Shown here: piece by piece, positions 1 through 64,000 of the stretch | Position numbering within the stretch: position 1 is the stretch's first letter | Layout of the letters: each line of letters starts with the position of its first letter | Source: a virus | Virus record (IMG/VR): IMGVR_UViG_3300030419_002087 | Location: 54,935 to 118,934 of that record | Strand: one strand, 5' to 3' | DNA: 64,000 nt | Program-made: the position numbers and the translations under genes | Notes under the pieces: generated by a model | The model's input: only the letters and a program-made list of their open reading frames with translations | The model's database searches: none | What the model was told of the DNA's origin: nothing

Positions 1-2
1 CA

Positions 3-3000
3 ATTAGTGGCCAATGGGTAAGAGTATTTGGTGTAACTGCTAATACATTCGATATTCAAGTTTTAACCGCAGATCCATCTACAACTGGAAATGTACCTCC
101 ATCTTCTAATGTAGATCCACATACGTTTGTTTCTGCTGTTTCTAACAGTATTACAAGAGGTGTAGTTAGAACAGGTGGTGATTATCCACATACATTTGTA
201 AATGCTGTTGGAACTCACATTTATGTTGGTGGAACCTCATCTAATGCTATTACAATAACTGCTGGTAGTGTTCAGAAGGATGTAACTGATGCAACTTATA
301 TCCCAAGTACAGGTCTATTGACCATGACCATTGGTACTCATTCCTTCACAACTTCGGATACTGTGACAATTGGTGCTGATAAGTTGGCCTTTACTTGTGA
401 TGCTGATAATCATGCAACAACTCATTATTATCCTCGTGCAACTGATCCAGTATACAATATAGCAAGTCCAATTGAATCAGTTACTTCAACAACAATAACT
501 GTTGATGTAGGTTCACCGAAACAACAAGACGGTATTACTAAAGGTATTATTACAAAACCAACTTCTGTAATTAGACTTGCTGATAAATCATTAACATTTA
601 AGTGTTCTAGTGATAACTTCGTTACTCCACAGTCTTATCCACGTAACGGTACACAGAATCCACCAATAGTAACTGTTGGATTGGGAAGTGGATATAGTGA
701 TTTACAATACAGTGGTGGTTCTGGTAGTGGATTTAAGGCCTCTATTCAGATTGGTAGTGGTGGAAGTGTTACTGACTTTACTGTAGTAGATTCTGGTATA
801 GGATATAAGAATGATGAAGTATTGACTGTTGTGGGTGTTCCAACTGCAAATGGTGGATATAGCGCACATACAATTACAGTTAATTCTATTACTAATGATT
901 TGTTCTCTGGTTGGTCATTCGGTCAATTATTAGAACTTGACAGTTTTGCCGATCAATTTGATGGTAATCAAACTACATTTACATTAACTAGAACAACTGT
1001 TACTAAGGATATTGTAAATATCGCAAGTAATGATACTAGTATTGATGTTGGTAATAACTTATTAGTATTCTTAAATGATATATTGCAACAGCCAGGATCA
1101 AACTATACATTCAGTGGTGGTACTCAATTAACATTTAGTGAACCACCTAAAGCTGGTAGTAAGTTACAAGTTCTATTCTTTAGAGGATCTAATAAGGATG
1201 TAGATGATGGTAGTCCATTCATAACCATTAAGAAAGGTGATTATTTACAACTTGAAGAGAATGGAGTATATGAACAACAAGATCCAAGAAGAGTTATTGA
1301 AATTACTGGTGTTCAGAAAGTTCAAACAAACATTTATAATGGAGTTGGTATTAATGCTGATAAGACGTTTACTAGGCAAATGGCCTGGACTAAACAGAAA
1401 CAGGATTTGATTCTTGATAATCTACCACTTGCTAAAGATAGGAGTAATTATATCCCAAGAATAAGTCCTACTGCTTATATTATTCAGCCTGTAGGAGTTG
1501 GTTCACAGGAGATATTTGTTGATAACGCCTATCCAACATTCAGTGCATATGATAACAGAGCAACACCTAATGAAGTTCCTGGCGCTGGTATTGAGTTAGT
1601 TAAAGCTAATATTGTTGATCGTGCAGATGCCACAGTATCGGTTTCTGCTGGTGGAACAGTGTTTAATGCAGTTGTTACTGATGGTGGTGCAGGTTATCAA
1701 ACTGTTCCAACTGTTTCCTTTGCTGCAACTATTCCTAGAGTTCGTGAAATTGGTAAGAATTGGTCTTCCAGACTATCTGCTCTTGATCAGGATTGGAGAA
1801 CTGTTACACGTAACGGTTATGGATTATTTGTTATTGCTGGTGATAGTAGTGGTATTAATACATCATCTAATGGTAAACAGTGGTATGCTAGTGGTAACTC
1901 TACTACCTTTGGTGATATTAAAGGAATCGTTGGTATGGGTACTCATACTGTTTTGGTTGGTGCAAGTGGAACTTGTGGATTCTCAACAAATGGTAGAACG
2001 TTCAGTAAATCAACAGTTTACAGAAGGAGAAATGTATTCCCATTAGTATTCTGGGATGATATTACTCTTGCTGGTGATATGAATGCCCTCGCATATGGTG
2101 ATGGAATTGGTGTTGCAGTTGGTGCTGCTGGATCAATTATGTTCACTAAGCCTGGTGCGGCTGGATTTGGTACTGCTTTTGAATTGGCCCAGAAGTTTAG
2201 TTCTACTAATCTAAATGGTGTTGGTAATAACGGTAATGTATTTGTTGCCGTTGGTGTTAATGGAGAAATGTTGAGATCACCTAATGGTGAAAACTATGTT
2301 GGTGTAACTACTACAACTGTTTCTACTACTCTAAATGATGTTACTTATGCAGATGGTAAGTGGATTGCAGTTGGTGCTGCTGGAACTATTATCAAGTCTA
2401 CCGATGATGGTCAGAATTGGGCTGTAGTTTCTGCTGGTGGTACATTTGACTTGAATAAAGTTGGATATGCAAACAGTGTCTTTGTTGCAGTTGGTCAAAG
2501 TGGAATGGTTATGAATTCCGTTGACGGAACAAATTGGTATAAGAAATTCATTGGAGTTGGAACTGACTTTGCTGGTCTTGCATTTGGTGATAATAAATTT
2601 GTTGCTGCTGGTCTATCATCAGCAATATACACATCTGAGTTTGAATCTGTATCTGCTGCTGGTACTGCAACCGTTTCAGCTGCTGGAACAATAACTTCAA
2701 TTAATATTGATGATGGTGGTTTTGGTTATGATATAAATGCTCCTGTTGAAGTACTTGTTTCTGTTGAACCAGTTATTAGAGAAGTTATTACTAGTGTAAA
2801 TGCTGAAGGTGACTTTGGAGATGTTGTTAGTGTTGCAACTTCTGCTGCTGGAATAAACACCACAAGTCCAATGTTGATATTTGAACTTGATTCATCATCA
2901 TTCTTGAATCAGGCTGGATTTGGTAATATCTCTAAATCTGGTATCGCTGCTGGTGATTACTTTGTTGTTACTAATTCAACAACTGGAGTCGCCTGTACTT

Positions 3001-3329
3001 CTATAAATCTTGGTAATGAGATCGTCGGATCTGGTACAACATTCTTAGATAATGTCTATGTTGTTGGCCAAAGAGATGAGTCAACTAGTGGTATTGTTAC
3101 TGTATTCTGTAATGTAAGGAGTATCGCTGGAATAGGAACGACTACTTATAGTCCTAGAATTGGTAAATATAGTTGGGGAAGATTCTATAGTTTCCAAAGA
3201 GATAGACTTTCTCCTCAAGCTTTCCCTGCTTACACCAACAACGGTTCGGCAGGTATTGACACCAATCCAACAGTAGTCAGGATCAAACCACTCGCTGAAA
3301 ATTACAGCGACTTTGATCAGACATCATAA
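3..3329 (+). CDS. gp7: Baseplate wedge initiator gp7-like giant structural protein, C-terminal part (5' end outside window)
   Basis: Frame is open from base 3. G/T/S/V-rich beta-structure, cyanophage YPRxTDP repeats, YCF48/BNR-like propeller repeats (WIAVGAAGTIIKSTDDGQNW), C-terminal GKYSWG motif; lies directly upstream of gp8. Confidence 0.7.
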   Translation: MSGQWVRVFGVTANTFDIQVLTADPSTTGNVPPSSNVDPHTFVSAVSNSITRGVVRTGGDYPHTFVNAVGTHIYVGGTSSNAITITAGSVQKDVTDATYIPSTGLLTMTIGTHSFTTSDTVTIGADKLAFTCDADNHATTHYYPRATDPVYNIASPIESVTSTTITVDVGSPKQQDGITKGIITKPTSVIRLADKSLTFKCSSDNFVTPQSYPRNGTQNPPIVTVGLGSGYSDLQYSGGSGSGFKASIQIGSGGSVTDFTVVDSGIGYKNDEVLTVVGVPTANGGYSAHTITVNSITNDLFSGWSFGQLLELDSFADQFDGNQTTFTLTRTTVTKDIVNIASNDTSIDVGNNLLVFLNDILQQPGSNYTFSGGTQLTFSEPPKAGSKLQVLFFRGSNKDVDDGSPFITIKKGDYLQLEENGVYEQQDPRRVIEITGVQKVQTNIYNGVGINADKTFTRQMAWTKQKQDLILDNLPLAKDRSNYIPRISPTAYIIQPVGVGSQEIFVDNAYPTFSAYDNRATPNEVPGAGIELVKANIVDRADATVSVSAGGTVFNAVVTDGGAGYQTVPTVSFAATIPRVREIGKNWSSRLSALDQDWRTVTRNGYGLFVIAGDSSGINTSSNGKQWYASGNSTTFGDIKGIVGMGTHTVLVGASGTCGFSTNGRTFSKSTVYRRRNVFPLVFWDDITLAGDMNALAYGDGIGVAVGAAGSIMFTKPGAAGFGTAFELAQKFSSTNLNGVGNNGNVFVAVGVNGEMLRSPNGENYVGVTTTTVSTTLNDVTYADGKWIAVGAAGTIIKSTDDGQNWAVVSAGGTFDLNKVGYANSVFVAVGQSGMVMNSVDGTNWYKKFIGVGTDFAGLAFGDNKFVAAGLSSAIYTSEFESVSAAGTATVSAAGTITSINIDDGGFGYDINAPVEVLVSVEPVIREVITSVNAEGDFGDVVSVATSAAGINTTSPMLIFELDSSSFLNQAGFGNISKSGIAAGDYFVVTNSTTGVACTSINLGNEIVGSGTTFLDNVYVVGQRDESTSGIVTVFCNVRSIAGIGTTTYSPRIGKYSWGRFYSFQRDRLSPQAFPAYTNNGSAGIDTNPTVVRIKPLAENYSDFDQTS

Positions 3330-3356
3330 ATAAATCTATAGGAAAACCGTAGTAAA

Positions 3357-4964
3357 ATGCCCGCAATTATTAGTGATCAATTTAGGATCTTAAATGCTGC
3401 GAATTTTGTAGCTGGTGTGGCGGATACCACCCAATCATATTACACTTATCTTGGTTTGCCCAATTCAGGTGATTTTGGTGCTGGTTACGGTACTACGGAT
3501 TGGAATACAAACACTCCCGCCCCCAAGGACGGATTTAGAGAATATAATGATGATTACGACACAATGATCGCACTCAAGAAATTGAGTACAGGTGACGTAA
3601 AGAGAATGATTAGAAAATATTCGTGGTCTGGTGGTACAGTTTTTGAGATGTATAAGAATAATTATACTCGAAGTAACTTATCTCCACAGACTTCTTCAAC
3701 TAATCTGTATGATGCAAAATATTATATTGTAAACAGTCAATTTAAGGTTTATCTTTGTATTAACAATGGCCAAGATCCTGCTAACCCATTAGGTAAGCAG
3801 TCACTTGACGAACCAACTTTTACTGATTTAGAACCAAAGGCTGCTGGTACTTCTGGTGATGGATATCTCTGGAAGTATATGTACACCATTAATCCAAGTG
3901 ATATTGTTAAATTTGATTCTATTGACTATATTCCTGTTCCTGATAATTGGGGTGATGGAGATACAACAGATGTTAAAAATGCATCTGTTGATGGTAAAGT
4001 CGAAACAGCCTTAATTGTTAACTCTGGTGGTGGATATCAACCAATTTCTACTACATTTAATAATATTCCAATTTTAGGTGATGGTACTGGAGGTAAAGCT
4101 TCTGTTACTGTTGATGCTCAAGGTAAAGTTTCGGATGTTACTGTAACTAATGGTGGTGTTAATTATACAAGAGGTGTTATTAATTTCTTCCCAGGCGCTC
4201 CTGGCTCTGAAACTGGTGGCCCTATTGTAGGACTTTCTGCTGTTGGTGTTGGTACAACATCTGTTGCTGAATTTGAAGTTGTAATGCCTCCTCCTGGCGG
4301 TCATGGTGCTGATGTTTATCGTGAATTAGGTGCATTTAGAGTCCTATTGTATAGTAGATTTGAAAATGATGCATCAAACCCAGATTTTATTATCGGGAAT
4401 GATTTTGCAAGAATTGGAGTAGTTAAAAATCCATTAACTCCATCTGGGTCAATCTTAAATTCATCTAGAGCTAGTGCTTTAGTTGGATTGAAATTACAGA
4501 GTTTGACTCCTGGCGGAAGTGTAGTTAATACTACTTTCAAGGTTGATAGTCCTGTATATCAAACAATTGGTGTTGGTTCAACAGCAGTTGGATATGTTGC
4601 TAGTTGGGATAGTGCTACTGCTGTATTGAAAATCTATAATCCAGTTGGATTAGGTTCTACCGCCTATGGATTTAGACTTAATGATTTCACATCACAAATA
4701 GGTGTTGGTGGAAGTTATGCTGTTAATGGTCAATCAGCTGGTGGAACTCTTGGTATTGATACAAGTTTTGGAAATGTTAGTACGCCAGGCACAGCTACCA
4801 CTGTTGGTAATGCTTTAGTCCAATTAGGACAAAGTTTCGTGGAGGGTGTTGCATCACCCGAAATTAAAAAATATTCTGGGGATATGTTATACATAGATAA
4901 CAGGGCCGCGATACAACGTAGCGCTAACCAGAAAGAAGACATTAAGATCGTATTAGAGTTCTAA
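3357..4964 (+). CDS. gp8: Baseplate wedge subunit gp8
   Basis: MPAIISDQFRILNA start, VYLCINNG, DGYLWKYMYTI, C-terminal QKEDIKIVLEF typical of cyanophage gp8. Confidence 0.9.
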   Translation: MPAIISDQFRILNAANFVAGVADTTQSYYTYLGLPNSGDFGAGYGTTDWNTNTPAPKDGFREYNDDYDTMIALKKLSTGDVKRMIRKYSWSGGTVFEMYKNNYTRSNLSPQTSSTNLYDAKYYIVNSQFKVYLCINNGQDPANPLGKQSLDEPTFTDLEPKAAGTSGDGYLWKYMYTINPSDIVKFDSIDYIPVPDNWGDGDTTDVKNASVDGKVETALIVNSGGGYQPISTTFNNIPILGDGTGGKASVTVDAQGKVSDVTVTNGGVNYTRGVINFFPGAPGSETGGPIVGLSAVGVGTTSVAEFEVVMPPPGGHGADVYRELGAFRVLLYSRFENDASNPDFIIGNDFARIGVVKNPLTPSGSILNSSRASALVGLKLQSLTPGGSVVNTTFKVDSPVYQTIGVGSTAVGYVASWDSATAVLKIYNPVGLGSTAYGFRLNDFTSQIGVGGSYAVNGQSAGGTLGIDTSFGNVSTPGTATTVGNALVQLGQSFVEGVASPEIKKYSGDMLYIDNRAAIQRSANQKEDIKIVLEF

Positions 4965-4968
4965 GAAC

Positions 4969-7900
4969 ATGCCACAAGAGACAAACCTCAATGTAAGTCC
5001 TTATTTTGACGATTTTAATGAGGACAAGAATTTTAATAGGGTTCTGTTTAAGCCCGCTACGCCAATTCAGGCTAGAGAATTAACACAATTACAATCGATT
5101 CTCCAAAATCAGATTGAAAGATTTGGACAACATTTCTTCAAAGAAGGATCTCAGGTTATCCCTGGCCAGATTGCTTATGACTCTCAATATAATGCTGTAG
5201 AACTTACTGAAAGTTTCTTAGGTATACAACTGACCAATTATATTGATCAATTAGTAGGTAAAACTATTAAAGGTGAACAATCTGGTGTTGTAGCTAAAGT
5301 TGTTAATAATTTAACTGCAACTAAGTCCGACAGAGGAAATAATACTCTTTATGTAAAATATCAGAAGTCTGGTGATGATTTTGAGACCGTAACTTTTCAG
5401 GACGGTGAAAATTTAATCTGTACTAGTGATATTGAATATGGTAATACTAGAATTGTAGCTAATAACCCTTTTGCTGCTTGTATTCCATCCAATGCATGTT
5501 CTATTGGATCTGCTGCTTCTATTGCGGATGGTGTTTATTTTGTTAGAGGATTCTTTGTAAAAGTAACTGCAAATACTGTAATTCTTGATCAGTATACTAA
5601 TGATCCAACATGTAGAGTTGGTCTGTTTATTAGTGAAAATTTAGTTACTGCTTATTCAGATGATACATTATTTGATAATGCATCTGGTTTCTCTAACTAT
5701 GCTGCGCCTGGAGCTGATAGACTTCAACTTCAAACTACTCTTATAAAGAAAGATATTGATGAATTTAACGATGAGAATTTCGTTGAATTGATGAGATTGA
5801 AGAGTGGTAATATTGAAAAATTTGTAGAAAAGACAGATTATAATATTTTAAAGGATGAATTGGCCAGAAGAACATATGAAACTAGTGGTGATTATTATGT
5901 AAAACCTTTCCAAGTTAATATTAAGGAATCTCTTAATAATAGACAAGGAAATGGTGGTATCTATTATAAAGATCAAAAAACTGCTGAAGGTAATGATCCA
6001 TCAAAAGATTTGATGGTTTATCAAATGTCGCCTGGTAAGGCATATGTAAAAGGATATGATATAAAGAAAATTACTTCTACAAATATTGATGTAGAAAAAC
6101 CAAGAACAATTAAGACTATAGAAAGTGATATAGTTCCTGTTGAAACAACATCTAGTGTTATTGTTAATAATGTTTATGGATCTCCAAAAATAGGTTTTGG
6201 ATCAACAGCTACAATAGATCTTTATACTGATAGAATTAATAGTGGTGGTAGTGCAAATGGTACATATATCGGTAATGCAAAGGTATATGACTTTAAATTA
6301 GAGAATACTCCATATGCAAATGCTGCAACCAACTATGAAGTTTCATTATACGATGTACAGACATTTACAGTATTAACAGTTAATACCGCACAAACATTAT
6401 CAACTCCAATTTATGTGGAGGGTGCAAGAAGTGGGGCCTCTGGTTATCTTAAGAGTAATGTTAGTAGTAGTGTTTCTTTAACACTTACTGGTACTAAAGG
6501 AGCCTTTATTGTAGATGAACCACTTAAAATAAATGGAGTTCAAGAATCTGTTAGTGTAACTTCAGTTGTTGAATATGATTTTGGAGATGTTAAATCATTC
6601 CATCAAAATAATTCACCTAATGTTTTTACAGCTGACTTAGATCTTACAGAAAAATTCTCTATTGCGCCTCCAGGCACACAGTTTACAATAACTAGTGGTG
6701 GTACTGTTACGGTTCCTGGCAAGAGATTTGCTGTAGGAATTAAAACTGGTGATATTGTTTCATATAATTTACAGAGTAATAGTGATATAACCTATAACAA
6801 GGTATCAGCATTGTCAGCTGATGGATCTACCATGACAATTGTTGCTTGCCCTCAAGATATTGCTGGGGTTTGTGATAAAGATCTACCAGGCGGTACTGTA
6901 TCTCCAAGTGATTTTGGTATTGTAAAACCAGCTTTACGTAATGCTCAGAATTCAAGACTAACATCAAATTTACCTCAAAGGTTTATTTCTTCTGTTGATC
7001 TTAAAAATGCTCAACTTTTAATTAGAAAACAGTATGTTCTTAATATATCCTCTAAGAGGGGTACTGTTACTGTAGATGATCCAGATTTATTCTTCCAACC
7101 TTTTGATGAGGAAGATTATAACTTAACATATTCAGATGGATCGATAGAAACTCTTTCATCTCAAAATGTTCAGTTTAACGCTGATTTTAAAACAATTACT
7201 TTACGAAGTTTAACTAAGACTTCTGATACTAATGCAGTTCTTGTTACCACACTTAAAAAGATAAATGTAACTTCAAAAGCTAAAACTCTTTCTAAATGTG
7301 CAAAAGTAACATTTAATAGATCAAAACATGATTATTCTGGAACTAATACTACATCATTTAATAATGGATTAACATATAATGCAATCTATGGAACTAGGGT
7401 AGAAGATGATCAGATATGTTTAAATGTTCCAGATGGTCTTAGGGTTCATGCTATATTTGAATCTTCAGGAACATCAGATCCATCTTTGCCTGGAGCTACT
7501 TTAATTAATAGAAGTGATGCTTTAACAAATACAATTCAAGGTGAACAAGTTCTTGGTGTAGAGAGTGGTGCTTTGGGCCAAGTTGTATCTACAACTACTA
7601 GTACATTTGAAGTAGTTTATAAGAATGAATTTATCTTCCAAGTTGGAGAAACACTTATTTTCCAATCTTCTGGTATAACTGGAGAAGTTTCTCAAGTTGT
7701 AGCTGGTGATAAGAATATTGGTGAAGATTTCCAGTTTGATAATGGAGATAGGAAGGAATATTTAGATTATTGTAGAATTGTCAGAGAACCAACTGCTGAT
7801 GAACCCAAGAAACGAATAACTGTTGTGTTTGACCACTATGTTGTTGATGCTGGATCTGGTGGAGATGTAGTTACTGTAAACAGTTATCCTTCAGATGCCT

Positions 7901-10900
7901 TTGAATATGATTTACCAAAAATTCGTGGTAGAGCTGCTACTGATTTTGTTGATATTAGGCCTAGAGTAAAGGATTATAGTACAGGTGATAGTGACTCTCC
8001 ATTTGAATATGATTATCGTGATTTTTCAAGTACTGGAGCAAGTGCTGCGAATATATTAGTACCTAATGAGGCTTTAATTTTAGGTTATTCTTATTATCTG
8101 GGTAGAATTGATAAGATTCTTTTAAGTAGAGATGGATTCTTTGAAATTAAAAAAGGAGCTCCTTCTGAAAATCCTATAGCTCCAGATACTCCTACTGGAG
8201 GATTCTTAGTATCAACTGTATTCAATGCTCCTTACATTAGAAACGCTACATACGAATCTAATAGTATTCTTTCTTCTCATAAGAGATATACGATGTTTGA
8301 CATCGGTAGACTTGAGAATAGGGTTAAGAATATAGAGTTCTATACACAATTATCTTTACTTGAAACTGAAACATCAAATTTAAACATAAGGGATGCTGGT
8401 ACTGGTCTTGATAGATTTAAGTCTGGATTCTTTGTAGATAATTTTAGAGGACATGGTTCTCATTCTATCTCACATCCATTATTCAAGGCATCTGTTGATA
8501 AGGCCAAAGGTGAATGCCGTCCTTCTCATTACACTACATCATATGATCTTTTAATTGGATCAGAACAAGTTGTTGGAATTGGTACAACTGCCGATCCTAA
8601 TGCTGATTTAACTCAGGTTTCTGATTTACAGTCCAATTCACTACAGAGAACAGGTGATGTTGTTACTTTAAAATATACTGAATCTAAATTTATTGAACAG
8701 AAGTTTGCTACTACTGTTGAGAATGTAAACCCATTTGCGGTTATTAACTGGGTTGGTGTTATTACTTTAAGTCCAGCATCAGATACTTGGTTAGATGAAA
8801 AACATTTAGATGTTAATAATATCATCATGGAAGGTGAATACCAATCCTTGATGGCTGAATTAAATATTGATCCTAATACTGGATTCTCTCCAATTGATTG
8901 GAATGCTTGGGAAGAAGATTGGAGTTCTGTAGATGTTTCTGAGAGAGAATTAGGCCAAAAAATAACTGAAACTGATAGAAAAGTAGGTAACTGGAGTAGA
9001 GGATTTACTGAAGGTGGAGAACTTTTACCACCTATACATGGCGGACATATATCCAGAACTAGAAAAATTGATATTAAGGAAACTATTGAAACAGAATTTG
9101 AAGAAACTACAACTGTTACAACTGGTTTAAGTAGAAGTGGTGTTCAGTTTAATGTTACTGAAAGATGGGATACAGAAAGTCTTGGAACTAGATTAGTTAA
9201 TAAGGAAATAATTCCTTATATGAGATCAAGAAATATAGAATTTACTTCATATAGAATTAAACCAAGAACTCAATTCTATCCATTCTTAGATGGACAGGAT
9301 ATTGCGAAGTATTGTACTCCAAAACTTGTTGAAATTGAGATGCAGAGTGGTGTCTTCCAAGTTGGTGAAACTGTTTATGGTACTACAGATGCGTTCTTCC
9401 AATTTGGTGTTGATCAAGGCCCTCACATAATTTTCAGAGTTGCTCAAACCAACCATAAATTTGGTGCCTATAATAATCCAGAAATTACTTATGCTGTAAA
9501 CCCATATTCTGATACTGTTGGATTAAGTTCTACTTATTCTGCTACAAGTGGTGTTCTTAACGTTGATTGTGGTTCATTACAACTTGAAGTACTTGGTGAT
9601 TTCTATGGTTATATTAGTAAGGGTATGAAACTGGTTGGTCAAACCAGTGGTGCAGAGGCTATTGTTCAGAAGAATAGATTAATCACTGATGAGAAAGGTA
9701 ATTTACTAGGAACTATATTTGTTCCTGATAATGATACTTCTATATCAGCTCCACAATTTACTACTGGAACTAAGACATTTAGATTATCAAGTTCTAAGGT
9801 TAATTCTCAAAGTCCAGTTGATAATCCATCAACTGCGGAAACTACTTATGCTGCAGAAGGTACTCTTGATATATTCCAAGAGGATATTCTGAGTGTTCGT
9901 AATGCTGATGTTTCTAGACAAACATTTAGTGATTCTACCGTAAGAACCAATACAACTCAGAAGACATTTAAGACACAATCATTTGAGAATAGAACAGTCT
10001 TCCAAAACCAGTGGTATGATCCTCTTGCTCAATCGTTTGAGATTACAGAAGATAATGGTGTGTTTATAACTTCCTTGGATGTATTTTTCAAATCTAAGGA
10101 TAGTGCTATTCCAGTTACAGCACAGATTAGAACTATGTTGACTGGTATGCCTACTTCTACCATAGTTCCATTTGGTGAAGTAATATATGAACCAACTCAG
10201 ATTAACTTATCAAATAATGGTACTGTTGCTACCAACTTTAAGTTCCCATCTCCAGTTTATCTTGAGCCGGGAGAATATGCTATAGTACTCTTATCAGCAT
10301 CTAATGATTATGAATGTTTCATATCTGTTATGGAACAAGAAGATATTACAACGGCTGATCTACCAGAAAGTGAGAGAATTATTGTTTCTCAACAACCATA
10401 CATGGGATCTTTATTCAAATCCCAAAATGGTTCTACATGGACTCCAGCACAGTTTGAAGATCTTAAATTCAGTCTTTATAAGGCCCAATTTGTTCAAGAG
10501 CCAGGTACTCTTAAGTATTATAATCCAGAGTTGGGTGTTGGTAAATTAGGTAGACCAAAATTAAGGAATAATCCTTTAACATTCTTATCACAAGAAATTA
10601 GAGTTGGTCTTGGTAGTACAGTACAAACACAAGACTTTAGTAATGGTTCTAGATTAACTCAAGTAAGTAATCTCACTGCCGAAGGTAATATTATTAAGTC
10701 TTTAGGTAAGATTAAGATTGATACTCTTGCTACAGCAGCTGGTGGTATAACAACTAACTCTGTTGGAACAGGATTAACTCCATCAGGATCTAATTTAACA
10801 TATACTGGAATAGCATTAACTACTATAACAGGTGAAGGTTCTGGAGCAGTTGCGAATATACAAGTTGTTTCTGGTGGTGTTGGTGTAGTAACTGTCACTA

Positions 10901-12504
10901 CTGGTGGTAATGGATATGCTGTTGGAGATGTTCTTGGATGTAATCTTGGTGAAACTGGTAAGAATTTACGATTTAATGTTGGTATTGTTTCCGCAACTAA
11001 TGCCTTTATATTAGACAAAGTGGTTGGTGATTTCAATACCAGTACAGAATTGATGACTATTAATGCTGTTGGTGTTGCATCTACATTAGTTGGTTCTTTA
11101 CCCGCTACAATTTCAAATACTTATCCATACAGAGATGGCCTTCATGTTAAGGTAAATCATAGAAATCATGGTATGCACTCTAGAACTAATAGAGTGACTA
11201 TATCAGGAGCTGTTGGTGTACAGACAGCTGGTAAAGTATCTGAGGTATATCCTAGTACTTCAACTGAAGATATCAGACTTGATTCTGCTTCTGTCTTTAG
11301 TTCATTTGAAAATGTTGGTGTATCTACTACTAACCCAGGCTATGTCAAGATTGGTAATGAAGTACTTGAATACACGGGAGTTAATGGTGCATCTACACCA
11401 AACAGATTGACTGGTATTACCAGAAGTATTGATAATACAAAGGCCTCAGAACATAAGGTTAGTGATACGATTTATAAGTATGAATCTTCTGGAGTTTCCT
11501 TAAGGAGAATTAATAAGACACATTCATTTGCAGATATTGATAGTAATATTAATATTGGATTAGATGAATATTATATTAAAGTTGATACCACTGCTACAGG
11601 TGTTGGTACAGTTAGGGATGGTACAAGTGCCTTACCTAAGTTGAAGATTTCTGAAACTGAAAAAATTGGTAGAAATGCTGTAAGGGCTACACAAAATACT
11701 CAATTTGAGACTATCACACCAAATATCCAGTTTATGACTCCAAGGGATACTGGAATATCAGCTAGAATGAGAACTACCTCTGCTACTAGTGTTGATGGTA
11801 GTGAGACTTCATTTGTGGATCAGGGATTTGAAGCTATTGATATGGGAGGTTCTACTTCGTTGAGTTCTCCAAGAATCATTGCTTCTAAGATTAATGAGTC
11901 TAATAATCTTACATCATTGCCTGGCAATAAATCATTTACAATGGAACTAGTCTTTGAAACAGAAGACATTAATGTTTCACCAGTAATTGATACTGATAGA
12001 GCTGCTATCATTACTACAACAAATAGAATTGATAGACCTATTACTAATTTTGCTGATGATCCAAGAGTGAATGCTAGATTTGGTGATCCAAATAGTGCAA
12101 TTTATATAAGTAAGAAGATTAATTTGGAAAATCCTGCAACCTTCTTACAAGTGAAATTAGCTGGATATAGACCTGATTCTGGTGATATTCGTGTTCTTTA
12201 CAAGTTGTTTAGAGCCGATAGTGTATCAGCTGAACAACCATTTGAATTATTCCCTGGCTATGATAACTTAACTGATACTAATGGAGATGGTTTTGGTAAT
12301 CAAGTAATTGATTCTAAGAGTAATAATGGTAGACCTGATAAATTCGTACCTGCTGCAAGATTTGATGGAGATTGGAGAGATTATCAATTTACCAATGATA
12401 AACTTCCTGAATTTAATGGCTTCCAAGTTAAAATTATTATGAGTGGAACGGATCAGGCAAATCCACCAAGAATTAAAGACCTTAGAGTAATTGCTTTCGC
12501 ATGA
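4969..12504 (+). CDS. Large virion structural protein (VrlC/DUF4815-like, 2511 aa)
   Basis: MPQETNLNVSPYFDDF, QARELTQLQSILQNQIE, APGADR, GFFVDNF and DPLAQSF motifs; position after gp8 as in cyanomyoviruses. Confidence 0.85.
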   Translation: MPQETNLNVSPYFDDFNEDKNFNRVLFKPATPIQARELTQLQSILQNQIERFGQHFFKEGSQVIPGQIAYDSQYNAVELTESFLGIQLTNYIDQLVGKTIKGEQSGVVAKVVNNLTATKSDRGNNTLYVKYQKSGDDFETVTFQDGENLICTSDIEYGNTRIVANNPFAACIPSNACSIGSAASIADGVYFVRGFFVKVTANTVILDQYTNDPTCRVGLFISENLVTAYSDDTLFDNASGFSNYAAPGADRLQLQTTLIKKDIDEFNDENFVELMRLKSGNIEKFVEKTDYNILKDELARRTYETSGDYYVKPFQVNIKESLNNRQGNGGIYYKDQKTAEGNDPSKDLMVYQMSPGKAYVKGYDIKKITSTNIDVEKPRTIKTIESDIVPVETTSSVIVNNVYGSPKIGFGSTATIDLYTDRINSGGSANGTYIGNAKVYDFKLENTPYANAATNYEVSLYDVQTFTVLTVNTAQTLSTPIYVEGARSGASGYLKSNVSSSVSLTLTGTKGAFIVDEPLKINGVQESVSVTSVVEYDFGDVKSFHQNNSPNVFTADLDLTEKFSIAPPGTQFTITSGGTVTVPGKRFAVGIKTGDIVSYNLQSNSDITYNKVSALSADGSTMTIVACPQDIAGVCDKDLPGGTVSPSDFGIVKPALRNAQNSRLTSNLPQRFISSVDLKNAQLLIRKQYVLNISSKRGTVTVDDPDLFFQPFDEEDYNLTYSDGSIETLSSQNVQFNADFKTITLRSLTKTSDTNAVLVTTLKKINVTSKAKTLSKCAKVTFNRSKHDYSGTNTTSFNNGLTYNAIYGTRVEDDQICLNVPDGLRVHAIFESSGTSDPSLPGATLINRSDALTNTIQGEQVLGVESGALGQVVSTTTSTFEVVYKNEFIFQVGETLIFQSSGITGEVSQVVAGDKNIGEDFQFDNGDRKEYLDYCRIVREPTADEPKKRITVVFDHYVVDAGSGGDVVTVNSYPSDAFEYDLPKIRGRAATDFVDIRPRVKDYSTGDSDSPFEYDYRDFSSTGASAANILVPNEALILGYSYYLGRIDKILLSRDGFFEIKKGAPSENPIAPDTPTGGFLVSTVFNAPYIRNATYESNSILSSHKRYTMFDIGRLENRVKNIEFYTQLSLLETETSNLNIRDAGTGLDRFKSGFFVDNFRGHGSHSISHPLFKASVDKAKGECRPSHYTTSYDLLIGSEQVVGIGTTADPNADLTQVSDLQSNSLQRTGDVVTLKYTESKFIEQKFATTVENVNPFAVINWVGVITLSPASDTWLDEKHLDVNNIIMEGEYQSLMAELNIDPNTGFSPIDWNAWEEDWSSVDVSERELGQKITETDRKVGNWSRGFTEGGELLPPIHGGHISRTRKIDIKETIETEFEETTTVTTGLSRSGVQFNVTERWDTESLGTRLVNKEIIPYMRSRNIEFTSYRIKPRTQFYPFLDGQDIAKYCTPKLVEIEMQSGVFQVGETVYGTTDAFFQFGVDQGPHIIFRVAQTNHKFGAYNNPEITYAVNPYSDTVGLSSTYSATSGVLNVDCGSLQLEVLGDFYGYISKGMKLVGQTSGAEAIVQKNRLITDEKGNLLGTIFVPDNDTSISAPQFTTGTKTFRLSSSKVNSQSPVDNPSTAETTYAAEGTLDIFQEDILSVRNADVSRQTFSDSTVRTNTTQKTFKTQSFENRTVFQNQWYDPLAQSFEITEDNGVFITSLDVFFKSKDSAIPVTAQIRTMLTGMPTSTIVPFGEVIYEPTQINLSNNGTVATNFKFPSPVYLEPGEYAIVLLSASNDYECFISVMEQEDITTADLPESERIIVSQQPYMGSLFKSQNGSTWTPAQFEDLKFSLYKAQFVQEPGTLKYYNPELGVGKLGRPKLRNNPLTFLSQEIRVGLGSTVQTQDFSNGSRLTQVSNLTAEGNIIKSLGKIKIDTLATAAGGITTNSVGTGLTPSGSNLTYTGIALTTITGEGSGAVANIQVVSGGVGVVTVTTGGNGYAVGDVLGCNLGETGKNLRFNVGIVSATNAFILDKVVGDFNTSTELMTINAVGVASTLVGSLPATISNTYPYRDGLHVKVNHRNHGMHSRTNRVTISGAVGVQTAGKVSEVYPSTSTEDIRLDSASVFSSFENVGVSTTNPGYVKIGNEVLEYTGVNGASTPNRLTGITRSIDNTKASEHKVSDTIYKYESSGVSLRRINKTHSFADIDSNINIGLDEYYIKVDTTATGVGTVRDGTSALPKLKISETEKIGRNAVRATQNTQFETITPNIQFMTPRDTGISARMRTTSATSVDGSETSFVDQGFEAIDMGGSTSLSSPRIIASKINESNNLTSLPGNKSFTMELVFETEDINVSPVIDTDRAAIITTTNRIDRPITNFADDPRVNARFGDPNSAIYISKKINLENPATFLQVKLAGYRPDSGDIRVLYKLFRADSVSAEQPFELFPGYDNLTDTNGDGFGNQVIDSKSNNGRPDKFVPAARFDGDWRDYQFTNDKLPEFNGFQVKIIMSGTDQANPPRIKDLRVIAFA

Positions 12505-12716
12505 CGTACAAAAAAGTTGAAGGACATGATGACCTTATAAGAGATATGGCCAATGGTGCTATTATAAACAAAGACACCAGTGGTTATAGGGATTATATTA
12601 CATTGAGGAATCAGAAGATAAAAGAACAAGAACGAATTGATTCTATAGAAGATGAGATTGGTGAAATCAAATCTTTATTAAAAGAATTAGTTCAGAATAT
12701 AAATACATCTAGATAA
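12501..12716 (+). CDS. Conserved small coiled-coil hypothetical protein
   Basis: ATGA overlap with upstream stop; KVEGHDDLIRD...GAIIN motif plus C-terminal coiled coil. Confidence 0.75.
   Translation: MTYKKVEGHDDLIRDMANGAIINKDTSGYRDYITLRNQKIKEQERIDSIEDEIGEIKSLLKELVQNINTSR
12698..12705 (+). promoter_or_regulatory. T4-type late promoter TATAAATA
   Basis: Exact gp55 consensus about 30 nt upstream of the ORF at 12736. Confidence 0.65.
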
Positions 12717-12735
12717 AGTACCAAGTATTTGAAAT

Positions 12736-13074
12736 ATGTCAATTTACGTTGTAAATTTGGGTATTGAACAAGGTACTGATTTTCAACAGACCTTCGATCT
12801 GACTGCTACAAACGGTCAACCTCTAAACTTAGAGAATTACTCCGGCAAATCTCAGATGAGAAAATATGCTGGGAGTAGAAATGCTTATGACTTTACCGTA
12901 ACTTTTACGGATAGAGCATCTGGACAGATCAAACTATCGATAACCGATACAATTACCAAGAGAATTAAACCAGGCCGATATATTTACGATATCCAATTAA
13001 CGGATTCTAATGATGAAAAACTCAGAGTTTGTGAAGGTCAGGTGCTTGTGAGAGAAAGCGCTACTAAGGGGTAA
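12736..13074 (+). CDS. Small virion structural protein (Ig/BppU-like baseplate-associated domain)
   Basis: IEQGTDF...PGRYIYDI...EG motif pattern common in myovirus structural genes. Confidence 0.65.
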   Translation: MSIYVVNLGIEQGTDFQQTFDLTATNGQPLNLENYSGKSQMRKYAGSRNAYDFTVTFTDRASGQIKLSITDTITKRIKPGRYIYDIQLTDSNDEKLRVCEGQVLVRESATKG

Positions 13075-13079
13075 GCTAA

Positions 13080-13298
13080 ATGGCTGGATCTTCACGATTT
13101 AGAGGTGGGGGTGTCAACGCAATTAAAGTGGCTGCTACGTCTCGTGCTGAGGCTGGCGGTACATTTCGATCACTTTCCGACACTGATGTGAGTAACCTAG
13201 GCGATGGTTATCTTGCAGTATATAATGTCACAACAGGTAAATGGACATCTCAAGTTAACTTGGGAGACAATACCGAAATAGACGGAGGCACCTTCTAA
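13080..13298 (+). CDS. Small structural/fibre-associated protein
   Basis: LSDTDVS...GYLAVYN...KW and IDGGTF C-terminus, shared in style with fibre proteins. Confidence 0.6.
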   Translation: MAGSSRFRGGGVNAIKVAATSRAEAGGTFRSLSDTDVSNLGDGYLAVYNVTTGKWTSQVNLGDNTEIDGGTF

Positions 13299-15118
13299 TG
13301 GCCGTCATAAGAATTAAACGGAGTACTGGCTCAACTGCTCCTGTATCATTGGGTGTAGGTGAACCTGCGGCTACCGTAGAAACCGCTACCCAAGGTGCAT
13401 GGAATAATAAAGCTGGTCGTCTTTTTGTAGGTAACGCTTCTGGAGTGCCTGTAGAAGTAGGTGGAGAATATTATACAGAATTATTAAATCATCAACAGAG
13501 TATTCTTACTAACGATTCAGCTGTAATCGTAGGTGCTGCTGGTTCCATAGATCATTGGAACGTTGTTGGTATGGCGACATTCCAACAAATAAAAGTAACA
13601 GCAGCTGCTGAATTTTTAGGTGATGTAACACTTAGTAATCCAGTAACATTTGATTATCTATCTGGTACTTCACTAACAGTCAATAGTAATTTTTATTCTG
13701 CTGGTGTTACTACTTTACAAAGAGCTTATATTCCAGAAGATCTGAATGTTGTTGGATTATCAACTTTTGTTGGATTCTCGACATTTGGGGCTAATGTTGC
13801 TGTTGCCGATTCTGTTGGAGTAGGTACTGGTTTCTATGCAACTAATGCTGGAGATGTTAAATTAGAATCCTTAACCATAACTGGGTTAAGTACTAATAGG
13901 ATCCCATACCTTACACCTAATGGTTCTGGTGAACCTGGCAAACCACAGTTTACTACTGGTAATGGATTAATATACAATGTAGCTGGTTTTGGAACTGGCC
14001 CGACTCCAGAATTTGTTACTGATGCAATCGCTGTATCTATAGCTGGTACTGTTTATGCACCAGCTGGTGTTGTTACTACTATTAATGGTACAACACTAAC
14101 ATATACCAATGGATCTATTAATGATCTAACCCTTGGTGTGGGAACAGAGGCATATTCTTTCCCTAATCAAGATGCTACAACTGCTGGTTGGATTCTAAGA
14201 AGTGATTCTAATGGTACATTAAATTGGGCTCCAAATGATGCTCGACTTAATTACATTGGTAGAACTGGAGCTGGATCAACTAGTGCTGGTACTGTTGGTC
14301 TTAACACTGAGACTTTTGAAATATGGGGTTCAGCAAACGAGATTGATACTGTTGCTGTAGGTAGAACTATAACAATCAGTTTACCAGATGAAGTTATTAT
14401 TGGTACTGCATTAACAGTTAGTGGCCCAGTAAGTATTGCTGGAAGTCTATCTGTTGAAGGAAGTGTTACTTATCTCGATTCTACGATTACGCAGATTAAA
14501 GATAAGAAAATTGATCTTGCATATTCTGATTCTCCAAATGATACTAATGCCGATGGTGGTGGTATATCCATTAAAGGTAATAGTGATTATGAAATAACAT
14601 GGGCAAGTGGTGTTGGTGCTTTCCAAGTAAATCAAAGTTGGCTACCATATAGTAACAACACATACGATCTTGGTTCTGATTCTGTTCAATGGAGAAATAT
14701 ATACGTTGATGGATATGTTGATACTGATGAAATATTAGTTTCTGGTATTGGTACTCTAACATCAGCTGATATCAACGGTGGTAATATAGACAGTACTGTT
14801 ATTGGTGCTGCTGTATCAACTACGGCATATTTTGAAAGAATTGGATGGGGTGCAACTGCACATGCAACTCAATTAACTCTTTTAAGTGGTACTGTAACTA
14901 GTTTACAAGTTACTGGTATTACTACATTAGGAAGATTATTCTCATCAACCTCTCCAGATGAAAATGGAGTTGGTTATGCTGGTTCTACTGGTGAAGTAGG
15001 ATTTACATCCTCACCATCAGCTGGAATATCAACTTCCCATTACTTACTTACTTCAGTAGGTATCGCAACCGATGATCGGCCTGTATGGACTGATACAATA
15101 GATTGTGGAACTTATTGA
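13298..15118 (+). CDS. Tail fibre / whisker-like protein
   Basis: N-terminal IRIKRSTGSTAPxxLxxGE (tropism-determinant-like N-domain), YDLGSxxxQWRNIY motif, IDCGTY end; lies just before gp13. Confidence 0.65.
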   Translation: MAVIRIKRSTGSTAPVSLGVGEPAATVETATQGAWNNKAGRLFVGNASGVPVEVGGEYYTELLNHQQSILTNDSAVIVGAAGSIDHWNVVGMATFQQIKVTAAAEFLGDVTLSNPVTFDYLSGTSLTVNSNFYSAGVTTLQRAYIPEDLNVVGLSTFVGFSTFGANVAVADSVGVGTGFYATNAGDVKLESLTITGLSTNRIPYLTPNGSGEPGKPQFTTGNGLIYNVAGFGTGPTPEFVTDAIAVSIAGTVYAPAGVVTTINGTTLTYTNGSINDLTLGVGTEAYSFPNQDATTAGWILRSDSNGTLNWAPNDARLNYIGRTGAGSTSAGTVGLNTETFEIWGSANEIDTVAVGRTITISLPDEVIIGTALTVSGPVSIAGSLSVEGSVTYLDSTITQIKDKKIDLAYSDSPNDTNADGGGISIKGNSDYEITWASGVGAFQVNQSWLPYSNNTYDLGSDSVQWRNIYVDGYVDTDEILVSGIGTLTSADINGGNIDSTVIGAAVSTTAYFERIGWGATAHATQLTLLSGTVTSLQVTGITTLGRLFSSTSPDENGVGYAGSTGEVGFTSSPSAGISTSHYLLTSVGIATDDRPVWTDTIDCGTY

Positions 15119-15159
15119 TCTAAGCCCATACTAAATAGATAGGAGCTAGTTTTATATAC

Positions 15160-16287
15160 ATGGCGAAACCTAGCAGTAGACAAGAACTAATCGATTATTG
15201 CCTGAGACAGCTGGGCGAGCCCGTCTTGGAAGTAAACGTTGATGAGGATCAAATTGACGATATAGTTGATGATTCTCTTCAGTACTTCCAAGAGCGACAC
15301 ATGGATGGTGTTGAGAGAATGTATCTCAAACACCAGATACAACAATGGGAAATTGATGCAGCAAGAACTAAACAGATAGGATCTGTTGGAATTTCTTCAC
15401 AGACATTTAATGGAGCCACTGGAGTAAATACAAGTACAAACGGAAATAATATATTAATACCAAATCATGGCCTAGCAACAGGCTCACAGATATGGTATAG
15501 TGTTGGTGCAGGTTGTACTCCTATTGGAATAACAAGTGATATAGTTCTTGCTGGAGTAGGTACTACTTCTTTCTTGGGTATAGGAACTGATAGTGTAGAA
15601 CTTTATGCTATAGCAGATAATAAGAATCAAATTAGAGTTGCTGCAAGTAGTAGTGAAGCTGGTGCTGGAGTTGCAATAACATTTACTTCAGCTGGTATTG
15701 GTTCAACACACTTTGTTGCAACACAATCACAATTTTACGAAGCAAGAAATTATATTGAAATACCAGATCATGTTATAGGTGTTCAAGGTATTTTTAGATT
15801 TGATGATAATACTATTTCACAGAACATGTTCAGTATATCGTATCAGATATTCTTGAATGATGTTTATAATTTTAGTTCTGTGGAACTACTTAATTATACA
15901 ATGGTTAAACAGTATCTTGAGACTATTCAATTCTTGATAAGTCCAGATAAAAAGATTAGATATAATAAACGTGGTAATAGATTGTATCTTGACATGGATT
16001 GGGCCTCACAGTCCGCTAATGATTATCTTGTAATTGATTGTTATAGGATTTTAGATCCAAGTACTAATACAGAAGTTTTTAATGATAGTTTCTTAAAGAA
16101 ATATGTGACCGCAAAGATTAAACGTCAATGGGGTCAGAATTTAATGAAATTTACTGGGGTTAAATTGCCTGGTGGTCTTGAATTAAATGGCAGACAATTG
16201 TATGAAGATTCTCTAAGAGAATTAGATGAAATACAAAATAGGATGCCAACAGAGTATGAATTACCACCTCTTGACTTGATAGGATAA
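15160..16287 (+). CDS. gp13: Neck protein gp13 (with internal insertion)
   Basis: MAKPSSRQELIDYCLRQLG, KRQWGQNLMKF, LPGGLELNG; CTAAATA late promoter at about 15131. Confidence 0.92.
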   Translation: MAKPSSRQELIDYCLRQLGEPVLEVNVDEDQIDDIVDDSLQYFQERHMDGVERMYLKHQIQQWEIDAARTKQIGSVGISSQTFNGATGVNTSTNGNNILIPNHGLATGSQIWYSVGAGCTPIGITSDIVLAGVGTTSFLGIGTDSVELYAIADNKNQIRVAASSSEAGAGVAITFTSAGIGSTHFVATQSQFYEARNYIEIPDHVIGVQGIFRFDDNTISQNMFSISYQIFLNDVYNFSSVELLNYTMVKQYLETIQFLISPDKKIRYNKRGNRLYLDMDWASQSANDYLVIDCYRILDPSTNTEVFNDSFLKKYVTAKIKRQWGQNLMKFTGVKLPGGLELNGRQLYEDSLRELDEIQNRMPTEYELPPLDLIG

Positions 16288-18257
16288 TGGCACCATTAAA
16301 TCCGTTTTATAGACAAGAAGTTGCTAGTGAACAGAGACTAGTACAAGATTTGGTCAATGAACATCTAAGGATGTATGGCCAAGAGGTATATTATTTGCCT
16401 AGAAAGTACATTGGTACTGATAACATCATGAGGGAGAATGTTCTCGCAAAGTTTGATGATGCTTATCCAATAGAAGCCTATGTTATGAATGTTGATGGTT
16501 TTCAGGGTTCTGGAGACTTGATGACCAAATTTGGAATAAGAGTAACAGATGAAGCAACCTTTATAATTTCAAGAGAAAGATTTGAGGATTATATTTTTAA
16601 CCTTATTAGTACTATTGATGATACACAAGATTCTCGTAGAGCTCTTGGTTTAGATCTCGGAATGAGACCATATGAAGGAGATTTAATATATTTTGGATTA
16701 ACAGATAGTCTTTTTGAAATTAAGTTTGTAGAACATGAAAATCCATTCTATCAACTTGGTCAATTAACCACATATGAATTAAGGTGTGAACTCTTTGAAT
16801 ATGAGGATGAGGTTATTGACACTGATATCGCTGATATCGACGATAATGCAGCAGATATAGGTTATGTTGTTACATTGACCCTGGCGGGTCTTGGAGTGAC
16901 CGCTGGGGCGCAAGCTGGCCTATCTACGGGATCTGTTAGTAGGGTAGTTATTGAAAATGATGGATATGGATACTCTACAGTTCCAACAGTTGCGATTTCA
17001 TCTTCACCAAATACGGCTCCTTTTGCAGATGCAAGAGCTGTTGCTATAGGTACAGTTGGTACTGGTTTAACAACATACTCTGTACAAGAGATTAAACTAA
17101 TAAATCCTGGCTTTGGATATACTCAACCACCAACCGTAACTCTTGTTGGAGATGGTGGTGGTGCAGTATTGAGAGCAGATATTGCTGCAATTGGTGCTGT
17201 TAGGATTGACCAAGTTGCTCCATTCGTGGGTGGATTGGGTTATAGGCCTGGTGCAAATATTAATGTTTCTATTAGTACTTCTCCAGTAGGTCTTGCTACT
17301 GCAAATGCTACTGCTGATGGAGTTGTATCTGCTGCTGGTACAGTTGAACAAATAAGATTCAGTAATGCTGGATTTGGATATACCGTAACACCATCCTTTA
17401 ATATTGATAGTCCATATCAAACTAGAAATGCTATTGCGAATATTGGATTTACAACTGTTGGTATGGGAACAATTACCAATATTACTATAGCGGATGCTGG
17501 TCTTGGAAATACTACTCCTCCAGCTATTACAATATCCAGTCCATCAGGATTTAGACAAGGTATTGTTACCTCTGGAGTTGGTATAGGAAGTACTGTTAAT
17601 TCCTTGTCTATAGGTAATACTGGAGCATATTATGGATCTGCCCCAGTAGTAACCATCGCTGATCCTCCTACTATTGGTGTTGGTTCAGGTGTAACTGCTA
17701 CCGCAACTGCTTATGTTAATGTAACAACTGGTATACTTACTGGAGTAACCATAACAAATCCTGGCTTAGGATATACGGCCGCACCAGATGTATCATTGAG
17801 TAGTGGTATTGCAACTGCTACTGCAACTGCACTTGTTAATGCAATAACTGGAATTGTAACTGATATTAATATCACCTATGTTGGTGCTGGATATACTACA
17901 CAACCAACTATATCCTTCTCTGAACCTCCAGTTGGTGTTAATACAGGTGTCTTTATGATGAATGAGATGGTTACAGGAACCACAGGCCTAGCAACTGCTC
18001 TTGTTAAAGATTATGATGATGTCAATAAGACATTGAAGGTTTATCGTGTTGCTGGTACATTTGTTAACGATGAGAAGATAGTTGGATCTGCAACTACTCT
18101 AGATGGAGTAGATAGAGCAGGTAGTTACTATATTAATAAAGTTTCCTATGAAGATACTGATGATAAATGGGAAGCAAATACAGAAATTCAAGATGCTGCT
18201 ACGGATATAGATGGCATAGTTGATTGGACAGAGACTAATCCATTTGGAACATTTTAG
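16287..18257 (+). CDS. gp14: Neck protein gp14 (with long repeat insertion)
   Basis: EQRLVQDLVNEHLRMYG, PFYQLG, ELFEY, C-terminal ETNPFG; central GxGY-P repeats. Confidence 0.9.
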   Translation: MAPLNPFYRQEVASEQRLVQDLVNEHLRMYGQEVYYLPRKYIGTDNIMRENVLAKFDDAYPIEAYVMNVDGFQGSGDLMTKFGIRVTDEATFIISRERFEDYIFNLISTIDDTQDSRRALGLDLGMRPYEGDLIYFGLTDSLFEIKFVEHENPFYQLGQLTTYELRCELFEYEDEVIDTDIADIDDNAADIGYVVTLTLAGLGVTAGAQAGLSTGSVSRVVIENDGYGYSTVPTVAISSSPNTAPFADARAVAIGTVGTGLTTYSVQEIKLINPGFGYTQPPTVTLVGDGGGAVLRADIAAIGAVRIDQVAPFVGGLGYRPGANINVSISTSPVGLATANATADGVVSAAGTVEQIRFSNAGFGYTVTPSFNIDSPYQTRNAIANIGFTTVGMGTITNITIADAGLGNTTPPAITISSPSGFRQGIVTSGVGIGSTVNSLSIGNTGAYYGSAPVVTIADPPTIGVGSGVTATATAYVNVTTGILTGVTITNPGLGYTAAPDVSLSSGIATATATALVNAITGIVTDINITYVGAGYTTQPTISFSEPPVGVNTGVFMMNEMVTGTTGLATALVKDYDDVNKTLKVYRVAGTFVNDEKIVGSATTLDGVDRAGSYYINKVSYEDTDDKWEANTEIQDAATDIDGIVDWTETNPFGTF

Positions 18258-18265
18258 GAGGTAGT

Positions 18266-18598
18266 ATGACGAGTAGTTATGATAAGGATTGGTTTAAAGA
18301 TCCACCAGATTTAGCACCTTCATCTTATGAGCCTCCTGAAAATCCGCTAGATAGTATGCCGATAGCAACATATAAAAATAGATATGCTGATCCAGAACGT
18401 CAAGCAGAAATAGAAGCTATCTTAGAACAAAACCCAAGACCAGAGGAAGATATGGCAGAATGGTTTAATGATAAATCAGAAAAGAAAGAAGATAAGAGTA
18501 TACATCAAAAGATGTATGAGATTGCAACTAATAGATATAATCCATTTTCTATAGGTGGATCTGAGAATTGTGATTCTGATATATCTTGTAATCAATAA
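18266..18598 (+). CDS. Hypothetical protein
   Basis: 110-aa ORF with strong RBS AGGAGG upstream. Confidence 0.7.
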   Translation: MTSSYDKDWFKDPPDLAPSSYEPPENPLDSMPIATYKNRYADPERQAEIEAILEQNPRPEEDMAEWFNDKSEKKEDKSIHQKMYEIATNRYNPFSIGGSENCDSDISCNQ

Positions 18599-18615
18599 AT
18601 AGTTAAAAAATTGTC

Positions 18616-19701
18616 ATGATAGGAAATTATTTCTACCATCAGATATTGAGACGTACCGTAATTGGATTCGGTACTCTTTTCAATAATATTGAGATCCGTC
18701 ATAATGACGATGATGGTAAATCTCAAAGTAGAATGAAGGTGCCATTGGCTTATGGGCCAATGCAGAAATTCCTTGCGAAGGTTGATACACAGAGAGATTT
18801 GGCTGGTAGAGCTGCAATTACTTTACCTCGTCTTTCTTTTGAGATGATTTCTATAACATATGATTCAACACGTAAGGCATCAATAACTCAAACATTTAGA
18901 ACTAATACTGGCGCAAAAGTAGATCAGACTAAAAAAGTCTTCATGCCAGTTCCATATAATATCGGATTCCAACTTAGTGTTGCAACTAAATTAAATGATG
19001 ATATGTTGCAAATTATGGAACAAATTCTTCCATATTTTCAACCTGCACTTAATGTCACAATAAATTTAGTTGATAGTATTGGTGAGAAGAGAGATGTTCC
19101 TATAGTATTAGAATCTATCAATATGTCCGATGATTATGAAGGTAGTTTTGATAATCGTCGTGCAATGATATCAACTCTCAATTTTTCAGCTAAGACATAT
19201 TTGTTTGGTGCAATTGCTGATTCTCCAGAGGGTCTTATCAAGAAAGTTCAAGTTGATTACTTCCTTGACACTAATACAGAAAGAGCAAGAAGAGAAGTTC
19301 GTTATCGTGTTACTCCTAGAGCTGTTAAGGATTATGACAATGATGACACCACTACATTAAGAGGTGCAATTACAGCAGAAGAGACACTTCTTAAACTTAA
19401 GAGTGTTGCTGGCCTCAATGTTGATGACTACATTCGTGTTGGTGATGAAAATATGCAGATCAGAGAAATTGATACAATTGAGAAGAACTTAGTTGTATTC
19501 CGTGGTGTTGATAACACTCCTGTTTCTGCACATATAACCAATACATCGGTTGATATTATTTCTGGTACTAGAACTCCAGATCTACCTCTAACTGGTGATG
19601 ATGCTCTTATACTTGATGGTGATGACTTTGGATTTAATGAACTTACTTCCGAATATTCAGACTATAAGACTTACTCACCATCATTAGGTGAAGATGTATA
19701 A
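18616..19701 (+). CDS. gp15: Tail sheath stabilizer/completion protein gp15
   Basis: YFYHQILRRTVIGFGTLFNNI, VPLAYGP, LPRLSFE, EQILPYFQP. Confidence 0.92.
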   Translation: MIGNYFYHQILRRTVIGFGTLFNNIEIRHNDDDGKSQSRMKVPLAYGPMQKFLAKVDTQRDLAGRAAITLPRLSFEMISITYDSTRKASITQTFRTNTGAKVDQTKKVFMPVPYNIGFQLSVATKLNDDMLQIMEQILPYFQPALNVTINLVDSIGEKRDVPIVLESINMSDDYEGSFDNRRAMISTLNFSAKTYLFGAIADSPEGLIKKVQVDYFLDTNTERARREVRYRVTPRAVKDYDNDDTTTLRGAITAEETLLKLKSVAGLNVDDYIRVGDENMQIREIDTIEKNLVVFRGVDNTPVSAHITNTSVDIISGTRTPDLPLTGDDALILDGDDFGFNELTSEYSDYKTYSPSLGEDV

Positions 19702-19716
19702 TTTGGAGATGTTATT

Positions 19717-20118
19717 ATGTCATTTAACGAAATTAACAAAGCACTTGATATCGATAGTGATGATATAGTTTCTGTTGACAAAACGGAAGTAGAAGTAGGG
19801 ATAACTAAACCAGATATAGATAGAGATTATGAATATACTCGTGGTCAACTCTATTCTTTAATAGAGAAGGGTCAGGAGGCGATTGATGGTATTATGGAAA
19901 TATCACAAGAAACTGGATCTGCCAGGGCTTATGAAGTTACTGGACAGATAATTAAGAGTGTGGCTGATGCCACAGATAAATTATTAGACCTACAGAAAAA
20001 ACTTAGAGATATTGAGGATCCTAAAGAAAAAGGCCCCTCAACTGTTAATAACGCTTTATTCGTGGGGTCAACTGCTGAGTTGCAAAAATTACTCAAAAAA
20101 GGTAAACTAGATGACTGA
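19717..20118 (+). CDS. gp16: Terminase small subunit gp16
   Basis: DYEYTRGQLYSLIEKGQEA, RAYEV, NNALFVGSTAELQKLL. Confidence 0.92.
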   Translation: MSFNEINKALDIDSDDIVSVDKTEVEVGITKPDIDRDYEYTRGQLYSLIEKGQEAIDGIMEISQETGSARAYEVTGQIIKSVADATDKLLDLQKKLRDIEDPKEKGPSTVNNALFVGSTAELQKLLKKGKLDD

Positions 20119-20551
20119 AGAGGTAAAAAAGAAAGAGGACAAGAAGAAAAATCTCTTTGCTAAGGCAAAGGATGCAATTCTTCCTGATCAAGATGAGCAA
20201 GCTGCTATCATTAGTACATTTGTTCGACTCGGCGTTTTGGTTTGGAGTGGCGGAATTTTAACTTTAAATTACGTGGCCATACCTGGCGTACCTCAACAAA
20301 AAATAGATCCGACATTCATAGCTTCAGTTTTTACTGGCGTTCTGGCTAGCTTTGGCATTCAGACTGCATCTAAGAAAGGTGACGGTACTATGAAAATGGA
20401 TGCTGCAAAGGCTGCAGCTGCTGCTGTTAATGGTGGTTCTGGAGGAACAGTTCAAACAATTAGAATTGAACAGATGCCTTTAAAAATTATTGCAGCTGAT
20501 ATTCCTCCTACATTAGATCCTAAGAAGGATCCTCCTAAACCTATCGTATAA
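20111..20551 (+). CDS. Conserved membrane protein (2 predicted TM segments)
   Basis: Hydrophobic VRLGVLVWSGGILTLNY and DPTFIASVFTGVLASFG segments. Confidence 0.75.
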   Translation: MTEEVKKKEDKKKNLFAKAKDAILPDQDEQAAIISTFVRLGVLVWSGGILTLNYVAIPGVPQQKIDPTFIASVFTGVLASFGIQTASKKGDGTMKMDAAKAAAAAVNGGSGGTVQTIRIEQMPLKIIAADIPPTLDPKKDPPKPIV

Positions 20552-20555
20552 AATT

Positions 20556-20801
20556 ATGCAAAAAATTGTAAATGTACTTGCTGTTGCGTCTTTCGCTGTA
20601 TCTGGTGCCGTTGTCGCTAGTGGGCTATACGTATTTGTCAATCGTGCATCCATCATTGATGGAATTAAATCTCAAGCTTTGGAGGCAGTTGCAGGTTCTT
20701 TGGGAAGCCTTGTAGACGATTCAATGCCTGAGTTGCCATCCACAACTGGTGGGGTTGCTCCATTGCCTTCTCCTGCTGCTCCGACGACTCCAAGTTTATG
20801 A
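20556..20801 (+). CDS. Small membrane-anchored, Pro-rich-tail protein
   Basis: N-terminal TM segment, Pro-rich C-terminus. Confidence 0.7.
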   Translation: MQKIVNVLAVASFAVSGAVVASGLYVFVNRASIIDGIKSQALEAVAGSLGSLVDDSMPELPSTTGGVAPLPSPAAPTTPSL

Positions 20802-20962
20802 GTGTAATTATCTATCAAGAACACATAAAGGAACTTGAAAGAGAATTAATTCAAGCGAAAGAAGAGATTGTTTTTTTAAAAGAACAATTGGAAGTAAAGA
20901 CTTATGGTTTACCTGAGATAACTATGTTATCCCAAGTTTACCGTAAGGAAACTTCTGGTTGA
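20798..20962 (+). CDS. Small hypothetical protein (54 aa, not in ORF track)
   Basis: MSVIIYQEHIKELERELIQAKEEIVFLKEQLE...; ATGA overlap with upstream stop; coiled-coil-like. Confidence 0.55.
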   Translation: MSVIIYQEHIKELERELIQAKEEIVFLKEQLEVKTYGLPEITMLSQVYRKETSG

Positions 20963-20988
20963 TAAATAGAATCGCTTCATTTTGAAAT

Positions 20989-21792
20989 GTGGAAATACCT
21001 AATATTAATGATATTAATGTTAGATCGACTAATATTAATGTAAGATCCATTAATGTATCGGAGATACGTAATCCGAATATTAGACAGTTATGGCTTAGGC
21101 CTATTTTCGACGTATATACTCCGAGAGTCTTTGTTCCTATTGCACCAATCACTGCTACTCTACGCAGACCTGTAGTAGATTATCCAGGCTGCGTAGAACA
21201 TGCTGTAGCAATAGAAGATGATAAAAAGTTAATAAAGTGTGATGGTGAAGTTCCGCATTATAATGCGATGGACTATACACCAGAAAATTTAATTGTTACA
21301 AGAGAGGTTCCACCACCATCAGTTGATCCTCCAACACCTCCAGAAACCCCAGAAGTAGAACCACCTAATATTCCTAAGACAGATGCCGAGGTTCCATGTC
21401 CTGGCCCCAATCAACCAAGAATAGGAGATGTAGCTCAAAATCAAAAAGAAAAGGTGTCTGGATACGAGTTACAACCCGATCCAAACAACCAAGGAAAACA
21501 AATTTGTGTGATATTATATGAAGATATAGGAATAGTAGAACAATTTTTGCCTTCTAGTCAAGTAGTTTCAACTACGGCTGTTATTGCGACGGTTGCAACA
21601 ACTTCGGCACTTCTTGCAAAACCTCTTGCCGATTTACTTCTAAAGGTGGTAAAACCTGCTGTGAAGAAGTTGATGACGAAGTTGAAGAGTCTTGCTGGGA
21701 AAACAGGTTCGATTGAATCGAAAGGGGAGCGCCTAGTGGCCCAGCGTGAGAGGAATCGGACGATTCTTGCCCTGAGAAGGTCTCTGAAGTAA
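20989..21792 (+). CDS. Conserved hypothetical protein (Pro-rich, C-terminal TM/amphipathic)
   Basis: GTG start after ATAAATA late promoter; PGCV...CDG Cys motifs; C-terminal hydrophobic helix. Confidence 0.7.
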   Translation: MEIPNINDINVRSTNINVRSINVSEIRNPNIRQLWLRPIFDVYTPRVFVPIAPITATLRRPVVDYPGCVEHAVAIEDDKKLIKCDGEVPHYNAMDYTPENLIVTREVPPPSVDPPTPPETPEVEPPNIPKTDAEVPCPGPNQPRIGDVAQNQKEKVSGYELQPDPNNQGKQICVILYEDIGIVEQFLPSSQVVSTTAVIATVATTSALLAKPLADLLLKVVKPAVKKLMTKLKSLAGKTGSIESKGERLVAQRERNRTILALRRSLK

Positions 21793-22741
21793 TCCTTTTA
21801 TCCTTATACGTTAATGAATGTACATGAGGTTGTATAGCATTTTTGCCCATAACTACCACATCAGAACATACAACAGCATAAGGCGATTGTGGATGGAACA
21901 TAATGCCAGCTTTAATAAGTTCACCACAGTTCTTAAGTCTTGCGATCTCAAAATCTAATCTTTTATTGGCAAGTAATTGAGCACGATATTCATTATGTGT
22001 TTTTGCTGCTTCTGTACATAATTTTTGTTGTTTTTTATTCAGTGGTATACTGAGTGTAGCTGAAAATCCAGCATTAAAATTATGGTTATCTTTTTGACCA
22101 GTTCTTGTAGGTACGTAATATAAAATGTCGCCAGGGTTATCCAACACGCCATCATTGTTGGCGTCTGTCATGTCATATACGGGATCTTGATAGTAATATT
22201 CTCTTGGAATTTGATGGCTTTGGCTTTGAGTCACATATGGTGTGAAGTTAAATGTGGCTCCTTGACAACTAATACCATCACCGTATTGATTGGTTATGTA
22301 AGGCCCTTGTAAGACCTGTATGGCTTGATTGGTGACGGAGCCTGTACTGTTCGCTATCGGCGATGCTGTCGCTGATACTCCTCCAACTGTCTCTGATCGA
22401 ACAGATACAGGGGTCACGCAAGCACTTAAGGCAAGGCCTAAAGTGGCTAGTCGCTGAATACACTGGTTGTGTCGGTTACGCTTGTTATTTCTGTAGTTCT
22501 CTGAATTACTGTCTGGTTGGTAACGCCTGGCCCCATATAGCTTTCCGTAAATTGGAAACTGCCTGCGCCAGGAGTTATTGTGAAGTTCCCTCTGGTTCCC
22601 AGATCTAAACCAGAGTTTGTTGTAGTAACTGATCCACTTACTCCTCCCAATGGATCGAGGGTTACTGTGTTTATATTTGCTGAAGGGCTTAAGGTTGTTC
22701 CATCGTGCGAAACCCCTGTGCCTGTTACCGTATAGCTCCAT
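21581..22741 (-). CDS. Conserved secreted-type hypothetical protein; true start uncertain
   Basis: Signal-like LGLALSACVTPVS then SVTNQAIQ, GISCQG, RLKNCGEL. The N-terminal ~95 codons overlap the upstream gene and look non-coding in composition. Confidence 0.65.
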   Translation of the reverse strand: MELYGNRHRGFARWNNLKPFSKYKHSNPRSIGRSKWISYYNKLWFRSGNQRELHNNSWRRQFPIYGKLYGARRYQPDSNSENYRNNKRNRHNQCIQRLATLGLALSACVTPVSVRSETVGGVSATASPIANSTGSVTNQAIQVLQGPYITNQYGDGISCQGATFNFTPYVTQSQSHQIPREYYYQDPVYDMTDANNDGVLDNPGDILYYVPTRTGQKDNHNFNAGFSATLSIPLNKKQQKLCTEAAKTHNEYRAQLLANKRLDFEIARLKNCGELIKAGIMFHPQSPYAVVCSDVVVMGKNAIQPHVHSLTYKDKRITSETFSGQESSDSSHAGPLGAPLSIQSNLFSQQDSSTSSSTSSQQVLPPLEVNRQEVLQEVPKLLQPSQ

Positions 22742-22899
22742 CCTGTTGAATAATCTATTGAATTTATCGTTTCAGTCACCGTGGAGCTAGTCTCCGTGTG
22801 GCTAGTCATGCTGCCCTGAGTAAAGTTTGGCACCACAGGAACCGCACTAACAGGCGTCGCCATACTCAACAACGCAAATGTTGTTAGTAGACGTTTCAT
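22447..22899 (-). CDS. Secreted-type hypothetical protein (signal peptide, Thr/Ser-rich)
   Basis: MKRLLTTFALLSMATPVSA signal peptide, then VPVVPNFTQGSMTSHTET. Confidence 0.8.
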   Translation of the reverse strand: MKRLLTTFALLSMATPVSAVPVVPNFTQGSMTSHTETSSTVTETINSIDYSTGWSYTVTGTGVSHDGTTLSPSANINTVTLDPLGGVSGSVTTTNSGLDLGTRGNFTITPGAGSFQFTESYMGPGVTNQTVIQRTTEITSVTDTTSVFSD

Positions 22900-22903
22900 G
22901 GAC

Positions 22904-23413
22904 TTACTTAACTGTTACTTCACTAACGAACTGGCCTACGGCTGAAGTGCCGGCGCCTCCTGCTGTTAGTGTCATGGCTCCCGCTGAAGTGATTGTGCCG
23001 GCTAAATTGCCCGCTACACCGCCAGAACTTGTGGTAACGTTACCAAAAGCCGGTAATGCAGATACGACACCAGAAGAAACAGATGTTCCATCAGTATCGA
23101 CACTATCACCCATAATAAAACCCTCACTAAATGAGTAGGCTGAGCCAGCAGTGGTAATTGTGTATGTCGCATCAGTCATGGTAGCAGGTGCAGTTAAAGC
23201 ATTGTCCCCGCTTGCCGCTGTCAATCCACCGAAGGTTGATGCTGTGATATTAGATCCAGAACTTGTGTAAGTCGAGCCAATTCGCTCAGCAACTGAGCCA
23301 GCTCCATCCACCGTAATTTGAGTTGAGCTAGTTAACCGATGTATTAAATCGGCCTTAGCACTCATAGGTGCAACCAATGAGAGTAATAATACTATAGGTA
23401 AATATCTTTTCAT
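22904..23413 (-). CDS. Secreted-type hypothetical protein (signal peptide, Gly/Ser/Thr-rich)
   Basis: MKRYLPIVLLLSLVAPMSAKA signal peptide with AxA cleavage site. Confidence 0.8.
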   Translation of the reverse strand: MKRYLPIVLLLSLVAPMSAKADLIHRLTSSTQITVDGAGSVAERIGSTYTSSGSNITASTFGGLTAASGDNALTAPATMTDATYTITTAGSAYSFSEGFIMGDSVDTDGTSVSSGVVSALPAFGNVTTSSGGVAGNLAGTITSAGAMTLTAGGAGTSAVGQFVSEVTVK

Positions 23414-23471
23414 AAAGATAATGAGTTACCAATTTTATTTAGTAAAAAGTTTTGTAAAGATTATCCTACGA

Positions 23472-23479
23472 TATAAATA
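23472..23479 (+). promoter_or_regulatory. T4-type late promoter TATAAATA
   Basis: Exact consensus in the intergenic gap before the ORF at 23510. Confidence 0.65.
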
Positions 23480-23509
23480 ACCAAGTGAGCTGTATCTTGT
23501 TTTACGGAA

Positions 23510-23776
23510 ATGCTTAATGAAAAAGTAGAAAGATATATGGAAATTGGCCACACTATAGTGGTTAATCTTTTATGGAGAGGTCAATTATATAATCTTCAAA
23601 TGTTTTTTCCTGGCGCTGGTTTTCCGTCCAGACAACAAGTACAGAGACAGGTTCAAGGAATTTATCCTGGCGCTGTAGTGCAAACCGTATTTCCAGCAAC
23701 TACAGATCCTACTAAACCAACAATTCGTGTAGCTGAAGAATCCACTTATAAAACTTTTAAAGAATTTAAACAATGA
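23510..23776 (+). CDS. Hypothetical protein
   Basis: 88-aa ORF, WRG...MFFP...P.R..V...V...YPGA pattern seen in cyanophage small proteins. Confidence 0.7.
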   Translation: MLNEKVERYMEIGHTIVVNLLWRGQLYNLQMFFPGAGFPSRQQVQRQVQGIYPGAVVQTVFPATTDPTKPTIRVAEESTYKTFKEFKQ

Positions 23777-24057
23777 CTTTTTTGATAGCAATAATGTCCT
23801 TTGCCAATTTTGTATTTTATCCATTGGTAATAGGAACTCTTGTAGCCGTAGTAATAGAACAAATCTTTAGGGCAAGAGGTAATGAAGATAACCCAGAAGA
23901 TGTAAAGAAGGTTATAGTCTCTATGGGTATTAGAAAGTATCTTTATAGACAGGCCTGGTTGTTTAATATCATATGGTTTATTGGATATTTTATTCTTATG
24001 TTTACGATAGGAAGACAACAACCATCAGCAATGCCTGACATGATCTGGCAAGGTTAG
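23773..24057 (+). CDS. Small membrane protein (2 TM)
   Basis: Two hydrophobic segments; ATGA coupling to upstream ORF. Confidence 0.7.
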   Translation: MTFLIAIMSFANFVFYPLVIGTLVAVVIEQIFRARGNEDNPEDVKKVIVSMGIRKYLYRQAWLFNIIWFIGYFILMFTIGRQQPSAMPDMIWQG

Positions 24058-24129
24058 TGAGTCCACACATTAATGCGTAAAAATACTTACGTGGTATAAT
24101 AAATATTGACAGTATGGGATTGAAAGATC

Positions 24130-24345
24130 ATGCCCCTTGCTCATTATACGGTAGGTTATCACGACCTACAACAACATAAGTATGAGATCTGCGAATATGC
24201 AACAGATTCATACGAAGCAATAGAACACAGTAAAGAGGATGTGCCTTATCTACAAGCACATCCTCATTTTATTGATTACGTTAAGAACGCAGAGGTCGAT
24301 AATGTTTATCGATTAATGGCCTCAGGTATACCAATGGGACATTAA
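24130..24345 (+). CDS. Small protein resembling a picocyanobacterial conserved hypothetical family
   Basis: HYTVGYHD...YEICEYA...EDVPYL..HP motif recalled from Prochlorococcus-type proteins; own TGnTATAAT promoter at 24092-24100. Confidence 0.7.
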   Translation: MPLAHYTVGYHDLQQHKYEICEYATDSYEAIEHSKEDVPYLQAHPHFIDYVKNAEVDNVYRLMASGIPMGH

Positions 24346-24346
24346 T

Positions 24347-24448
24347 ATGACAACCTTAAGAAAGAAACAAATAAGTCTTTGGACTTATAGATTTGTTGCG
24401 TGGACAACGATTTTTAGTACTCTTACGATGATTGCCAAAATGGCGTAA
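24347..24448 (+). CDS. Possible 33-aa membrane peptide
   Basis: MTTLRKKQISLWTYRFVAWTTIFSTLTMIAKMA fills the gap after the previous stop. Confidence 0.4.
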   Translation: MTTLRKKQISLWTYRFVAWTTIFSTLTMIAKMA

Positions 24449-24505
24449 AGTCAGTGTTTGTGAAGATAGGTGCCAAGTGACCTATCGTATTGTATAATAT
24501 AGAGT

Positions 24506-24835
24506 ATGACTCCAGACAGACACGACTTTCCCATCATAGGGGATTTTTATACTAAGAAGGAAGTTGATGCTATGATTGCAGCAGCTCTTGAAGAGGCTCG
24601 TGCAATTGATGAAGCATCGATGGCAGAACATAACTTCAAGGCAACAATTATAAGCATGGTTCTAGGATTCATATGTCTAGCACTATTCGTAGATGGATTA
24701 CTTCGTATACTTGGTATCATTCCACCATTCATGGATCTTGATGTTAATATCTTGGACGATATTGCAGAGAAGACTAAAATCATCGTGGAAAATGATATGG
24801 TCAAAGCTGGTCTAAATAAAATACCAAGACTATAA
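24506..24835 (+). CDS. Conserved small membrane protein
   Basis: ATIISMVLGFICLALFVDGLLRILGIIPPFM TM segment; TGTATAAT promoter element just upstream. Confidence 0.75.
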   Translation: MTPDRHDFPIIGDFYTKKEVDAMIAAALEEARAIDEASMAEHNFKATIISMVLGFICLALFVDGLLRILGIIPPFMDLDVNILDDIAEKTKIIVENDMVKAGLNKIPRL

Positions 24836-24836
24836 C

Positions 24837-24944
24837 ATGATTGACACTTCATGGCCATCAATAAGAATGTTTCTTATTATCGTGATGGGCGTGGTGTGGT
24901 TTTATCTGTTAAACATAGAACTTAGAAGCACAGACAAGGATTAA
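24837..24944 (+). CDS. Possible 35-aa single-TM peptide
   Basis: MIDTSWPSIRMFLIIVMGVVWFYLLNIELRSTDKD; stop overlaps next ATG (TAATG). Confidence 0.5.
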   Translation: MIDTSWPSIRMFLIIVMGVVWFYLLNIELRSTDKD

Positions 24945-25213
24945 TGTACCAGCTCCAGAACATTTTATTTTTAGTATTACTCGTTTCTCTTTTAGGAACA
25001 ACCATATGGTTTATGGCCTCAATTTGGCTTAAAGAGGAAAAGAAACCAATCCGTCGTATACATCCAGAAATGTTGGAAGTGGAAGAGGGTACTAAATTAA
25101 TGGGAGTAACCTTTAAGCCTAAAGACAGTTGTAGTATATCTGAATATAAGAAACTTCAAGAAAGGATAGATAAGATACGTACTCAGTTGGAGAATGATCC
25201 AGAATTGGCATGA
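24944..25213 (+). CDS. Small membrane-anchored hypothetical protein
   Basis: N-terminal TM, IHPEM motif, translationally coupled to gp17. Confidence 0.7.
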   Translation: MYQLQNILFLVLLVSLLGTTIWFMASIWLKEEKKPIRRIHPEMLEVEEGTKLMGVTFKPKDSCSISEYKKLQERIDKIRTQLENDPELA

Positions 25214-26877
25214 CTGATAACATATACTTAGGTAATCCCAATTTAAAAAAAGCTAATACTCCTGTTGAGTTCACTAAGGAACAGATACAGGAGTTTATTA
25301 AATGTAAGGATGATCCTGTATATTTTGCGAAGAATCATATACAAATAGTTTCTCTTGATGAAGGTCTAGTACCTTTTGAACCTTACAAATTTCAAGAGAA
25401 ATTGATCAATAGGTTTCATAAGAATAGATTTAATATATGCATGATGCCACGACAGACTGGTAAATCAACAACGTCTGTATCATATCTTTTACATTATATT
25501 GTTTTTAATGATAGTGTTAATGTTGGTATTCTGGCCAACAAGGCATCTACTGCAAGAGAATTATTGGGTAGGTTGCAACTGGCATATGAAAACTTACCTA
25601 AATGGATGCAACAGGGTATAATATCATGGAACAAAGGTTCAATGGAGTTGGAAAATGGATCTAAAGTACTGGCTGCGTCTACTTCTGCTAGTGCTGTTAG
25701 GGGTATGTCTTTCAATATCCTATTCTTGGATGAATTTGCTTTTGTTCCCAACCACATCGCTGATTCTTTCTTCGCTAGTGTTTATCCTACTATTACTTCT
25801 GGTAAATCCACCAAAGTTATAATGGTTTCAACGCCACATGGTATGAATCATTTCTACCGTATGTGGCATGATGCAGAAAGAAAACAAAATGAATATGTTC
25901 CCACATCAGTTCATTGGTCAGAAGTTCCTGGCAGAGATGAAAAGTGGAGACTTCAAACTATTGCTAACACTTCAGAACAACAGTTTAAGGTTGAGTTTGA
26001 ATGTGAGTTCTTAGGATCTGTTGATACTTTAATCAATCCAGCTAAACTTAGAGCATTAGTATATGATAATCCCATTAAATCACATAATGGTTTAGATGTT
26101 TATGAAAATCCAATCAAGGAACATGATTATCTTTGTACTGTTGACGTAGCAAGAGGTGGTGGCCAAGATTATTCTGCATTTGTAGTTATTGATATTACGA
26201 CTTATCCACATAAAGTAGTTGCTAAGTATAGAAATAATGAAATAAAACCAATGTTATTTCCATCTATCATCTATGATACTATAAGAGGATATAACAGTGC
26301 ATGGGTTTTATGTGAGGTAAATGATATTGGAGATCAGATTGCAGCTATCTTAAATTATGATATGGAATATCCAAATCTACTTCAGTGTTCTATGAGAGGT
26401 AGAGCTGGACAGATAGTAGGTCAGGGATTCTCTGGTAAGAAAACTCAACTTGGAGTTAAGATGTCTAAGGCAGTAAAAGCTCTTGGATGTTCTAACCTTA
26501 AGACTATAATTGAGTCTGATAAAATTTTATTCAGGGATTATGATATTCTCTCAGAATTAACTACATTTATTCATAAACGTAATTCATTTGAAGCAGAAGA
26601 TGGATGTAATGATGATTTGGCCATGTGTCTTGTGATATATGCATGGTTAGTTCATCAGGAATATTTTAGAGAACTTACTGATCAGGATGTTCGTAAAAAA
26701 CTATATGAAGATCAAAGGGATCAAATTGAACAGGATATGGCTCCTTTTGGTTTTATATCAACAGCAACCGATGAGGAAATCATTGAAGAGAAAGATGGTA
26801 CTGTTTGGAAGAAGACGGATATTCAAGATATCGATTCTACATATGGCGATATGAGTTATATGTGGGATTATCAGTAA
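25210..26877 (+). CDS. gp17: Terminase large subunit gp17
   Basis: YLGNPNLKKAN, Walker A PRQTGKST, Walker B FLDEFAF, nuclease DVARG and NDDLAM. Confidence 0.97.
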   Translation: MTDNIYLGNPNLKKANTPVEFTKEQIQEFIKCKDDPVYFAKNHIQIVSLDEGLVPFEPYKFQEKLINRFHKNRFNICMMPRQTGKSTTSVSYLLHYIVFNDSVNVGILANKASTARELLGRLQLAYENLPKWMQQGIISWNKGSMELENGSKVLAASTSASAVRGMSFNILFLDEFAFVPNHIADSFFASVYPTITSGKSTKVIMVSTPHGMNHFYRMWHDAERKQNEYVPTSVHWSEVPGRDEKWRLQTIANTSEQQFKVEFECEFLGSVDTLINPAKLRALVYDNPIKSHNGLDVYENPIKEHDYLCTVDVARGGGQDYSAFVVIDITTYPHKVVAKYRNNEIKPMLFPSIIYDTIRGYNSAWVLCEVNDIGDQIAAILNYDMEYPNLLQCSMRGRAGQIVGQGFSGKKTQLGVKMSKAVKALGCSNLKTIIESDKILFRDYDILSELTTFIHKRNSFEAEDGCNDDLAMCLVIYAWLVHQEYFRELTDQDVRKKLYEDQRDQIEQDMAPFGFISTATDEEIIEEKDGTVWKKTDIQDIDSTYGDMSYMWDYQ

Positions 26878-27110
26878 TGGATGATATTGAAAAGCAATTT
26901 GACTTAGATCATTTATTTCTTACAGAAAGAACATGTAGAGTATGTGGAGAAAGTAAAGACTTAGTAAGTGAGTTTTATCTAACTCGTAAGGGTAGAGGTG
27001 ATATTCCTTCAGCATATTCTTATGAATGTAAGATATGTACAATTAAGAGAATAGTTAAGAATAGAAGAAACAAAAAACCCTTTACTGACTGGCTTTATCC
27101 CGACTGGTAG
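26877..27110 (+). CDS. Small zinc-finger protein (CxxC...CxxC)
   Basis: RTCRVCG...YECKIC; true start likely the ATG at 26877 overlapping the gp17 stop. Confidence 0.7.
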   Translation: MDDIEKQFDLDHLFLTERTCRVCGESKDLVSEFYLTRKGRGDIPSAYSYECKICTIKRIVKNRRNKKPFTDWLYPDW

Positions 27111-27197
27111 CTGTTCATGTGCTGTTTCCCCAGCCGAAAGTGTAATTTGGGATAAATAAATTTAGATAAAAATTGTCAATTTTTACGGGGAATTCAG

Positions 27198-29837
27198 ATG
27201 GCTGGTTTAGGCTTAGTATCTCCTGGCATTAAGGTAAAAGAAGTTGATCTTACTAGGGGTGGAATCACTGGAGTCAGTGATCAGACCGGCGCTATTGCTG
27301 GCCCTTTTCTACAAGGCCCCGTAGAAGATCCTATCCTAATCGAAAATGAGAAGGATTTACTTGATACTTTCGGAGAACCAAAGAATACAAGCTCCCAATA
27401 CGAGTATTGGATGGCTGCTTCTTCATATCTTTCATATGGAGGAGTTTTAAGAGTAGTAAGATCCGATGGATCTACTCTCAACAATGCAAACGCTGCTGTT
27501 GCTACTGGGTCTGGTAGTTCAGAAGCTGCATTAAAAATTAAGAATACGGAGGATTATTATAATTCATTCGATAGTGCAACCAGTTGGTATTGGGCCGCTA
27601 AGAACCCAGGCACTTGGGCTAATGATATTAAGGTCTGTGTTATTGATGCAAAGGCTGACCAGACTTTAACTGGTATTGATACTTCAGGTATTGTAGTTGG
27701 TGCTGCAGTTACTCAATCATTTGGTGGATCACAAGTTGGTGGTATCGGAACATCCGTTACACTAAACGGTTATCTTAAGGGTATCATTACTGGAATCGGT
27801 GCAAGTTCAGTTGATGTTAAGATCACAAATCAAGTTTCTACTGCTGGAACTGAAGCAACAGCTGAATATGGAAAAGGTGGGGCTTATTCATTCGATACAG
27901 CTTCTGCAACTACCATTGCAGGTGCAACTGCTTCTGCTGAAAACGTAATAACTGCAACTAGATCTCTTAATGGTGCTGGTGCAGGTCAAATCGGTGTTGG
28001 AAGTGCTTTATACCGTTGGGATTTACAGAGTTCAACCATAACAGTTGACCAAGCTGGTGGTGCTACTCTTGGTGCTGGTGATACTGGTGTTTATGTTTCA
28101 AGTACTAGTGGTATTAATACAATTGGTGTTGGAACTGGTAACGTCGTATTAATTGGATCAGAACTAATTGGTATTGGTGAAACCATTGGTGGTGGATTCG
28201 TTGGATTCTCTACTAGAGGTCTTGATAACACTACTGCTGCTGCACACGCAGATGGTGCTACTATCAACGTTCTAACAAACGCTGGTGCTGCAACAACAGT
28301 TAAGACTGCACAAAGTAGTGCTTCTGATACAAACTTCATTGTTAATTCAATTGGTGGTTTTGAGAATAATGATTACTTTAGACTTGGAACACCAGCTGCT
28401 GGAGAACTTTGTCAGGTAACTGGAGTAAGTACAAACTCTGCTTTAACACCTTCTACTGCTATTGATTGGTATGAGGCTCAAACATTAGGTCTTGAGAACT
28501 CAACAGTATTCTGGAAGAATATTGCACCAAAACCTGGCACATCTAACTACGCTTCAGGACGTAAGGGTAGATTTGATGAAATTAACGTAGTTGTTGTTGA
28601 TGATGATGGATCTATTACTGGAACTTCTGGCCAGATCCTAGAGAAATTTGTTGGGTTATCTAAGGCACTTGATGCAAAACAGTTTAATTCTAAGATCTAC
28701 TACAAGAACTATCTTGCAGATAATTCAGAGTATATCTATGCTGGATATGCACCATTAGGTTCACCAACTGGATTCTCTACTGGTACTACTGCATTTACTG
28801 CTTCTGCATCTGCATGGGGATTAAATGCTCAAGGAGTTACATTCTCTGGTATTGGTAAGACAACATACAATCTACAAGGTGGTAAGGATTACGGCGGTGA
28901 TTACGCTAATCCTACATACGTCGCAACTCTCGGTGATTTAATGTCTGCTTACGATAAGTTTGCAAACATAAGAGAGTATCCAATCAATTACTTAATTATG
29001 GGCCCAGGCCTATCATCTAGAGATGAAACTGTAGGTAAGGCCAATAAGTTAATATCACTTGCTGAAAATAGAAAGGACTGCATTGCAGTTATTTCTCCTG
29101 CTAAGTCAGACGTTTGTAGTGGAAATGCTCCAATAGCAAACTCTGATACACAGACAGATAATGTGATCAAGACAATGGATCAGGTTAATTCCTCTTCCTA
29201 TGCAGTTCTTGACTCAGGTTATAAGTATGCATTTGATCGTTTCAATAACAAATTCCGTTATCTTGCTTGCAACCCTGATGTTGCTGGTATGATGGCAAGA
29301 ACATCTCAGAATTCCTATCCTTGGTTCTCACCAGCTGGAGTTGCAAGAGGTGTTGTAAATAATGCTGTTAAACTTGCATACAACCCATCACAAGCACAAA
29401 GGGATCTTCTCTATACTAGAAGAATTAATCCTATAATTGCTGCTCCTGGCGCTGGAATTATCTTGTTCGGAGATAAGACTGCTCTATCATATGTTTCTGC
29501 TTTCGATAGAATCAACGTTCGTCGTTTGTTCTTGACAATAGAAACTGCAATCGAAAGAGCCGCAAGAGCACAACTCTTCGAGTTCAACGATGCTATTACA
29601 AGAGCAAACTTTGTAAATATAACCGAACCATATTTACGTGACGTTCAGGCCAAGAGAGGTGTCAGTGAATTCCTCATCGTATGTGATGAGACCAATAACA
29701 CTCCAGATGTTATTGATGCAAATGAATTCCGAGCTGATATCTTTGTCAAACCTGCTCGCTCAATCAACTTCATCGGACTAACATTCGTTGCAACTCGCAC
29801 GGGAATTAGTTTTGAAGAAGTCGTCGGTACAGTCTGA
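27198..29837 (+). CDS. gp18: Tail sheath protein gp18 (with insertion)
   Basis: LVSPGIKVKEVDLT, PWFSPAG..RG, FDRINVRRLF, KPARSINFI. Confidence 0.97.
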   Translation: MAGLGLVSPGIKVKEVDLTRGGITGVSDQTGAIAGPFLQGPVEDPILIENEKDLLDTFGEPKNTSSQYEYWMAASSYLSYGGVLRVVRSDGSTLNNANAAVATGSGSSEAALKIKNTEDYYNSFDSATSWYWAAKNPGTWANDIKVCVIDAKADQTLTGIDTSGIVVGAAVTQSFGGSQVGGIGTSVTLNGYLKGIITGIGASSVDVKITNQVSTAGTEATAEYGKGGAYSFDTASATTIAGATASAENVITATRSLNGAGAGQIGVGSALYRWDLQSSTITVDQAGGATLGAGDTGVYVSSTSGINTIGVGTGNVVLIGSELIGIGETIGGGFVGFSTRGLDNTTAAAHADGATINVLTNAGAATTVKTAQSSASDTNFIVNSIGGFENNDYFRLGTPAAGELCQVTGVSTNSALTPSTAIDWYEAQTLGLENSTVFWKNIAPKPGTSNYASGRKGRFDEINVVVVDDDGSITGTSGQILEKFVGLSKALDAKQFNSKIYYKNYLADNSEYIYAGYAPLGSPTGFSTGTTAFTASASAWGLNAQGVTFSGIGKTTYNLQGGKDYGGDYANPTYVATLGDLMSAYDKFANIREYPINYLIMGPGLSSRDETVGKANKLISLAENRKDCIAVISPAKSDVCSGNAPIANSDTQTDNVIKTMDQVNSSSYAVLDSGYKYAFDRFNNKFRYLACNPDVAGMMARTSQNSYPWFSPAGVARGVVNNAVKLAYNPSQAQRDLLYTRRINPIIAAPGAGIILFGDKTALSYVSAFDRINVRRLFLTIETAIERAARAQLFEFNDAITRANFVNITEPYLRDVQAKRGVSEFLIVCDETNNTPDVIDANEFRADIFVKPARSINFIGLTFVATRTGISFEEVVGTV

Positions 29838-29873
29838 TTCGTCTTAACACTTAACAGGAGAGAGTAAAGAACA

Positions 29874-30500
29874 ATGCCTCAACAAATCCCAAATACAGGG
29901 GCTAATGCGAGAGTCCTTGATACATTCAAATCAAAGTTATTGGGCGGCGGTGTACGTCCCAATTTCTTTGAAGTGGAACTTAAGTTTCCAACTCTTGCCA
30001 TTGATGATAACGATATCAGTGACAAGACTCGCTTTTTAGTCAAAGGTGCAAATTTACCTGCATCAAACATCGCTCCAATTTCTGTTCCATTCAGAGGAAG
30101 GGAACTAAAGATTGCTGGAGAGAGAACCTTTGACACTTGGACAATTACAGCTATTAACGACACAAGTTTCTCTTTGCGTGATGCATTTGAGAAATGGATG
30201 AACTTAATAAACAAAGTTTCTGATAATGGTGGTGAAGTCGATCCGACAATCTATCAACAAGAAGCTTATGTTCATCAGTTGGGTAGAGCTCCTATCAGTA
30301 ACCCTGGCGCAGAGCCTGTGGCCACTGGTAATGTAATTCCAATTTTACGTTCATATCACATGCACGGCGTATTCCCAACTCAGGTTGCTCCCATAGAACT
30401 CAGTTACGATCAAAATAACGTAATCGAAGAGTTTGCTGTTGAATTCCAAGTTCAGTGGTGGGAAGCTCTCAATGAGGCAGGAACAGTTGTTGTAGGCTGA
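29874..30500 (+). CDS. gp19: Tail tube protein gp19
   Basis: GGGVRPNFFEV, FRGRELKIAGERTFDTW, IEEFAVEFQVQWW. Confidence 0.95.
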   Translation: MPQQIPNTGANARVLDTFKSKLLGGGVRPNFFEVELKFPTLAIDDNDISDKTRFLVKGANLPASNIAPISVPFRGRELKIAGERTFDTWTITAINDTSFSLRDAFEKWMNLINKVSDNGGEVDPTIYQQEAYVHQLGRAPISNPGAEPVATGNVIPILRSYHMHGVFPTQVAPIELSYDQNNVIEEFAVEFQVQWWEALNEAGTVVVG

Positions 30501-30529
30501 TAAATAAGACATAGGCAACGGTTTATAAC

Positions 30530-32176
30530 ATGGCTGGTAGATTATTTGGGTTTTCAATCCAAGGATCTGATGGCGATAATCTGCCCCCTTCAGCGGTTAC
30601 TCCTGTTCCGCAGAATGAGGCAGACGCATCGGATTATTATGTGAGTAGTGGCTTTTATGGCCAATACGTTGATATAGAAGGCGTATTCAGAAATGAATAT
30701 GACCTAATAAAACGATACAGAGAGATGTCGCTTCATCCAGAGTGTGATGAGGCGATTGAAGATATTGTTAATGAAGCCATAGTTTCTGATATAAACGATA
30801 GTCCTGTTCAAATTGACTTATCGAATTTGAACGTGAGTGATCAAATGAAAAAGATCATTCGTGAAGAGTTTAAGTTTGTTAAGGATCTTTTAGATTTTGA
30901 TGGTAAAGCTCATGAGTTATTCCGTAATTGGTATATTGATGGCCGTGTTTATTATCATAAAGTAATTGATCTTAAAAAGCCAGAAGAGGGATTACAAGAA
31001 CTAAGATTTATTGATGCATTAAAGATCAAATATGTTCGTAGACAAAAGAAAGAAGATAATAATCAAATTCCTATAAAAACTCAGGATCAGAATGTATTAA
31101 CTAAGAGTCCTGAGATTGAAGAGTATTTTGAATATAATCCTAACTCTGGTAAATCTGGTCAAGGTTATCTTCCAACTCCAGCAGGTACAAAACAGGGAGC
31201 TGTTAGGATTGCAAAAGATGCAATTACATATTGTACTTCAGGACTAGTAGATCGCAATAAACATACAACACTTTCTTGGTTGCATAAGGGTATTAAGGCA
31301 CTCAATCAACTTAGAATGATTGAAGATGCACTTGTAATTTATCGTTTATCTCGTGCTCCTGAAAGAAGAATATTCTATATTGATGTTGGTAATCTACCTA
31401 AAGTAAAGGCAGAACAATATCTTAGAGAAGTGATGAATCGTTATAGATCTAAATTGGTCTATGATGCAAACACTGGTGAAGTCAGAGATGATAAGAAATT
31501 CATGTCTATGTTGGAAGATTTTTGGCTTCCACGTAGAGAAGGTGGTAGGGGAACTGAGATTACTACATTACCTGGCGGACAAAACTTAGGTGAAATTACA
31601 GATATACAATACTTCCAGAAAAAACTTTATAAGGCCTTAGGTGTTCCTGAGACTCGTTTAAGTGGTGAAAGTGGATTTAACTTAGGAAGATCTTCAGAAA
31701 TCCTTAGAGATGAATTGAGATTTAATAAGTTTGTTGGTAGATTACGTAAGAGATTTTCAAACATGTTCTTAGACATGTTGAAGACACAATTACTTCTTAA
31801 GAATATAGTATCTGCCAAGGATTGGCCTAGTATAGCTGAACATATACAATTTGATTATATTTACGATAATCACTTTACAGAGTTAAAAGAGGCTGAGTTG
31901 TTCCAAAATAGAATGGGTAACTTAGCTCAGGCTGAACCATATGTGGGTAAATACTTCTCACAAGATTACTTACGTAGAGAAATACTTCGCCAGACTGATG
32001 ATGAAATTGTTGAACAGAATAAGATTATGGATAAAGAGATTGAGGCTGGATTATATCCAGATCCGGCCATCGCTCAAGCATTAGAAACTGCACAGGCGGC
32101 TGCGGATATAGAAAATACTGAGGCTAATACAGCTTCTACTCTAGATCCTGAAGCACCTGAAGGTGGCGAAATATAA
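30530..32176 (+). CDS. gp20: Portal protein gp20
   Basis: YRLSRAPERRIFYIDVGNLPK, EDFWLPRREGGRGTEITTLPGGQNLG. Confidence 0.97.
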   Translation: MAGRLFGFSIQGSDGDNLPPSAVTPVPQNEADASDYYVSSGFYGQYVDIEGVFRNEYDLIKRYREMSLHPECDEAIEDIVNEAIVSDINDSPVQIDLSNLNVSDQMKKIIREEFKFVKDLLDFDGKAHELFRNWYIDGRVYYHKVIDLKKPEEGLQELRFIDALKIKYVRRQKKEDNNQIPIKTQDQNVLTKSPEIEEYFEYNPNSGKSGQGYLPTPAGTKQGAVRIAKDAITYCTSGLVDRNKHTTLSWLHKGIKALNQLRMIEDALVIYRLSRAPERRIFYIDVGNLPKVKAEQYLREVMNRYRSKLVYDANTGEVRDDKKFMSMLEDFWLPRREGGRGTEITTLPGGQNLGEITDIQYFQKKLYKALGVPETRLSGESGFNLGRSSEILRDELRFNKFVGRLRKRFSNMFLDMLKTQLLLKNIVSAKDWPSIAEHIQFDYIYDNHFTELKEAELFQNRMGNLAQAEPYVGKYFSQDYLRREILRQTDDEIVEQNKIMDKEIEAGLYPDPAIAQALETAQAAADIENTEANTASTLDPEAPEGGEI

Positions 32177-32179
32177 ATA
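32172..32179 (+). promoter_or_regulatory. T4-type late promoter TATAAATA
   Basis: Exact consensus at the gp20 stop, upstream of the prohead core genes. Confidence 0.65.
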
Positions 32180-32203
32180 GATTGTAGTACATTTGTCAAC
32201 ATA

Positions 32204-32416
32204 ATGAATCCTGCTGAATTGATAGATAAAGTATTGGGTGATGCACCCGCTCATGAAATATCCGATGGTATCAAAGATATTTTGATGCAGAAATCGGTTG
32301 ATAGAATTGAAGCTGGTAAACCTGTTGTAGCCGACAGTATGTTTCAATCGCAATCTGAAAATGATGCTGAAAGTGAGGTAACTGAACAAGAACCTACTGA
32401 GGAACAAGATGGCTAG
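32204..32416 (+). CDS. Prohead core protein (gp67-like)
   Basis: Small acidic ORF between gp20 and gp21, at the T4 gp67 position. Confidence 0.6.
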   Translation: MNPAELIDKVLGDAPAHEISDGIKDILMQKSVDRIEAGKPVVADSMFQSQSENDAESEVTEQEPTEEQDG

Positions 32417-32687
32417 GATTATTTTAAAGGGAAGTGAATTACGAATTGCTGCTGGCGCTGCTGCTAGTACAAATGTAGGTAATGCTACACTGGTTAGGGT
32501 AATGAATCCTACTGCTACTGCTGCAGTTATCCATGTCCAAGACCCAGCTGCATTAAACGAGTATTCGGGTATCGGTACTTATACAATAGCAGGTAGTGCA
32601 GTTGACTTTGTTGAGAAACAACCCACTTATACTATTCATAGTGAGTCAGCTGTGTACGTAACTAAAGTTGGATTTAGCGGAATCTAA
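32409..32687 (+). CDS. Conserved small head-module protein
   Basis: ATLVRV.N...KVGF pattern; lies between gp20 and gp21. Confidence 0.65.
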   Translation: MARIILKGSELRIAAGAAASTNVGNATLVRVMNPTATAAVIHVQDPAALNEYSGIGTYTIAGSAVDFVEKQPTYTIHSESAVYVTKVGFSGI

Positions 32688-32688
32688 A

Positions 32689-33339
32689 ATGAAACTCATC
32701 AGAGAAGAAATTGAAAATGTAGAGGTTATCGTCGAAGAACGTGGCGGTAAGAAAAACCTTTATATTGAAGGTGTTTTCCTTCAAGGAGACATTAAAAACC
32801 GTAATGGTAGAATGTATCCAGCGATGACTCTTGCAAAAGAGGTTGCTAGATATAATGAAGCCTTTGTCGGTAAAGGTCGTGCCTTAGGTGAACTAGGTCA
32901 TCCAGATGGCCCTACTGTCAATCTTGACAGAGTTTCCCATAAGATTACTTCTTTGAGACAAGAGGGTTCTAATTTTGTTGGTCGTGCTAAAATCTTAAAT
33001 ACACCTATGGGTGCTATCGCTAAGAATCTCCTTGATGAAGGAGTTAAACTTGGTGTTTCTTCTCGTGGTGTTGGTTCAGTTCGTACAAATAATGAAGGTG
33101 TTAACATTGTAGGTGAAGACTTCATGTTAGCAACTGCGGCTGATATAGTTGCAGATCCTTCTGCACCTGATGCTTTCGTTGATGGCATCATGGAAGGAAA
33201 AGATTGGGTATGGGATGGTGGAGTTCTTAGAGAAAGAGCAGCTGCTAGAACTTATAAACAAATCAATACTCTTGCAAGTTCTCGTGAGCTTCAAGAGAAC
33301 AAACTAAAACTTTTCCAAAACTTTTTGGGAAGTTTATAA
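32689..33339 (+). CDS. gp21: Prohead protease gp21
   Basis: MKLIREEIE, NRNGRMYP, ALGELGHP, GVSSRG, DIVADPSAPDAFV. Confidence 0.96.
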   Translation: MKLIREEIENVEVIVEERGGKKNLYIEGVFLQGDIKNRNGRMYPAMTLAKEVARYNEAFVGKGRALGELGHPDGPTVNLDRVSHKITSLRQEGSNFVGRAKILNTPMGAIAKNLLDEGVKLGVSSRGVGSVRTNNEGVNIVGEDFMLATAADIVADPSAPDAFVDGIMEGKDWVWDGGVLRERAAARTYKQINTLASSRELQENKLKLFQNFLGSL

Positions 33340-33342
33340 ATC

Positions 33343-33350
33343 TATAAATA
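33343..33350 (+). promoter_or_regulatory. T4-type late promoter TATAAATA
   Basis: Exact consensus upstream of gp22. Confidence 0.7.
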
Positions 33351-33400
33351 AGTATAGATTAAATCTAAAAAAATCTATAGTCTAATTCGGAGTGGCAAAA

Positions 33401-34486
33401 ATGTCCCGTGGTAACGATTTACAAGAAATGGAAGTAGGCACTGTTCAATCCAAGACTGCCGTAAATGCTGGAGCTAAAGCTGGTGATCCTCAACAAGGAA
33501 TTTCACCAAGCTCCACTCCTGGCCAGTCCATTGAAGATCTCGGCGGGCCCACTCCAGATAACTATAAGCCCGACAATGATTCGGCTAAGTTAAAAGTACC
33601 TGGCAAAACACTCGCACAAGTTGCGAATGTTGTTAATAAGGGTGCAAAACCAGCAGAACCAATGCAACATCTCGACAAGAAAGCAAATTATGAGGAGACA
33701 GAAGCTGCTCCTGAAGAAGTAATTGCTGAAGAGCCAGTTGCAGAGGAGAAGGTCGAAGAGAAAGCTCCTGAGTTTAATGTCGATGAAGACATGAGTGCTC
33801 TGTTCTCTGGTGAAGAACTCAGTGAAGAGTTCCAAGAAAAAGCAAAGACAATCTTTGAAGCAGCAATTAACTCCAAAGTTTCATCTATTGAAGAAGAGAT
33901 GAAGAAGGAGAATGAGGCTAAGATTGCAGAAGAAATTGAGTCCGTTAAAACCTCTCTAATCGAGCGTGTTGATGGTTACTTGGAGTACGTCGCAGATGAG
34001 TGGCTCCAAGCTAACGAGCTCGCTATTGAGCATGGACTTAAATCAGAAATGACTGAATCATTCCTAACTGGAATGAGAAGTCTCTTTGAAGCACATTATG
34101 TATCAATCCCTGAAGATAAATATGATGTCGTTGAGAATATGGTCAACAAACTTGATGAAATGGAGACCAAACTTAACGAGCAGATCGAGAAGAATGTATC
34201 GCTAAACTCTAGACTCGCTGAGTCTACAGCAGATGGGATAATTTCTGAAGTGGCTGAAGGACTTGCCTTAAGTCAGAAAGAGAAGCTCCAAGAGCTCGCA
34301 AAGAGTGTTGAGTTTGAAAGTGAAGAATCATATCGTGAAAAACTGGGTACTCTAAAGGAGTCTTACTTCAATAAGAGTGTTCAGAAAGAAACCTCAGAAC
34401 AGGTACTAAACGAAGAAACAGCCGGAGCAGATTATACTGGTTCAATGGCTCGTTACATGAGTATCCTAGACAAGGTTAATAAGTGA
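33401..34486 (+). CDS. gp22: Prohead scaffold protein gp22
   Basis: EDLGGPTP.NY, LSEEFQEKAKTIFEAA, YLEYVADEW; acidic coiled coil. Confidence 0.93.
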   Translation: MSRGNDLQEMEVGTVQSKTAVNAGAKAGDPQQGISPSSTPGQSIEDLGGPTPDNYKPDNDSAKLKVPGKTLAQVANVVNKGAKPAEPMQHLDKKANYEETEAAPEEVIAEEPVAEEKVEEKAPEFNVDEDMSALFSGEELSEEFQEKAKTIFEAAINSKVSSIEEEMKKENEAKIAEEIESVKTSLIERVDGYLEYVADEWLQANELAIEHGLKSEMTESFLTGMRSLFEAHYVSIPEDKYDVVENMVNKLDEMETKLNEQIEKNVSLNSRLAESTADGIISEVAEGLALSQKEKLQELAKSVEFESEESYREKLGTLKESYFNKSVQKETSEQVLNEETAGADYTGSMARYMSILDKVNK

Positions 34487-34546
34487 ATTTAACATTATAG
34501 GTTAAACACAACCCTACTCTTTATATCTTTTTAAAAGGAAAAGGCA

Positions 34547-35935
34547 ATGTTCCAATCAGAACAGTTGCAAGAGAAGTGGGCCCCTCTACTAAATCATGAA
34601 GGTCTTGGTGAAATTAAAGACCCTCATCGTAGAGCAGTTACCGCTTGCTTGCTAGAAAACCAAGAAAGATTCTTAGCTGAAGAGTCTTCATTCTCCAGAG
34701 GGCAATCCCTCATGGAACAACCAACAAACGCAGTTGGTTCAAACGGATTTACAGGGGATGCTACAGCAGCAGGCCCAACAGCAGGTTTTGACCCCGTATT
34801 GATCAGTCTAATTAGACGTTCAATGCCTAACTTGCTTGCATATGATCTATGCGGCGTTCAGCCAATGAACGGCCCAACAGGTCTTATATTCGCAATGCGT
34901 TCTCGCTACGACGGACAGGCAGGAGGAGAAGCTCTATTCGATGAGCCTAACTCAGCCTTCTCTGCTGAGCGTGAAGGTAACGACGCAACAGCAGGTTGGA
35001 CATCAACCAACGCTGGTTTCGGTACAACTGGTCAAATCGGTTCTAATCCTTCCGTACTTGGTGCTACAGACGCTAACCAAGGTCTATACTCTGTTGGTCA
35101 GGGTATGCGTAAGGATGAGGCAGAAGGTCTTGGAGAATCTGGAAATGATTTCCACGAAATGGCCTTCAGCATCGAGAAAGTAACTGTTACAGCGAAATCT
35201 CGTGCGCTAAAAGCTGAGTATTCATTAGAACTTGCTCAAGACCTCAAGGCAATCCACGGATTGAACGCTGAGTCTGAGTTAGCAAATATTCTTTCTAGTG
35301 AGATCCTCGCTGAAATAAACAGAGAAGTTATCAGAACTATCTACAAAGTTGCTGAGTCAGGTGCTCAGAACAACGTAGCAACCGCTGGTACTTTCGACTT
35401 AGACGTTGACTCCAACGGTAGATGGTCTGTTGAGAAGTTCAAAGGACTTCTATTCCAGATCGAAAGAGATGCAAACGCAGTTGCACAAAGAACTCGTCGT
35501 GGAAAGGGCAACACAATCATCACTTCTGCTGATGTTGCTTCCGCACTAACCATGGCTGGTGTACTTGACTACACCCCAGCTCTTAATGCTAACCTAAACG
35601 TTGATGACACTGGCAACACATTTGCTGGAACAATCAATGGTAAGTATCGTGTATACATCGATCCTTATTCTGCAAACGTTGCTGCAAACCATTACTACGT
35701 AGTTGGTTACAAGGGTTCTAACCCATATGATGCAGGTTTATTCTACTGCCCATATGTACCGCTCCAGATGGTACGTGCCGTCAACGACGGAACCTTCCAG
35801 CCAAAAATCGGCTTTAAGACTCGTTACGGTATGGTTGCTAACCCATTCGCTGAGGGAACTACTCAGGGACTTGGCGCTCTTACTCAGAACGCAAACCGCT
35901 ACTACAGGCGCGTTAAGGTTACAAACCTAATGTAA
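34547..35935 (+). CDS. gp23: Major capsid protein gp23
   Basis: KWAPLL, GVQPMNGPTGLIFAMR, KSRALKAEYS, FQPKIGFKTRYG. Confidence 0.98.
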   Translation: MFQSEQLQEKWAPLLNHEGLGEIKDPHRRAVTACLLENQERFLAEESSFSRGQSLMEQPTNAVGSNGFTGDATAAGPTAGFDPVLISLIRRSMPNLLAYDLCGVQPMNGPTGLIFAMRSRYDGQAGGEALFDEPNSAFSAEREGNDATAGWTSTNAGFGTTGQIGSNPSVLGATDANQGLYSVGQGMRKDEAEGLGESGNDFHEMAFSIEKVTVTAKSRALKAEYSLELAQDLKAIHGLNAESELANILSSEILAEINREVIRTIYKVAESGAQNNVATAGTFDLDVDSNGRWSVEKFKGLLFQIERDANAVAQRTRRGKGNTIITSADVASALTMAGVLDYTPALNANLNVDDTGNTFAGTINGKYRVYIDPYSANVAANHYYVVGYKGSNPYDAGLFYCPYVPLQMVRAVNDGTFQPKIGFKTRYGMVANPFAEGTTQGLGALTQNANRYYRRVKVTNLM

Positions 35936-35964
35936 GAAAGAAGGTTATATCTTCTTACTATAAC

Positions 35965-35992
35965 AAGACCTCCTTCGGGGGGTCTTTTTTTT
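35965..35992 (+). terminator. Rho-independent terminator after gp23
   Basis: AAGACCTCC-TTCG-GGGGGTCTT hairpin followed by a T run. Confidence 0.9.
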
Positions 35993-35994
35993 GT

Positions 35995-36001
35995 CTAAAT
36001 A
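35995..36001 (+). promoter_or_regulatory. Late promoter variant CTAAATA driving the synthetase-like gene
   Basis: Immediately after the gp23 terminator and 20 nt before the ATG at 36022; the same variant precedes gp13. Confidence 0.55.
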
Positions 36002-36021
36002 GATTAGTTTGTCCAAAAATA

Positions 36022-36819
36022 ATGACTGCACTGATTGACCCAAAAAAGTATAGTGAGACCGTTGACCTATTGAGGTCATTTTTTTTGTCTAAAGGTTTCC
36101 TAGAGGTTCATACTCAAAACCGTTTAAGTATCCTTGCTGCATGTGAAGATCCAGAAACAGTAGCAACATACAACTACGCTGGCAATATATGGCCATTACC
36201 ACAGACAGGACAGATGTGGTTAGAATATGAATTACTTTCCAACCCCGAAGCAGAGGGGTTTTTCTGTGTCTCCACTTCATACAGAGCAGAACCAAATCCA
36301 GTTCCAGGCCGACATGAGATTATATTTCCCATGTTTGAGTTTGAAATGAAGGGAGGTGTAGAAGAACTTAAGAAGATGGAAATTGAATTATGTGAACATC
36401 TTGGATTACCATTAGATACTGAAAATATTCAGACCTATGATGATTGGGGTAATCAGTTCAATGCAAAAGAACTTGACCACGATCATGAAGATAAGATTGG
36501 TACTGGTATGATTACTGATTTCCCTGAGTTCACATCACCATTCTGGAATATGGCAAGGAATGATGATGGTACTAGTAAAAAGATTGATGTTATCCTTGGT
36601 GGTAAAGAAACAATCGGTAGTGCTGAAAGAAGTACAGACAAAAAACAGATGAGAGATACATTCTATACCATCTCGGATGGCCAGTATGCACAACTCATCA
36701 TTGATTTGTTTGGTAAGGAAAGAGTAGAAAAAGAACTAGAAGAGTTCTTAGAGTTTGATTTCTTCCCCAGAAGTGGTGGAGGTATTGGTATGCAACGTCT
36801 AATGTCAGCCCTTTCATAG
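36022..36819 (+). CDS. Class II aminoacyl-tRNA synthetase-like protein (Asp/Asn-type catalytic core, no anticodon-binding domain)
   Basis: Motif 1 LRSFFLSKGFLEVHT, LPQTGQMWLE, motif 2 SYRAEP...GRH..IFPMFEFE, ETIGSAER, motif 3 PRSGGGIGMQRL; only 265 aa, with no N-terminal OB fold. Confidence 0.85.
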   Translation: MTALIDPKKYSETVDLLRSFFLSKGFLEVHTQNRLSILAACEDPETVATYNYAGNIWPLPQTGQMWLEYELLSNPEAEGFFCVSTSYRAEPNPVPGRHEIIFPMFEFEMKGGVEELKKMEIELCEHLGLPLDTENIQTYDDWGNQFNAKELDHDHEDKIGTGMITDFPEFTSPFWNMARNDDGTSKKIDVILGGKETIGSAERSTDKKQMRDTFYTISDGQYAQLIIDLFGKERVEKELEEFLEFDFFPRSGGGIGMQRLMSALS

Positions 36820-36828
36820 GGCTTTCAA

Positions 36829-36913
36829 TGTGAGGTGGCGAAACGGTAAACGCTCTAGTCTGTTTAACTAGTGTTCCTGGCGGGACTTATAGGTTCGACT
36901 CCTATCCTCACAG
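36829..36913 (+). tRNA. Atypical tRNA, anticodon GTT (Asn), with long variable arm; CCA not encoded
   Basis: Acceptor TGTGAGG/CCTCACA+G73; D arm GCG-AAACGGTAAA-CGC; anticodon stem CTAGT/ACTAG with loop CTGTTTA; variable stem GTTCC-TGGC-GGGAC; T arm ATAGG-TTCGACT-CCTAT. Confidence 0.88.
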
Positions 36914-36961
36914 TTTTAAAACAATATTTATGGTATAATGTATTTGTCAGAGAAATACTGA

Positions 36962-37013
36962 CTGCGGTGATCCCCTTTGGTAGTTTCAGGATTAGCGGCG
37001 ATAGGAAACTACC
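36962..37013 (+). ncRNA. Putative structured RNA (H-type pseudoknot)
   Basis: CTGC+TGATCC pairs with GGATTA+GCGG, interleaved with the 9-bp GGTAGTTTC/GAAACTACC helix; GC-rich island in an AT-rich gap; TGGTATAAT at 36931-36939. Confidence 0.5.
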
Positions 37014-37045
37014 TACTAAATATAACAGGAGACCTGCTTTCTACC

Positions 37046-37213
37046 ATGCTCTGCAAAGTAAGAAAATCACTCAAAGAATATCGTGAGTGGCAATTGAAAA
37101 TGTACAATCGCTGGGAAGATACTCTGGAAGTAAGACTTGCAGGTATTAAGGCCGCGAGAGAAAAACTTGAAGAACAAATGAGTAGAGATACTACTACCGA
37201 AGATAATGGCTAA
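37046..37213 (+). CDS. Small hypothetical coiled-coil protein
   Basis: MLCKVRKSLKEYREWQLKMY...; AGGAG and CTAAATA upstream; the start at 36977 in the ORF track is unlikely. Confidence 0.65.
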   Translation: MLCKVRKSLKEYREWQLKMYNRWEDTLEVRLAGIKAAREKLEEQMSRDTTTEDNG

Positions 37214-37772
37214 CAACCCGCTTTTAAATCAAGTTGCTAATAGGAACTTTCTGTCTCCTATTGGTTTTAAGTTAAAGATACAGAAATGTCCAAAGGTAGA
37301 TTTTCTTTCAATTGGATGTAATTTACCTGGCGTTACTTTAGGAAGTGCTGTACAATCAACATACCTAAAGGATATTGATGTACCTGGCGATAAATTAATT
37401 TATGAAGATTTTCGTGTAAATTTTATAGTTGATGAGAACTTAGAAAATTATAATCAGATCTATAAATGGATAATGGGCCTTGGTTTTCCAGAGTCGCAAC
37501 AACAATTTGTAGAACTAAAAACGGATGATAAGTATTATCCAGATGTATCAGATAAAGATAATCCCCTTGCAATGTATTCGGATGCAACCCTTCAAATTTT
37601 GAATAGTAACTATAGACCTCAATCTTATGTTAAAATAAAGGATGCATTTCCAACTAGTCTAACTGGATTAGAATTCAATGCGACTGACACTACTGTAGAA
37701 TATTTCACAGCGTCAGTTATGTTCAAATATAGAATATTTGAATTATTAGACCAAGATATGAAACCTATGTAA
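37206..37772 (+). CDS. gp3: Tail tube terminator/completion protein gp3
   Basis: NRNFLSPIGF, PGDKL.YEDF.VNFIVDENLENY, SDATLQILNSN, FPTSL. Confidence 0.9.
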   Translation: MANNPLLNQVANRNFLSPIGFKLKIQKCPKVDFLSIGCNLPGVTLGSAVQSTYLKDIDVPGDKLIYEDFRVNFIVDENLENYNQIYKWIMGLGFPESQQQFVELKTDDKYYPDVSDKDNPLAMYSDATLQILNSNYRPQSYVKIKDAFPTSLTGLEFNATDTTVEYFTASVMFKYRIFELLDQDMKPM

Positions 37773-37775
37773 TTT

Positions 37776-38210
37776 ATGAACCTTGATACAATTCAGGATA
37801 TGTGGTCAAAAGACTCTGTTATTGATCCTGATGAACTACACAATGCTTCGCTTGCCATTCCAAATTTACACTCTAAATACTTTCAGTTGTATAACGATCT
37901 GAAACTTCTAAGGGCTAAGGCCAAGAAGATACAACAATCGGTATATCACGAAAGGCATTTATATTATTCAGGAAAGGCAGAACCAGATGTTTACGTCAAA
38001 GATCCTTTTCCCATAAAAGTGAGAGAGAAGGATGCGTTGCAAAGATATTTGGATGCTGATACGAGACTGACTGATGCCGTACTCAAAGTAGAGTATTATG
38101 ATGTGATGTTGAATTACCTTGAAGAAATAATCAAGACTATTCAAAACCGAACTTTTCAGATCAAAAACGCAATTGATTGGCAAAAGTTCATCCGTGGATA
38201 CGACAGTTAA
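37776..38210 (+). CDS. uvsY: Recombination mediator UvsY
   Basis: IPNLHSKY, YLDAD, RTFQIKNAIDW; lies between gp3 and uvsW. Confidence 0.9.
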   Translation: MNLDTIQDMWSKDSVIDPDELHNASLAIPNLHSKYFQLYNDLKLLRAKAKKIQQSVYHERHLYYSGKAEPDVYVKDPFPIKVREKDALQRYLDADTRLTDAVLKVEYYDVMLNYLEEIIKTIQNRTFQIKNAIDWQKFIRGYDS

Positions 38211-39660
38211 AATCTCAAAAAAGAATGAAGCTTATCTGAAGATTCAAGCAGATCCCCATGTCTTCTATGAATTATCAGATTATTTTACTTTCGATGTTCC
38301 AGGCGCAAAGTTCATGCCTCAGTATCGAAGTAAATACTGGGATGGTAAGATTAGATTATTTAACACAGGCTCTGGTGAGATCTATGCTGGTCTAGTAGAT
38401 AAAGTTGTTACTTTTCTAGACAGGCGTGGATATGAATATGAATTTGAACATAGTGAATACTATGGAAACCCCTATGAGGAGAACGAGATGGTTTCTCCCG
38501 AAGGGGTTTTTGATTATATGAATAAGATATCTAGTATTAAACCAAGACCTTATCAGGTAAAAGGTGTATATGATGCACTGAGACAAAACAGAAGGTTATT
38601 AGTATCTCCTACTGCTTCTGGTAAATCATTAATGATCTATACCATAGTTAGGTATATGATTGAGAAGGAAAATATTGTTTTATTAGTTGTTCCTACTACA
38701 TCACTTGTAGAACAGATGTATAAGGACTTTAAAGAATATGGATGGAACTCAGAAAAATATTGTCATAAAGTCTATTCTGGTAAAGAAAAATTTGATCCTA
38801 GGCCTGTAACTATTACAACTTGGCAATCTGTCTATAAATTAGATCGTAAATTCTTTTCAAGATATGATTGTGTTATAGGTGATGAAGCACACCTATTTAA
38901 GTCAAAATCTTTAGTTAGTATCATGACAAAACTACGTGATGCAAAATATAGATTTGGTTTTACTGGTACATTGGATGGTACACAAACTCATAAGTGGGTA
39001 CTAGAAGGTTTATTTGGCCCAACATATAAGATTATTAAGACTGATGAATTAATGGAAAAGGGTCATCTTGCAAAGTTAGATATTAAAATTCTTTTATTAA
39101 AACATGATCCCCAGATGTTTGATACTTATGAAGATGAGGTTCAATTTATTATTCAAAATGAAAAACGTAATAATTTTATTAAGAACCTTGCTTTAGATTT
39201 AAAAGGAAATAGTCTCATATTATACAGTAGAGTGGAATCACATGGAGCTGTATTATACGACTTAATAAATAATTCCGTAACTGATCGAGAAGTATTTTTT
39301 GTTCACGGTGGTGTGGACGCTCAAGAAAGAGAACAGGTCAGAGAAATAACTGAAAAGGAAAACAATGCAATTATCATCGCTAGCTACGGCACTTTTAGTA
39401 CTGGGATTAACATTAAGCGGCTGCACAACGTCATCTTCGCCAGTCCCTCAAAGTCCAGAGTTAGAAACCTCCAGTCCATTGGTAGAGTCCTTAGAAAGGG
39501 AACAAACAAAGTAAAAGCAATCTTATATGATATTGCCGATGACTGTACTAAAGGTTCTCGAAAAAATTATACTTTAAATCATCTCATAGAGAGGGTTAAA
39601 ATCTATAACGAAGAAAATTTTAATTATGAAATAATCCCTATACGAATGAATTCCTCATGA
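38194..39660 (+). CDS. uvsW: RNA-DNA/DNA helicase UvsW
   Basis: WDGKIRLF, SPTASGKS, DEAH, QSIGRVLR; probable GTG start. Confidence 0.95.
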   Translation: MDTTVKISKKNEAYLKIQADPHVFYELSDYFTFDVPGAKFMPQYRSKYWDGKIRLFNTGSGEIYAGLVDKVVTFLDRRGYEYEFEHSEYYGNPYEENEMVSPEGVFDYMNKISSIKPRPYQVKGVYDALRQNRRLLVSPTASGKSLMIYTIVRYMIEKENIVLLVVPTTSLVEQMYKDFKEYGWNSEKYCHKVYSGKEKFDPRPVTITTWQSVYKLDRKFFSRYDCVIGDEAHLFKSKSLVSIMTKLRDAKYRFGFTGTLDGTQTHKWVLEGLFGPTYKIIKTDELMEKGHLAKLDIKILLLKHDPQMFDTYEDEVQFIIQNEKRNNFIKNLALDLKGNSLILYSRVESHGAVLYDLINNSVTDREVFFVHGGVDAQEREQVREITEKENNAIIIASYGTFSTGINIKRLHNVIFASPSKSRVRNLQSIGRVLRKGTNKVKAILYDIADDCTKGSRKNYTLNHLIERVKIYNEENFNYEIIPIRMNSS

Positions 39661-40070
39661 CAAAAGATTCAGACACATATGCAATTATTAAATTAGTTAG
39701 TGGCGAAGAGTTATTTTCACAAGTAGCAGAGTTTTATGATGACGATATAAAGGCCATATTATTAATGGATCCATGTACAATGAGACAAATCGCCTCTCGC
39801 CGGGGTGGTAAATCTTATTATAAAATTGATAAGTGGGTCAAATTATCCGATGAACAAGTCTACTGTGTTGAAATGAAACATATTATGTTCTACACTAGAT
39901 GTATGGATACACACGTAATTAACACCTATAGGAAGTGGGTCAAAGCCATAAATAATGGAACGGAAGAACGGCAATACACGAAAGTTGGGGTATCTACATC
40001 AATGGGATATATATCTTCCGTCGAAAAGACTAGAGATTCTCTAGAAAAGCTTTTTAAAAAAGACAGCTAA
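39657..40070 (+). CDS. Conserved hypothetical protein (Sm-like fold candidate)
   Basis: IKLVSGEE motif; conserved position between uvsW and gp55. Confidence 0.7.
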   Translation: MTKDSDTYAIIKLVSGEELFSQVAEFYDDDIKAILLMDPCTMRQIASRRGGKSYYKIDKWVKLSDEQVYCVEMKHIMFYTRCMDTHVINTYRKWVKAINNGTEERQYTKVGVSTSMGYISSVEKTRDSLEKLFKKDS

Positions 40071-40117
40071 GTGTCCCTTGAACCCTAGCAGAGTTATTCT
40101 ACTGATTTAATCGGAGC

Positions 40118-40146
40118 TTGTCAAGGCCCCGATTTATTGGTATAAT
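40118..40146 (+). promoter_or_regulatory. Sigma70-type promoter for gp55
   Basis: TTGTCA-17 nt-TATAAT with TG extension. Confidence 0.7.
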
Positions 40147-40183
40147 GACTTATGGTTATGATGTTCAAGAAATGACTGTCCTA

Positions 40184-40660
40184 ATGGCTAAGAAAAGGCG
40201 ATCAGAACATTACGTCAATAATAAAGAATTCCTTGCAGCTATTGTTGAATACAAGGTTGCGGTTAGGAAGGCCTTAGAGGCCGATCAACCAAAACCAAGG
40301 ATTACTAATTATCTTGGCGAATGTTTTCTAAAGATTGCAACACATTTATCATATAAACCGAACTTTGTCAATTACATGTTCAAAGACGATATGGTATGTG
40401 ATGGTATTGAAAACTGTGTCCAGTATATTAATAACTTTGACCCAGAGAAATCTTCTAATCCTTTTGCTTATTTTACTCAAATTATCCACTATGCTTTTTT
40501 AAGAAGGATACAAAAGGAAAAGAAACAATTAGAAATTAAAACAAAAATTATTGAAAGAACTGGATATAGTGAAGTATTCAGTGATGATGGTAATTTCGCT
40601 GGTACAGAAAGTGATTATAATACCATTAAAGATAACATAAATTATCGTTATAATAATTGA
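40184..40660 (+). CDS. gp55: Late-transcription sigma factor gp55
   Basis: HYVNNKEFL, FVNYMFKDDM..DGIENC, NPFAYFTQI..YAFLRRI.KEKKQ; start at 40172 or 40184. Confidence 0.95.
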   Translation: MAKKRRSEHYVNNKEFLAAIVEYKVAVRKALEADQPKPRITNYLGECFLKIATHLSYKPNFVNYMFKDDMVCDGIENCVQYINNFDPEKSSNPFAYFTQIIHYAFLRRIQKEKKQLEIKTKIIERTGYSEVFSDDGNFAGTESDYNTIKDNINYRYNN

Positions 40661-41295
40661 TGTTCCCTGTAACAATTATTGACAATTTTTTCTCTGATCC
40701 AGATAAAATTGTTGAGATGGCTCGTTCTCAAAAATTTTATAAAACGGATGAAGGTCAATGGCCTGGAAAGAGAACTCGTGAAATATCTCAATGGAATACA
40801 GATTTTTTTCTTTTTACTGCTTTAAAAATTTTAAAAACTTTCTATGAAAGTCCAGTTGAAAGTATTGATATGTCAATGACTTTTCAATTGATAAAACCAT
40901 TTAAAGAAGATAGGAATAAAGGATGGATTCATAGGGATAATGATATGCAGTTTGGTGGTTTAATTTATCTAAACTCTACACCTGAACCAGATACAGGCAC
41001 GACTTTATATGAGGAAAATGATGGTTATTCTTTGGTAGATAGAGAAACGAATAGTGTTAAAATAGATCATTACTTAGGTAGAGATATTCCAGATGAACAA
41101 TATCAAATGGCCTATGATAGGATGAGATCTCAGTATACAGAAACTATAAAGGTGGAGAACAAATATAATAGATTACTTTTATTTGATGGTATGACTTATC
41201 ATGGAGCTAATACATTTGGTTCCAATCAGGAAAGACTTACGTTAGTATTTTTCCTTAAATCATTATATGCTCCTATCCAACCTCTTTACAGATAA
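40657..41295 (+). CDS. 2OG-Fe(II) oxygenase-like protein (DUF6445-like)
   Basis: IIDNFF.DPD, WPGKR, WIHRD (HxD), YHGA, RLTLVFF. Confidence 0.75.
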   Translation: MMFPVTIIDNFFSDPDKIVEMARSQKFYKTDEGQWPGKRTREISQWNTDFFLFTALKILKTFYESPVESIDMSMTFQLIKPFKEDRNKGWIHRDNDMQFGGLIYLNSTPEPDTGTTLYEENDGYSLVDRETNSVKIDHYLGRDIPDEQYQMAYDRMRSQYTETIKVENKYNRLLLFDGMTYHGANTFGSNQERLTLVFFLKSLYAPIQPLYR

Positions 41296-42344
41296 TGAAA
41301 ATTGCAGTAATAACCGACCAACATTTTGGCGCTAGAAAAGGATCGAAATTATTCCATGACTACTTTCTTGAATTCTATAATGAGATTTTCTTCCCTTATG
41401 TTGAGGAGAATAATATCAGTACTGTTATTGATATGGGTGACACTTTTGATAATAGGAGGGGGATTGATTACCCGTCTCTTGAATGGGCGAAGAAGAACTA
41501 TTTCTCTCGTCTTAGAGAACTTGGTGTTCGTGTCCATACTCTTGTGGGTAATCATACAGCCTATTACAAAAACACCAATGATGTAAATGCAATAGATCTT
41601 CTTTTGAGGGAGTATGAAAATATAACTTGTTATTCAGAAGCAACAGAAGTTAAATTTGGAAGATTAAAAATTCTTTTTATACCGTGGATTAATAAAGAGA
41701 ATGAAGAAAAGACATATAAACTAATAGGAAAATCCAAAGCAAAAGTGGCTATGGGCCATCTTGAATTGAAAGGATTCTATGCAAATAAATTTGTAGTCAT
41801 GGATCATGGTGATGATCTTTCCGCATATAAAAATTTCAAACAAGTATTCTCTGGACATTATCATACAAGATCAACAAGAGAGAACATTAACTACTTGGGT
41901 AATCCATATGAGATATATTGGAGTGATGTAAATGATACCAGAGGGTTTCATATCTATGATACTGAAACTCTGGAGATGACTCCAGTTAATAATCCTTATA
42001 AGATGTTTCATCAAATATATTATGAGGATACTCCATATCAATTACTTGACACAACTCAATATAAGGATAAAATAGTAAAGATAATAGTTAGAAAAAAATC
42101 AGATCCAAAAGCCTTTGAGAAATTTGTAGATAAACTTTATAGATCTAATATTGCAGAATTAAAAATAGTTGAGAATTTTGATTTCTGTGGTTACTATAAG
42201 AAGGATGATTTTGAGGCCGAAGAGAGTGAAGACACTGTTTCTATATTAAATAGATATATTGATGAGTCTGAAATTTCTTTGGATAAATCACGTATTAAGG
42301 AAGTGCTAAGAACTATCTACACGGAGGCTTGTGAAGTAGTATGA
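41295..42344 (+). CDS. gp47: Recombination endonuclease gp47 (Mre11/SbcD-like)
   Basis: ITDQHFG, DMGDTFDNR, VGNH, SGHYH metallophosphoesterase motifs. Confidence 0.95.
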   Translation: MKIAVITDQHFGARKGSKLFHDYFLEFYNEIFFPYVEENNISTVIDMGDTFDNRRGIDYPSLEWAKKNYFSRLRELGVRVHTLVGNHTAYYKNTNDVNAIDLLLREYENITCYSEATEVKFGRLKILFIPWINKENEEKTYKLIGKSKAKVAMGHLELKGFYANKFVVMDHGDDLSAYKNFKQVFSGHYHTRSTRENINYLGNPYEIYWSDVNDTRGFHIYDTETLEMTPVNNPYKMFHQIYYEDTPYQLLDTTQYKDKIVKIIVRKKSDPKAFEKFVDKLYRSNIAELKIVENFDFCGYYKKDDFEAEESEDTVSILNRYIDESEISLDKSRIKEVLRTIYTEACEVV

Positions 42345-42616
42345 TGTGGATTCTTACTTTAAGAGGTAATGAAGACGATGGAGCATTTGCCGTTGAAAAC
42401 GAACACGGTGATAGAACTTTATTACTTTTTGAAGATGAAGATGATGCAACTAGATATTCGATGATGAATGAAATTACTAATGAACATATGCCTAAATTAA
42501 TTCCTACAGAAGTAGAAGATGATGTTGCCATTAGAGCGTGTGAGGTGTATGATTATCCATATTCCGTCATAACCTCGTCCGATCTTGTGATACCCATAAA
42601 ATATGATACGGTTTAG
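42341..42616 (+). CDS. Small acidic protein (DUF3110-like)
   Basis: L.LFEDEDDA.RY motif; lies between gp47 and gp46. Confidence 0.7.
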   Translation: MMWILTLRGNEDDGAFAVENEHGDRTLLLFEDEDDATRYSMMNEITNEHMPKLIPTEVEDDVAIRACEVYDYPYSVITSSDLVIPIKYDTV

Positions 42617-44324
42617 AAATATACGTTGGAAAAATTTTCTTTCTACTGGTAATCACTGGACTGAAATAAATCTTGAGAAGAGTAATACAACATTGATTGT
42701 AGGCCATAATGGGTCTGGTAAATCAACGGTGTTGGATGCTCTTACTTTTGCATTGTTTAATAAACCATTTCGTAAAATTACTAAAGGTTTACTTATAAAC
42801 TCTACCAATGAAAAGGATTGTTGTGTAGAGATATGTTTCTGTGTGGGTACGAGAGAATATAAAGTAGTTCGTGGTATCAAGCCTAATAAGTTTGAGATAT
42901 GGGTAGACGGTAAGATGTTGAATCAAGATGCTGCGGCTAATGATCAACAAAAATATCTTGAAAATAATATTCTAAAATTAAACTATAAGTCTTTTACACA
43001 AATTGTTATTTTAGGATCTTCTAGTTTTATTCCTTTCATGCAATTATCAGCTCCAGGCCGGAGAGAGGTAATTGAGGATATTCTTGACATTCGTATCTTC
43101 TCAACAATGAATACTATTGTTAAAGAGAAGATGCGTACCATTAGAGAACAGTTAAAAGTTCTTACTCTTAAGAAAGAATCTTTAGGTGATAAAGTCACCA
43201 TGCAAAAAGAATTTATAGAGGAAATTGAGAGTAGAGGTAAAGATAATATCAAAGAGAAAGAGGATAAAATTAAGGTACTTCAAATTGAAGTTGATACTAA
43301 GATCGAACATAATGAACTTTTAGATTCTAATATTGATGATATTAATGAAAAACAAAAGAAGGTTATTGGTGCTGGTGATAGGTTATTAAAGCTTAACAAT
43401 CTGAAAGGTAAGATCCTACAGAAGGTATCAACTCATACTAAAGAACATGAATTCTTTACGGATAACACGGTATGTCCCACATGTGATCAAAATATAGAAG
43501 AAGACTTTCGTTTAAATAGAATTGCTGACGTTCAAAATAAGACGAGGGAGCTCAAAGACGGTTTGAAAGAACTAGAAGAGACCATTAAATCTGAAAATAA
43601 AAGAGAACGTCAATTCAACAAATTAGCAAAGGAGTTAACTGACCTAACGCATGGCATTTCTCAAAACAATACTAGGATTTCTGGACTTCAACGACAAATC
43701 GGAGATCTGGGAACAGAAATTCAAACAATTACCGATAGACTACAAGACAGAAATTCTGAACATGAGAAATTAACGGATTTACAAGAACAACTTAATAGTA
43801 CATACGATAAACTAGTTCAACAAAAGGAGGAAGGCCAGTACAAAGAATTTGTTTATGATCTTCTCAAAGATGGTGGAGTTAAAGGAAGTATCATCAAAAA
43901 GTATCTGCCTCTAATAAATGAGCGGGTAAATAAATATCTACAGATGATGGACTTCTATATTAATTTCACCCTTGATGAGGAGTTTAATGAGAAAGTAGTC
44001 TCTCCAATACATGAGGACTTTTCTTATGCTTCATTCTCTGAGGGTGAAAAGATGAGAATCGATCTTGCCCTTCTTTTTACTTGGAGAGAAGTTGCTGCAT
44101 ATAAGAACTCTACAAATACAAATCTTCTTATAATGGATGAAGTATTTGATAGTTCACTGGATGGAACAGGAACAGATGAGTTCCTTAAAATCATCAGGTT
44201 TGTAGTAAAGGATGCAAATATATTTGTTATCTCTCATAAAGATGGACTACAAGATCAATTCATGGATATTATCCAATTTGAAAAAGTGAAAGGTTTTTCG
44301 AGGATGGTCAATGGAAAACAGTAA
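42603..44324 (+). CDS. gp46: Recombination ATPase gp46 (Rad50/SbcC-like)
   Basis: GHNGSGKST, CPTC hook, FSEGEKMRIDLAL, IMDEVFDSSLD. Confidence 0.96.
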   Translation: MIRFRNIRWKNFLSTGNHWTEINLEKSNTTLIVGHNGSGKSTVLDALTFALFNKPFRKITKGLLINSTNEKDCCVEICFCVGTREYKVVRGIKPNKFEIWVDGKMLNQDAAANDQQKYLENNILKLNYKSFTQIVILGSSSFIPFMQLSAPGRREVIEDILDIRIFSTMNTIVKEKMRTIREQLKVLTLKKESLGDKVTMQKEFIEEIESRGKDNIKEKEDKIKVLQIEVDTKIEHNELLDSNIDDINEKQKKVIGAGDRLLKLNNLKGKILQKVSTHTKEHEFFTDNTVCPTCDQNIEEDFRLNRIADVQNKTRELKDGLKELEETIKSENKRERQFNKLAKELTDLTHGISQNNTRISGLQRQIGDLGTEIQTITDRLQDRNSEHEKLTDLQEQLNSTYDKLVQQKEEGQYKEFVYDLLKDGGVKGSIIKKYLPLINERVNKYLQMMDFYINFTLDEEFNEKVVSPIHEDFSYASFSEGEKMRIDLALLFTWREVAAYKNSTNTNLLIMDEVFDSSLDGTGTDEFLKIIRFVVKDANIFVISHKDGLQDQFMDIIQFEKVKGFSRMVNGKQ

Positions 44325-44463
44325 AGAACCCGATTGGGATATTGATGATATAAAAGACGCCTTCAAAGACGCCGCAGATGACTATAAGAAGGTCATGAAG
44401 GAGATGGAGGTTGCCAATGGTGATAGTATAGAAGAGTACACACATGACTCTGAGGGATGTTGA
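44311..44463 (+). CDS. Small acidic hypothetical protein (50 aa, not in ORF track)
   Basis: MENSKEPDWDIDDIKDAFKDAADDYKK...YTHDSEGC; overlaps the gp46 end. Confidence 0.5.
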   Translation: MENSKEPDWDIDDIKDAFKDAADDYKKVMKEMEVANGDSIEEYTHDSEGC

Positions 44464-44642
44464 GAACACATACAGTCGCAAAGAAAAACCCTAAACACTA
44501 TCAAGAGTGGTCATGGGAAGAGACCCCCGAATTGTTAGCCGCACTGGAGAAATTGGATGAAAGTTCCAAACTGGCAGCATCACTCAAAGAAGGATGCAAA
44601 ACGAAAACTAAAACCACAGGCGTTGCGCCAAGCAAGAGCTAG
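44457..44642 (+). CDS. Small hypothetical protein
   Basis: KKNPKHYQEWSWEETPEL motif. Confidence 0.55.
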   Translation: MLRTHTVAKKNPKHYQEWSWEETPELLAALEKLDESSKLAASLKEGCKTKTKTTGVAPSKS

Positions 44643-44730
44643 ACGCAACCAGTTGATAAAGTGTCTACTCAAGACCTCCGATCCTCGTCGGGGGTCTTAT
44701 AATAGCCACATACAGATAATTACTCTATGA
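44557..44730 (+). CDS. Small basic conserved cyanophage protein (57 aa, not in ORF track)
   Basis: MKVPNWQHHSKK..KRKLKPQALRQA motif; GGAGA RBS upstream. Confidence 0.6.
   Translation: MKVPNWQHHSKKDAKRKLKPQALRQARARRNQLIKCLLKTSDPRRGSYNSHIQIITL
44649..44703 (+). promoter_or_regulatory. Early-type promoter with stem-loop (copy 1)
   Basis: CCAGTTGATAAAGTGTCTAC, 11-bp hairpin AAGACCTCCGA/TCGGGGGTCTT, then TATAAT. Confidence 0.55.
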
Positions 44731-46835
44731 CATCATCACGAGCAACGGTTCAAGAAATCAAAGGAAATCTAGCCAAACTTTTGGCTACTGAGAATTTAAT
44801 AGTTGAACATCGTGTATGTGAAACGGCTCAATTTAATGTAGAACGCCGTGTATTAACATTACCAATATGGGTTAATCTTAGTAATACTGTATATGATATG
44901 TTGGTTGGACATGAAGTTGGTCATGCTCTTTTTACTCCACCAGAGGATCCTAAAATGGAAGCTCCTCGATCATATCTTAATGTTACAGAGGATGCTCGTA
45001 TTGAGAAGTTAATGAAACGTAAGTTTCCAGGCCTTAATAAGTATTTTTATAATGGATACCATGAATTAATGGCTCGTGATTTCTTTGAGTTGGAAGGGAT
45101 AGATGTTCAAGAATTAAATTTAATTGATCGTATCAACTTATGGTTTAAAGGTAATAAGGATATTGAGTTTACTGATGAGGAACAAAAATATATTTCTATG
45201 ACTGATGTTTTAGAAACTTTTGAAGATGCTATAAAATGTGCTGAGTCTATTTGGGAGTTCTCTAAACTAGAACGTGAGAAGAGGAAGCAAGAACAAAAAG
45301 AAGAAAATATTAGTTCCCCTGATGGTCGTCCTGATTTAGGTCAGGATAGTACTGAGTATGAAGGTGAAGGTGAAGAAGAAGAGACAGAACAAGGATCTGG
45401 TGAGGATGATTTTGAGGATGGAAGAGGTTCTAATAATGTAAATCTTGAAGATATGATGGACATTGCTGATAATATTGAAGATGTATTGACTGATGAGAAT
45501 CTTCAAGAAAAGTTAAAAGAACATGCTAAAAAACATGGTCTTGATCCTACATATACTGAGGTTCCTGATATTAATTTAGATACTGTTATTGTTCCTAATA
45601 AAGAAGTATGGGATATTAATGCAGAATATTGTGATGGTTATAAAGATGATTATATTAGTGAAATGAGATCTGAGTATAATGAATTTAAAAAGTCAGCCCA
45701 AAAGGAGGTCAATTACCTTGTCAAAGAATTTGAGTGTAGGAAATCAGCTTCGGCTTATTCTCGTGCTACTACTAGTCGCACTGGGGTTCTCGATACAACG
45801 AAGCTTCATACTTACAGATACAACGAGGATCTTTTCAAGAAGATAACAAATATTCCTGAAGGTAAGAATCATGGGTTAATCTTTGTATTAGATTGGTCTG
45901 GTTCTATGAGCCATGTATTACAAGATACTGTAAAACAACTGTTGAATTTAGTATGGTTTTGTAGGAAAGTTCAAATTCCTTTTGATGTATATGCCTTTAC
46001 TCAAGAATGGTTCCGTCAAGATCATACTGGTGCAATGTATACAGGTTTTGATCATAGTAGGTATTATGAATCTCCACATCAAGAACCTCATCAAGGAGAT
46101 CTTATAGTAGATAAGACTTTTAATCTTCTTAACTTCTTAACTTCTAAAACAAGATCAAAAGATTTTGAGGAACAGTGTTTCCAATTATGGTATCTTTCCA
46201 AAAATCCACGAGGTAAATTATCATTATCTGGTACTCCATTAAATGAGGCCATAGTTTGTCTTCATAAAATAATTCCACAATTTAAAAAACAAAATGGTGT
46301 GGAGAAAGTGAATGTTACTATTCTTACCGATGGTGAATCAAGTAGTATTCCTTCTTATAAGTGGCAAGATAATGATTACTTCGATGAAGCATATTGGGGA
46401 TCACAATCATGCCGTGTTGGTACAGTTATTCGCAATCCTAAGAATGGCCGTACATATACAGTAGGTGAAGAGTATACAAGTTTTACAACATCTTTATTAG
46501 AACATCTTCAAGATTGTTTTCCTGAGATTAGTTTGATTGGTATTAGATTACTTGGATCTAGTGAATTTAGAAGATTTCTTGGCCAACACTATACTACTAC
46601 TGAAGAGTTTGATAGAAAAACTGCTGAGTGGAAAAAGACTAAATCTACTTATCTTGATAATGCTGGGTATCAAAAATATTTTGCATTAAATTCTAAAACT
46701 CTATCAAATGATTCAGAGTTTGAAGTACAGGAAGATGCCACTAAAGCTCAGATCCGTAGTGCTTTTAGAAAGTCTCTTACCAGTAAGAAGCTAAATAAAA
46801 AAGTATTATGCCAGTTTGTTGAATTGGTTGCTTAA
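44727..46835 (+). CDS. Metallopeptidase-motif plus VWA domain protein (CobT-like partner of CobS)
   Basis: HEVGH (HExxH), NVTEDARIE, acidic linker, MIDAS LDWSGSM, LSGTPL, ILTDGE. Confidence 0.85.
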   Translation: MTSSRATVQEIKGNLAKLLATENLIVEHRVCETAQFNVERRVLTLPIWVNLSNTVYDMLVGHEVGHALFTPPEDPKMEAPRSYLNVTEDARIEKLMKRKFPGLNKYFYNGYHELMARDFFELEGIDVQELNLIDRINLWFKGNKDIEFTDEEQKYISMTDVLETFEDAIKCAESIWEFSKLEREKRKQEQKEENISSPDGRPDLGQDSTEYEGEGEEEETEQGSGEDDFEDGRGSNNVNLEDMMDIADNIEDVLTDENLQEKLKEHAKKHGLDPTYTEVPDINLDTVIVPNKEVWDINAEYCDGYKDDYISEMRSEYNEFKKSAQKEVNYLVKEFECRKSASAYSRATTSRTGVLDTTKLHTYRYNEDLFKKITNIPEGKNHGLIFVLDWSGSMSHVLQDTVKQLLNLVWFCRKVQIPFDVYAFTQEWFRQDHTGAMYTGFDHSRYYESPHQEPHQGDLIVDKTFNLLNFLTSKTRSKDFEEQCFQLWYLSKNPRGKLSLSGTPLNEAIVCLHKIIPQFKKQNGVEKVNVTILTDGESSSIPSYKWQDNDYFDEAYWGSQSCRVGTVIRNPKNGRTYTVGEEYTSFTTSLLEHLQDCFPEISLIGIRLLGSSEFRRFLGQHYTTTEEFDRKTAEWKKTKSTYLDNAGYQKYFALNSKTLSNDSEFEVQEDATKAQIRSAFRKSLTSKKLNKKVLCQFVELVA

Positions 46836-46837
46836 TT

Positions 46838-47320
46838 ATGGATAGGTTAGTAAGGAACTCTTATACAAAAGTTGATGGAGATTGGGTAGTTACTAAATCT
46901 ACTACTCTTGTCTATCAGAAGGTTCCTTATACCTATGGATATGTAGAATTGTTAAAACAGAAAATACAAGATGCATTAACTCCAGATCTTCTCACTAAAA
47001 AATATAGAAAGATAAACGAGACAAATCCTTTATATGGCCATTGTTATCATTCAACTCAGGCCATGTATTATCTTTTAGATTGTGATACTCTAATTTCTTA
47101 TAGTGGTAAGGACTGGAGGGGAGAAGATCACTGGTGGTTGACAAACTCGGAGGATGGATATATAATTGACGTTACTGCCGATCAGTATTATTCTATCGGT
47201 GAAAAACCACCCCACGATGTAGGGAAACCAACAAAGTGGTATGGGTGGAAGGGCCGAGTTCATAAAAGAACAATGGTTCTTATGCAAAAAATTCAAAGCG
47301 ACGTTGCTTTCTTTGAATAA
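46838..47320 (+). CDS. Hypothetical protein with putative Cys-His-Asp triad (YunG/transglutaminase-like)
   Basis: NPLYGHCY...DHWWL...IIDVTADQY. Confidence 0.6.
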   Translation: MDRLVRNSYTKVDGDWVVTKSTTLVYQKVPYTYGYVELLKQKIQDALTPDLLTKKYRKINETNPLYGHCYHSTQAMYYLLDCDTLISYSGKDWRGEDHWWLTNSEDGYIIDVTADQYYSIGEKPPHDVGKPTKWYGWKGRVHKRTMVLMQKIQSDVAFFE

Positions 47321-47332
47321 TTCTCATAGTAT
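47304..47332 (+). promoter_or_regulatory. Candidate sigma70-type promoter
   Basis: TTGCTT-17 nt-TAGTAT, 10 nt upstream of the ATG at 47343. Confidence 0.45.
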
Positions 47333-47342
47333 CCTTTTAACT

Positions 47343-48581
47343 ATGCCAAAAAAAGTAAATACATTATACCCAATCGAAAACGATTGGAAATCTCTTAGTG
47401 CGACCTTACGCAATAAGATTGATGCAGGTGTCATAATAGCTGGAGAATCAGTCCAGAAGTATTATGATATCGAAGATATGCCAGCAGTACTGCGAGATGC
47501 CGCAGATGCTATGGAGCGTGGAAGTAAAGTAATCTTTATTCCTCAATTCGAGACAGAGAACTTCATGCAGGGGTTCATGTATCGACCTTCAAGAGGCCAA
47601 AAGATTGATGCCTTCTACAATCGTACATTCTATCCTAAGCACTTTGCTAACCTATTTGATTCAGGTTACGATCCTGTACTTGCAGGTATAGGTGATATTC
47701 TATATGATGCAAGAAGTGAAGAAGTTGTTAACTTCGATGCACGACATAGAACAGTCGGAAACATAGCGGCTAGGGAAGCGAATCAGGTTCCTGAGAACCA
47801 GTGGTTCAACTGTATCATGATTAAGAAAGATGCTTGTAAGAGCATCGATGCACAGAAAGTTGCGTGTACATATTTCCGTGCAAAAGCTGAGACTCCAAAA
47901 GCACTTACTCCAGAAGAGAAGTTTGCTACAGCAGTTCGTTCTTCCGATGAGAACGCTCTACGTGTATATGCTGGACTAGAACTATCTGGTCTACATATTG
48001 GAAACCAGTACTTAACTGAACTCCAGAAAGAACACCATGATCCACGGAAGATCAATGGTATCTGGCAGTTATCCAAAGATTACTCTACGGTTAAGGCCAC
48101 AAGTCTTAACAAGAACTTGACTAATGCAGTTGAGTTATTACGTAATTCTTGGAACCAGAATGAAGGTGCTGAGTTCTCTGTATACTTGGTCATGGGTGTA
48201 TGTTACCTCTTACAGAAACGTAACGTATTTGGTCAACAATTCCCATTTGTGCCTGCTATCTTAGTACAGGCTTTGAAATGGAAGAATGAACAGATTGGTT
48301 TTACTCCTAAGAACTATCTTTCTCCACGGGCTAATGGTAAGGCAGCTGAGAGTGTTGCTTTCCACTTGTTACGTGTATATAACGAGTATGCACAGCATCT
48401 CTTTGAAAGTGAGAATGAAATTGTTGATGAGATCTCAATCTCTGAATTTGTAAAACTACCTAACGACTTCCTAGCACAAGTTGGTGCTCCAATCGAAGAT
48501 GACGTTCAAGATGAAGATTATTCTGATATCGAAGATGCTCTTGAAGATGTGGAAGTAGAAGAACTAGAGACAGTTCAATAA
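47343..48581 (+). CDS. Hypothetical protein, ParB/DGQHR-like (DUF6551-like) N-domain, acidic tail
   Basis: VNFDARHR (DGQHR variant), A..YF...K.LTPEEKF..AV...DE.A pattern; very acidic C-terminus. Confidence 0.6.
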   Translation: MPKKVNTLYPIENDWKSLSATLRNKIDAGVIIAGESVQKYYDIEDMPAVLRDAADAMERGSKVIFIPQFETENFMQGFMYRPSRGQKIDAFYNRTFYPKHFANLFDSGYDPVLAGIGDILYDARSEEVVNFDARHRTVGNIAAREANQVPENQWFNCIMIKKDACKSIDAQKVACTYFRAKAETPKALTPEEKFATAVRSSDENALRVYAGLELSGLHIGNQYLTELQKEHHDPRKINGIWQLSKDYSTVKATSLNKNLTNAVELLRNSWNQNEGAEFSVYLVMGVCYLLQKRNVFGQQFPFVPAILVQALKWKNEQIGFTPKNYLSPRANGKAAESVAFHLLRVYNEYAQHLFESENEIVDEISISEFVKLPNDFLAQVGAPIEDDVQDEDYSDIEDALEDVEVEELETVQ

Positions 48582-48624
48582 GCTGCACAAGACCCCTTCA
48601 CTGGGGTCTTTTTTTGTGTATAAT
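48569..48624 (+). promoter_or_regulatory. Terminator-like hairpin plus early promoter (copy 2)
   Basis: GACAGTTCAATAAGCTGCAC, hairpin AAGACCCC/GGGGTCTT plus T run, TGTGTATAAT. Confidence 0.6.
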
Positions 48625-48651
48625 TATTATATACATAACTAATTGACTTAA

Positions 48652-49704
48652 ATGATTCCTGCTGATCTTGTAAACTCTCTAAGAGATACTTATGGTACTC
48701 GTGTTACTACTGGAGATATTAGAGCCTTCTGTGCAATGAGAGGCCATAGATACCAAACAGTAACAAAGAGACTGGAGAGTTATAAGGTTAAGCGTGGTGT
48801 ATGGGAATTGACAGTAAAAGAAGCTAGAAAACAATTAGAAAAAACAGTAGCAACAACTACTGTAGAGAAACAAAATTTAGTACCGTCATCCGATAATACC
48901 TTTGTCAAGTTTGGTAATTTCAATGATATAAAGAAGATTATTTCTTCACGTAGATTCTATCCTGTATTCATTACTGGACTCTCTGGTAATGGTAAGACAA
49001 TGGGTGTAGAACAAGCATGTTCACAAATAAATAGAGAGTTAATACGTGTAAATATCACAATAGAAACAGATGAAGACGATCTTATTGGTGGTTTCCGTCT
49101 CATTAATGGTAACACTGTTTGGCATAATGGCCCAGTCGTTGAAGCTTTGGAGAGGGGAGCTGTACTCCTTTTAGATGAAATAGATCTTGCATCTAATAAG
49201 ATTCTTTGCTTACAATCTATCCTTGAGGGTAAAGGTGTATTCCTTAAAAAGGTAGGTCGTTATGTGAAACCAGCTGCTGGATTTAATGTTATCGCAACTG
49301 CAAACACAAAAGGTAAAGGTTCTGAGGATGGTCGTTTTATTGGAACTAATGTTCTTAATGAGGCTTTCTTAGAAAGATTTCCAATTACTTTAGAACAAGA
49401 ATATCCATCTTCTAAGATCGAACAGAAAATTTTGGAGAATCAATGTAGTGATGCAGTTTTCTGTAAGAGACTTACAGATTGGGCTGATATTATTCGTAAA
49501 ACATTTTTTGAAGGTGGAGTTGATGAAATTATATCAACTCGTAGATTAGTACATATTGTTCAGGCCTATAACATATTTGGTGATAAGTTAAAAGCTATTA
49601 AAGTGTGTGTTAATCGTTTTGATGATGAAACCAAACAATCCTTTTTAGATTTGTATGATAAAGTTGATGAAACAGTTGACATCCATACCGAGGAAGTGGT
49701 ATGA
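48652..49704 (+). CDS. cobS: CobS-like MoxR-family AAA+ ATPase
   Basis: GLSGNGKT, LLLDEIDL, ATANTKGKG, NEAFLERF, ISTRRL. Confidence 0.9.
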   Translation: MIPADLVNSLRDTYGTRVTTGDIRAFCAMRGHRYQTVTKRLESYKVKRGVWELTVKEARKQLEKTVATTTVEKQNLVPSSDNTFVKFGNFNDIKKIISSRRFYPVFITGLSGNGKTMGVEQACSQINRELIRVNITIETDEDDLIGGFRLINGNTVWHNGPVVEALERGAVLLLDEIDLASNKILCLQSILEGKGVFLKKVGRYVKPAAGFNVIATANTKGKGSEDGRFIGTNVLNEAFLERFPITLEQEYPSSKIEQKILENQCSDAVFCKRLTDWADIIRKTFFEGGVDEIISTRRLVHIVQAYNIFGDKLKAIKVCVNRFDDETKQSFLDLYDKVDETVDIHTEEVV

Positions 49705-50486
49705 TAAATTCATGGAGCCTATTACATGATGTGCTTAATGGAACAATTGACAAGGAGTACCCTATTATGACTGATAAAGAAGAACATTCTGATGCTTGGT
49801 ATGATTACAAACGTAATGATCCAGATAGGGAAAACCCATTCACTGATCCAAAGGACAGAGAAAGAGCTGAAAGAGTTGTTAATGCATCGAGATCAAAAGA
49901 TATAGATTTAGATAAAGAATTAGATTGGATAGAAAAGAGTGGTGGATATGAGTGGACGCCTGGTAGTCCTTGGCCACCTAATGTAGAACTTGCTGATGTT
50001 GATGATAGATCAGCACATCATTTTAATTACCCTTACAATAGTGGTTTTGAAAATGTATCACTTAATGATGTTGAAGCCCCGCCTTGGGTTTATGAATCAC
50101 CTGATGGAGGTGAAACAGTAACAAGAAGAAAATTCGGATCTATGGATAAAGAAGTTATTAAAAAACCAGAACCAGATTTGGGATATAAGTCTCAAAAGTA
50201 TGAAGAAGATAAAGGTATGAAAGACCTTAAAGATTATATTTCTTCAACATATTCTGGACATTATACTTCAGATCAAAATAGTACACAGACTTTAGATCTT
50301 ATTCAGTCTGTAGGTGATGCAGAGTCCTTCTGTCGTTCTAATGCCATTAAGTATCTTGCGAGGTATGATAGGAAAGGATCAGCAAAACGTGATATACTAA
50401 AGGCAATGCACTATTGCTTACTTCTTTATTATTTTAGTGGACAAACAAATGAAAATGAAATCCAACGTGGCTATGAAACTTTCTAA
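49701..50486 (+). CDS. Hypothetical protein with C-terminal DUF3310-like domain
   Basis: YSGHY...FCRSNAIKYLARY..KG...DILKA.HY; TTGACA-18-TATGAT promoter candidate at 49676-49705. Confidence 0.7.
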   Translation: MINSWSLLHDVLNGTIDKEYPIMTDKEEHSDAWYDYKRNDPDRENPFTDPKDRERAERVVNASRSKDIDLDKELDWIEKSGGYEWTPGSPWPPNVELADVDDRSAHHFNYPYNSGFENVSLNDVEAPPWVYESPDGGETVTRRKFGSMDKEVIKKPEPDLGYKSQKYEEDKGMKDLKDYISSTYSGHYTSDQNSTQTLDLIQSVGDAESFCRSNAIKYLARYDRKGSAKRDILKAMHYCLLLYYFSGQTNENEIQRGYETF

Positions 50487-51135
50487 CAACACAACAAACA
50501 TCCTTAAGAATTTCTCTCAGATTAATCAGTCTATTCTTATTAAACAAGGTAATAAGTTAAAGACTATTTCTGTAATGAAAAATATTCTTGCAGAGGCCGA
50601 GGTTGAGGAAGACTTTGAACAGGACTTTGCGATCTATGATCTAAATCAGTTCCTTAGTGGTCTTAGTCTTTATGATGCACCTGATCTAGATTTTGGTGAA
50701 TCATACCTTACAATCCGTGATGGCCGTCGTAGGGCTAAGTATTTCTTTGCAGATCCATCTGTCATTGTATCTCCACCAGAAAAGGAAATTACATTACCCA
50801 CTAGAGATGTTTGTTTTACTGTTGCAACTCAACAGTTAGATAAACTTCTTAAAGCTGCATCAATTTATCAGGTTCCTGATTTATCTGTTGTTTCTCGTGA
50901 TGGTAAGGTTCTTTTGGTAGTACGTGATAAGAAGAATGATACTTCTCATGAATTCAGTGAAGAAGTTGGTGAGACTTCAGAAGAATTTTCCTTCAACTTT
51001 AAGGTAGAGAATATTAAGATTATTCCCGGCGCTTATGATGTTGTTATCTCAAGTAAACTACTTGCAGAATTTACAAATAAGAATACCGACCTTAAGTATT
51101 ATATTGCATTAGAACCAGATTCCACTTTTGGTTAA
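50473..51135 (+). CDS. gp45: Sliding clamp gp45
   Basis: MKLS..T.NILKNFSQINQSIL, FAIYDLNQFL, YYIALEPDS. Confidence 0.95.
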   Translation: MKLSNNTTNILKNFSQINQSILIKQGNKLKTISVMKNILAEAEVEEDFEQDFAIYDLNQFLSGLSLYDAPDLDFGESYLTIRDGRRRAKYFFADPSVIVSPPEKEITLPTRDVCFTVATQQLDKLLKAASIYQVPDLSVVSRDGKVLLVVRDKKNDTSHEFSEEVGETSEEFSFNFKVENIKIIPGAYDVVISSKLLAEFTNKNTDLKYYIALEPDSTFG

Positions 51136-51233
51136 TGGATTCCCAAATTGTATGGTCTATAATATGGATGATAGTGATACTTCTTATTGGAGTATCCTAT
51201 TCAATCTACTTGATATTTACGTATGATGATTAA
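51135..51233 (+). CDS. Possible 32-aa single-TM peptide
   Basis: MDSQIVWSIIWMIVILLIGVSYSIYLIFTYDD; TAATG coupling to gp45. Confidence 0.5.
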   Translation: MDSQIVWSIIWMIVILLIGVSYSIYLIFTYDD

Positions 51234-51393
51234 GTTATGGAGGATATGGAAGTATGCACTGGGTAGTTTCTCTGACGAAAAAACTAAACGATACGACAAT
51301 CACGTTGTTCTGGTACGTACTTTTATTTTCATTTCTTATCTCACTACTAACTGTTTTATTATTAGCGGAGTAATCCGTCATTGGAATGATTAA
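51223..51393 (+). CDS. Small conserved membrane protein (56 aa)
   Basis: WRIWKYALGSFSDEKT..YD...RT...TNCFIISGVIRHW; ends directly before the gp44 ATG. Confidence 0.6.
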   Translation: MMIKLWRIWKYALGSFSDEKTKRYDNHVVLVRTFIFISYLTTNCFIISGVIRHWND

Positions 51394-52338
51394 ATGAGAG
51401 ATGAATTTCTATGGGTTGAAAAATATCGCCCTAAAACTATTGATGACTGTATACTCCCAGAAACTACTAAGAAGACTTTTAAAGACTTTTTAGCTAAAGG
51501 GGAGATACCTAATTTACTTCTTGCAGGCCCTGCTGGTTGTGGTAAGACCACTATAGCTCGTGCTTTATGTGAAGAGTTGGGTTCGGATTATATTATAATT
51601 AATGGATCGGATGAAGGAAGATTCCTAGATACAGTTAGGAATCAAGCCAAAAACTTTGCTTCTACAGTATCACTCCAACAGAGTAATACTCACAAAGTCG
51701 TCATCATTGACGAGGCCGATAATACAACCCACGATGTTCAACTCCTCCTCAGAGCCAACATTGAGTCCTTCTATAAGAATTGCAGGTTTATATTCACATG
51801 CAATTACAAGAACAAGATCATTGAACCGCTCCATTCAAGGTGTGCCGTCGTTGACTTCACAATCAGTGGAGGATCGAAACCCGCAATCGCTGCTGCTTTC
51901 TTCCAACGACTTAACGACATCTTGGACAGTGAACGGATTGAAGCTGATAAGAAAGTCTTACTCGAACTCATCAATAAGCACTTCCCAGACTGGAGAAGAG
52001 TCCTAAATGAGTGCCAACGATATTCTGTTGGTGGTAAGATAGATAGTGCCATTTTAGCCGAGTTCTCTGACGTTAAAGTAAATGACCTTATTAAGAACCT
52101 TAAAGAGAAAAACTTTTCTGAAGTACGTAAGTGGGTCAACAGTAATCTGGACAATGATCCTTCTGTACTTCTTAGGCGTGTTTACGATGGTCTTACTACA
52201 TCCGTGGACGGCCCTAGCCTTGCTGCTGCTGTCCTCATTATTGCTAAGTATCAGTATCAGATTGCCTTTGTGGCGGATCAGGAAATTAATCTCATTGCTG
52301 CTTTGACTGAGATTATGGTTGAATGTAAATTCCGATGA
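51394..52338 (+). CDS. gp44: Clamp loader large subunit gp44
   Basis: LWVEKYRP, GPAGCGKTT, IIDEAD, PLHSRC. Confidence 0.96.
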   Translation: MRDEFLWVEKYRPKTIDDCILPETTKKTFKDFLAKGEIPNLLLAGPAGCGKTTIARALCEELGSDYIIINGSDEGRFLDTVRNQAKNFASTVSLQQSNTHKVVIIDEADNTTHDVQLLLRANIESFYKNCRFIFTCNYKNKIIEPLHSRCAVVDFTISGGSKPAIAAAFFQRLNDILDSERIEADKKVLLELINKHFPDWRRVLNECQRYSVGGKIDSAILAEFSDVKVNDLIKNLKEKNFSEVRKWVNSNLDNDPSVLLRRVYDGLTTSVDGPSLAAAVLIIAKYQYQIAFVADQEINLIAALTEIMVECKFR

Positions 52339-52520
52339 GAATGAACAATGAAACTAAACTGGTGTTTGCTCTTGAACATGTTGCACACCTTGAAGATCTC
52401 ATAGAAGGTAACGAGTATGAACAATACTTAGAACGAAGTCTATCAACTATGAAGTATGAGTTTGAAAGACAATTATCAAATGAAAGACACCGCAAAGAGA
52501 GGAAAAATGCCAATTTATAG
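52335..52520 (+). CDS. Small hypothetical protein
   Basis: Coupled ORF after gp44. Confidence 0.6.
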   Translation: MRMNNETKLVFALEHVAHLEDLIEGNEYEQYLERSLSTMKYEFERQLSNERHRKERKNANL

Positions 52521-52809
52521 AGACTATGAGATTCGTATTAATCTCAATGAATTAATTGAGAAAAGAATCCCAGCGTGTAATCTTACACATAAAGATCATT
52601 GTCTAACTGAAGCTCAGATAGCAGATATTGCCCATGATATAAACATGGATTTGAATCTACATCCTATCTACGAACAGATAGACAAACATATAATGGCCTA
52701 TGTTAAGGCTGCTAATATTGATAACTCAGAACACTGGGTAGAAGAACAGTTACCTGATCTTCATGGCCCTGATTTTAATATTGATGAACGATCAATTGAC
52801 TTTGATTAA
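52507..52809 (+). CDS. Hypothetical protein (paralog A)
   Basis: MPIYRDYEIRINLNELIE; similar N-terminus to the next ORF. Confidence 0.65.
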   Translation: MPIYRDYEIRINLNELIEKRIPACNLTHKDHCLTEAQIADIAHDINMDLNLHPIYEQIDKHIMAYVKAANIDNSEHWVEEQLPDLHGPDFNIDERSIDFD

Positions 52810-52811
52810 TT

Positions 52812-53144
52812 ATGGCAATCTATAGGACAAATGAAATCCGAATTGATCTTAATGAACTTGTATCTATTCGATCTTCATTTCTTGGTGAGAAATTATCCGA
52901 AGAGGATATAGAAACTCTTGGTGATACTCTTAAATATAGTCTCACTTTTGATACAATATATGGGATGATAGATCAAGCAATCCTTGAGTATCTTGATAAG
53001 GATGAGAATCATTATGGTGAGATACAACCTGAACCTGGCCGTGAGGCTATGTTGAATGAGATTGAAAAGAATAAGAAACAATTTGAAATGGTTGATTTAG
53101 TATCACCATCATGGACAATCCAAGTACCAAGGAGGAAGAAATGA
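52812..53144 (+). CDS. Hypothetical protein (paralog B)
   Basis: MAIYRTNEIRIDLNELVS. Confidence 0.65.
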   Translation: MAIYRTNEIRIDLNELVSIRSSFLGEKLSEEDIETLGDTLKYSLTFDTIYGMIDQAILEYLDKDENHYGEIQPEPGREAMLNEIEKNKKQFEMVDLVSPSWTIQVPRRKK

Positions 53145-53689
53145 GAGAAGCATTTCTAGAACTTTTAAAGACATATGCTTTAAAAAGAGGTAAGTTCAAA
53201 TTATCATCTGGTAGGAATAGTAATCATTATATAAATTGCAAACCTGTTACCTTAAGTGGTGAAGGTCTTCGATATGTTTGCCCAATGCTTCTTCAGTGCA
53301 TCGAGGAAGGGTCTGTGGCGGTTGCCGGCATGACAATGGGTGCAGATCCCTTAGTGACTGGTGTTACTATATGTGCAGGTTTTAATAAACAAAAAATGGA
53401 TGCTCTTATAGTTCGTAAAGAACCTAAAGGTCATGGTACAGATGCATGGATTGAAGGCCCAACATTACCTAAAGGATCTGTAGTAACTGTATTAGAAGAT
53501 GTTATTACAACTGGTGGATCTTCTATTAAAGCTGCAGACAAATTGAGAGATATGGGTTATACTGTTAATCGTATAGTTTCTATAGTTAATCGTCAAGTCA
53601 ATGGAGAAGCCGATTCTGCTATGGAAGAAGCTGGATTAGAACTAATCAGTATCTACAGTATAGAGGAATTATTGCATGATTCTGAATGA
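53141..53689 (+). CDS. pyrE: Orotate phosphoribosyltransferase
   Basis: GKFKLSSG..S.HYINCK, VRKEPKGHG, PRPP motif VLEDVITTGGS; AGGAGG RBS before 53141. Confidence 0.93.
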   Translation: MREAFLELLKTYALKRGKFKLSSGRNSNHYINCKPVTLSGEGLRYVCPMLLQCIEEGSVAVAGMTMGADPLVTGVTICAGFNKQKMDALIVRKEPKGHGTDAWIEGPTLPKGSVVTVLEDVITTGGSSIKAADKLRDMGYTVNRIVSIVNRQVNGEADSAMEEAGLELISIYSIEELLHDSE

Positions 53690-54827
53690 AATTGATGCGG
53701 AATATGCCGCAAATATATTCATCGATTACTTTTCTAATATGGATCGTATTGATGAATATCTTCGTAATGTAAAGATTGAGAGAGTTCTCAATCGTAGTCC
53801 TCTTTCTCAGTTCTATGAGGAGGAGGATACTCATGGTATGTTTACTTCCTTTGATATGCATCCAGAGGATATGGATATTGCATGTTATGAGGCCGTAGAT
53901 TTAAAGAAGACAAGTGGTAAGGTATCTGGTATTAGATCCTTAAGAGAGTTTAATGAGAAATTACAGATCACAACTTCTCATGCTATAGAAGATTCTGTGC
54001 CTGGAAAATCTCTTAAGTGGATGGTAGTTGAGAAGAATACTAATACCATTCTGGGTTTTTGTAGGTTTGGTTCTCCAACTATTAATTCTAAACCACGTAA
54101 TATATGGTTAGGTACTACTCCAGATCTTACGATATTTAATCGTCATGCCATCATGGGGTTTATTATTGTACCTACACAACCATTTGGATACAATTATCTT
54201 GGTGGTAAATTATTGGCCATGTTATGTTGTAGTCATGAGGTTAGAGAGATATTAAATAGAAAGTATGATGCAGATATTTGTCATTTTGAGACTACATCTC
54301 TTTATGGTTCTACCAAGAGTTCATCTCAGTATGACGGTTTAAAACCTATCATGAGATACAAAGGTCTTACTGATAGTAATTTTACACCATTGCTTCATGA
54401 TAATATTTTTAAGGAGTTAAACAGATGGTTTATAGAACGGAACAACGGAGAAACTCTAGTCAAGATAGACGCATCGAGTCGCAAGTTGAAAACACAACAA
54501 CGGATGATAGCTATCATCAAGAAGAACTTAAGTTCTCAAAAGGGTGTGGAATTCCAGACTGCGATTGCAAATGCAACAGCACTAACTGAGAAGAAGAGAA
54601 CATATTTTTCTGATTATGGTTTTTCAAATGTCCGTGAGGTTTTACTTGGTGAAGATAAACAACTTGTAGAGAATCCCCAGAACTTTGATAAGTTCTATAT
54701 GGAGTCTGTTGTAGCGAAATGGAAAAAGATGGCCTCTAAGAGATATAACAAACTTAAATCTTCTGGTAATTTAAGAACAGAATTGGAGGTTTGGACTAAA
54801 GATATGGACATTCAAATTATAAGATAA
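53676..54827 (+). CDS. DUF4338/DruA-like protein
   Basis: VPTQPFGYNYLGGKLLA, ETTSLYG, SSQYDG motifs. Confidence 0.65.
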   Translation: MILNEIDAEYAANIFIDYFSNMDRIDEYLRNVKIERVLNRSPLSQFYEEEDTHGMFTSFDMHPEDMDIACYEAVDLKKTSGKVSGIRSLREFNEKLQITTSHAIEDSVPGKSLKWMVVEKNTNTILGFCRFGSPTINSKPRNIWLGTTPDLTIFNRHAIMGFIIVPTQPFGYNYLGGKLLAMLCCSHEVREILNRKYDADICHFETTSLYGSTKSSSQYDGLKPIMRYKGLTDSNFTPLLHDNIFKELNRWFIERNNGETLVKIDASSRKLKTQQRMIAIIKKNLSSQKGVEFQTAIANATALTEKKRTYFSDYGFSNVREVLLGEDKQLVENPQNFDKFYMESVVAKWKKMASKRYNKLKSSGNLRTELEVWTKDMDIQIIR

Positions 54828-55207
54828 TGGAACTCAAACAGTGGCTTAATTCTATCAATCTAGTTAAGAATGATTTGATGGAAGAGGATCCTGATAACAT
54901 ACGTCAGTTTTCTCCTTTTATTATAAACAAGTGCATGTCTGGTCACATAGACACGGTAATGATTGCGAATGAGATGAACCTCAATCATGGCCTTGATAAA
55001 GATATGCAATATAAATTTTATCTAAATAGTGTGAGAAAAAGGAAGAGATATTCTCCCTGGCTCCGAAAGGATAAAGTCAAGGATCTTGATGTGGTCAAAT
55101 CATACTATGGTTATAGTAATGAAAAAGCCCAACAAGCCCTCCGCATTTTATCACCAGAACAAATTGACTACATTAAATCTAAACTTGAAACTGGAGGAAA
55201 AAAATGA
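54827..55207 (+). CDS. gp62: Clamp loader small subunit gp62
   Basis: WLNSIN, PFIINKC, KRKRYSPW, YYGYSNEKA. Confidence 0.93.
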   Translation: MELKQWLNSINLVKNDLMEEDPDNIRQFSPFIINKCMSGHIDTVMIANEMNLNHGLDKDMQYKFYLNSVRKRKRYSPWLRKDKVKDLDVVKSYYGYSNEKAQQALRILSPEQIDYIKSKLETGGKK

Positions 55208-55635
55208 GTGTAACGGAACCTGAAATCCGTTGGTCGCCCGATCAGATGGTCGAGGTCATACTCAAAGAACCAGATGATTTCTTAAAGGTGAGGGAGACTC
55301 TAACAAGAATTGGAGTAGCATCCAGAAAAGAAAAGAAGTTATATCAATCTTGTCACATTCTGCATAAACAAGGTAAGTATTTTATAGTTCACTTTAAAGA
55401 ACTATTTGCATTAGATGGTAAGAAGGCCAATCTAACAGTTAATGATGTCCAACGTAGAAATAGAATCACCAATCTTTTAAGTGACTGGGGCTTAATTGAT
55501 GTTGTTAGTGGAGATAGTGTTAAAGAAGTTGCTCCATTAAATCAGATAAAAGTTCTTGCCTATAAAGAGAAGAATGATTGGGCATTAGAAACTAAGTACA
55601 ACATCGGTAAGAAGAAGAAGGCGGAGGAGTCTTAA
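55204..55635 (+). CDS. regA: Translational repressor RegA
   Basis: PDDFLKVRETLTRIG, LYQSCHILHKQGKYFIVHFKELFALDG. Confidence 0.97.
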   Translation: MSVTEPEIRWSPDQMVEVILKEPDDFLKVRETLTRIGVASRKEKKLYQSCHILHKQGKYFIVHFKELFALDGKKANLTVNDVQRRNRITNLLSDWGLIDVVSGDSVKEVAPLNQIKVLAYKEKNDWALETKYNIGKKKKAEES

Positions 55636-56249
55636 TGGATTATAATGTTATTACGTTATTTCCTAAGACTCTTGCTATATCACCAAACCCAATATTAGAA
55701 ATATCTAAAGAGGATTTAGACTATATTAATTCTCTCGAATTTACTAATAATGAGGGTAATCAAGTTAGCAGTTCTATTACTGTCTTAGAAGATGATTACT
55801 TTGAAAGTTGGCATGGGAAGATAACATCACAGATTGAGTATTTTACAAGAGATATACTCAAGATTCCAAGTACAGTTGGTTGGAGAGTAACTACTTCTTG
55901 GGTTAATAGAACTAGAGTTGGCGGATACCACCATTGGCATAATCATCCCAATTCATTTATTTCTGGTATCATTGCATTAACAGATAATAATAGAGTTGAG
56001 TTTGCTAGTTCTTGGCCTATATTTCCAGGCTGGATGCCTGATTACGATGAGATTAATATTCACAATGCAGAGAATATGAGTATGACTATGCAGACAGCTG
56101 GAACAATGTGTTTGTTCCCATCTTCTACGATGCACAGTGTACCTAGATTTGTTCCTGCTAAAGAAGATGATGTTAGGTTATCATTATCATTTAATTTAAT
56201 AGCTGATGGGCCTTTCTGTACTAGAGGAGTTAACTCTCTTAACATTTAG
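55635..56249 (+). CDS. Putative 2OG-Fe(II) oxygenase (TIGR02466-like)
   Basis: SWVN, H.HPNSFISG, LFPS...HSVP, RLSLSFN. Confidence 0.8.
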   Translation: MDYNVITLFPKTLAISPNPILEISKEDLDYINSLEFTNNEGNQVSSSITVLEDDYFESWHGKITSQIEYFTRDILKIPSTVGWRVTTSWVNRTRVGGYHHWHNHPNSFISGIIALTDNNRVEFASSWPIFPGWMPDYDEINIHNAENMSMTMQTAGTMCLFPSSTMHSVPRFVPAKEDDVRLSLSFNLIADGPFCTRGVNSLNI

Positions 56250-56348
56250 TACGGTATATACGATATCATTATTAGAAGGATCTCTTATAATTAGTTACGT
56301 CGCCGAAAGGGACAACAAAACACAAACTCGCTCATAGGAGGAGCTATT

Positions 56349-56780
56349 ATGGGAAACCTAATAAGGTATCGTGCTGCCGATCTGCCCGAATTAATGGATC
56401 GGATTTCCAAAAACAGCATAGGAATGGATGATTATTTTGATCGTTTCTTCCAGATGGGAGACATCAACAGTAACTATCCTCCATACAATCTAGTACAAAT
56501 TGATAACATTAAATCTAGATTAGAAGTTGCACTGGCAGGATTCAACAAGAAAGAGATAACAGTTTACACAGAGTATGGTAAACTAATTGTTGAAGGTAAG
56601 AAGGAAGATAAAGAAGAAGAACAGTATCTACATAGAGGACTTGCACAAAGATCCTTCAAAAGGATCTGGTCTATGTCCGAGGATACTGAAGTTAATAATG
56701 TTGTCTTTAAAGACGGTATGTTAGTTGTGGATCTTGGAAAAGTTATTCCAGAACATCATGCTCGTAGGGATTACCTTTGA
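56349..56780 (+). CDS. hsp20: Small heat shock protein Hsp20
   Basis: NYPPYNL, LEVALAGF, YLHRGLAQRSF, DGML...L.KVIPEH. Confidence 0.93.
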   Translation: MGNLIRYRAADLPELMDRISKNSIGMDDYFDRFFQMGDINSNYPPYNLVQIDNIKSRLEVALAGFNKKEITVYTEYGKLIVEGKKEDKEEEQYLHRGLAQRSFKRIWSMSEDTEVNNVVFKDGMLVVDLGKVIPEHHARRDYL

Positions 56781-57229
56781 AGAAGTTAATCCCAGCAGAT
56801 GATCCCTTACTACATGGAAAAATAAAGAAGTGTAGTTATGATTTAGATCGTCATGAACTATCTAAAACATTAAGGGAAAATATGGCTCACCACAATGGGG
56901 TGGGCCTTTCTGCTAATCAGATTGGAATATGTGAGAGAGTATTTGTAATGGTTTCGGATATGGAAACTCAAGAAACTATTACGTGTTTCAATCCTAAAAT
57001 ATTAAAAGAATCTAAAGAAAAAATACTATTTGAGGAAGGATGTCTTTCTTTTCCTGACATATTTCTAAAGATAGAAAGGCCTAGTTCAGTTGTTGTTAAA
57101 TATGAGGATGAAGAAAAACATATACATAAGGTTAAGATGAGTGGTTTCATAGCGAGGATATTCCAACACGAATATGATCATATGGAAGGCATCGATTTTA
57201 CACAAAGAATAGAACATGAAAGATCTTAA
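56777..57229 (+). CDS. def: Peptide deformylase
   Basis: GVGLSANQIG, EGCLS, QHEYDHMEG; short C-terminus typical of phage PDFs. Confidence 0.95.
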   Translation: MKKLIPADDPLLHGKIKKCSYDLDRHELSKTLRENMAHHNGVGLSANQIGICERVFVMVSDMETQETITCFNPKILKESKEKILFEEGCLSFPDIFLKIERPSSVVVKYEDEEKHIHKVKMSGFIARIFQHEYDHMEGIDFTQRIEHERS

Positions 57230-57461
57230 GATTCCATTTGCAGTAATATCATTCCTTATTCTTCAAGGTGCTGGTGCAGTATGGTGGTCATCACAAATTG
57301 ATGGCAGAGTTAAAACTCTTGAAGAAAAGAGTCTTAATATAGCTCAAGAGAATCGTAGATATATCAGAGAGGTTATAATGCCTTCATATAATATAAGTGA
57401 AGGATGGAATAACCCACACTATGAAGCATGGTTAAAATCAGGAGGTTGGAAGACAAAATAA
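57216..57461 (+). CDS. Small membrane-anchored hypothetical protein
   Basis: N-terminal hydrophobic segment with VWW, then a coiled coil. Confidence 0.6.
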   Translation: MKDLKIPFAVISFLILQGAGAVWWSSQIDGRVKTLEEKSLNIAQENRRYIREVIMPSYNISEGWNNPHYEAWLKSGGWKTK

Positions 57462-57465
57462 CCCC

Positions 57466-57494
57466 TTGCCATCTTTCATGGGATCGTATATAAT
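57466..57494 (+). promoter_or_regulatory. Sigma70-type promoter for the ncRNA
   Basis: TTGCCA-17 nt-TATAAT. Confidence 0.75.
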
Positions 57495-57522
57495 TCCTGT
57501 GTTGGGCCGACGGGTTCGACAC

Positions 57523-57694
57523 GGAAGTGACTGAAGAACCCTGTTGGAATTAGGCGGGGTAAAGTATTGGGTCAGGCGTGGTGGCCGCTGGCATTGTCCA
57601 GAATCCTTACCAAGGGGACTCAAGTTGTAATGAACCTTACATCGCACACTAGCGATTCCCGTTACTTGAGGGTAAAATGAATTCCCTCCTTCCA
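57523..57694 (+). ncRNA. manA-like RNA motif
   Basis: GC-rich intergenic block; closing helix GGAAG/CTTCC, GTGACTGAA, GTGGTG.CCGCT, ACC, CCCGTTA and a terminal GAGGG/CCCTC hairpin match my recollection of the cyanophage manA RNA layout. Confidence 0.7.
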
Positions 57695-57715
57695 CCCTAT
57701 AACTAATTTGGAATA

Positions 57716-58042
57716 ATGAGTTTAAAAGTTTTAGTTTTAAAATCTAAAGAGGATGTACTTGCTGAAGTTGCAGAGATACTTGTAGATGATCAGATAGTAG
57801 GGTATAATTTAAAAAATCCTCGTGCTCTTACATTATCACAAGTTAGAACTATTAATGAAGAAGTAGATCCAACAAGAGTCGGTGTTAACTTTACTAAATG
57901 GCAAATATATTCTGATGATACCGAATTTCAGATACCAGCTGATTGGGTAGTTACCATTTGTGAACCTTTAGAATCACTTAGAAAATCTTATGAAGGTAAG
58001 TTAAATGCCACAGAACATACAAGTATTAATCTTAACGAATAA
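57716..58042 (+). CDS. Conserved hypothetical protein upstream of gp43
   Basis: LKSKEDVLAEV...IPADWVVTICEP. Confidence 0.75.
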   Translation: MSLKVLVLKSKEDVLAEVAEILVDDQIVGYNLKNPRALTLSQVRTINEEVDPTRVGVNFTKWQIYSDDTEFQIPADWVVTICEPLESLRKSYEGKLNATEHTSINLNE

Positions 58043-58274
58043 AACGGTTCTTATAGCCGAAGTTACAGAAGTGATGGCCGAGATAGGTGATCCAGATTGT
58101 AAATTAAGTAATACTCATCAACTATTAGATAATGTTACAGAATTAGAAGATCGTATAGTACCTTGGTTAGATTTCACCAATCAATCTGATATAATATTAA
58201 GGTCATCCGATATTCTTACTGTCGTAGAACCCAAACCTGAAATCTTAGCACACTACATTACATTACTTGATTGA
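58005..58274 (+). CDS. Conserved hypothetical protein upstream of gp43 (distant paralog of previous)
   Basis: GDPDCKL...PWL...SSDILTVVEP. Confidence 0.75.
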   Translation: MPQNIQVLILTNKTVLIAEVTEVMAEIGDPDCKLSNTHQLLDNVTELEDRIVPWLDFTNQSDIILRSSDILTVVEPKPEILAHYITLLD

Positions 58275-60766
58275 TGAGATTCTACACGAACGTCCAAATG
58301 GTCGGGGATCAGATTCTTCTTAGAGGATATGAGAACGGTAAACGTTTTTCTAACCGAGAAGTCTTTAACCCGACTCTTTTTGTGCCTACTAAAAAGAAGT
58401 CAAAATATAAAACACTGGAAGGTGAAACTGTAGAACCTATCCAGCCTGGCACTATTCGTGAAACTAGAGATTTTATCAAGAAGTATAATGGTGTAGAGGG
58501 ATTTAATATTTACGGATTTGAACGGTTCATCTATCAATATATTTCTGATAACTATTCTGTTAATCAGATTGAATTTGATATGAGTAAGATCAATCTATTA
58601 ACGATTGATATTGAAACCAAATCTGAAAATGGATTCCCTGATGTTGAGACAGCTTCAGAAGAAGTTCTGTTGATTACTATTCAGGATTTTAACACCAAAG
58701 ATATTATTACATGGGGTACAGGCCCATTTAATAACAAACAGGATAATGTAGATTATCGTCAATGTAGAGATGAGAATCAATTACTTAATTCATTCATACA
58801 ATGGTGGATTGAAAATACTCCTGATGTTGTTACTGGTTGGAACTGTGAGTTCTTTGATTTACCATATCTTGCAACACGTATCAGTCGTGTACTTGGCGAC
58901 AAGTTAATGAAGAGACTTTCTCCTTGGGGTCTTGTGACCCAGCAGGAGATCTTTGTTATGGGGAGAAAGAACTTTTGTGTTGATATTGGTGGTGTATCTA
59001 TATTGGATTATATGCGTCTGTATAGATGGTCGCCTGGTACTCCAAACCAAGAGAGCTTTAGATTAGATTATATAGCTCAACAGGAACTTGGTCAACAGAA
59101 ATTAGATCACTCTGAGTTTGATACATTCAAAGATTTCTATACAAAGGGTTGGCAGAAGTTTGTAGAATATAATATTGTTGACGTTGAACTTGTTGATCGT
59201 TTTGAGGATAAGTTAAAATTAATAGAACTTGCCCTTACTATGGCCTATGATGCCAAAGTAAACTATCAAGATATATTTTTCCAAGTTAGACTTTGGGATT
59301 GTATCATTTATAATTATCTCAAACAGAGAAATATTGTTATCCCTCCAAAAGAAAGATCTGATAAAGATGAAAAATACGCAGGAGCCTATGTCAAGGAACC
59401 AACGCCGGGACGCTATGATTGGGTTGTTAATTTTGACCTCAATAGCCTCTATCCTCATCTTATTATGCAATATAATATCAGTCCAGAAACCCTCTGGGAG
59501 ACTCGACATCCCAGTGCGAGCGTTGAGAGGCTCTTAAATCGAGAGATAGAAATAAATCCAGAGTTTGCAACATGTGCTAATGGAGCACAGTATAGGAAAG
59601 ATGTACGTGGATTTTTGCCTGAGTTAATGCAGAAATATTATGATGAACGTGTGATCTTTAAAAAGAAGATGATTGAGGCTAAGAAGAAAAATGAGAAGAC
59701 CCCCAGTAAGGCATTGGAAAAGGAAATTGCAAGATGCAACAACATCCAAATGGCGAAGAAGATCTCTCTTAATTCTGCTTATGGTGCTATCGGCAATCAG
59801 TACTTCAGGTATTATAAATTAGCGAACGCCGAAGCGATTACTCTATCAGGTCAGGTTAGTATCCGATGGATAGAGAATAAGATGAACCAGTACCTTAATA
59901 AAATTTTGTCCACTAAGGATAAGGATTATGTTATTGCATCTGATACTGATAGCATTTATCTTGATCTCGGCCCTCTGGTTCGGCAAGTTTATGGTGACAA
60001 GATACCTGATAAAGGGAAGGTCGTTGACTTTCTCGATAAGGCTTGCGAAGATCAGATTGAGGTATTCATTGAGAAAAGTTATAAGGAACTTGCGGAGTAT
60101 GTGGCTGCGTATGATCAGAAGATGTTCATGAAGAGAGAGAACATTGCTGATCGTGGAATATGGACTGCAAAGAAGAGATACATATTGAACGTATGGGATA
60201 GTGAGGGTGTCAGATATGCTGATCCCAAACTTAAGATAATGGGTATTGAAGCTGTTAAGTCATCAACTCCCGCTCCTTGTCGTCAGGCTATTAAGGATGC
60301 CCTTAAAGTTATGATGAAGGGTACGGAAGATCAGATGATAGATTTCATTGAAAATTTTCGTAAACAGTTTAAAGAACTTCCTCCAGAAGATATATCCTTT
60401 CCACGTTCTGTGAGTGAAGTTACAAAGTATAAGAGTAATAAAGCCATCTATGAGAAGGGTACACCAATCCATTGTCGTGGATCTTTATTATTCAATCACC
60501 ATGTAAAGAGACTTGGCCTTGAAGGTAAGTATTCTTTAATTAAAAATGGTGAGAAGATTAAGTTCTGTTATTTACGCAATCCCAACCCCATCCATGAGAA
60601 TGTAATGTCTTTCATTCAGGAGTTTCCTAGAGAACTTGGTATCGAAAAGTATGTTGATTATGACTTACAATTTGACAAAAGTTTTCTAGACCCTTTACGA
60701 ATTATATTAGATGTGATAGGATGGCAAGTGGAGAGGACTGCAAATCTAGAATCTTTTTTTAGTTGA
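58271..60766 (+). CDS. gp43: DNA polymerase gp43 (family B)
   Basis: DIET exonuclease motif, FDLNSLYPH, KISLNSAYG, SDTDS, KKRY; uninterrupted. Confidence 0.98.
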   Translation: MMRFYTNVQMVGDQILLRGYENGKRFSNREVFNPTLFVPTKKKSKYKTLEGETVEPIQPGTIRETRDFIKKYNGVEGFNIYGFERFIYQYISDNYSVNQIEFDMSKINLLTIDIETKSENGFPDVETASEEVLLITIQDFNTKDIITWGTGPFNNKQDNVDYRQCRDENQLLNSFIQWWIENTPDVVTGWNCEFFDLPYLATRISRVLGDKLMKRLSPWGLVTQQEIFVMGRKNFCVDIGGVSILDYMRLYRWSPGTPNQESFRLDYIAQQELGQQKLDHSEFDTFKDFYTKGWQKFVEYNIVDVELVDRFEDKLKLIELALTMAYDAKVNYQDIFFQVRLWDCIIYNYLKQRNIVIPPKERSDKDEKYAGAYVKEPTPGRYDWVVNFDLNSLYPHLIMQYNISPETLWETRHPSASVERLLNREIEINPEFATCANGAQYRKDVRGFLPELMQKYYDERVIFKKKMIEAKKKNEKTPSKALEKEIARCNNIQMAKKISLNSAYGAIGNQYFRYYKLANAEAITLSGQVSIRWIENKMNQYLNKILSTKDKDYVIASDTDSIYLDLGPLVRQVYGDKIPDKGKVVDFLDKACEDQIEVFIEKSYKELAEYVAAYDQKMFMKRENIADRGIWTAKKRYILNVWDSEGVRYADPKLKIMGIEAVKSSTPAPCRQAIKDALKVMMKGTEDQMIDFIENFRKQFKELPPEDISFPRSVSEVTKYKSNKAIYEKGTPIHCRGSLLFNHHVKRLGLEGKYSLIKNGEKIKFCYLRNPNPIHENVMSFIQEFPRELGIEKYVDYDLQFDKSFLDPLRIILDVIGWQVERTANLESFFS

Positions 60767-60767
60767 T

Positions 60768-60962
60768 ATGAAAGATCAAAACTCAATTCATGAAGAGGAA
60801 ACTAAAGACCAGAAATGGAATCGTGGACTTGATATCTTTTATGAATCTGTCCATAAACCAGATAATGCATTGAGGGCATGTGCTCATAATCAGAAATGTT
60901 ATTATGAGTTAATGGAAGTTAAAGATGTTGTTTTGGAGTACCTTAAAACACTAAGGAGATGA
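60768..60962 (+). CDS. Small conserved hypothetical protein
   Basis: KWNRGLDIF.ESV.KPD..LR.CAHNQKCY motif. Confidence 0.7.
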   Translation: MKDQNSIHEEETKDQKWNRGLDIFYESVHKPDNALRACAHNQKCYYELMEVKDVVLEYLKTLRR

Positions 60963-61120
60963 AACCAATCAAATGGTCTGCACAAATATTACTACCAAGT
61001 AATAGATTGCAAAAGGTTGAGTTTATGTGTGCATCTAATTTAAGAGAAGATGCAGAGACACGTTGTAAATCTATGTTTGGTGTTACTGATGTTCGTCAAT
61101 TAAAAAGAGAATGGAATTGA
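60959..61120 (+). CDS. Small hypothetical protein (53 aa)
   Basis: MKPIKWSAQILLPSNRLQKVEF...; AGGAG RBS, ATGA overlap. Confidence 0.6.
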   Translation: MKPIKWSAQILLPSNRLQKVEFMCASNLREDAETRCKSMFGVTDVRQLKREWN

Positions 61121-61275
61121 ATGAAGGTGACATAGTTACCGAAATACTACAACTTGGTAGCCTTATTGGCACATGTCAAGAAACCAGCACTCTAAATTCT
61201 ATGGGTAGATCTTCTAAGAAGATTGTGATAGAATATGATGTAAAACAAAAGGAGCAAGATGGACTTACCAATTAA
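61111..61275 (+). CDS. Small hypothetical protein (54 aa)
   Basis: MELNEGDIV...GRSSKKIVIEY. Confidence 0.55.
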   Translation: MELNEGDIVTEILQLGSLIGTCQETSTLNSMGRSSKKIVIEYDVKQKEQDGLTN

Positions 61276-61432
61276 TGATGAAGAACTATCAAGATTAGTT
61301 TGGTGGACTAGTCACATGATGAATGAGGACGAACTACATAGAAAGTTGAAGTTGGTTAAAGAAGTCAGGGATATGAATCCTGGCGGCCCTTATAAAAAAA
61401 TACTTCGTGAAGATCACGGGATGGTTATTTAA
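61259..61432 (+). CDS. Small hypothetical protein (57 aa)
   Basis: MDLPINDEEL...NPGGPYKKILRE; AAGGAG RBS; TAATG coupling to uvsX. Confidence 0.6.
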   Translation: MDLPINDEELSRLVWWTSHMMNEDELHRKLKLVKEVRDMNPGGPYKKILREDHGMVI

Positions 61433-62481
61433 TGGATTTCCTTAAAGAAATAGTAAAAGAAATAGGTGATGAATACACCCAACTCGCCAAAGACATCGAA
61501 GAAGACGAAAGATTCATCGACACAGGTTCATACATCTTTAATGGACTGGTTAGCGGTTCCATTTATGGCGGCGTATCTAGTAATAAGATTACTGCCATCG
61601 CTGGCGAGTCTAGCACTGGTAAAACTTATTTTGCCCTTGCTGTCGTCAAAAACTTTTTGGATACTAATCCTGATGGTTATTGTCTCTATTTTGACACTGA
61701 GGCCGCAGTTAATAAAGGATTACTTGAGTCTCGTGGAGTTGACCTAAAGAGATTGGTTGTTGTTAATGTAGTAACCATTGAGGAGTTTAGACAGAAGGCA
61801 CTTAAGGCAGTTGATATATACTTAAAGAAGGCTCAAGAAGATCGCAAACCCTGTATGTTTGTGTTAGACTCATTGGGTATGCTTTCTACAGAGAAGGAAA
61901 TAAATGATGCATTAAATGATAAACAGGTTCGGGACATGACCAAATCCCAACTTGTTAAAGGTGCATTTAGGATGTTAACTCTGAAACTTGGTCAATCAAA
62001 TATTCCACTTATAGTTACAAATCACACATACGATGTTATCGGCAGTTACATCCCTACTAAAGAAATGGGAGGAGGCTCTGGTCTCAAATATGCCGCGTCT
62101 ACGATCATTTATCTCAGCAAAAAAAAGGAAAAGGATCAGAGCGAGGTTGTTGGACACATTATCACGGCTAAGACGGTTAAATCGAGATTGAGTCGTGAAG
62201 CACGATCAGTCGGAGTTAGGCTCTATTTTGATGAACGAGGCTTGGACAAATTCTATGGGCTCCTTGAGCTCGGAGAACGTCATGGAGTCTTCAAAAAAAT
62301 GGGCACACGTTACCAATTCGGCGAGAAAAAAGTATATGCAAAGACTGTTCTTGAGAATCCTCAAGAATATTTTACCGAAGAAATTATGGAGCAATTAGAT
62401 GCCGCGGCGAGAAAAGAATTCTCCTATGGTTCAGGTGATTCCAAAGATCCTGAGGCCAGAGAATTGTCAACAGTTGATTAG
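61432..62481 (+). CDS. uvsX: RecA-like recombinase UvsX
   Basis: AGESSTGKT, YFDTE, LDSLGML, MGGGSGLKYAAS. Confidence 0.96.
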   Translation: MDFLKEIVKEIGDEYTQLAKDIEEDERFIDTGSYIFNGLVSGSIYGGVSSNKITAIAGESSTGKTYFALAVVKNFLDTNPDGYCLYFDTEAAVNKGLLESRGVDLKRLVVVNVVTIEEFRQKALKAVDIYLKKAQEDRKPCMFVLDSLGMLSTEKEINDALNDKQVRDMTKSQLVKGAFRMLTLKLGQSNIPLIVTNHTYDVIGSYIPTKEMGGGSGLKYAASTIIYLSKKKEKDQSEVVGHIITAKTVKSRLSREARSVGVRLYFDERGLDKFYGLLELGERHGVFKKMGTRYQFGEKKVYAKTVLENPQEYFTEEIMEQLDAAARKEFSYGSGDSKDPEARELSTVD

Positions 62482-62971
62482 TACTTTTGAGGATTGTGTT
62501 GGTTCGGGATACTCTGAAAGAATTGATAATAACGGTACTCCTAGATTTACTCAGGTAAATCTTAATCAAGTTTATATGGATGTTGTTCCATTTCTTGTAC
62601 AGAGAGTAAAGGTAGCAATTGATATTTACAAAGATGTTGTTGGTTCAAGAGCTGATTATCTTCCTAAACCAAAACAGATGGAAGAGTTTCGTGTTAAACG
62701 ATATGAGCCAGAAACTAATGATAGATTTGATGAACATATAGATGCAGCTGATTATCCTTCTGCTAGAAGATATTTGGCATTTTTATTTTATCTTAATGAT
62801 GTTCAAAAAGGAGGACAGACAGAATTCCGTTTTCATGGTAGAATGATTAGACCTGAGGCTGGATCGGTTCTTGTCTTTCCACCTACATGGGAATATCCAC
62901 ATATAGGTCTACCACCCATCAGTGGGCCAAAATACATAATGAGTACATATTTACACTATGGACAGAATTGA
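62426..62971 (+). CDS. 2OG-Fe(II) oxygenase (prolyl 4-hydroxylase-like)
   Basis: HID (HxD), YLNDV..GG.T.F, VFPP.W.YPH, KY. Confidence 0.85.
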   Translation: MVQVIPKILRPENCQQLISTFEDCVGSGYSERIDNNGTPRFTQVNLNQVYMDVVPFLVQRVKVAIDIYKDVVGSRADYLPKPKQMEEFRVKRYEPETNDRFDEHIDAADYPSARRYLAFLFYLNDVQKGGQTEFRFHGRMIRPEAGSVLVFPPTWEYPHIGLPPISGPKYIMSTYLHYGQN

Positions 62972-64000
62972 GACAACGATTATTCGTAACTTGATTCATG
63001 ATCAGGATTATCTACGTAAGATTGTTCCTTTTATAGAACCAGATTATTTTGATAGTCACAAAGATCGTGTAGTATTTGAAGAGATTGCGGAGTTTATTGT
63101 TAAGTATGATAAGCCTGCAACTCAGGAAATTCTTGGTATTGAATTAGAAAGTAGAACTGATGTTACGGATGATGAATATAAGGAAATAAATGAATTTATT
63201 AGTGGGTTAGAAGAAGTTCCTACTAATAAAGAATGGTTAATAGATGCCACAGAAAAGTGGTGTAGAGATCGTGCTATATACTTAGCGTTGATGAAGTCCA
63301 TCAAGATTGCAGATGGACAAGACGACAAGAAAGATAGAGATGCTATCCCTAGTATCCTTAGTGATGCTTTGTCGGTTTCTTTTGACAACCATATTGGACA
63401 CGATTATTTAAACGACTATCAGGAACGTTATGAGGCCTACCACAGGAAAGAAAATCGTATACCGTTTGATCTTGAGTATCTTAATAAGATTACGAAAGGT
63501 GGTCTCCCTAATAAAACTCTTAATATCGCTCTTGCTGGTACGGGTGTCGGAAAAAGTTTATTCATGTGCCACATGGCTAGCTCCGTCTTGTTGCAAGGAC
63601 GGAACGTTTTATACGTTACAATGGAAATGGCAGAAGAACGCATTGCTGAACGAATTGATGCCAACCTCCTTAATGTCAATATTCAGGAACTTACGGATCT
63701 TCCGAAGATGATGTATGAATCTAAGATTAATAAACTTAGTAAGAAAACACAAGGTACATTAATTGTTAAAGAATATCCTACAGCATCAGCACATTGCGGC
63801 CATTTCAAGGCATTAATACAAGAACTTGCACTTAAGAAATCATTTAAACCTGATATAATATTCATAGATTACTTGAATATATGTGCTTCATCAAGATATA
63901 AGGCGAACGGTAATGTCAACTCATACTCCTACATCAAAGCGATTGCAGAAGAACTCCGTGGTCTTGCGGTTGAAGCGAATCTTCCAATTGTATCTGCGAC
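62958..64000 (+). CDS. gp41: Replicative DNA helicase gp41 (DnaB-like), truncated by window end
   Basis: MDRIETTIIRNL, ALAGTGVGKS Walker A, TMEMAEERIAERIDANL, KEYPT, IDYLNI; runs off the window. Confidence 0.95.
   Translation, partial: MDRIETTIIRNLIHDQDYLRKIVPFIEPDYFDSHKDRVVFEEIAEFIVKYDKPATQEILGIELESRTDVTDDEYKEINEFISGLEEVPTNKEWLIDATEKWCRDRAIYLALMKSIKIADGQDDKKDRDAIPSILSDALSVSFDNHIGHDYLNDYQERYEAYHRKENRIPFDLEYLNKITKGGLPNKTLNIALAGTGVGKSLFMCHMASSVLLQGRNVLYVTMEMAEERIAERIDANLLNVNIQELTDLPKMMYESKINKLSKKTQGTLIVKEYPTASAHCGHFKALIQELALKKSFKPDIIFIDYLNICASSRYKANGNVNSYSYIKAIAEELRGLAVEANLPIVSA

What the first reader, a model, noticed from the sequence alone, without database searches (positions are those of the whole stretch)
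1..64000. CCNGG and CCGG occur only when overlapped by GCC/GGC: footprint of a phage cytosine-modification system
Seen: I checked by eye roughly 60 Pro-Gly codon pairs (which force CCNGG). All are either CCN-GGC or are preceded by a G-ending codon (GCCNGG, the same word on the other strand), although GGT/GGA dominate elsewhere. Rare codons are recruited to satisfy the rule (tcg cct ggt at about 6028 and 59030, gcg cct gga at about 5704, acg ccg gga at about 59402). The CCGG sites I found are likewise all GCCGG/CCGGC, and even the tRNA variable loop reads CCTGGC. Known: CCWGG/CCNGG/CCGG are common restriction targets blocked by cytosine methylation. Inference: unprotected sites were purged, and the sites kept are those masked by a modification at GC or GCC. 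This predicts a short-motif cytosine methyltransferase or other modifier encoded outside this window.
Basis: partly seen in the sequence, partly recalled or inferred. Interest (0 to 1): 0.78.

Follow-up and report, generated by a model that had tools for sequence, protein, structure and literature searches.

The report
Restriction sites kept only beside G-C
This marine cyanophage has erased many restriction-enzyme target words and keeps CCNGG and CCGG only where a neighbouring G or C makes a G-C-C step, which looks like the footprint of a DNA mark whose enzyme was not found.

Summary
In the window, 67 of 67 CCNGG and 13 of 13 CCGG sites carry a 5' G or 3' C. In the whole 118.9 kb contig the counts are 114 of 114 and 31 of 31. 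A codon-preserving shuffle expects 101.6±6.2 and 62.4±7.3 unflanked sites.

The sequence is a T4-like cyanomyovirus contig, about 60% complete, near Kanaloavirus. It also lacks GGWCC, TTCGAA, GTGCAC, GGTACC and CTCGAG entirely.

The same flank rule holds for other words and other phages: CCGG in five further genomes, CTCGAG 10 of 10, CACGTG 7 of 7, CCATGG/CCTAGG 6 of 6. One of those phages is S-B43, whose cytosines in GC motifs are known to be carboxymethylated (PMC12783734). This favours a modification at G-C(-pyrimidine) over enzyme-specific flank preferences.

No modifier was found. The contig has no C5-MTase/CmoX, N4/N6-MTase, TGT or Mom. Among complete relatives that share the CCGG rule, none of four has a C5-MTase or Mom, and S-8S55, the only one searched for them, has no N4/N6-MTase or TGT. 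Cytosine methylases are sporadic in host genomes.

This scan has already noted the same footprint in a dozen or more other marine T4-like phage genomes. Verdict: a real and strong footprint, with the mechanism inferred and the enzyme unknown.

The parts
1..64000 (.). Window-wide rule: every CCNGG (67) and every CCGG (13) has a 5' G or a 3' C. GGWCC, TTCGAA, GTGCAC, GGTACC, CTCGAG, TGCGCA, GCATGC, CGATCG, GTCGAC, GACGTC and CACGTG are all 0 in the window.
   Evidence: contig-wide
6028..6036 (+).
59030..59038 (+). TCG CCT GGT: the same device in the DNA polymerase-sized ORF 58271-60766
5704..5712 (+). GCG CCT GGA: Pro-Gly rescued by a preceding GCG codon
59402..59410 (+). ACG CCG GGA: carries CCGG and CCGGG, both preceded by G
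36876..36881 (+). CCTGGC inside the tRNA variable arm: a non-coding site that also obeys the rule
35550..35555 (.). CCATGG followed by C. It is the only CCATGG in the window; contig-wide 4 of 4 are flanked, against 20-31 sites expected.
13196..13201 (.). CCTAGG followed by C. With the site at 38797 these are the only two in the contig, and both are flanked.
38797..38802 (.). CCTAGG followed by C
62958..63998 (+). N-terminal part of the gp41-type primase-helicase gene, cut by the contig end. In phage S-B43 the cmoA/cmoX/cmoY modification genes lie just downstream of this gene and MazG, so the syntenic slot lies beyond the held sequence.

Best explanation
The phage is under restriction pressure from many host (cyanobacterial-type) endonucleases and has removed their target words by synonymous change.

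Words that begin with C can survive if a G lies directly 5' of that C, or equivalently a C lies 3' on the other strand. The most likely reason (inferred) is that the phage's DNA carries a post-replicative mark on the cytosine of G-C(-pyrimidine) steps. One marked strand then makes the site look hemimodified and uncuttable.

CCNGG is forced by every Pro-Gly pair and cannot be removed, so selection has set the flank instead: GGC for Gly, or a preceding codon ending in G. GGNCC is forced by Gly-Pro and survives only as GGSCC, which contains GCC.

Shown here: the purge, the flank rule, the codon recruitment, and the fact that the rule covers several unrelated words and several phages, including one with a proven GC-motif cytosine modification.

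Inferred: that a modification exists in this phage, its target (GCY rather than every GC), and that the phage encodes it. The enzyme is unidentified.
For: (1) The rule is absolute and far from chance.

(2) Selection acts on the flank. Gly after Pro is GGC in 70 of 98 cases, against 242 of 2785 elsewhere. The other 28 Pro-Gly pairs all follow a codon ending in G. Gly-Pro uses GGC or GGG in 79 of 79.

(3) The same flank rule holds for unrelated words. CCGG: S-8S55 22 of 22, S-PRM1 32 of 32, S-CAM9 37 of 37, Sf-FS3 12 of 12, S-B43 8 of 8. CTCGAG: 10 of 10 survivors in five genomes. CACGTG: 7 of 7. CCATGG and CCTAGG: 6 of 6 in this contig. The background for non-depleted C-initial palindromes is 0.25-0.31.

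(4) Positive control. In S-B43, whose cytosines in GC motifs are carboxymethylated by CmoX (PMC12783734; abstract, sections 9, 11 and 13 and passages read), none of the 17 GC-containing 6-mer palindromes tested is strongly depleted, and the survivors of its depleted words all follow G.

(5) In this contig and four of the five other genomes without CmoX, 0 of 9 palindromes containing G-C-pyrimidine fall to 10% of expectation or less (1 of 9 in Sf-CH5), against 3-4 of 6-8 words that contain only G-C-purine.

(6) The rule is not a by-product of coding. Relatives with 70-80% MCP identity do not show it.

(7) A universal host methylase is unlikely. PF00145 is found in 15 of 151 sampled genomes of the host family and PF01555 in 35 of 151.
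Against: No chemistry was measured.

No known modifier is present in the 119 kb held: PF00145, PF01555, PF02086, PF01702 and PF25680 give no match, and there are no homologues of the S-B43 cmo ORFs.

Complete relatives that obey the CCGG and CTCGAG rule also lack them. PF00145 is absent from S-8S55, S-CAM9, S-PRM1, Sf-FS3 and Sf-CH5 (the one weak S-8S55 hit is a DUF6267-unrelated DUF6321 protein). PF01555 and PF01702 were tested only in S-8S55 and are absent there. PF25680 is absent from S-8S55, S-CAM9, S-PRM1 and Sf-FS3. Mu Mom gives a best E of 1.6 against all ORFs of the seven genomes.

Flanked CCGG is itself depleted in some genomes: S-8S55 22 against 58 expected, Sf-FS3 12 against 57, S-B43 8 of about 160 CCGG expected in all, and 14 IMG/VR loci 3 against 39. 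So any protection is partial, or recent.

GGCC contains GCC but is still scarce in Sf-FS3, Sf-CH5 and S-B43.

L248, a short relative with a similar footprint, has no cmo genes in the post-MazG slot.

Two of 8 CGCG sites and the single GCATGC site are not rescued.
Confidence: 0.58

Rival explanations
1. The host enzymes themselves have the specificity H^CC(N)GGD. Related endonucleases of the CCGG family would read the outer base pair and reject G:C, so flanked sites are simply not targets and no modification exists.
For: No modifier gene was found in complete relatives that share the rule. CCGG-family enzymes do read outer bases and occur in 4-bp-core and 5-bp-core versions: W/CCGGW for BsaWI, R/CCGGY for Bse634I, T/CCNGGA for PfoI (abstracts listed). 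One non-cognate half-site is enough to spare a palindromic site (own knowledge).
Against: The same flank rule holds for words outside that family: CTCGAG 10 of 10, CACGTG 7 of 7, CCATGG and CCTAGG 6 of 6. That would need four or more unrelated enzymes with the same dislike of a flanking G. Other cyanomyoviruses avoid flanked CCGG too (3 against 39 expected in 14 loci). I recall no enzyme with an H...D outer specificity, and none appeared in the listing; no search was aimed at it.
Confidence: 0.15
2. The protective mark is made by a host methyltransferase common to the phage's hosts and is acquired during each infection.
For: The CCGG rule occurs in at least two myovirus lineages with no recognisable modifier. 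It would explain why gene content does not track the footprint.
Against: C5-MTases occur in 15 of 151 and N4/N6-MTases in 35 of 151 sampled genomes of the host family, and in 0 of 5 named Synechococcus genomes for C5. Sf-CH5, isolated on the same strain as S-8S55 and Sf-FS3, does not avoid CCGG. Most relatives avoid GGCC, which a general GCC mark should protect.
Confidence: 0.07
3. The mark is on guanine in GGC, the other strand of GCC: a 7-deazaguanine inserted by a DpdA transglycosylase, as in phage CAjan.
For: CAjan carries dPreQ0 at GA and GGC, and this blocks HaeIII (PMC7544227; abstract and passages read). The DNA pattern alone cannot tell which strand of GCC/GGC is marked.
Against: There is no TGT/DpdA family match in the contig or in complete S-8S55. 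TTCGAA contains GA and is fully avoided. CTCGAG survivors need GCT, which is AGC on the other strand, not GGC.
Confidence: 0.04
4. Self-avoidance. The phage encodes its own nuclease(s) that shred GC-rich host DNA at these words, and its genome must lack every cuttable copy.
For: The avoidance is absolute, and the avoided words are far commoner in GC-rich host DNA. This was not tested here.
Against: It does not explain a common flank exemption across several different words. The avoided set (GGWCC, TTCGAA, TGCGCA and others) matches classical cyanobacterial restriction specificities (recalled). Relatives avoid different sets.
Confidence: 0.04

Closest known systems
CmoA/CmoX/CmoY cytosine hypermodification of Synechococcus phage S-B43 (Yang et al., Nat Commun 2025, PMC12783734; abstract, sections 9, 11 and 13 and passages read)
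   Same: It is a T4-like cyanomyovirus with a post-replicative mark on the C of G-C steps that blocks a restriction enzyme (HhaI). Its genome shows the same flank rule (CCGG 8 of 8, CACGTG 6 of 6). Its gene cluster lies just after gp41 and MazG, which is exactly where this contig ends.
   Different: No CmoX, CmoA or CmoY homologue is present in the held contig or in six comparison genomes. S-B43 tolerates GTGCAC (18 sites), GCATGC and TGCGCA, whereas this phage lacks them. The inferred target here is therefore GC-pyrimidine, not every GC.
Restriction-site (short palindrome) avoidance in virulent phages, and blocking of sites by overlapping methylation such as Dam or Dcm overlap (own knowledge)
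   Same: Target words are depleted against a codon-preserving null, and a site is spared when a neighbouring base brings it under another enzyme's mark.
   Different: Here the exemption is absolute, genome-wide and imposed by codon choice at every forced Pro-Gly and Gly-Pro pair. It also lets the motif of an unseen mark be read from sequence alone.
dPreQ0 at GA and GGC in phage CAjan (Kot et al., NAR 2020, PMC7544227; abstract and passages read)
   Same: It is a phage DNA modification confined to a di- or trinucleotide context that includes GGC, and it protects GGCC from HaeIII.
   Different: It acts on guanine, needs DpdA and preQ0 genes that are absent here, and also covers GA, which is not protected in this phage.
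Mu Mom, a GNAT that glycylates adenine in DNA using Gly-tRNA(Gly) (Silva et al., Nat Commun 2026, PMC13219725; abstract, section 38 and passages read)
   Same: A single late phage enzyme makes a context-limited base modification that blocks restriction. The window has an aaRS-core plus tRNA cassette that could in principle supply a charged tRNA.
   Different: There is no Mom-family match in this contig or in four relatives, and none by direct comparison in seven genomes. Mom modifies adenine.

Membership tests
Restriction-site avoidance in phage genomes | Short, mostly palindromic target words are depleted against a null that keeps protein sequence and codon usage | tested here: met
   GGWCC 0 against 83±5; TTCGAA 0 against 32; GGTACC 0 against 19.5; HCCNGGD 0 against 101.6; HCCGGD 0 against 62.4
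Restriction-site avoidance in phage genomes | The avoided set differs between related phages, as host range would predict | tested here: met
   GGWCC is 0 here but 165 in S-8S55. Most relatives avoid GGCC but this phage does not. S-B43 tolerates TTCGAA and GGTACC.
CmoA/CmoX/CmoY (5cxmC/5gcxmC at GC) | A C5-methyltransferase homologue (CmoX) is encoded by the phage | tested here: inconclusive
   PF00145 has no match in the 119 kb held, but the record is about 60% complete and ends just before the syntenic slot. The same search finds CmoX in S-B43 at E 4.9e-54.
CmoA/CmoX/CmoY (5cxmC/5gcxmC at GC) | CmoA and CmoY homologues lie beside CmoX | tested here: inconclusive
   tblastn with the three S-B43 cmo ORFs gives no hit in the contig. 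The missing 40% is untested.
CmoA/CmoX/CmoY (5cxmC/5gcxmC at GC) | Every GC step is a target, so GC-containing restriction words are tolerated | tested here: not met
   GTGCAC 0, TGCGCA 0 and GCATGC 1 in the contig, against 18, 2 and 5 in S-B43
DpdA / 7-deazaguanine DNA modification | A TGT-family transglycosylase is encoded by the phage | tested here: inconclusive
   PF01702 has no match in the contig or in complete S-8S55. The contig is incomplete.
Mom-type tRNA-dependent DNA acyltransferase | A Mom-family GNAT (PF25680) is encoded by the phage | tested here: inconclusive
   No match in the contig or in S-8S55, S-CAM9, S-PRM1 and Sf-FS3. Local phmmer gives a best E of 1.6. The contig is incomplete, and remote structural relatives were not searched.
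CCGG-family endonuclease with an outer-base specificity H...D | The host enzyme fails to cut unmodified GCCGG and GCCNGG | not testable with these tools
   Needs enzyme assays. The indirect evidence is against it (same rule at CTCGAG, CACGTG, CCATGG and CCTAGG).

The most novel reading that the evidence does not exclude
Kanaloavirus/Makelovirus-type cyanomyoviruses, including this phage, mark the cytosine of G-C-pyrimidine steps with an enzyme of a class not yet recognised as a DNA modifier. They have no C5-MTase or Mom homologue, and S-8S55 also lacks an N4/N6-MTase and a TGT homologue. The genome text alone gives the enzyme's motif. A bolder and less likely extension: the window's late-expressed class II aaRS core and its odd tRNA (36022-36913) charge a private donor for a tRNA-dependent DNA modification, by analogy with Mom.
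Probability: 0.33. Interest if true: 0.82.

Novelty: new variant of a known kind. Interest (0 to 1): 0.6.

Why it matters
If the reading holds, a sparse DNA mark limited to one short context can protect a whole genome, because the phage rewrites its codons so that every unavoidable restriction site falls under the mark.

The motif of the mark and the specificities of the hosts' enzymes can then be read from sequence alone, even in uncultured ocean viruses.

The closest cultured relatives (S-8S55, S-PRM1, S-CAM9) show the CCGG and CTCGAG part of the footprint yet lack every modifier family searched for in them. That gives a direct, testable pointer to an undiscovered DNA-modifying enzyme in abundant marine phages.

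If the rival holds instead, it would define endonucleases with an unusual 'not G' outer specificity.

Tried and rejected
**Sequencing artefact or chance.** Rejected. The rule is imposed through codon choice, large ORFs are intact, and p is about 1e-54.

**GGCC as the overlapping word.** Rejected. The base at -2 is A 20, C 46, G 27, T 29.

**The weak PF00145 hit in S-8S55 (E 0.011).** It lies in a lysine-rich DUF6321 protein, so it is spurious.

**Gene-content screen.** I looked for genes present in S-8S55, S-PRM1, S-CAM9 and Sf-FS3 and absent from Sf-CH5. It returned 10 ORFs, including the end-protector, the gp59 loader and a 176-aa protein that is a DenV-like pyrimidine-dimer glycosylase. None is a plausible modifier. 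The screen is also weak in principle, because a phage can carry the modifier without meeting the enzyme that would reveal it.

**Clade-specific cluster in S-8S55.** It consists of glycan-type enzymes: GT6 and a sulfotransferase.

**The post-MazG slot.**
- S-8S55 holds a 344-aa unknown, DUF6267, a cytidylyltransferase-like protein and a 552-aa unknown.
- L248 holds a Trp-halogenase homologue, a 585-aa unknown and a cytidylyltransferase-like protein.
- None of these tracks the footprint.

**DUF6267 as a candidate.** It has an invariant KWDG motif and no PDB match by sequence. The AlphaFold model has pLDDT 83.4. Foldseek found nothing at E of 0.001 or better. VIA-align's top rows are RNA and DNA ligases at Z 5.2-7.8, which is middling. 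I read it as a ligase-type nucleotidyltransferase, not a base modifier.

**Podoviruses Syn5 and P60.** They show almost no site avoidance, so they are uninformative.

**Glycosylated 5-hydroxycytosine (PMC13326640; abstract only).** That is a nucleotide-level total replacement of cytosine, so it is not context-specific.

**Marine methylome papers.** PMC8919816 and PMC9516812 do not mention GCC, CCGG or cyanophages in their main text (term look-ups).

**Searches for prior print of this footprint.** Searches found no paper describing it, and 'S-8S55' gave 0 papers. The supplements of PMC12783734 list CmoX-bearing contigs and could bear on whether this virus is among them.

**Not done.** The 265-aa aaRS core (PF00152) was not pursued further. 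No sequencing-run look-up, read laying or complex prediction was made.

Full report
**What the sequence is.** The window is the last 64 kb of a single 118,934-bp IMG/VR viral contig. It is classed as linear and CheckV puts it at about 60% complete. It is a T4-like cyanomyovirus with the usual gene order: baseplate, neck, terminase, sheath, tube, portal, protease, scaffold, MCP, then UvsW, gp46/47, clamp, polymerase, UvsX and gp41. The portal is 87% identical to those of Kanaloavirus phages (S-CAM9, S-8S53/55/56) and Makelovirus S-PRM1. DNA identity to S-8S55 is about 77%. G+C is 36.7%.

**The observation.** It holds without a single exception.
- In the window, all 67 CCNGG and all 13 CCGG sites have a 5' G or a 3' C.
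- In the contig the counts are 114 of 114 and 31 of 31.
- Markov models of order 0-3 expect 47-62 unflanked CCNGG in the window.
- A shuffle that keeps every protein and each gene's codon usage expects 101.6±6.2 unflanked CCNGG and 62.4±7.3 unflanked CCGG in the contig. Zero were observed for both.
- The total number of CCNGG is only mildly low, at 114 against 143.9. So the flanks are what is constrained, not the core.
- The reason is clear in the codons. Of 108 coding sites, 98 are Pro-Gly pairs, which force CCNGG. Gly after Pro is GGC in 70 of 98 cases, against 242 of 2785 elsewhere. The remaining 28 pairs all follow a codon ending in G.

**More than was reported.** An unbiased word scan shows a broad purge. 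GGWCC occurs 0 times against 83±5 expected. TTCGAA, GTGCAC, GGTACC, CTCGAG, TGCGCA, CGATCG, GTCGAC and GACGTC are all 0. GCATGC occurs once, CCATGG 4 times (20-31 expected) and CCTAGG twice. GGSCC (115 against 42) and GGCC (300 against 146) are enriched, because Gly-Pro is written GGC or GGG in 79 of 79 cases. The survivors of CCATGG (4 of 4), CCTAGG (2 of 2) and CCGCGG (1 of 1) also carry the flanking G or C. The base at -2 shows no preference, so the overlapping word is not GGCC.

**Not a property of these genes.**
- In 80 IMG/VR relatives found through the MCP, only 163 of 790 CCNGG and 73 of 276 CCGG sites are flanked.
- None of the 30 loci of 9 kb or more obeys the CCNGG rule, and most avoid GGCC.
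- Among 80 further loci around gp41, only L248 (6 flanked, 0 unflanked), L294 (4, 0) and partly L289 (5, 2) resemble this phage.

**How general the flank rule is.** Whole-genome counts show HCCGGD = 0 with flanked copies kept in several phages:

| Genome | CCGG sites flanked |
|---|---|
| S-8S55 | 22 of 22 |
| S-PRM1 | 32 of 32 |
| S-CAM9 | 37 of 37 |
| Sf-FS3 (another lineage) | 12 of 12 |
| S-B43 | 8 of 8 |
| Sf-CH5 | does not avoid CCGG |

Survivors of other depleted C-initial words follow the same rule: CTCGAG 10 of 10 in five genomes and CACGTG 7 of 7. CG-initial words do not (3 of 10). The background for non-depleted C-initial palindromes is 0.25-0.31. CTGCAG is 9 of 9 in this contig, but that word is flanked in 31-61% of cases elsewhere, so it is weak evidence. 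Because several unrelated target words share one exemption, a property of the DNA is more likely than a shared quirk of many enzymes.

**Positive control and the likely motif.** S-B43 is a T4-like cyanomyovirus in which CmoX carboxymethylates cytosine C5 in GC motifs, using Cx-SAM made by CmoA. CmoY then adds glycine, and the mark blocks HhaI (PMC12783734). In S-B43 none of the 17 GC-containing 6-mer palindromes tested is strongly depleted, and the survivors of its depleted words all follow G. In this contig and in S-8S55, S-PRM1, S-CAM9 and Sf-FS3, palindromes containing G-C-pyrimidine are never at 10% of expectation or less (0 of 9 each; 1 of 9 in Sf-CH5). G-C-purine-only words are depleted in 3-4 of 6-8 cases: GTGCAC, TGCGCA, GCATGC, ACGCGT. 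That fits a GC-Y target here against GC-any in S-B43, although differences in host enzymes could give the same contrast. In this contig 6 of 8 CGCG sites are preceded or followed by GC, making GCCGCG (p 3e-6). That would place a marked C next to the site, or on its first C.

**The missing enzyme.**
- The contig has no match to PF00145, PF01555, PF02086, PF01702 or PF25680 and no homologue of the S-B43 cmo ORFs.
- The PF00145 search is sensitive, since it finds CmoX in S-B43 at E 4.9e-54.
- The contig ends inside gp41. In S-B43 the cmo genes lie just after gp41 and MazG, so the syntenic slot is not held.
- Complete relatives that share the CCGG and CTCGAG rule have no C5-MTase and no Mom. S-8S55 also has no N4/N6-MTase or TGT.
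- Their post-MazG slot holds unknowns, a cytidylyltransferase-like protein and DUF6267. I read DUF6267 as a ligase-type nucleotidyltransferase from its KxDG motif and middling structural matches to RNA ligases (Z up to 7.8).
- L248's slot holds a halogenase homologue and unknowns.
- A gene-content screen gave no plausible candidate.
- Earlier notes of this scan name a 'Mom-like' gene in other lineages. I could not confirm that lead here at the sequence level.

**Host side.** In 151 sampled genomes of the family around Synechococcus MIT S9451, C5-MTases occur in 15 and N4/N6-MTases in 35, and 0 of 5 named Synechococcus genomes have a C5-MTase. A universal host mark is therefore unlikely, while patchy restriction-modification systems fit the varied avoidance sets.

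**Points against the favoured reading.**
- Nothing was measured chemically.
- Flanked CCGG is itself depleted 2.6- to 13-fold in S-8S55, Sf-FS3, S-B43 and 14 IMG/VR loci.
- GGCC stays scarce in Sf-FS3, Sf-CH5 and S-B43.
- Two CGCG sites and one GCATGC site are not rescued.

**Verdict.** I refine the target to a G-C-pyrimidine cytosine context, with S-B43 as the closest known system. The predicted methyltransferase was not found and cannot be excluded for this incomplete genome. Its closest cultured relatives lack every modifier family I searched for in them, which leaves either an unrecognised enzyme class (about one in three) or, less likely, endonucleases with intrinsic flank specificity.

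**Prior notice.** Follow-ups of this scan have already described the same footprint in a dozen or more other marine T4-like phage genomes, so it is not new to this scan. My literature searches found no paper describing it.

Noticed in passing
window 36022-36913: A 265-aa ORF right after the MCP gene matches only the catalytic core of class II Asp/Lys/Asn-tRNA synthetases (PF00152, E 3.7e-15) and has no anticodon-binding domain. It ends 9 nt before an 85-nt tRNA with a GTT anticodon and a long variable arm. S-8S55 has no gene at this position. Since Mu Mom uses a charged tRNA to modify DNA (PMC13219725), the cassette could be a private donor for some acyl transfer, but no Mom-like gene was found.
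   Followed up: partly
contig-wide; window 1-64000: GGWCC is completely absent (0 against 83±5 expected), while GGSCC is 2.7-fold enriched. Every Gly-Pro pair uses GGC or GGG (79 of 79). IMG/VR relatives L020 and L049 also have GGWCC = 0 but do not follow the CCNGG flank rule, so the two features can occur separately.
   Followed up: yes
S-8S55 129968-131170 (L083 29968-31170); L267 4652-5839: DUF6267 is a very abundant marine viral family with no named member (8000 or more database hits). It has an invariant KWDG motif, and its model matches RNA and DNA ligases (Z 5.2-7.8). It lies beside, and in some phages is fused to, a cytidylyltransferase-like protein, which suggests an RNA or DNA end-repair pair.
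   Followed up: partly
L248 3131-4627: A flavin-dependent halogenase homologue (Trp_halogenase, E 1e-88) sits in the post-MazG slot of a relative with a similar footprint. Sf-CH5 has one annotated after its MCP gene. Its substrate in cyanophages is unknown to me.
   Followed up: no
contig CGCG sites (8 in all; 5 in the window): CGCG is 4-fold depleted (8 against 33 expected), and 6 of the 8 sites read GCCGCG or CGCGGC (p 3e-6). Here the GCC overlap is shifted by one base compared with CCNGG.
   Followed up: partly
Syn5 (L118) and P60 (L119): The two T7-like cyanopodoviruses show almost no restriction-site avoidance (CCGG 186 and 145, GGCC 330 and 270). The myoviruses of the same host genus are very different, which suggests another anti-restriction strategy in the podoviruses.
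   Followed up: no

What the first reader, a model, noticed from the sequence alone, without database searches (positions are those of the whole stretch)
35995..37013. Late-expressed cassette pairing a truncated Asn/Asp-type aminoacyl-tRNA synthetase with a non-canonical tRNA(GTT)
Seen: right after the gp23 terminator, a CTAAATA late promoter precedes a 265-aa class II synthetase core (motifs 1-3 present, no anticodon-binding OB domain). Its stop lies in a small hairpin (AGCCCT-TTCAT-AGGGCT), and 9 nt after the stop begins a tRNA with Asn anticodon, G73 and a long variable arm. Known: catalytic-core-only paralogs of class IIb synthetases exist (archaeal AsnRS-like asparagine synthetase, EpmA/PoxA modifying EF-P, short AsnRS-like proteins of giant viruses) and often do not charge ordinary tRNA. 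Inference: enzyme and tRNA may be a co-evolved, orthogonal pair in which acceptor stem and variable arm replace anticodon recognition. Possible roles are direct Asn-tRNA supply bypassing the host route, non-ribosomal aminoacyl transfer (e.g. onto virion proteins), or rescue from tRNA-targeting defences. The alternative is a plain Asn synthetase that merely neighbours a tRNA.
Basis: partly seen in the sequence, partly recalled or inferred. Interest (0 to 1): 0.88.

Follow-up and report, generated by a model that had tools for sequence, protein, structure and literature searches.

The report
Viral AsnRS-like enzyme with captive tRNA
A marine cyanophage carries a movable cassette of a cut-down asparagine-tRNA-synthetase look-alike and an oddly built asparagine tRNA, and the enzyme's relatives are tied to pyrimidine-synthesis genes, so the pair is probably an untested metabolic module and not a spare charging enzyme.

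Summary
ORF 36022..36819 is a 265-aa class IIb synthetase core with no anticodon-binding domain. Nine bases after its stop lies an 85-nt tRNA(GUU).

The enzyme is closest to archaeal/eukaryal AsnRS in sequence profile and in predicted fold. It keeps the adenylation residues and the AsnRS-type pocket motif.

Among 186 distinct enzymes from viral contigs, a phage-type clade has the GUU tRNA just downstream in 123 of 128 decidable cases. A giant-virus clade has it in 0 of 47. The two clades share all conserved positions.

The tRNA is a chimera with a tRNA-Leu-like body. GUU, U1-A72 and G73 do not vary, but positions 33 and 37 are non-canonical.

Longer relatives are fused to dihydroorotate dehydrogenase or OMP decarboxylase. 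Giant-virus copies sit beside pyrD/pyrE/pyrF. Among cyanophage isolates, pyrE occurs only in those that carry this enzyme. Five host-type picocyanobacterial genomes lack AsnRS and have GatB.

Best reading (about 0.4): the enzyme feeds pyrimidine synthesis from activated asparagine, and the tRNA is the carrier on which host enzymes build that asparagine. A private translational charging pair is the main rival.

This scan noted the same cassette earlier on other genomes. My ten literature searches found no functional study.

The parts
35965..35992 (+). Intrinsic-terminator-like hairpin plus T run that ends the gp23 transcript. It is the upstream edge of the cassette.
   Evidence: 9-bp stem, 5 G-C pairs, then TTTTTTGT; sequence.
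35995..36001 (+). CTAAATA motif, a putative T4-type late promoter. Similarity to P-SSM2/P-SSM5, where the cassette sits in another genome context, begins here.
   Evidence: site present, but not enriched: 9 against 19.5 expected; the P-SSM2/5 match covers query 97-1017, which is window 35996-36916. The promoter role is recalled and untested.
36022..36819 (+). 265-aa AsnRS-like class IIb catalytic core without an anticodon-binding domain (PHROG 29758; GenBank relatives are annotated 'tRNA ligase').
36808..36824 (+). Small hairpin AGCCCT/AGGGCT that contains the TAG stop. It may serve as a 3' end or processing signal between the mRNA and the tRNA.
   Evidence: one compensatory pair in P-SSM2/5. 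Function not tested.
36829..36913 (+). 85-nt chimeric tRNA(GUU) with U1-A72, G73, a tRNA-Leu-like D arm and long variable arm, U37, and no encoded CCA.
   Evidence: (89.4 bits on the family model R1).
53111..53689 (+). pyrE (orotate phosphoribosyltransferase), 16 kb downstream. It co-occurs with the cassette in cyanophages and is adjacent to it in some contigs.

Best explanation
The ORF is an AsnRS-derived, adenylate-forming enzyme that works in pyrimidine (orotate) synthesis, not in routine tRNA charging.

Proposed mechanism. The enzyme holds asparagine activated at its alpha-carboxyl, as Asn-AMP, and converts it into a pyrimidine-ring precursor. The most likely product is dihydroorotate, formed by adding CO2/bicarbonate and closing the ring onto the side-chain amide. 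Host PyrD and the phage's own PyrE then carry the product on to OMP.

Role of the tRNA. In phages of bacteria that make asparagine only on tRNA, the downstream tRNA(GUU) is a dedicated carrier. Host non-discriminating AspRS reads GUU and G73 and loads Asp. Host GatCAB reads U1-A72 and amidates it to Asn. The phage enzyme, which needs only the acceptor end, takes the already activated Asn from this tRNA, which is the reverse of the synthetase transfer step. Giant viruses of eukaryotes have free Asn available and carry the same enzyme without the tRNA.

Shown here: the fold and motifs, the tRNA linkage, the pyrimidine fusions, neighbours and co-occurrence, and the absence of AsnRS in host-type genomes.

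Inferred: the substrate, the product, the chemistry, and the direction in which the tRNA is used.
For: Enzyme
- The AF2 model has pLDDT 96.3.
- The best structural matches are AsnRS catalytic domains: human 8tc8 Z 26.1, Brugia 2xti Z 25.8, P. horikoshii 1x54 Z 25.8. Yeast AspRS scores 23.2, AS-AR 23.0, GenX 22.9 and AsnA 19.9.
- The family profile hits AsnRS at 1.8e-13 and AS-AR at only 2e-5.
- The motif QTGQMWLE matches AsnRS QSSQLYLE and not AspRS QSPQLYKQ.
- E42 and R88 align with human AsnRS E279 and R322. Those residues contact the Asn moiety and the phosphate of Asn-AMP (passages of PMC10402266).

Pyrimidine link
- Of 16 longer relatives, 8 are DHO_dh plus core. One more carries DHO_dh, and one is core plus OMPdecase.
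- The fusions lie in giant-virus bins L162 and L224.
- In L189 the order is NCLDV capsid gene, enzyme, DHO_dh-like gene, pyrE-like gene. In L166 a PyrE-PyrF-like 462-aa gene lies next to the enzyme.
- pyrE is over its cut-off in 5 of 12 large viral records that hold the enzyme, and all 5 are cyanophages.
- In the 50,697-record phage collection, the Prochlorococcus-phage isolates with this pyrE are P-SSM2, P-SSM5 and P-SSM7. These are the same isolates that hold the enzyme.
- pyrE is adjacent to the cassette in 4 distinct contigs.

tRNA
- It is linked to the enzyme in 123 of 128 phage-type enzymes and 0 of 47 giant-virus-type enzymes.
- The two enzyme clades show no fixed differences.
- GUU, G73 and U1-A72 do not vary. 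Position 33 is non-U in 19 of 105 unique tRNAs, and position 37 is U in 93 of 105.
- These are the identity marks for AspRS/AsnRS and GatCAB. In yeast, t6A37 is an antideterminant against AspRS (passages of PMC9976931).

Host
- AsnRS is over its cut-off in 0 of 5 picocyanobacterial genomes, and GatB in 5 of 5.
Against: - No assay exists. The CO2 / N-carboxyanhydride route to dihydroorotate is my own chemical inference, and I know of no enzymatic precedent for it.
- Class II chemistry activates the alpha-carboxyl, which stays free in dihydroorotate, so the link to ring closure is indirect.
- A complete giant-virus bin (G006) has the enzyme but no pyrD, pyrE or pyrF.
- One cyanophage record that is 85% complete (G009) has the cassette but no pyrE.
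- Five phage-type enzymes lack the tRNA.
- Three of 5 host-type genomes have an AsnB-type asparagine synthetase over its cut-off. Free Asn may therefore exist in low-light hosts.
- Hosts of the non-cyanophage tRNA-linked clades are unknown.
- pyrE and the cassette could co-occur only because both are typical of deep-water phages (passages of PMC9983427).
Confidence: 0.4

Rival explanations
1. Private translational pair. The core-only enzyme is a minimal AsnRS that recognises the acceptor end of its own tRNA. It charges that tRNA directly with Asn for phage protein synthesis, bypassing the host's AspRS/GatCAB route.
For: - The pocket is AsnRS-like and the adenylation machinery is complete.
- Enzyme-tRNA linkage is tight.
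- U1-A72, G2/C2 and G73 are conserved at the end that a class II core touches.
- The host lacks AsnRS.
- The specificities match: an Asn-type enzyme sits next to an Asn anticodon.
Against: - It does not explain the PyrD and PyrF fusions, the pyrD/E/F neighbours or the pyrE co-occurrence.
- Giant-virus enzymes that share all conserved positions have no partner tRNA.
- Non-U33 in 19 of 105 tRNAs and U37 in 93 of 105 are poor features for a decoding tRNA.
- Free Asn is needed, and 2 of the 5 host-type genomes show no AsnB-type synthetase.
Confidence: 0.2
2. Pyrimidine enzyme with an unrelated passenger tRNA. The enzyme makes a pyrimidine precursor from free Asp, Asn or carbamoyl-aspartate. One possible reaction is an AsnA-like, ATP-driven ring closure. 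The tRNA does not touch the enzyme. It serves as an extra Asn decoder loaded by host enzymes, and/or as an RNase P processing site that gives the mRNA a stable 3' hairpin.
For: - All the pyrimidine evidence applies.
- The giant-virus clade works without the tRNA.
- A hairpin spans the stop codon just before the tRNA, with one compensatory pair.
- Contigs from RNA libraries bridge the gene end and the tRNA (records 16, 24 and 32).
Against: - The anticodon is always GUU next to an Asn-type enzyme, across 105 unique tRNAs. A pure processing element or passenger would not be expected to keep one anticodon.
- The loop features at positions 33 and 37 argue against a decoder optimised for translation.
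- The spacing to the gene varies from 3 to about 250 nt, so a fixed 3'-end role is not general.
Confidence: 0.2
3. Free asparagine synthetase of the AsnA / AS-AR kind (Asp + NH3 + ATP gives Asn) that merely neighbours a tRNA-Asn, together forming an 'asparagine supply' theme.
For: - The known class IIb cores without an anticodon domain include two asparagine synthetases, AsnA and AS-AR (passages of PMC9437257).
- The fold similarity to AS-AR is high (Z 23.0).
- Prasinoviruses are reported to carry an 'asparagine synthetase' orthogroup (passage of the preprint 10.1101/2024.10.02.616384). I did not check whether that is the same family.
Against: - The enzyme is closer to true AsnRS than to AS-AR or AsnA.
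- The NCBIfam AS-A model scores 24 bits against a cut-off of 389.
- Free Asn cannot enter translation in hosts without AsnRS (0 of 5).
- It explains neither the pyrimidine fusions nor the tight tRNA linkage.
Confidence: 0.08
4. An aminoacyl transferase or modifier of another target. It could resemble EpmA, which acylates EF-P, or GluQRS, which acylates a tRNA base. Here the target would be the tRNA itself or a virion protein.
For: - The core-only architecture resembles EpmA (Z 22.9).
- There is precedent for truncated synthetases acting on tRNA bases (GluQRS; passage of PMC9437257, and my recall).
Against: - The EpmA models score far below their cut-offs (19.5 against 264 bits).
- No candidate protein partner is linked to the enzyme.
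- It does not explain the pyrimidine fusions.
Confidence: 0.05

Closest known systems
Asparaginyl-tRNA synthetase, archaeal/eukaryal type, catalytic domain (PDB 8tc8/8h53 human, 2xti/2xgt Brugia, 1x54 P. horikoshii)
   Same: It is the best match in both fold and profile. Motif 2 and 3 arginines, the flipping-loop Glu and the Q-x-x-Q-x-x-L-E pocket motif are shared.
   Different: There is no N-terminal OB anticodon-binding domain. The protein is 265 aa against about 430-550. The motif 2 loop is Pro-rich and less basic. The family is viral, tied to a chimeric tRNA or to pyrimidine genes, and only 18-23% identical to the solved structures.
Asparagine synthetase A (bacterial AsnA, PDB 11as; archaeal AS-AR, PDB 3p8t)
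   Same: It is a stand-alone class IIb core without a tRNA-binding domain and of similar size. It performs ATP-dependent chemistry on Asp/Asn (passages of PMC9437257).
   Different: It scores lower than AsnRS (Z 23.0 and 19.9 against 26.1; E 2e-5 against 1.8e-13). The NCBIfam model is far below its cut-off. As far as I recall, AsnA and AS-AR are not linked to a tRNA gene or to pyr genes.
EpmA/PoxA/GenX (LysRS paralog that acylates EF-P)
   Same: It is a core-only class IIb paralog that transfers an activated amino acid to a non-canonical acceptor (Z 22.9).
   Different: The HMMs are far below their cut-offs. From recall, a Lys-type pocket has a Glu at the position where this family keeps the Asp/Asn-type Arg in 'SAER'. 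No EF-P link was seen.
Indirect Asn-tRNA(Asn) pathway (non-discriminating AspRS + GatCAB transamidosome)
   Same: The phage tRNA keeps exactly the marks this pathway reads: GUU, G73 and U1-A72 (passages of PMC9976931). The hosts have GatB and no AsnRS.
   Different: The phage encodes neither enzyme. Its tRNA has a Leu-type body and a non-canonical anticodon loop, whereas host tRNA-Asn is a canonical 72-nt tRNA with the loop CUGUUAA.
tRNA-dependent metabolism outside translation (Glu-tRNA in tetrapyrrole synthesis, cyclodipeptide synthases, Fem transferases; all recalled)
   Same: An aminoacyl-tRNA would serve as an activated amino-acid donor for a metabolic product.
   Different: None of these uses a dedicated, virus-encoded tRNA. 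None uses a synthetase-derived core as the consuming enzyme. None feeds nucleotide synthesis.

Membership tests
Asparaginyl-tRNA synthetase (class IIb) | Class II catalytic core with motifs 1-3 | tested here: met
   PF00152 at E 3.7e-15. AF2 model with pLDDT 96.3. Z 26.1, rmsd 2.2 over 242 residues to human AsnRS.
Asparaginyl-tRNA synthetase (class IIb) | N-terminal OB-fold anticodon-binding domain that reads GUU | tested here: not met
   The protein starts at profile position 26 of the catalytic domain. No PF01336 was found in the 118.9-kb record. Family members are mostly about 260-375 aa. Longer forms carry DHO_dh, OMPdecase or GIY-YIG and no OB domain.
Asparaginyl-tRNA synthetase (class IIb) | Asn-type side-chain pocket (L-E after the QxxQ motif, conserved Arg in 'SAER') | tested here: met
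   Tested by alignment only. QTGQMWLE compares with AsnRS QSSQLYLE and AspRS QSPQLYKQ. The Arg is conserved across the family. The functional meaning of L-E is recalled.
Asparaginyl-tRNA synthetase (class IIb) | NCBIfam equivalog score for asnS | tested here: not met
   TIGR00457 scores 17 bits against a cut-off of 342.6. NF003037 scores 18.2 against 414.
Asparaginyl-tRNA synthetase (class IIb) | Charges tRNA(Asn) with Asn | not testable with these tools
   Needs an aminoacylation assay.
Asparagine synthetase A (AsnA / archaeal AS-AR) | Family HMM over its cut-off, and closer to AS-A than to the synthetases | tested here: not met
   NF005055 scores 24.2 bits against a cut-off of 389. AS-AR is at E 2e-5 against AsnRS at 1.8e-13. 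Z is 23.0 and 19.9 against 26.1.
Asparagine synthetase A (AsnA / archaeal AS-AR) | Makes free Asn from Asp + NH3 + ATP | not testable with these tools
   Needs an enzyme assay.
EpmA/PoxA (EF-P lysine ligase) | Family HMM over its cut-off | tested here: not met
   NF006828 scores 19.5 bits against 264. TIGR00462 scores 12.4 against 286.9.
Canonical bacterial elongator tRNA-Asn | GUU anticodon, G73 discriminator, U1-A72 | tested here: met
   These features do not vary in the 47 aligned family members (one U1-G72).
Canonical bacterial elongator tRNA-Asn | Class I body (4-5 nt variable loop, Asn-type D arm) | tested here: not met
   The variable arm is 17 nt. The family model R1 scores host tRNA-Leu at 51-58 bits and host tRNA-Asn at 43 bits. 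The D arm aligns with host tRNA-Leu.
Canonical bacterial elongator tRNA-Asn | U33 and a purine (t6A) at position 37 | tested here: not met
   The window tRNA has U33 but U37. Across the family, position 33 is C or A in 19 of 105 and position 37 is U in 93 of 105. Host tRNA-Asn has the loop CUGUUAA.
PHROG 29758 (phage protein family, unknown function) | Profile match over the full length | tested here: met
   E 3.1e-172, residues 1-264 on profile positions 1-265 of 267.

The most novel reading that the evidence does not exclude
A tRNA-dependent entry into pyrimidine synthesis. A virus-encoded, non-decoding tRNA(GUU) is loaded with Asn by the host's AspRS/GatCAB. An AsnRS-derived enzyme then uses that Asn-tRNA (or Asn-AMP) together with CO2 to make dihydroorotate. 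This bypasses carbamoyl-phosphate synthetase, aspartate transcarbamoylase and dihydroorotase and their feedback control. Giant viruses would run the same enzyme on free Asn.
Probability: 0.3. Interest if true: 0.95.

Novelty: new variant of a known kind. Interest (0 to 1): 0.85.

Why it matters
The family is very abundant in the ocean. At least 593 IMG/VR stretches encode it. All 8000 scored clusters at 90% identity matched it. It is shared at 53-64% identity between phages of bacteria and giant viruses of algae.

If the best reading is right, it would reveal an undescribed route into pyrimidine nucleotides. It would also be the first dedicated viral tRNA used as a metabolic carrier and not as a decoder. 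That would change how viral tRNA genes and viral 'tRNA ligase' annotations are read.

If the rival is right, it would be the smallest natural AsnRS that recognises its tRNA without reading the anticodon. That would be a ready-made orthogonal pair for synthetic biology.

Either outcome can be tested directly with cultured P-SSM2 or P-SSM7 and their Prochlorococcus NATL hosts.

Tried and rejected
Searches that gave nothing useful
- The distant members P0131 and P0160 found no viral loci.
The contexts of the 50%-cluster representatives could therefore not be read.
- The own record has no psbA. I took P-SSM7's psbA to reach Prochlorococcus genomes.
- The enzyme was not found in 301 sampled cyanobacterial genomes at E 1e-15. 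That search has no positive control among cells, so it does not show absence.
- The ESM Atlas returned only viral 'tRNA ligase' clusters.
- Eight of the 20 handles named were not held and so were not searched. These include most of the large giant-virus contigs. Whether giant viruses with the enzyme lack pyrB and pyrC could not be tested.

Results that do not separate the readings
- Foldseek ranked AspRS and AsnRS chains together. The ranking I use comes from VIA-align.
- CTAAATA is not enriched.

RNA libraries
- Only contigs were held, and the shares of sampled words were small (0.05-0.08).
- They cannot show starts, ends, strand or expression level, and DNA carry-over is not excluded.
- No tRNA maturation could be read from them.

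Caveats on the tRNA counts
- My regex parser for tRNAs requires pairing. The 100% paired cells are therefore partly by construction. The double changes and the slid controls are the informative part.
- ARAGORN and the regex missed tRNAs in L114, L120, L121, L130 and L141. The covariance model then found them.
- The five phage-type exceptions and the two huge phages hold no family-type tRNA elsewhere in the sequence held. They hold only tRNA-Leu and ordinary tRNA-Asn.

Tools not used
- Complex prediction was not used, because no protein-protein claim is made.

Literature
- All ten searches found no paper on the function of this family.
- Passages only were seen for: PMC3037559 (lists 'tRNA ligase' T4-GC 194 in two of 16 cyanophages, with sizes 741 and 798 bp), PMC1079782, PMC9983427, PMC9976931, PMC10402266, PMC9437257, PMC7824862, PMC8407384 and the preprint 10.1101/2024.10.02.616384.
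- Only the outline and abstract were seen for PMC10264068.
- Supplements were not opened. The gene tables of PMC3037559 and the pyrE trees of PMC9983427 may bear on the co-occurrence claim.
Full report
**What is there**

The window belongs to a T4-like cyanophage record of 118,934 bases, about 60% complete. A gp23-like gene ends at 35935 and is followed by a terminator-like hairpin at 35965-35986. A CTAAATA motif lies at 35995.

Next comes ORF 36022..36819, encoding 265 aa. Nine bases after its TAG stop lies an 85-nt tRNA at 36829..36913. ARAGORN calls it Asn/GUU, and Rfam scores it 52.3 bits with an insert in the variable region. The stop codon sits inside a small hairpin that keeps its pairing through one double change in P-SSM2/5. 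Only the promoter function of CTAAATA remains untested, and the motif is not enriched (9 sites against 19.5 expected).

**The cassette is a unit**

The closest named relatives are Prochlorococcus phages P-SSM7 (88% protein identity) and P-SSM2/P-SSM5 (83%). There the two genes are annotated 'tRNA ligase' and 'tRNA-Asn'.

In P-SSM7 the pair follows gp23, as it does here, but three extra tRNAs lie in front of it. In P-SSM2/5 it sits among hypothetical genes next to a lipase. DNA similarity to P-SSM2/5 covers only window 35996-36916, which runs from the CTAAATA motif to the end of the tRNA.

A 2010 comparison of 16 cyanomyophages lists this 'tRNA ligase' cluster in two genomes, with sizes 741 and 798 bp and no comment on function (passage of PMC3037559). 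The sizes match P-SSM2 and P-SSM7.

**The enzyme**

- Pfam sees only the class II D/K/N catalytic domain (E 3.7e-15).
- PHROGs places it in family 29758, of unknown function.
- All NCBIfam equivalogs (asnS, aspS, lysS, AS-A, EpmA) score far below their cut-offs.
- No anticodon-binding OB domain is present in the protein or elsewhere in the record.
- The AlphaFold model built on 41 diverse relatives is confident, with pLDDT 96.3.
- An all-against-representatives structural search ranks AsnRS first: human Z 26.1, Brugia 25.8, P. horikoshii 25.8. Yeast AspRS scores 23.2, archaeal asparagine synthetase AS-AR 23.0, GenX/EpmA 22.9 and AsnA 19.9.
- The family profile also prefers AsnRS (1.8e-13) to archaeal AspRS (1.3e-10) and AS-AR (2e-5).
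- In the alignments, QTGQMWLE matches AsnRS QSSQLYLE and not AspRS QSPQLYKQ.
- E42 and R88 align with human AsnRS E279 and R322. Those residues contact the Asn moiety and the phosphate of Asn-AMP (passages of PMC10402266).

The protein therefore looks like an enzyme that binds Asn (or a close analogue) and ATP and forms an adenylate.

**Size and spread of the family**

- A full HMMER scan of 1.84 billion representatives gives 659 clusters at E 0.001 or better, and 171 at 1e-30 or better. Most full-length representatives have about 260-375 aa.
- At the 90% identity level, all 8000 scored candidates matched.
- IMG/VR holds at least 593 coding stretches.
- The enzyme was not found in 301 sampled cyanobacterial genomes.
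- ESM Atlas neighbours are viral.

**Linkage to the tRNA**

From 238 fetched viral loci I extracted 186 distinct full-length enzymes and built a tree. tRNA presence was scored with ARAGORN, my own parser and a covariance model (R1) built from 47 family tRNAs.

| Clade | Distinct enzymes | GUU tRNA downstream, same strand | No tRNA | Undecidable (contig end) |
|---|---|---|---|---|
| Phage-type | 134 | 123 | 5 | 6 |
| Giant-virus-type (branch support 96) | 48 | 0 | 47 | 1 |
| Deep-branching rows | 4 | 0 | 4 | 0 |

- In the phage-type clade the tRNA lies 3 to about 250 nt downstream. Protein identity to the window in this clade goes down to about 53%.
- Thirty of the 48 giant-virus-type rows come from giant-virus bins. 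One unlabelled contig has an NCLDV major capsid gene next to the enzyme.
- The four deep-branching rows include two huge phages.
- The two main clades have almost the same consensus, with no fixed differences. The enzyme probably does the same chemistry with and without the tRNA.

**The tRNA**

- Across 47 aligned members, 17 of 20 stem pairs show double (compensatory) changes. That is 262 cells against 73.7 in shuffles and at most 45 in slid controls. The rows were picked by a pairing filter, so the 100% pairing figure is not informative.
- U1-A72 (one U1-G72), G73 and GUU do not vary.
- The anticodon loop is not canonical. Among 105 unique sequences, position 33 is U in 86, C in 13 and A in 6. 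Position 37 is U in 93, G in 8 and A in 4.
- The variable region ranges from 5 to 29 nt.
- CCA is encoded in the non-cyanophage clades and not in the cyanophage clade. Host tRNA-Asn likewise lacks an encoded CCA.
- The body is Leu-like. The family model scores host Prochlorococcus tRNA-Leu genes at 51-58 bits, tRNA-Ser at 48 and host tRNA-Asn at 43. Phage-encoded tRNA-Leu genes score 55-62 bits. The D arm aligns with host tRNA-Leu.
- Host tRNA-Asn is an ordinary 72-nt tRNA with the loop CUGUUAA.

According to a 2023 review (passages of PMC9976931):
- Asn identity rests on the anticodon and G73.
- GatCAB selects U1-A72.
- In yeast, t6A37 of tRNA-Asn blocks aspartylation by AspRS.

The phage tRNA thus keeps what AspRS/AsnRS and GatCAB read. 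It relaxes what the ribosome needs.

**The pyrimidine link**

*Fusions.* A search for longer relatives returned 16 proteins. Eight are dihydroorotate dehydrogenase (PF01180) fused in front of the core. One more lists PF01180. One is the core fused to OMP decarboxylase, and one has a GIY-YIG endonuclease in front. I confirmed P0271, P0123, P0154, P0282 and P0284 by hmmscan.

*Giant-virus neighbourhoods.* The fusions and their nearest kin lie in giant-virus bins.
- L189 reads: capsid gene, enzyme, DHO_dh-like gene, pyrE-like gene.
- L166 has a 462-aa PyrE-PyrF-like gene next to the enzyme.

*Cyanophages.*
- The own record encodes pyrE at window 53111..53689. P-SSM2, P-SSM5, P-SSM7 and a complete 179-kb relative also encode it. 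That is 5 of 12 large enzyme-bearing records over the cut-off, and all 5 are cyanophages.
- In the 50,697-record phage collection this pyrE matches 14 records. Six are the records of P-SSM2, P-SSM5 and P-SSM7, the same isolates that hold the enzyme. Six are fragmentary single-virus assemblies, and two are distant.
- pyrE lies within 1 kb of the cassette in four distinct contigs.
- Published work notes pyrE in P-SSM2 and its rise with depth (passages of PMC1079782 and PMC9983427).

**Host**

I searched five picocyanobacterial genomes: Prochlorococcus MIT 1012, MIT 9302, SS51 and AG-347-K18, and Synechococcus RCC307.
- None has an AsnRS over its cut-off (best 121 bits against 342.6; the hits are LysRS- and AspRS-sized genes).
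- All five have GatB.
- Three have an AsnB-type synthetase over its cut-off.

Asn-tRNA is therefore made by the indirect route in these hosts. Free Asn cannot be charged there.

**Reading**

No single textbook role covers all the facts.
- A translational private pair explains the tRNA but not the pyrimidine fusions or the giant-virus clade.
- A free asparagine synthetase explains neither the tRNA nor the pyrimidine link, and it is useless for translation in this host.
- A pyrimidine enzyme alone does not explain why an Asn-specific tRNA is always attached.

The reading that covers all facts is as follows. The enzyme turns activated asparagine into a pyrimidine precursor, most simply dihydroorotate. 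Dihydroorotate equals Asn plus one CO2 carbon bridging the alpha-amine and the side-chain amide. In bacteria that build Asn on tRNA, the phage supplies a dedicated carrier tRNA that host AspRS and GatCAB load and that the ribosome uses poorly.

The chemical route (Asn-AMP or Asn-tRNA plus CO2, via an N-carboxyanhydride, to dihydroorotate) is my inference and is untested. I give this composite 0.4. I give the broader statement 'works in pyrimidine synthesis, not as a routine charging enzyme' about 0.6.

**Expression**

Contigs from four marine RNA libraries of three studies cover relatives of both genes. Three records bridge the gene end and the tRNA. They are contigs, so they show neither ends nor strand, and DNA carry-over is not excluded.

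**Prior notes and literature**

Earlier agents of this scan described the same cassette on other genomes. I re-derived the fusions before reading those notes. I tested the Leu-like body and the host pathway myself. The idea that host enzymes load the tRNA to supply asparagine appears in one of those notes, and I reuse it. Ten literature searches found no functional study of the family.

Noticed in passing
window 36961-37013: A roughly 50-nt intergenic element with a 9-10 bp hairpin (GGTAGTTTC...GGAAACTACC) lies just upstream of the second CTAAATA. It matches more than 45 unannotated Synechococcus phage records at 90-92% identity. It shows a depth spike of 1066 in RNA library X2. It may be a conserved small RNA or a regulatory structure.
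   Followed up: partly
window 36001 to 37027: One contig of RNA library X3 joins 36001 to 37027, skipping 1025 nt with 5 other letters between (tables 5 and 5c). This is a relative that lacks the whole cassette, with both break points next to the two CTAAATA motifs. The support is weak: one contig, depth 3.5, only 24 letters on the shorter side.
   Followed up: no
window 37016-37213: A second CTAAATA at 37016 precedes a small ORF (ATG at 37047, ending at 37213) in the position of the P-SSM7 hypothetical gene PSSM7_131. The 78-aa reading frame 36977-37210 has no Pfam match.
   Followed up: partly
L001 2220-2443 (P-SSM7): P-SSM7 has three ordinary tRNAs (Ile-UAU, Arg-UCU, Leu-UAA) between gp23 and the cassette. 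They are absent from the window.
   Followed up: no
G000:C1:4485-4555 (outside the window): The record's only other tRNA is tRNA-Gly(UCC).
   Followed up: no
P0282 (614 aa, metagenomic): One relative has a GIY-YIG / NUMOD3 homing-endonuclease module fused in front of the core. This hints that mobile elements move the gene.
   Followed up: no
L208/L209 3470-3913: One phage-type enzyme without the GUU tRNA is preceded by a cluster of five ordinary tRNAs: Ser, Phe, Glu, Cys and Arg.
   Followed up: partly
L074 and L081, between the enzyme and the tRNA: Two cyanophage-type loci have an insert of about 85 nt with long inverted repeats between the stop codon and the tRNA.
   Followed up: no
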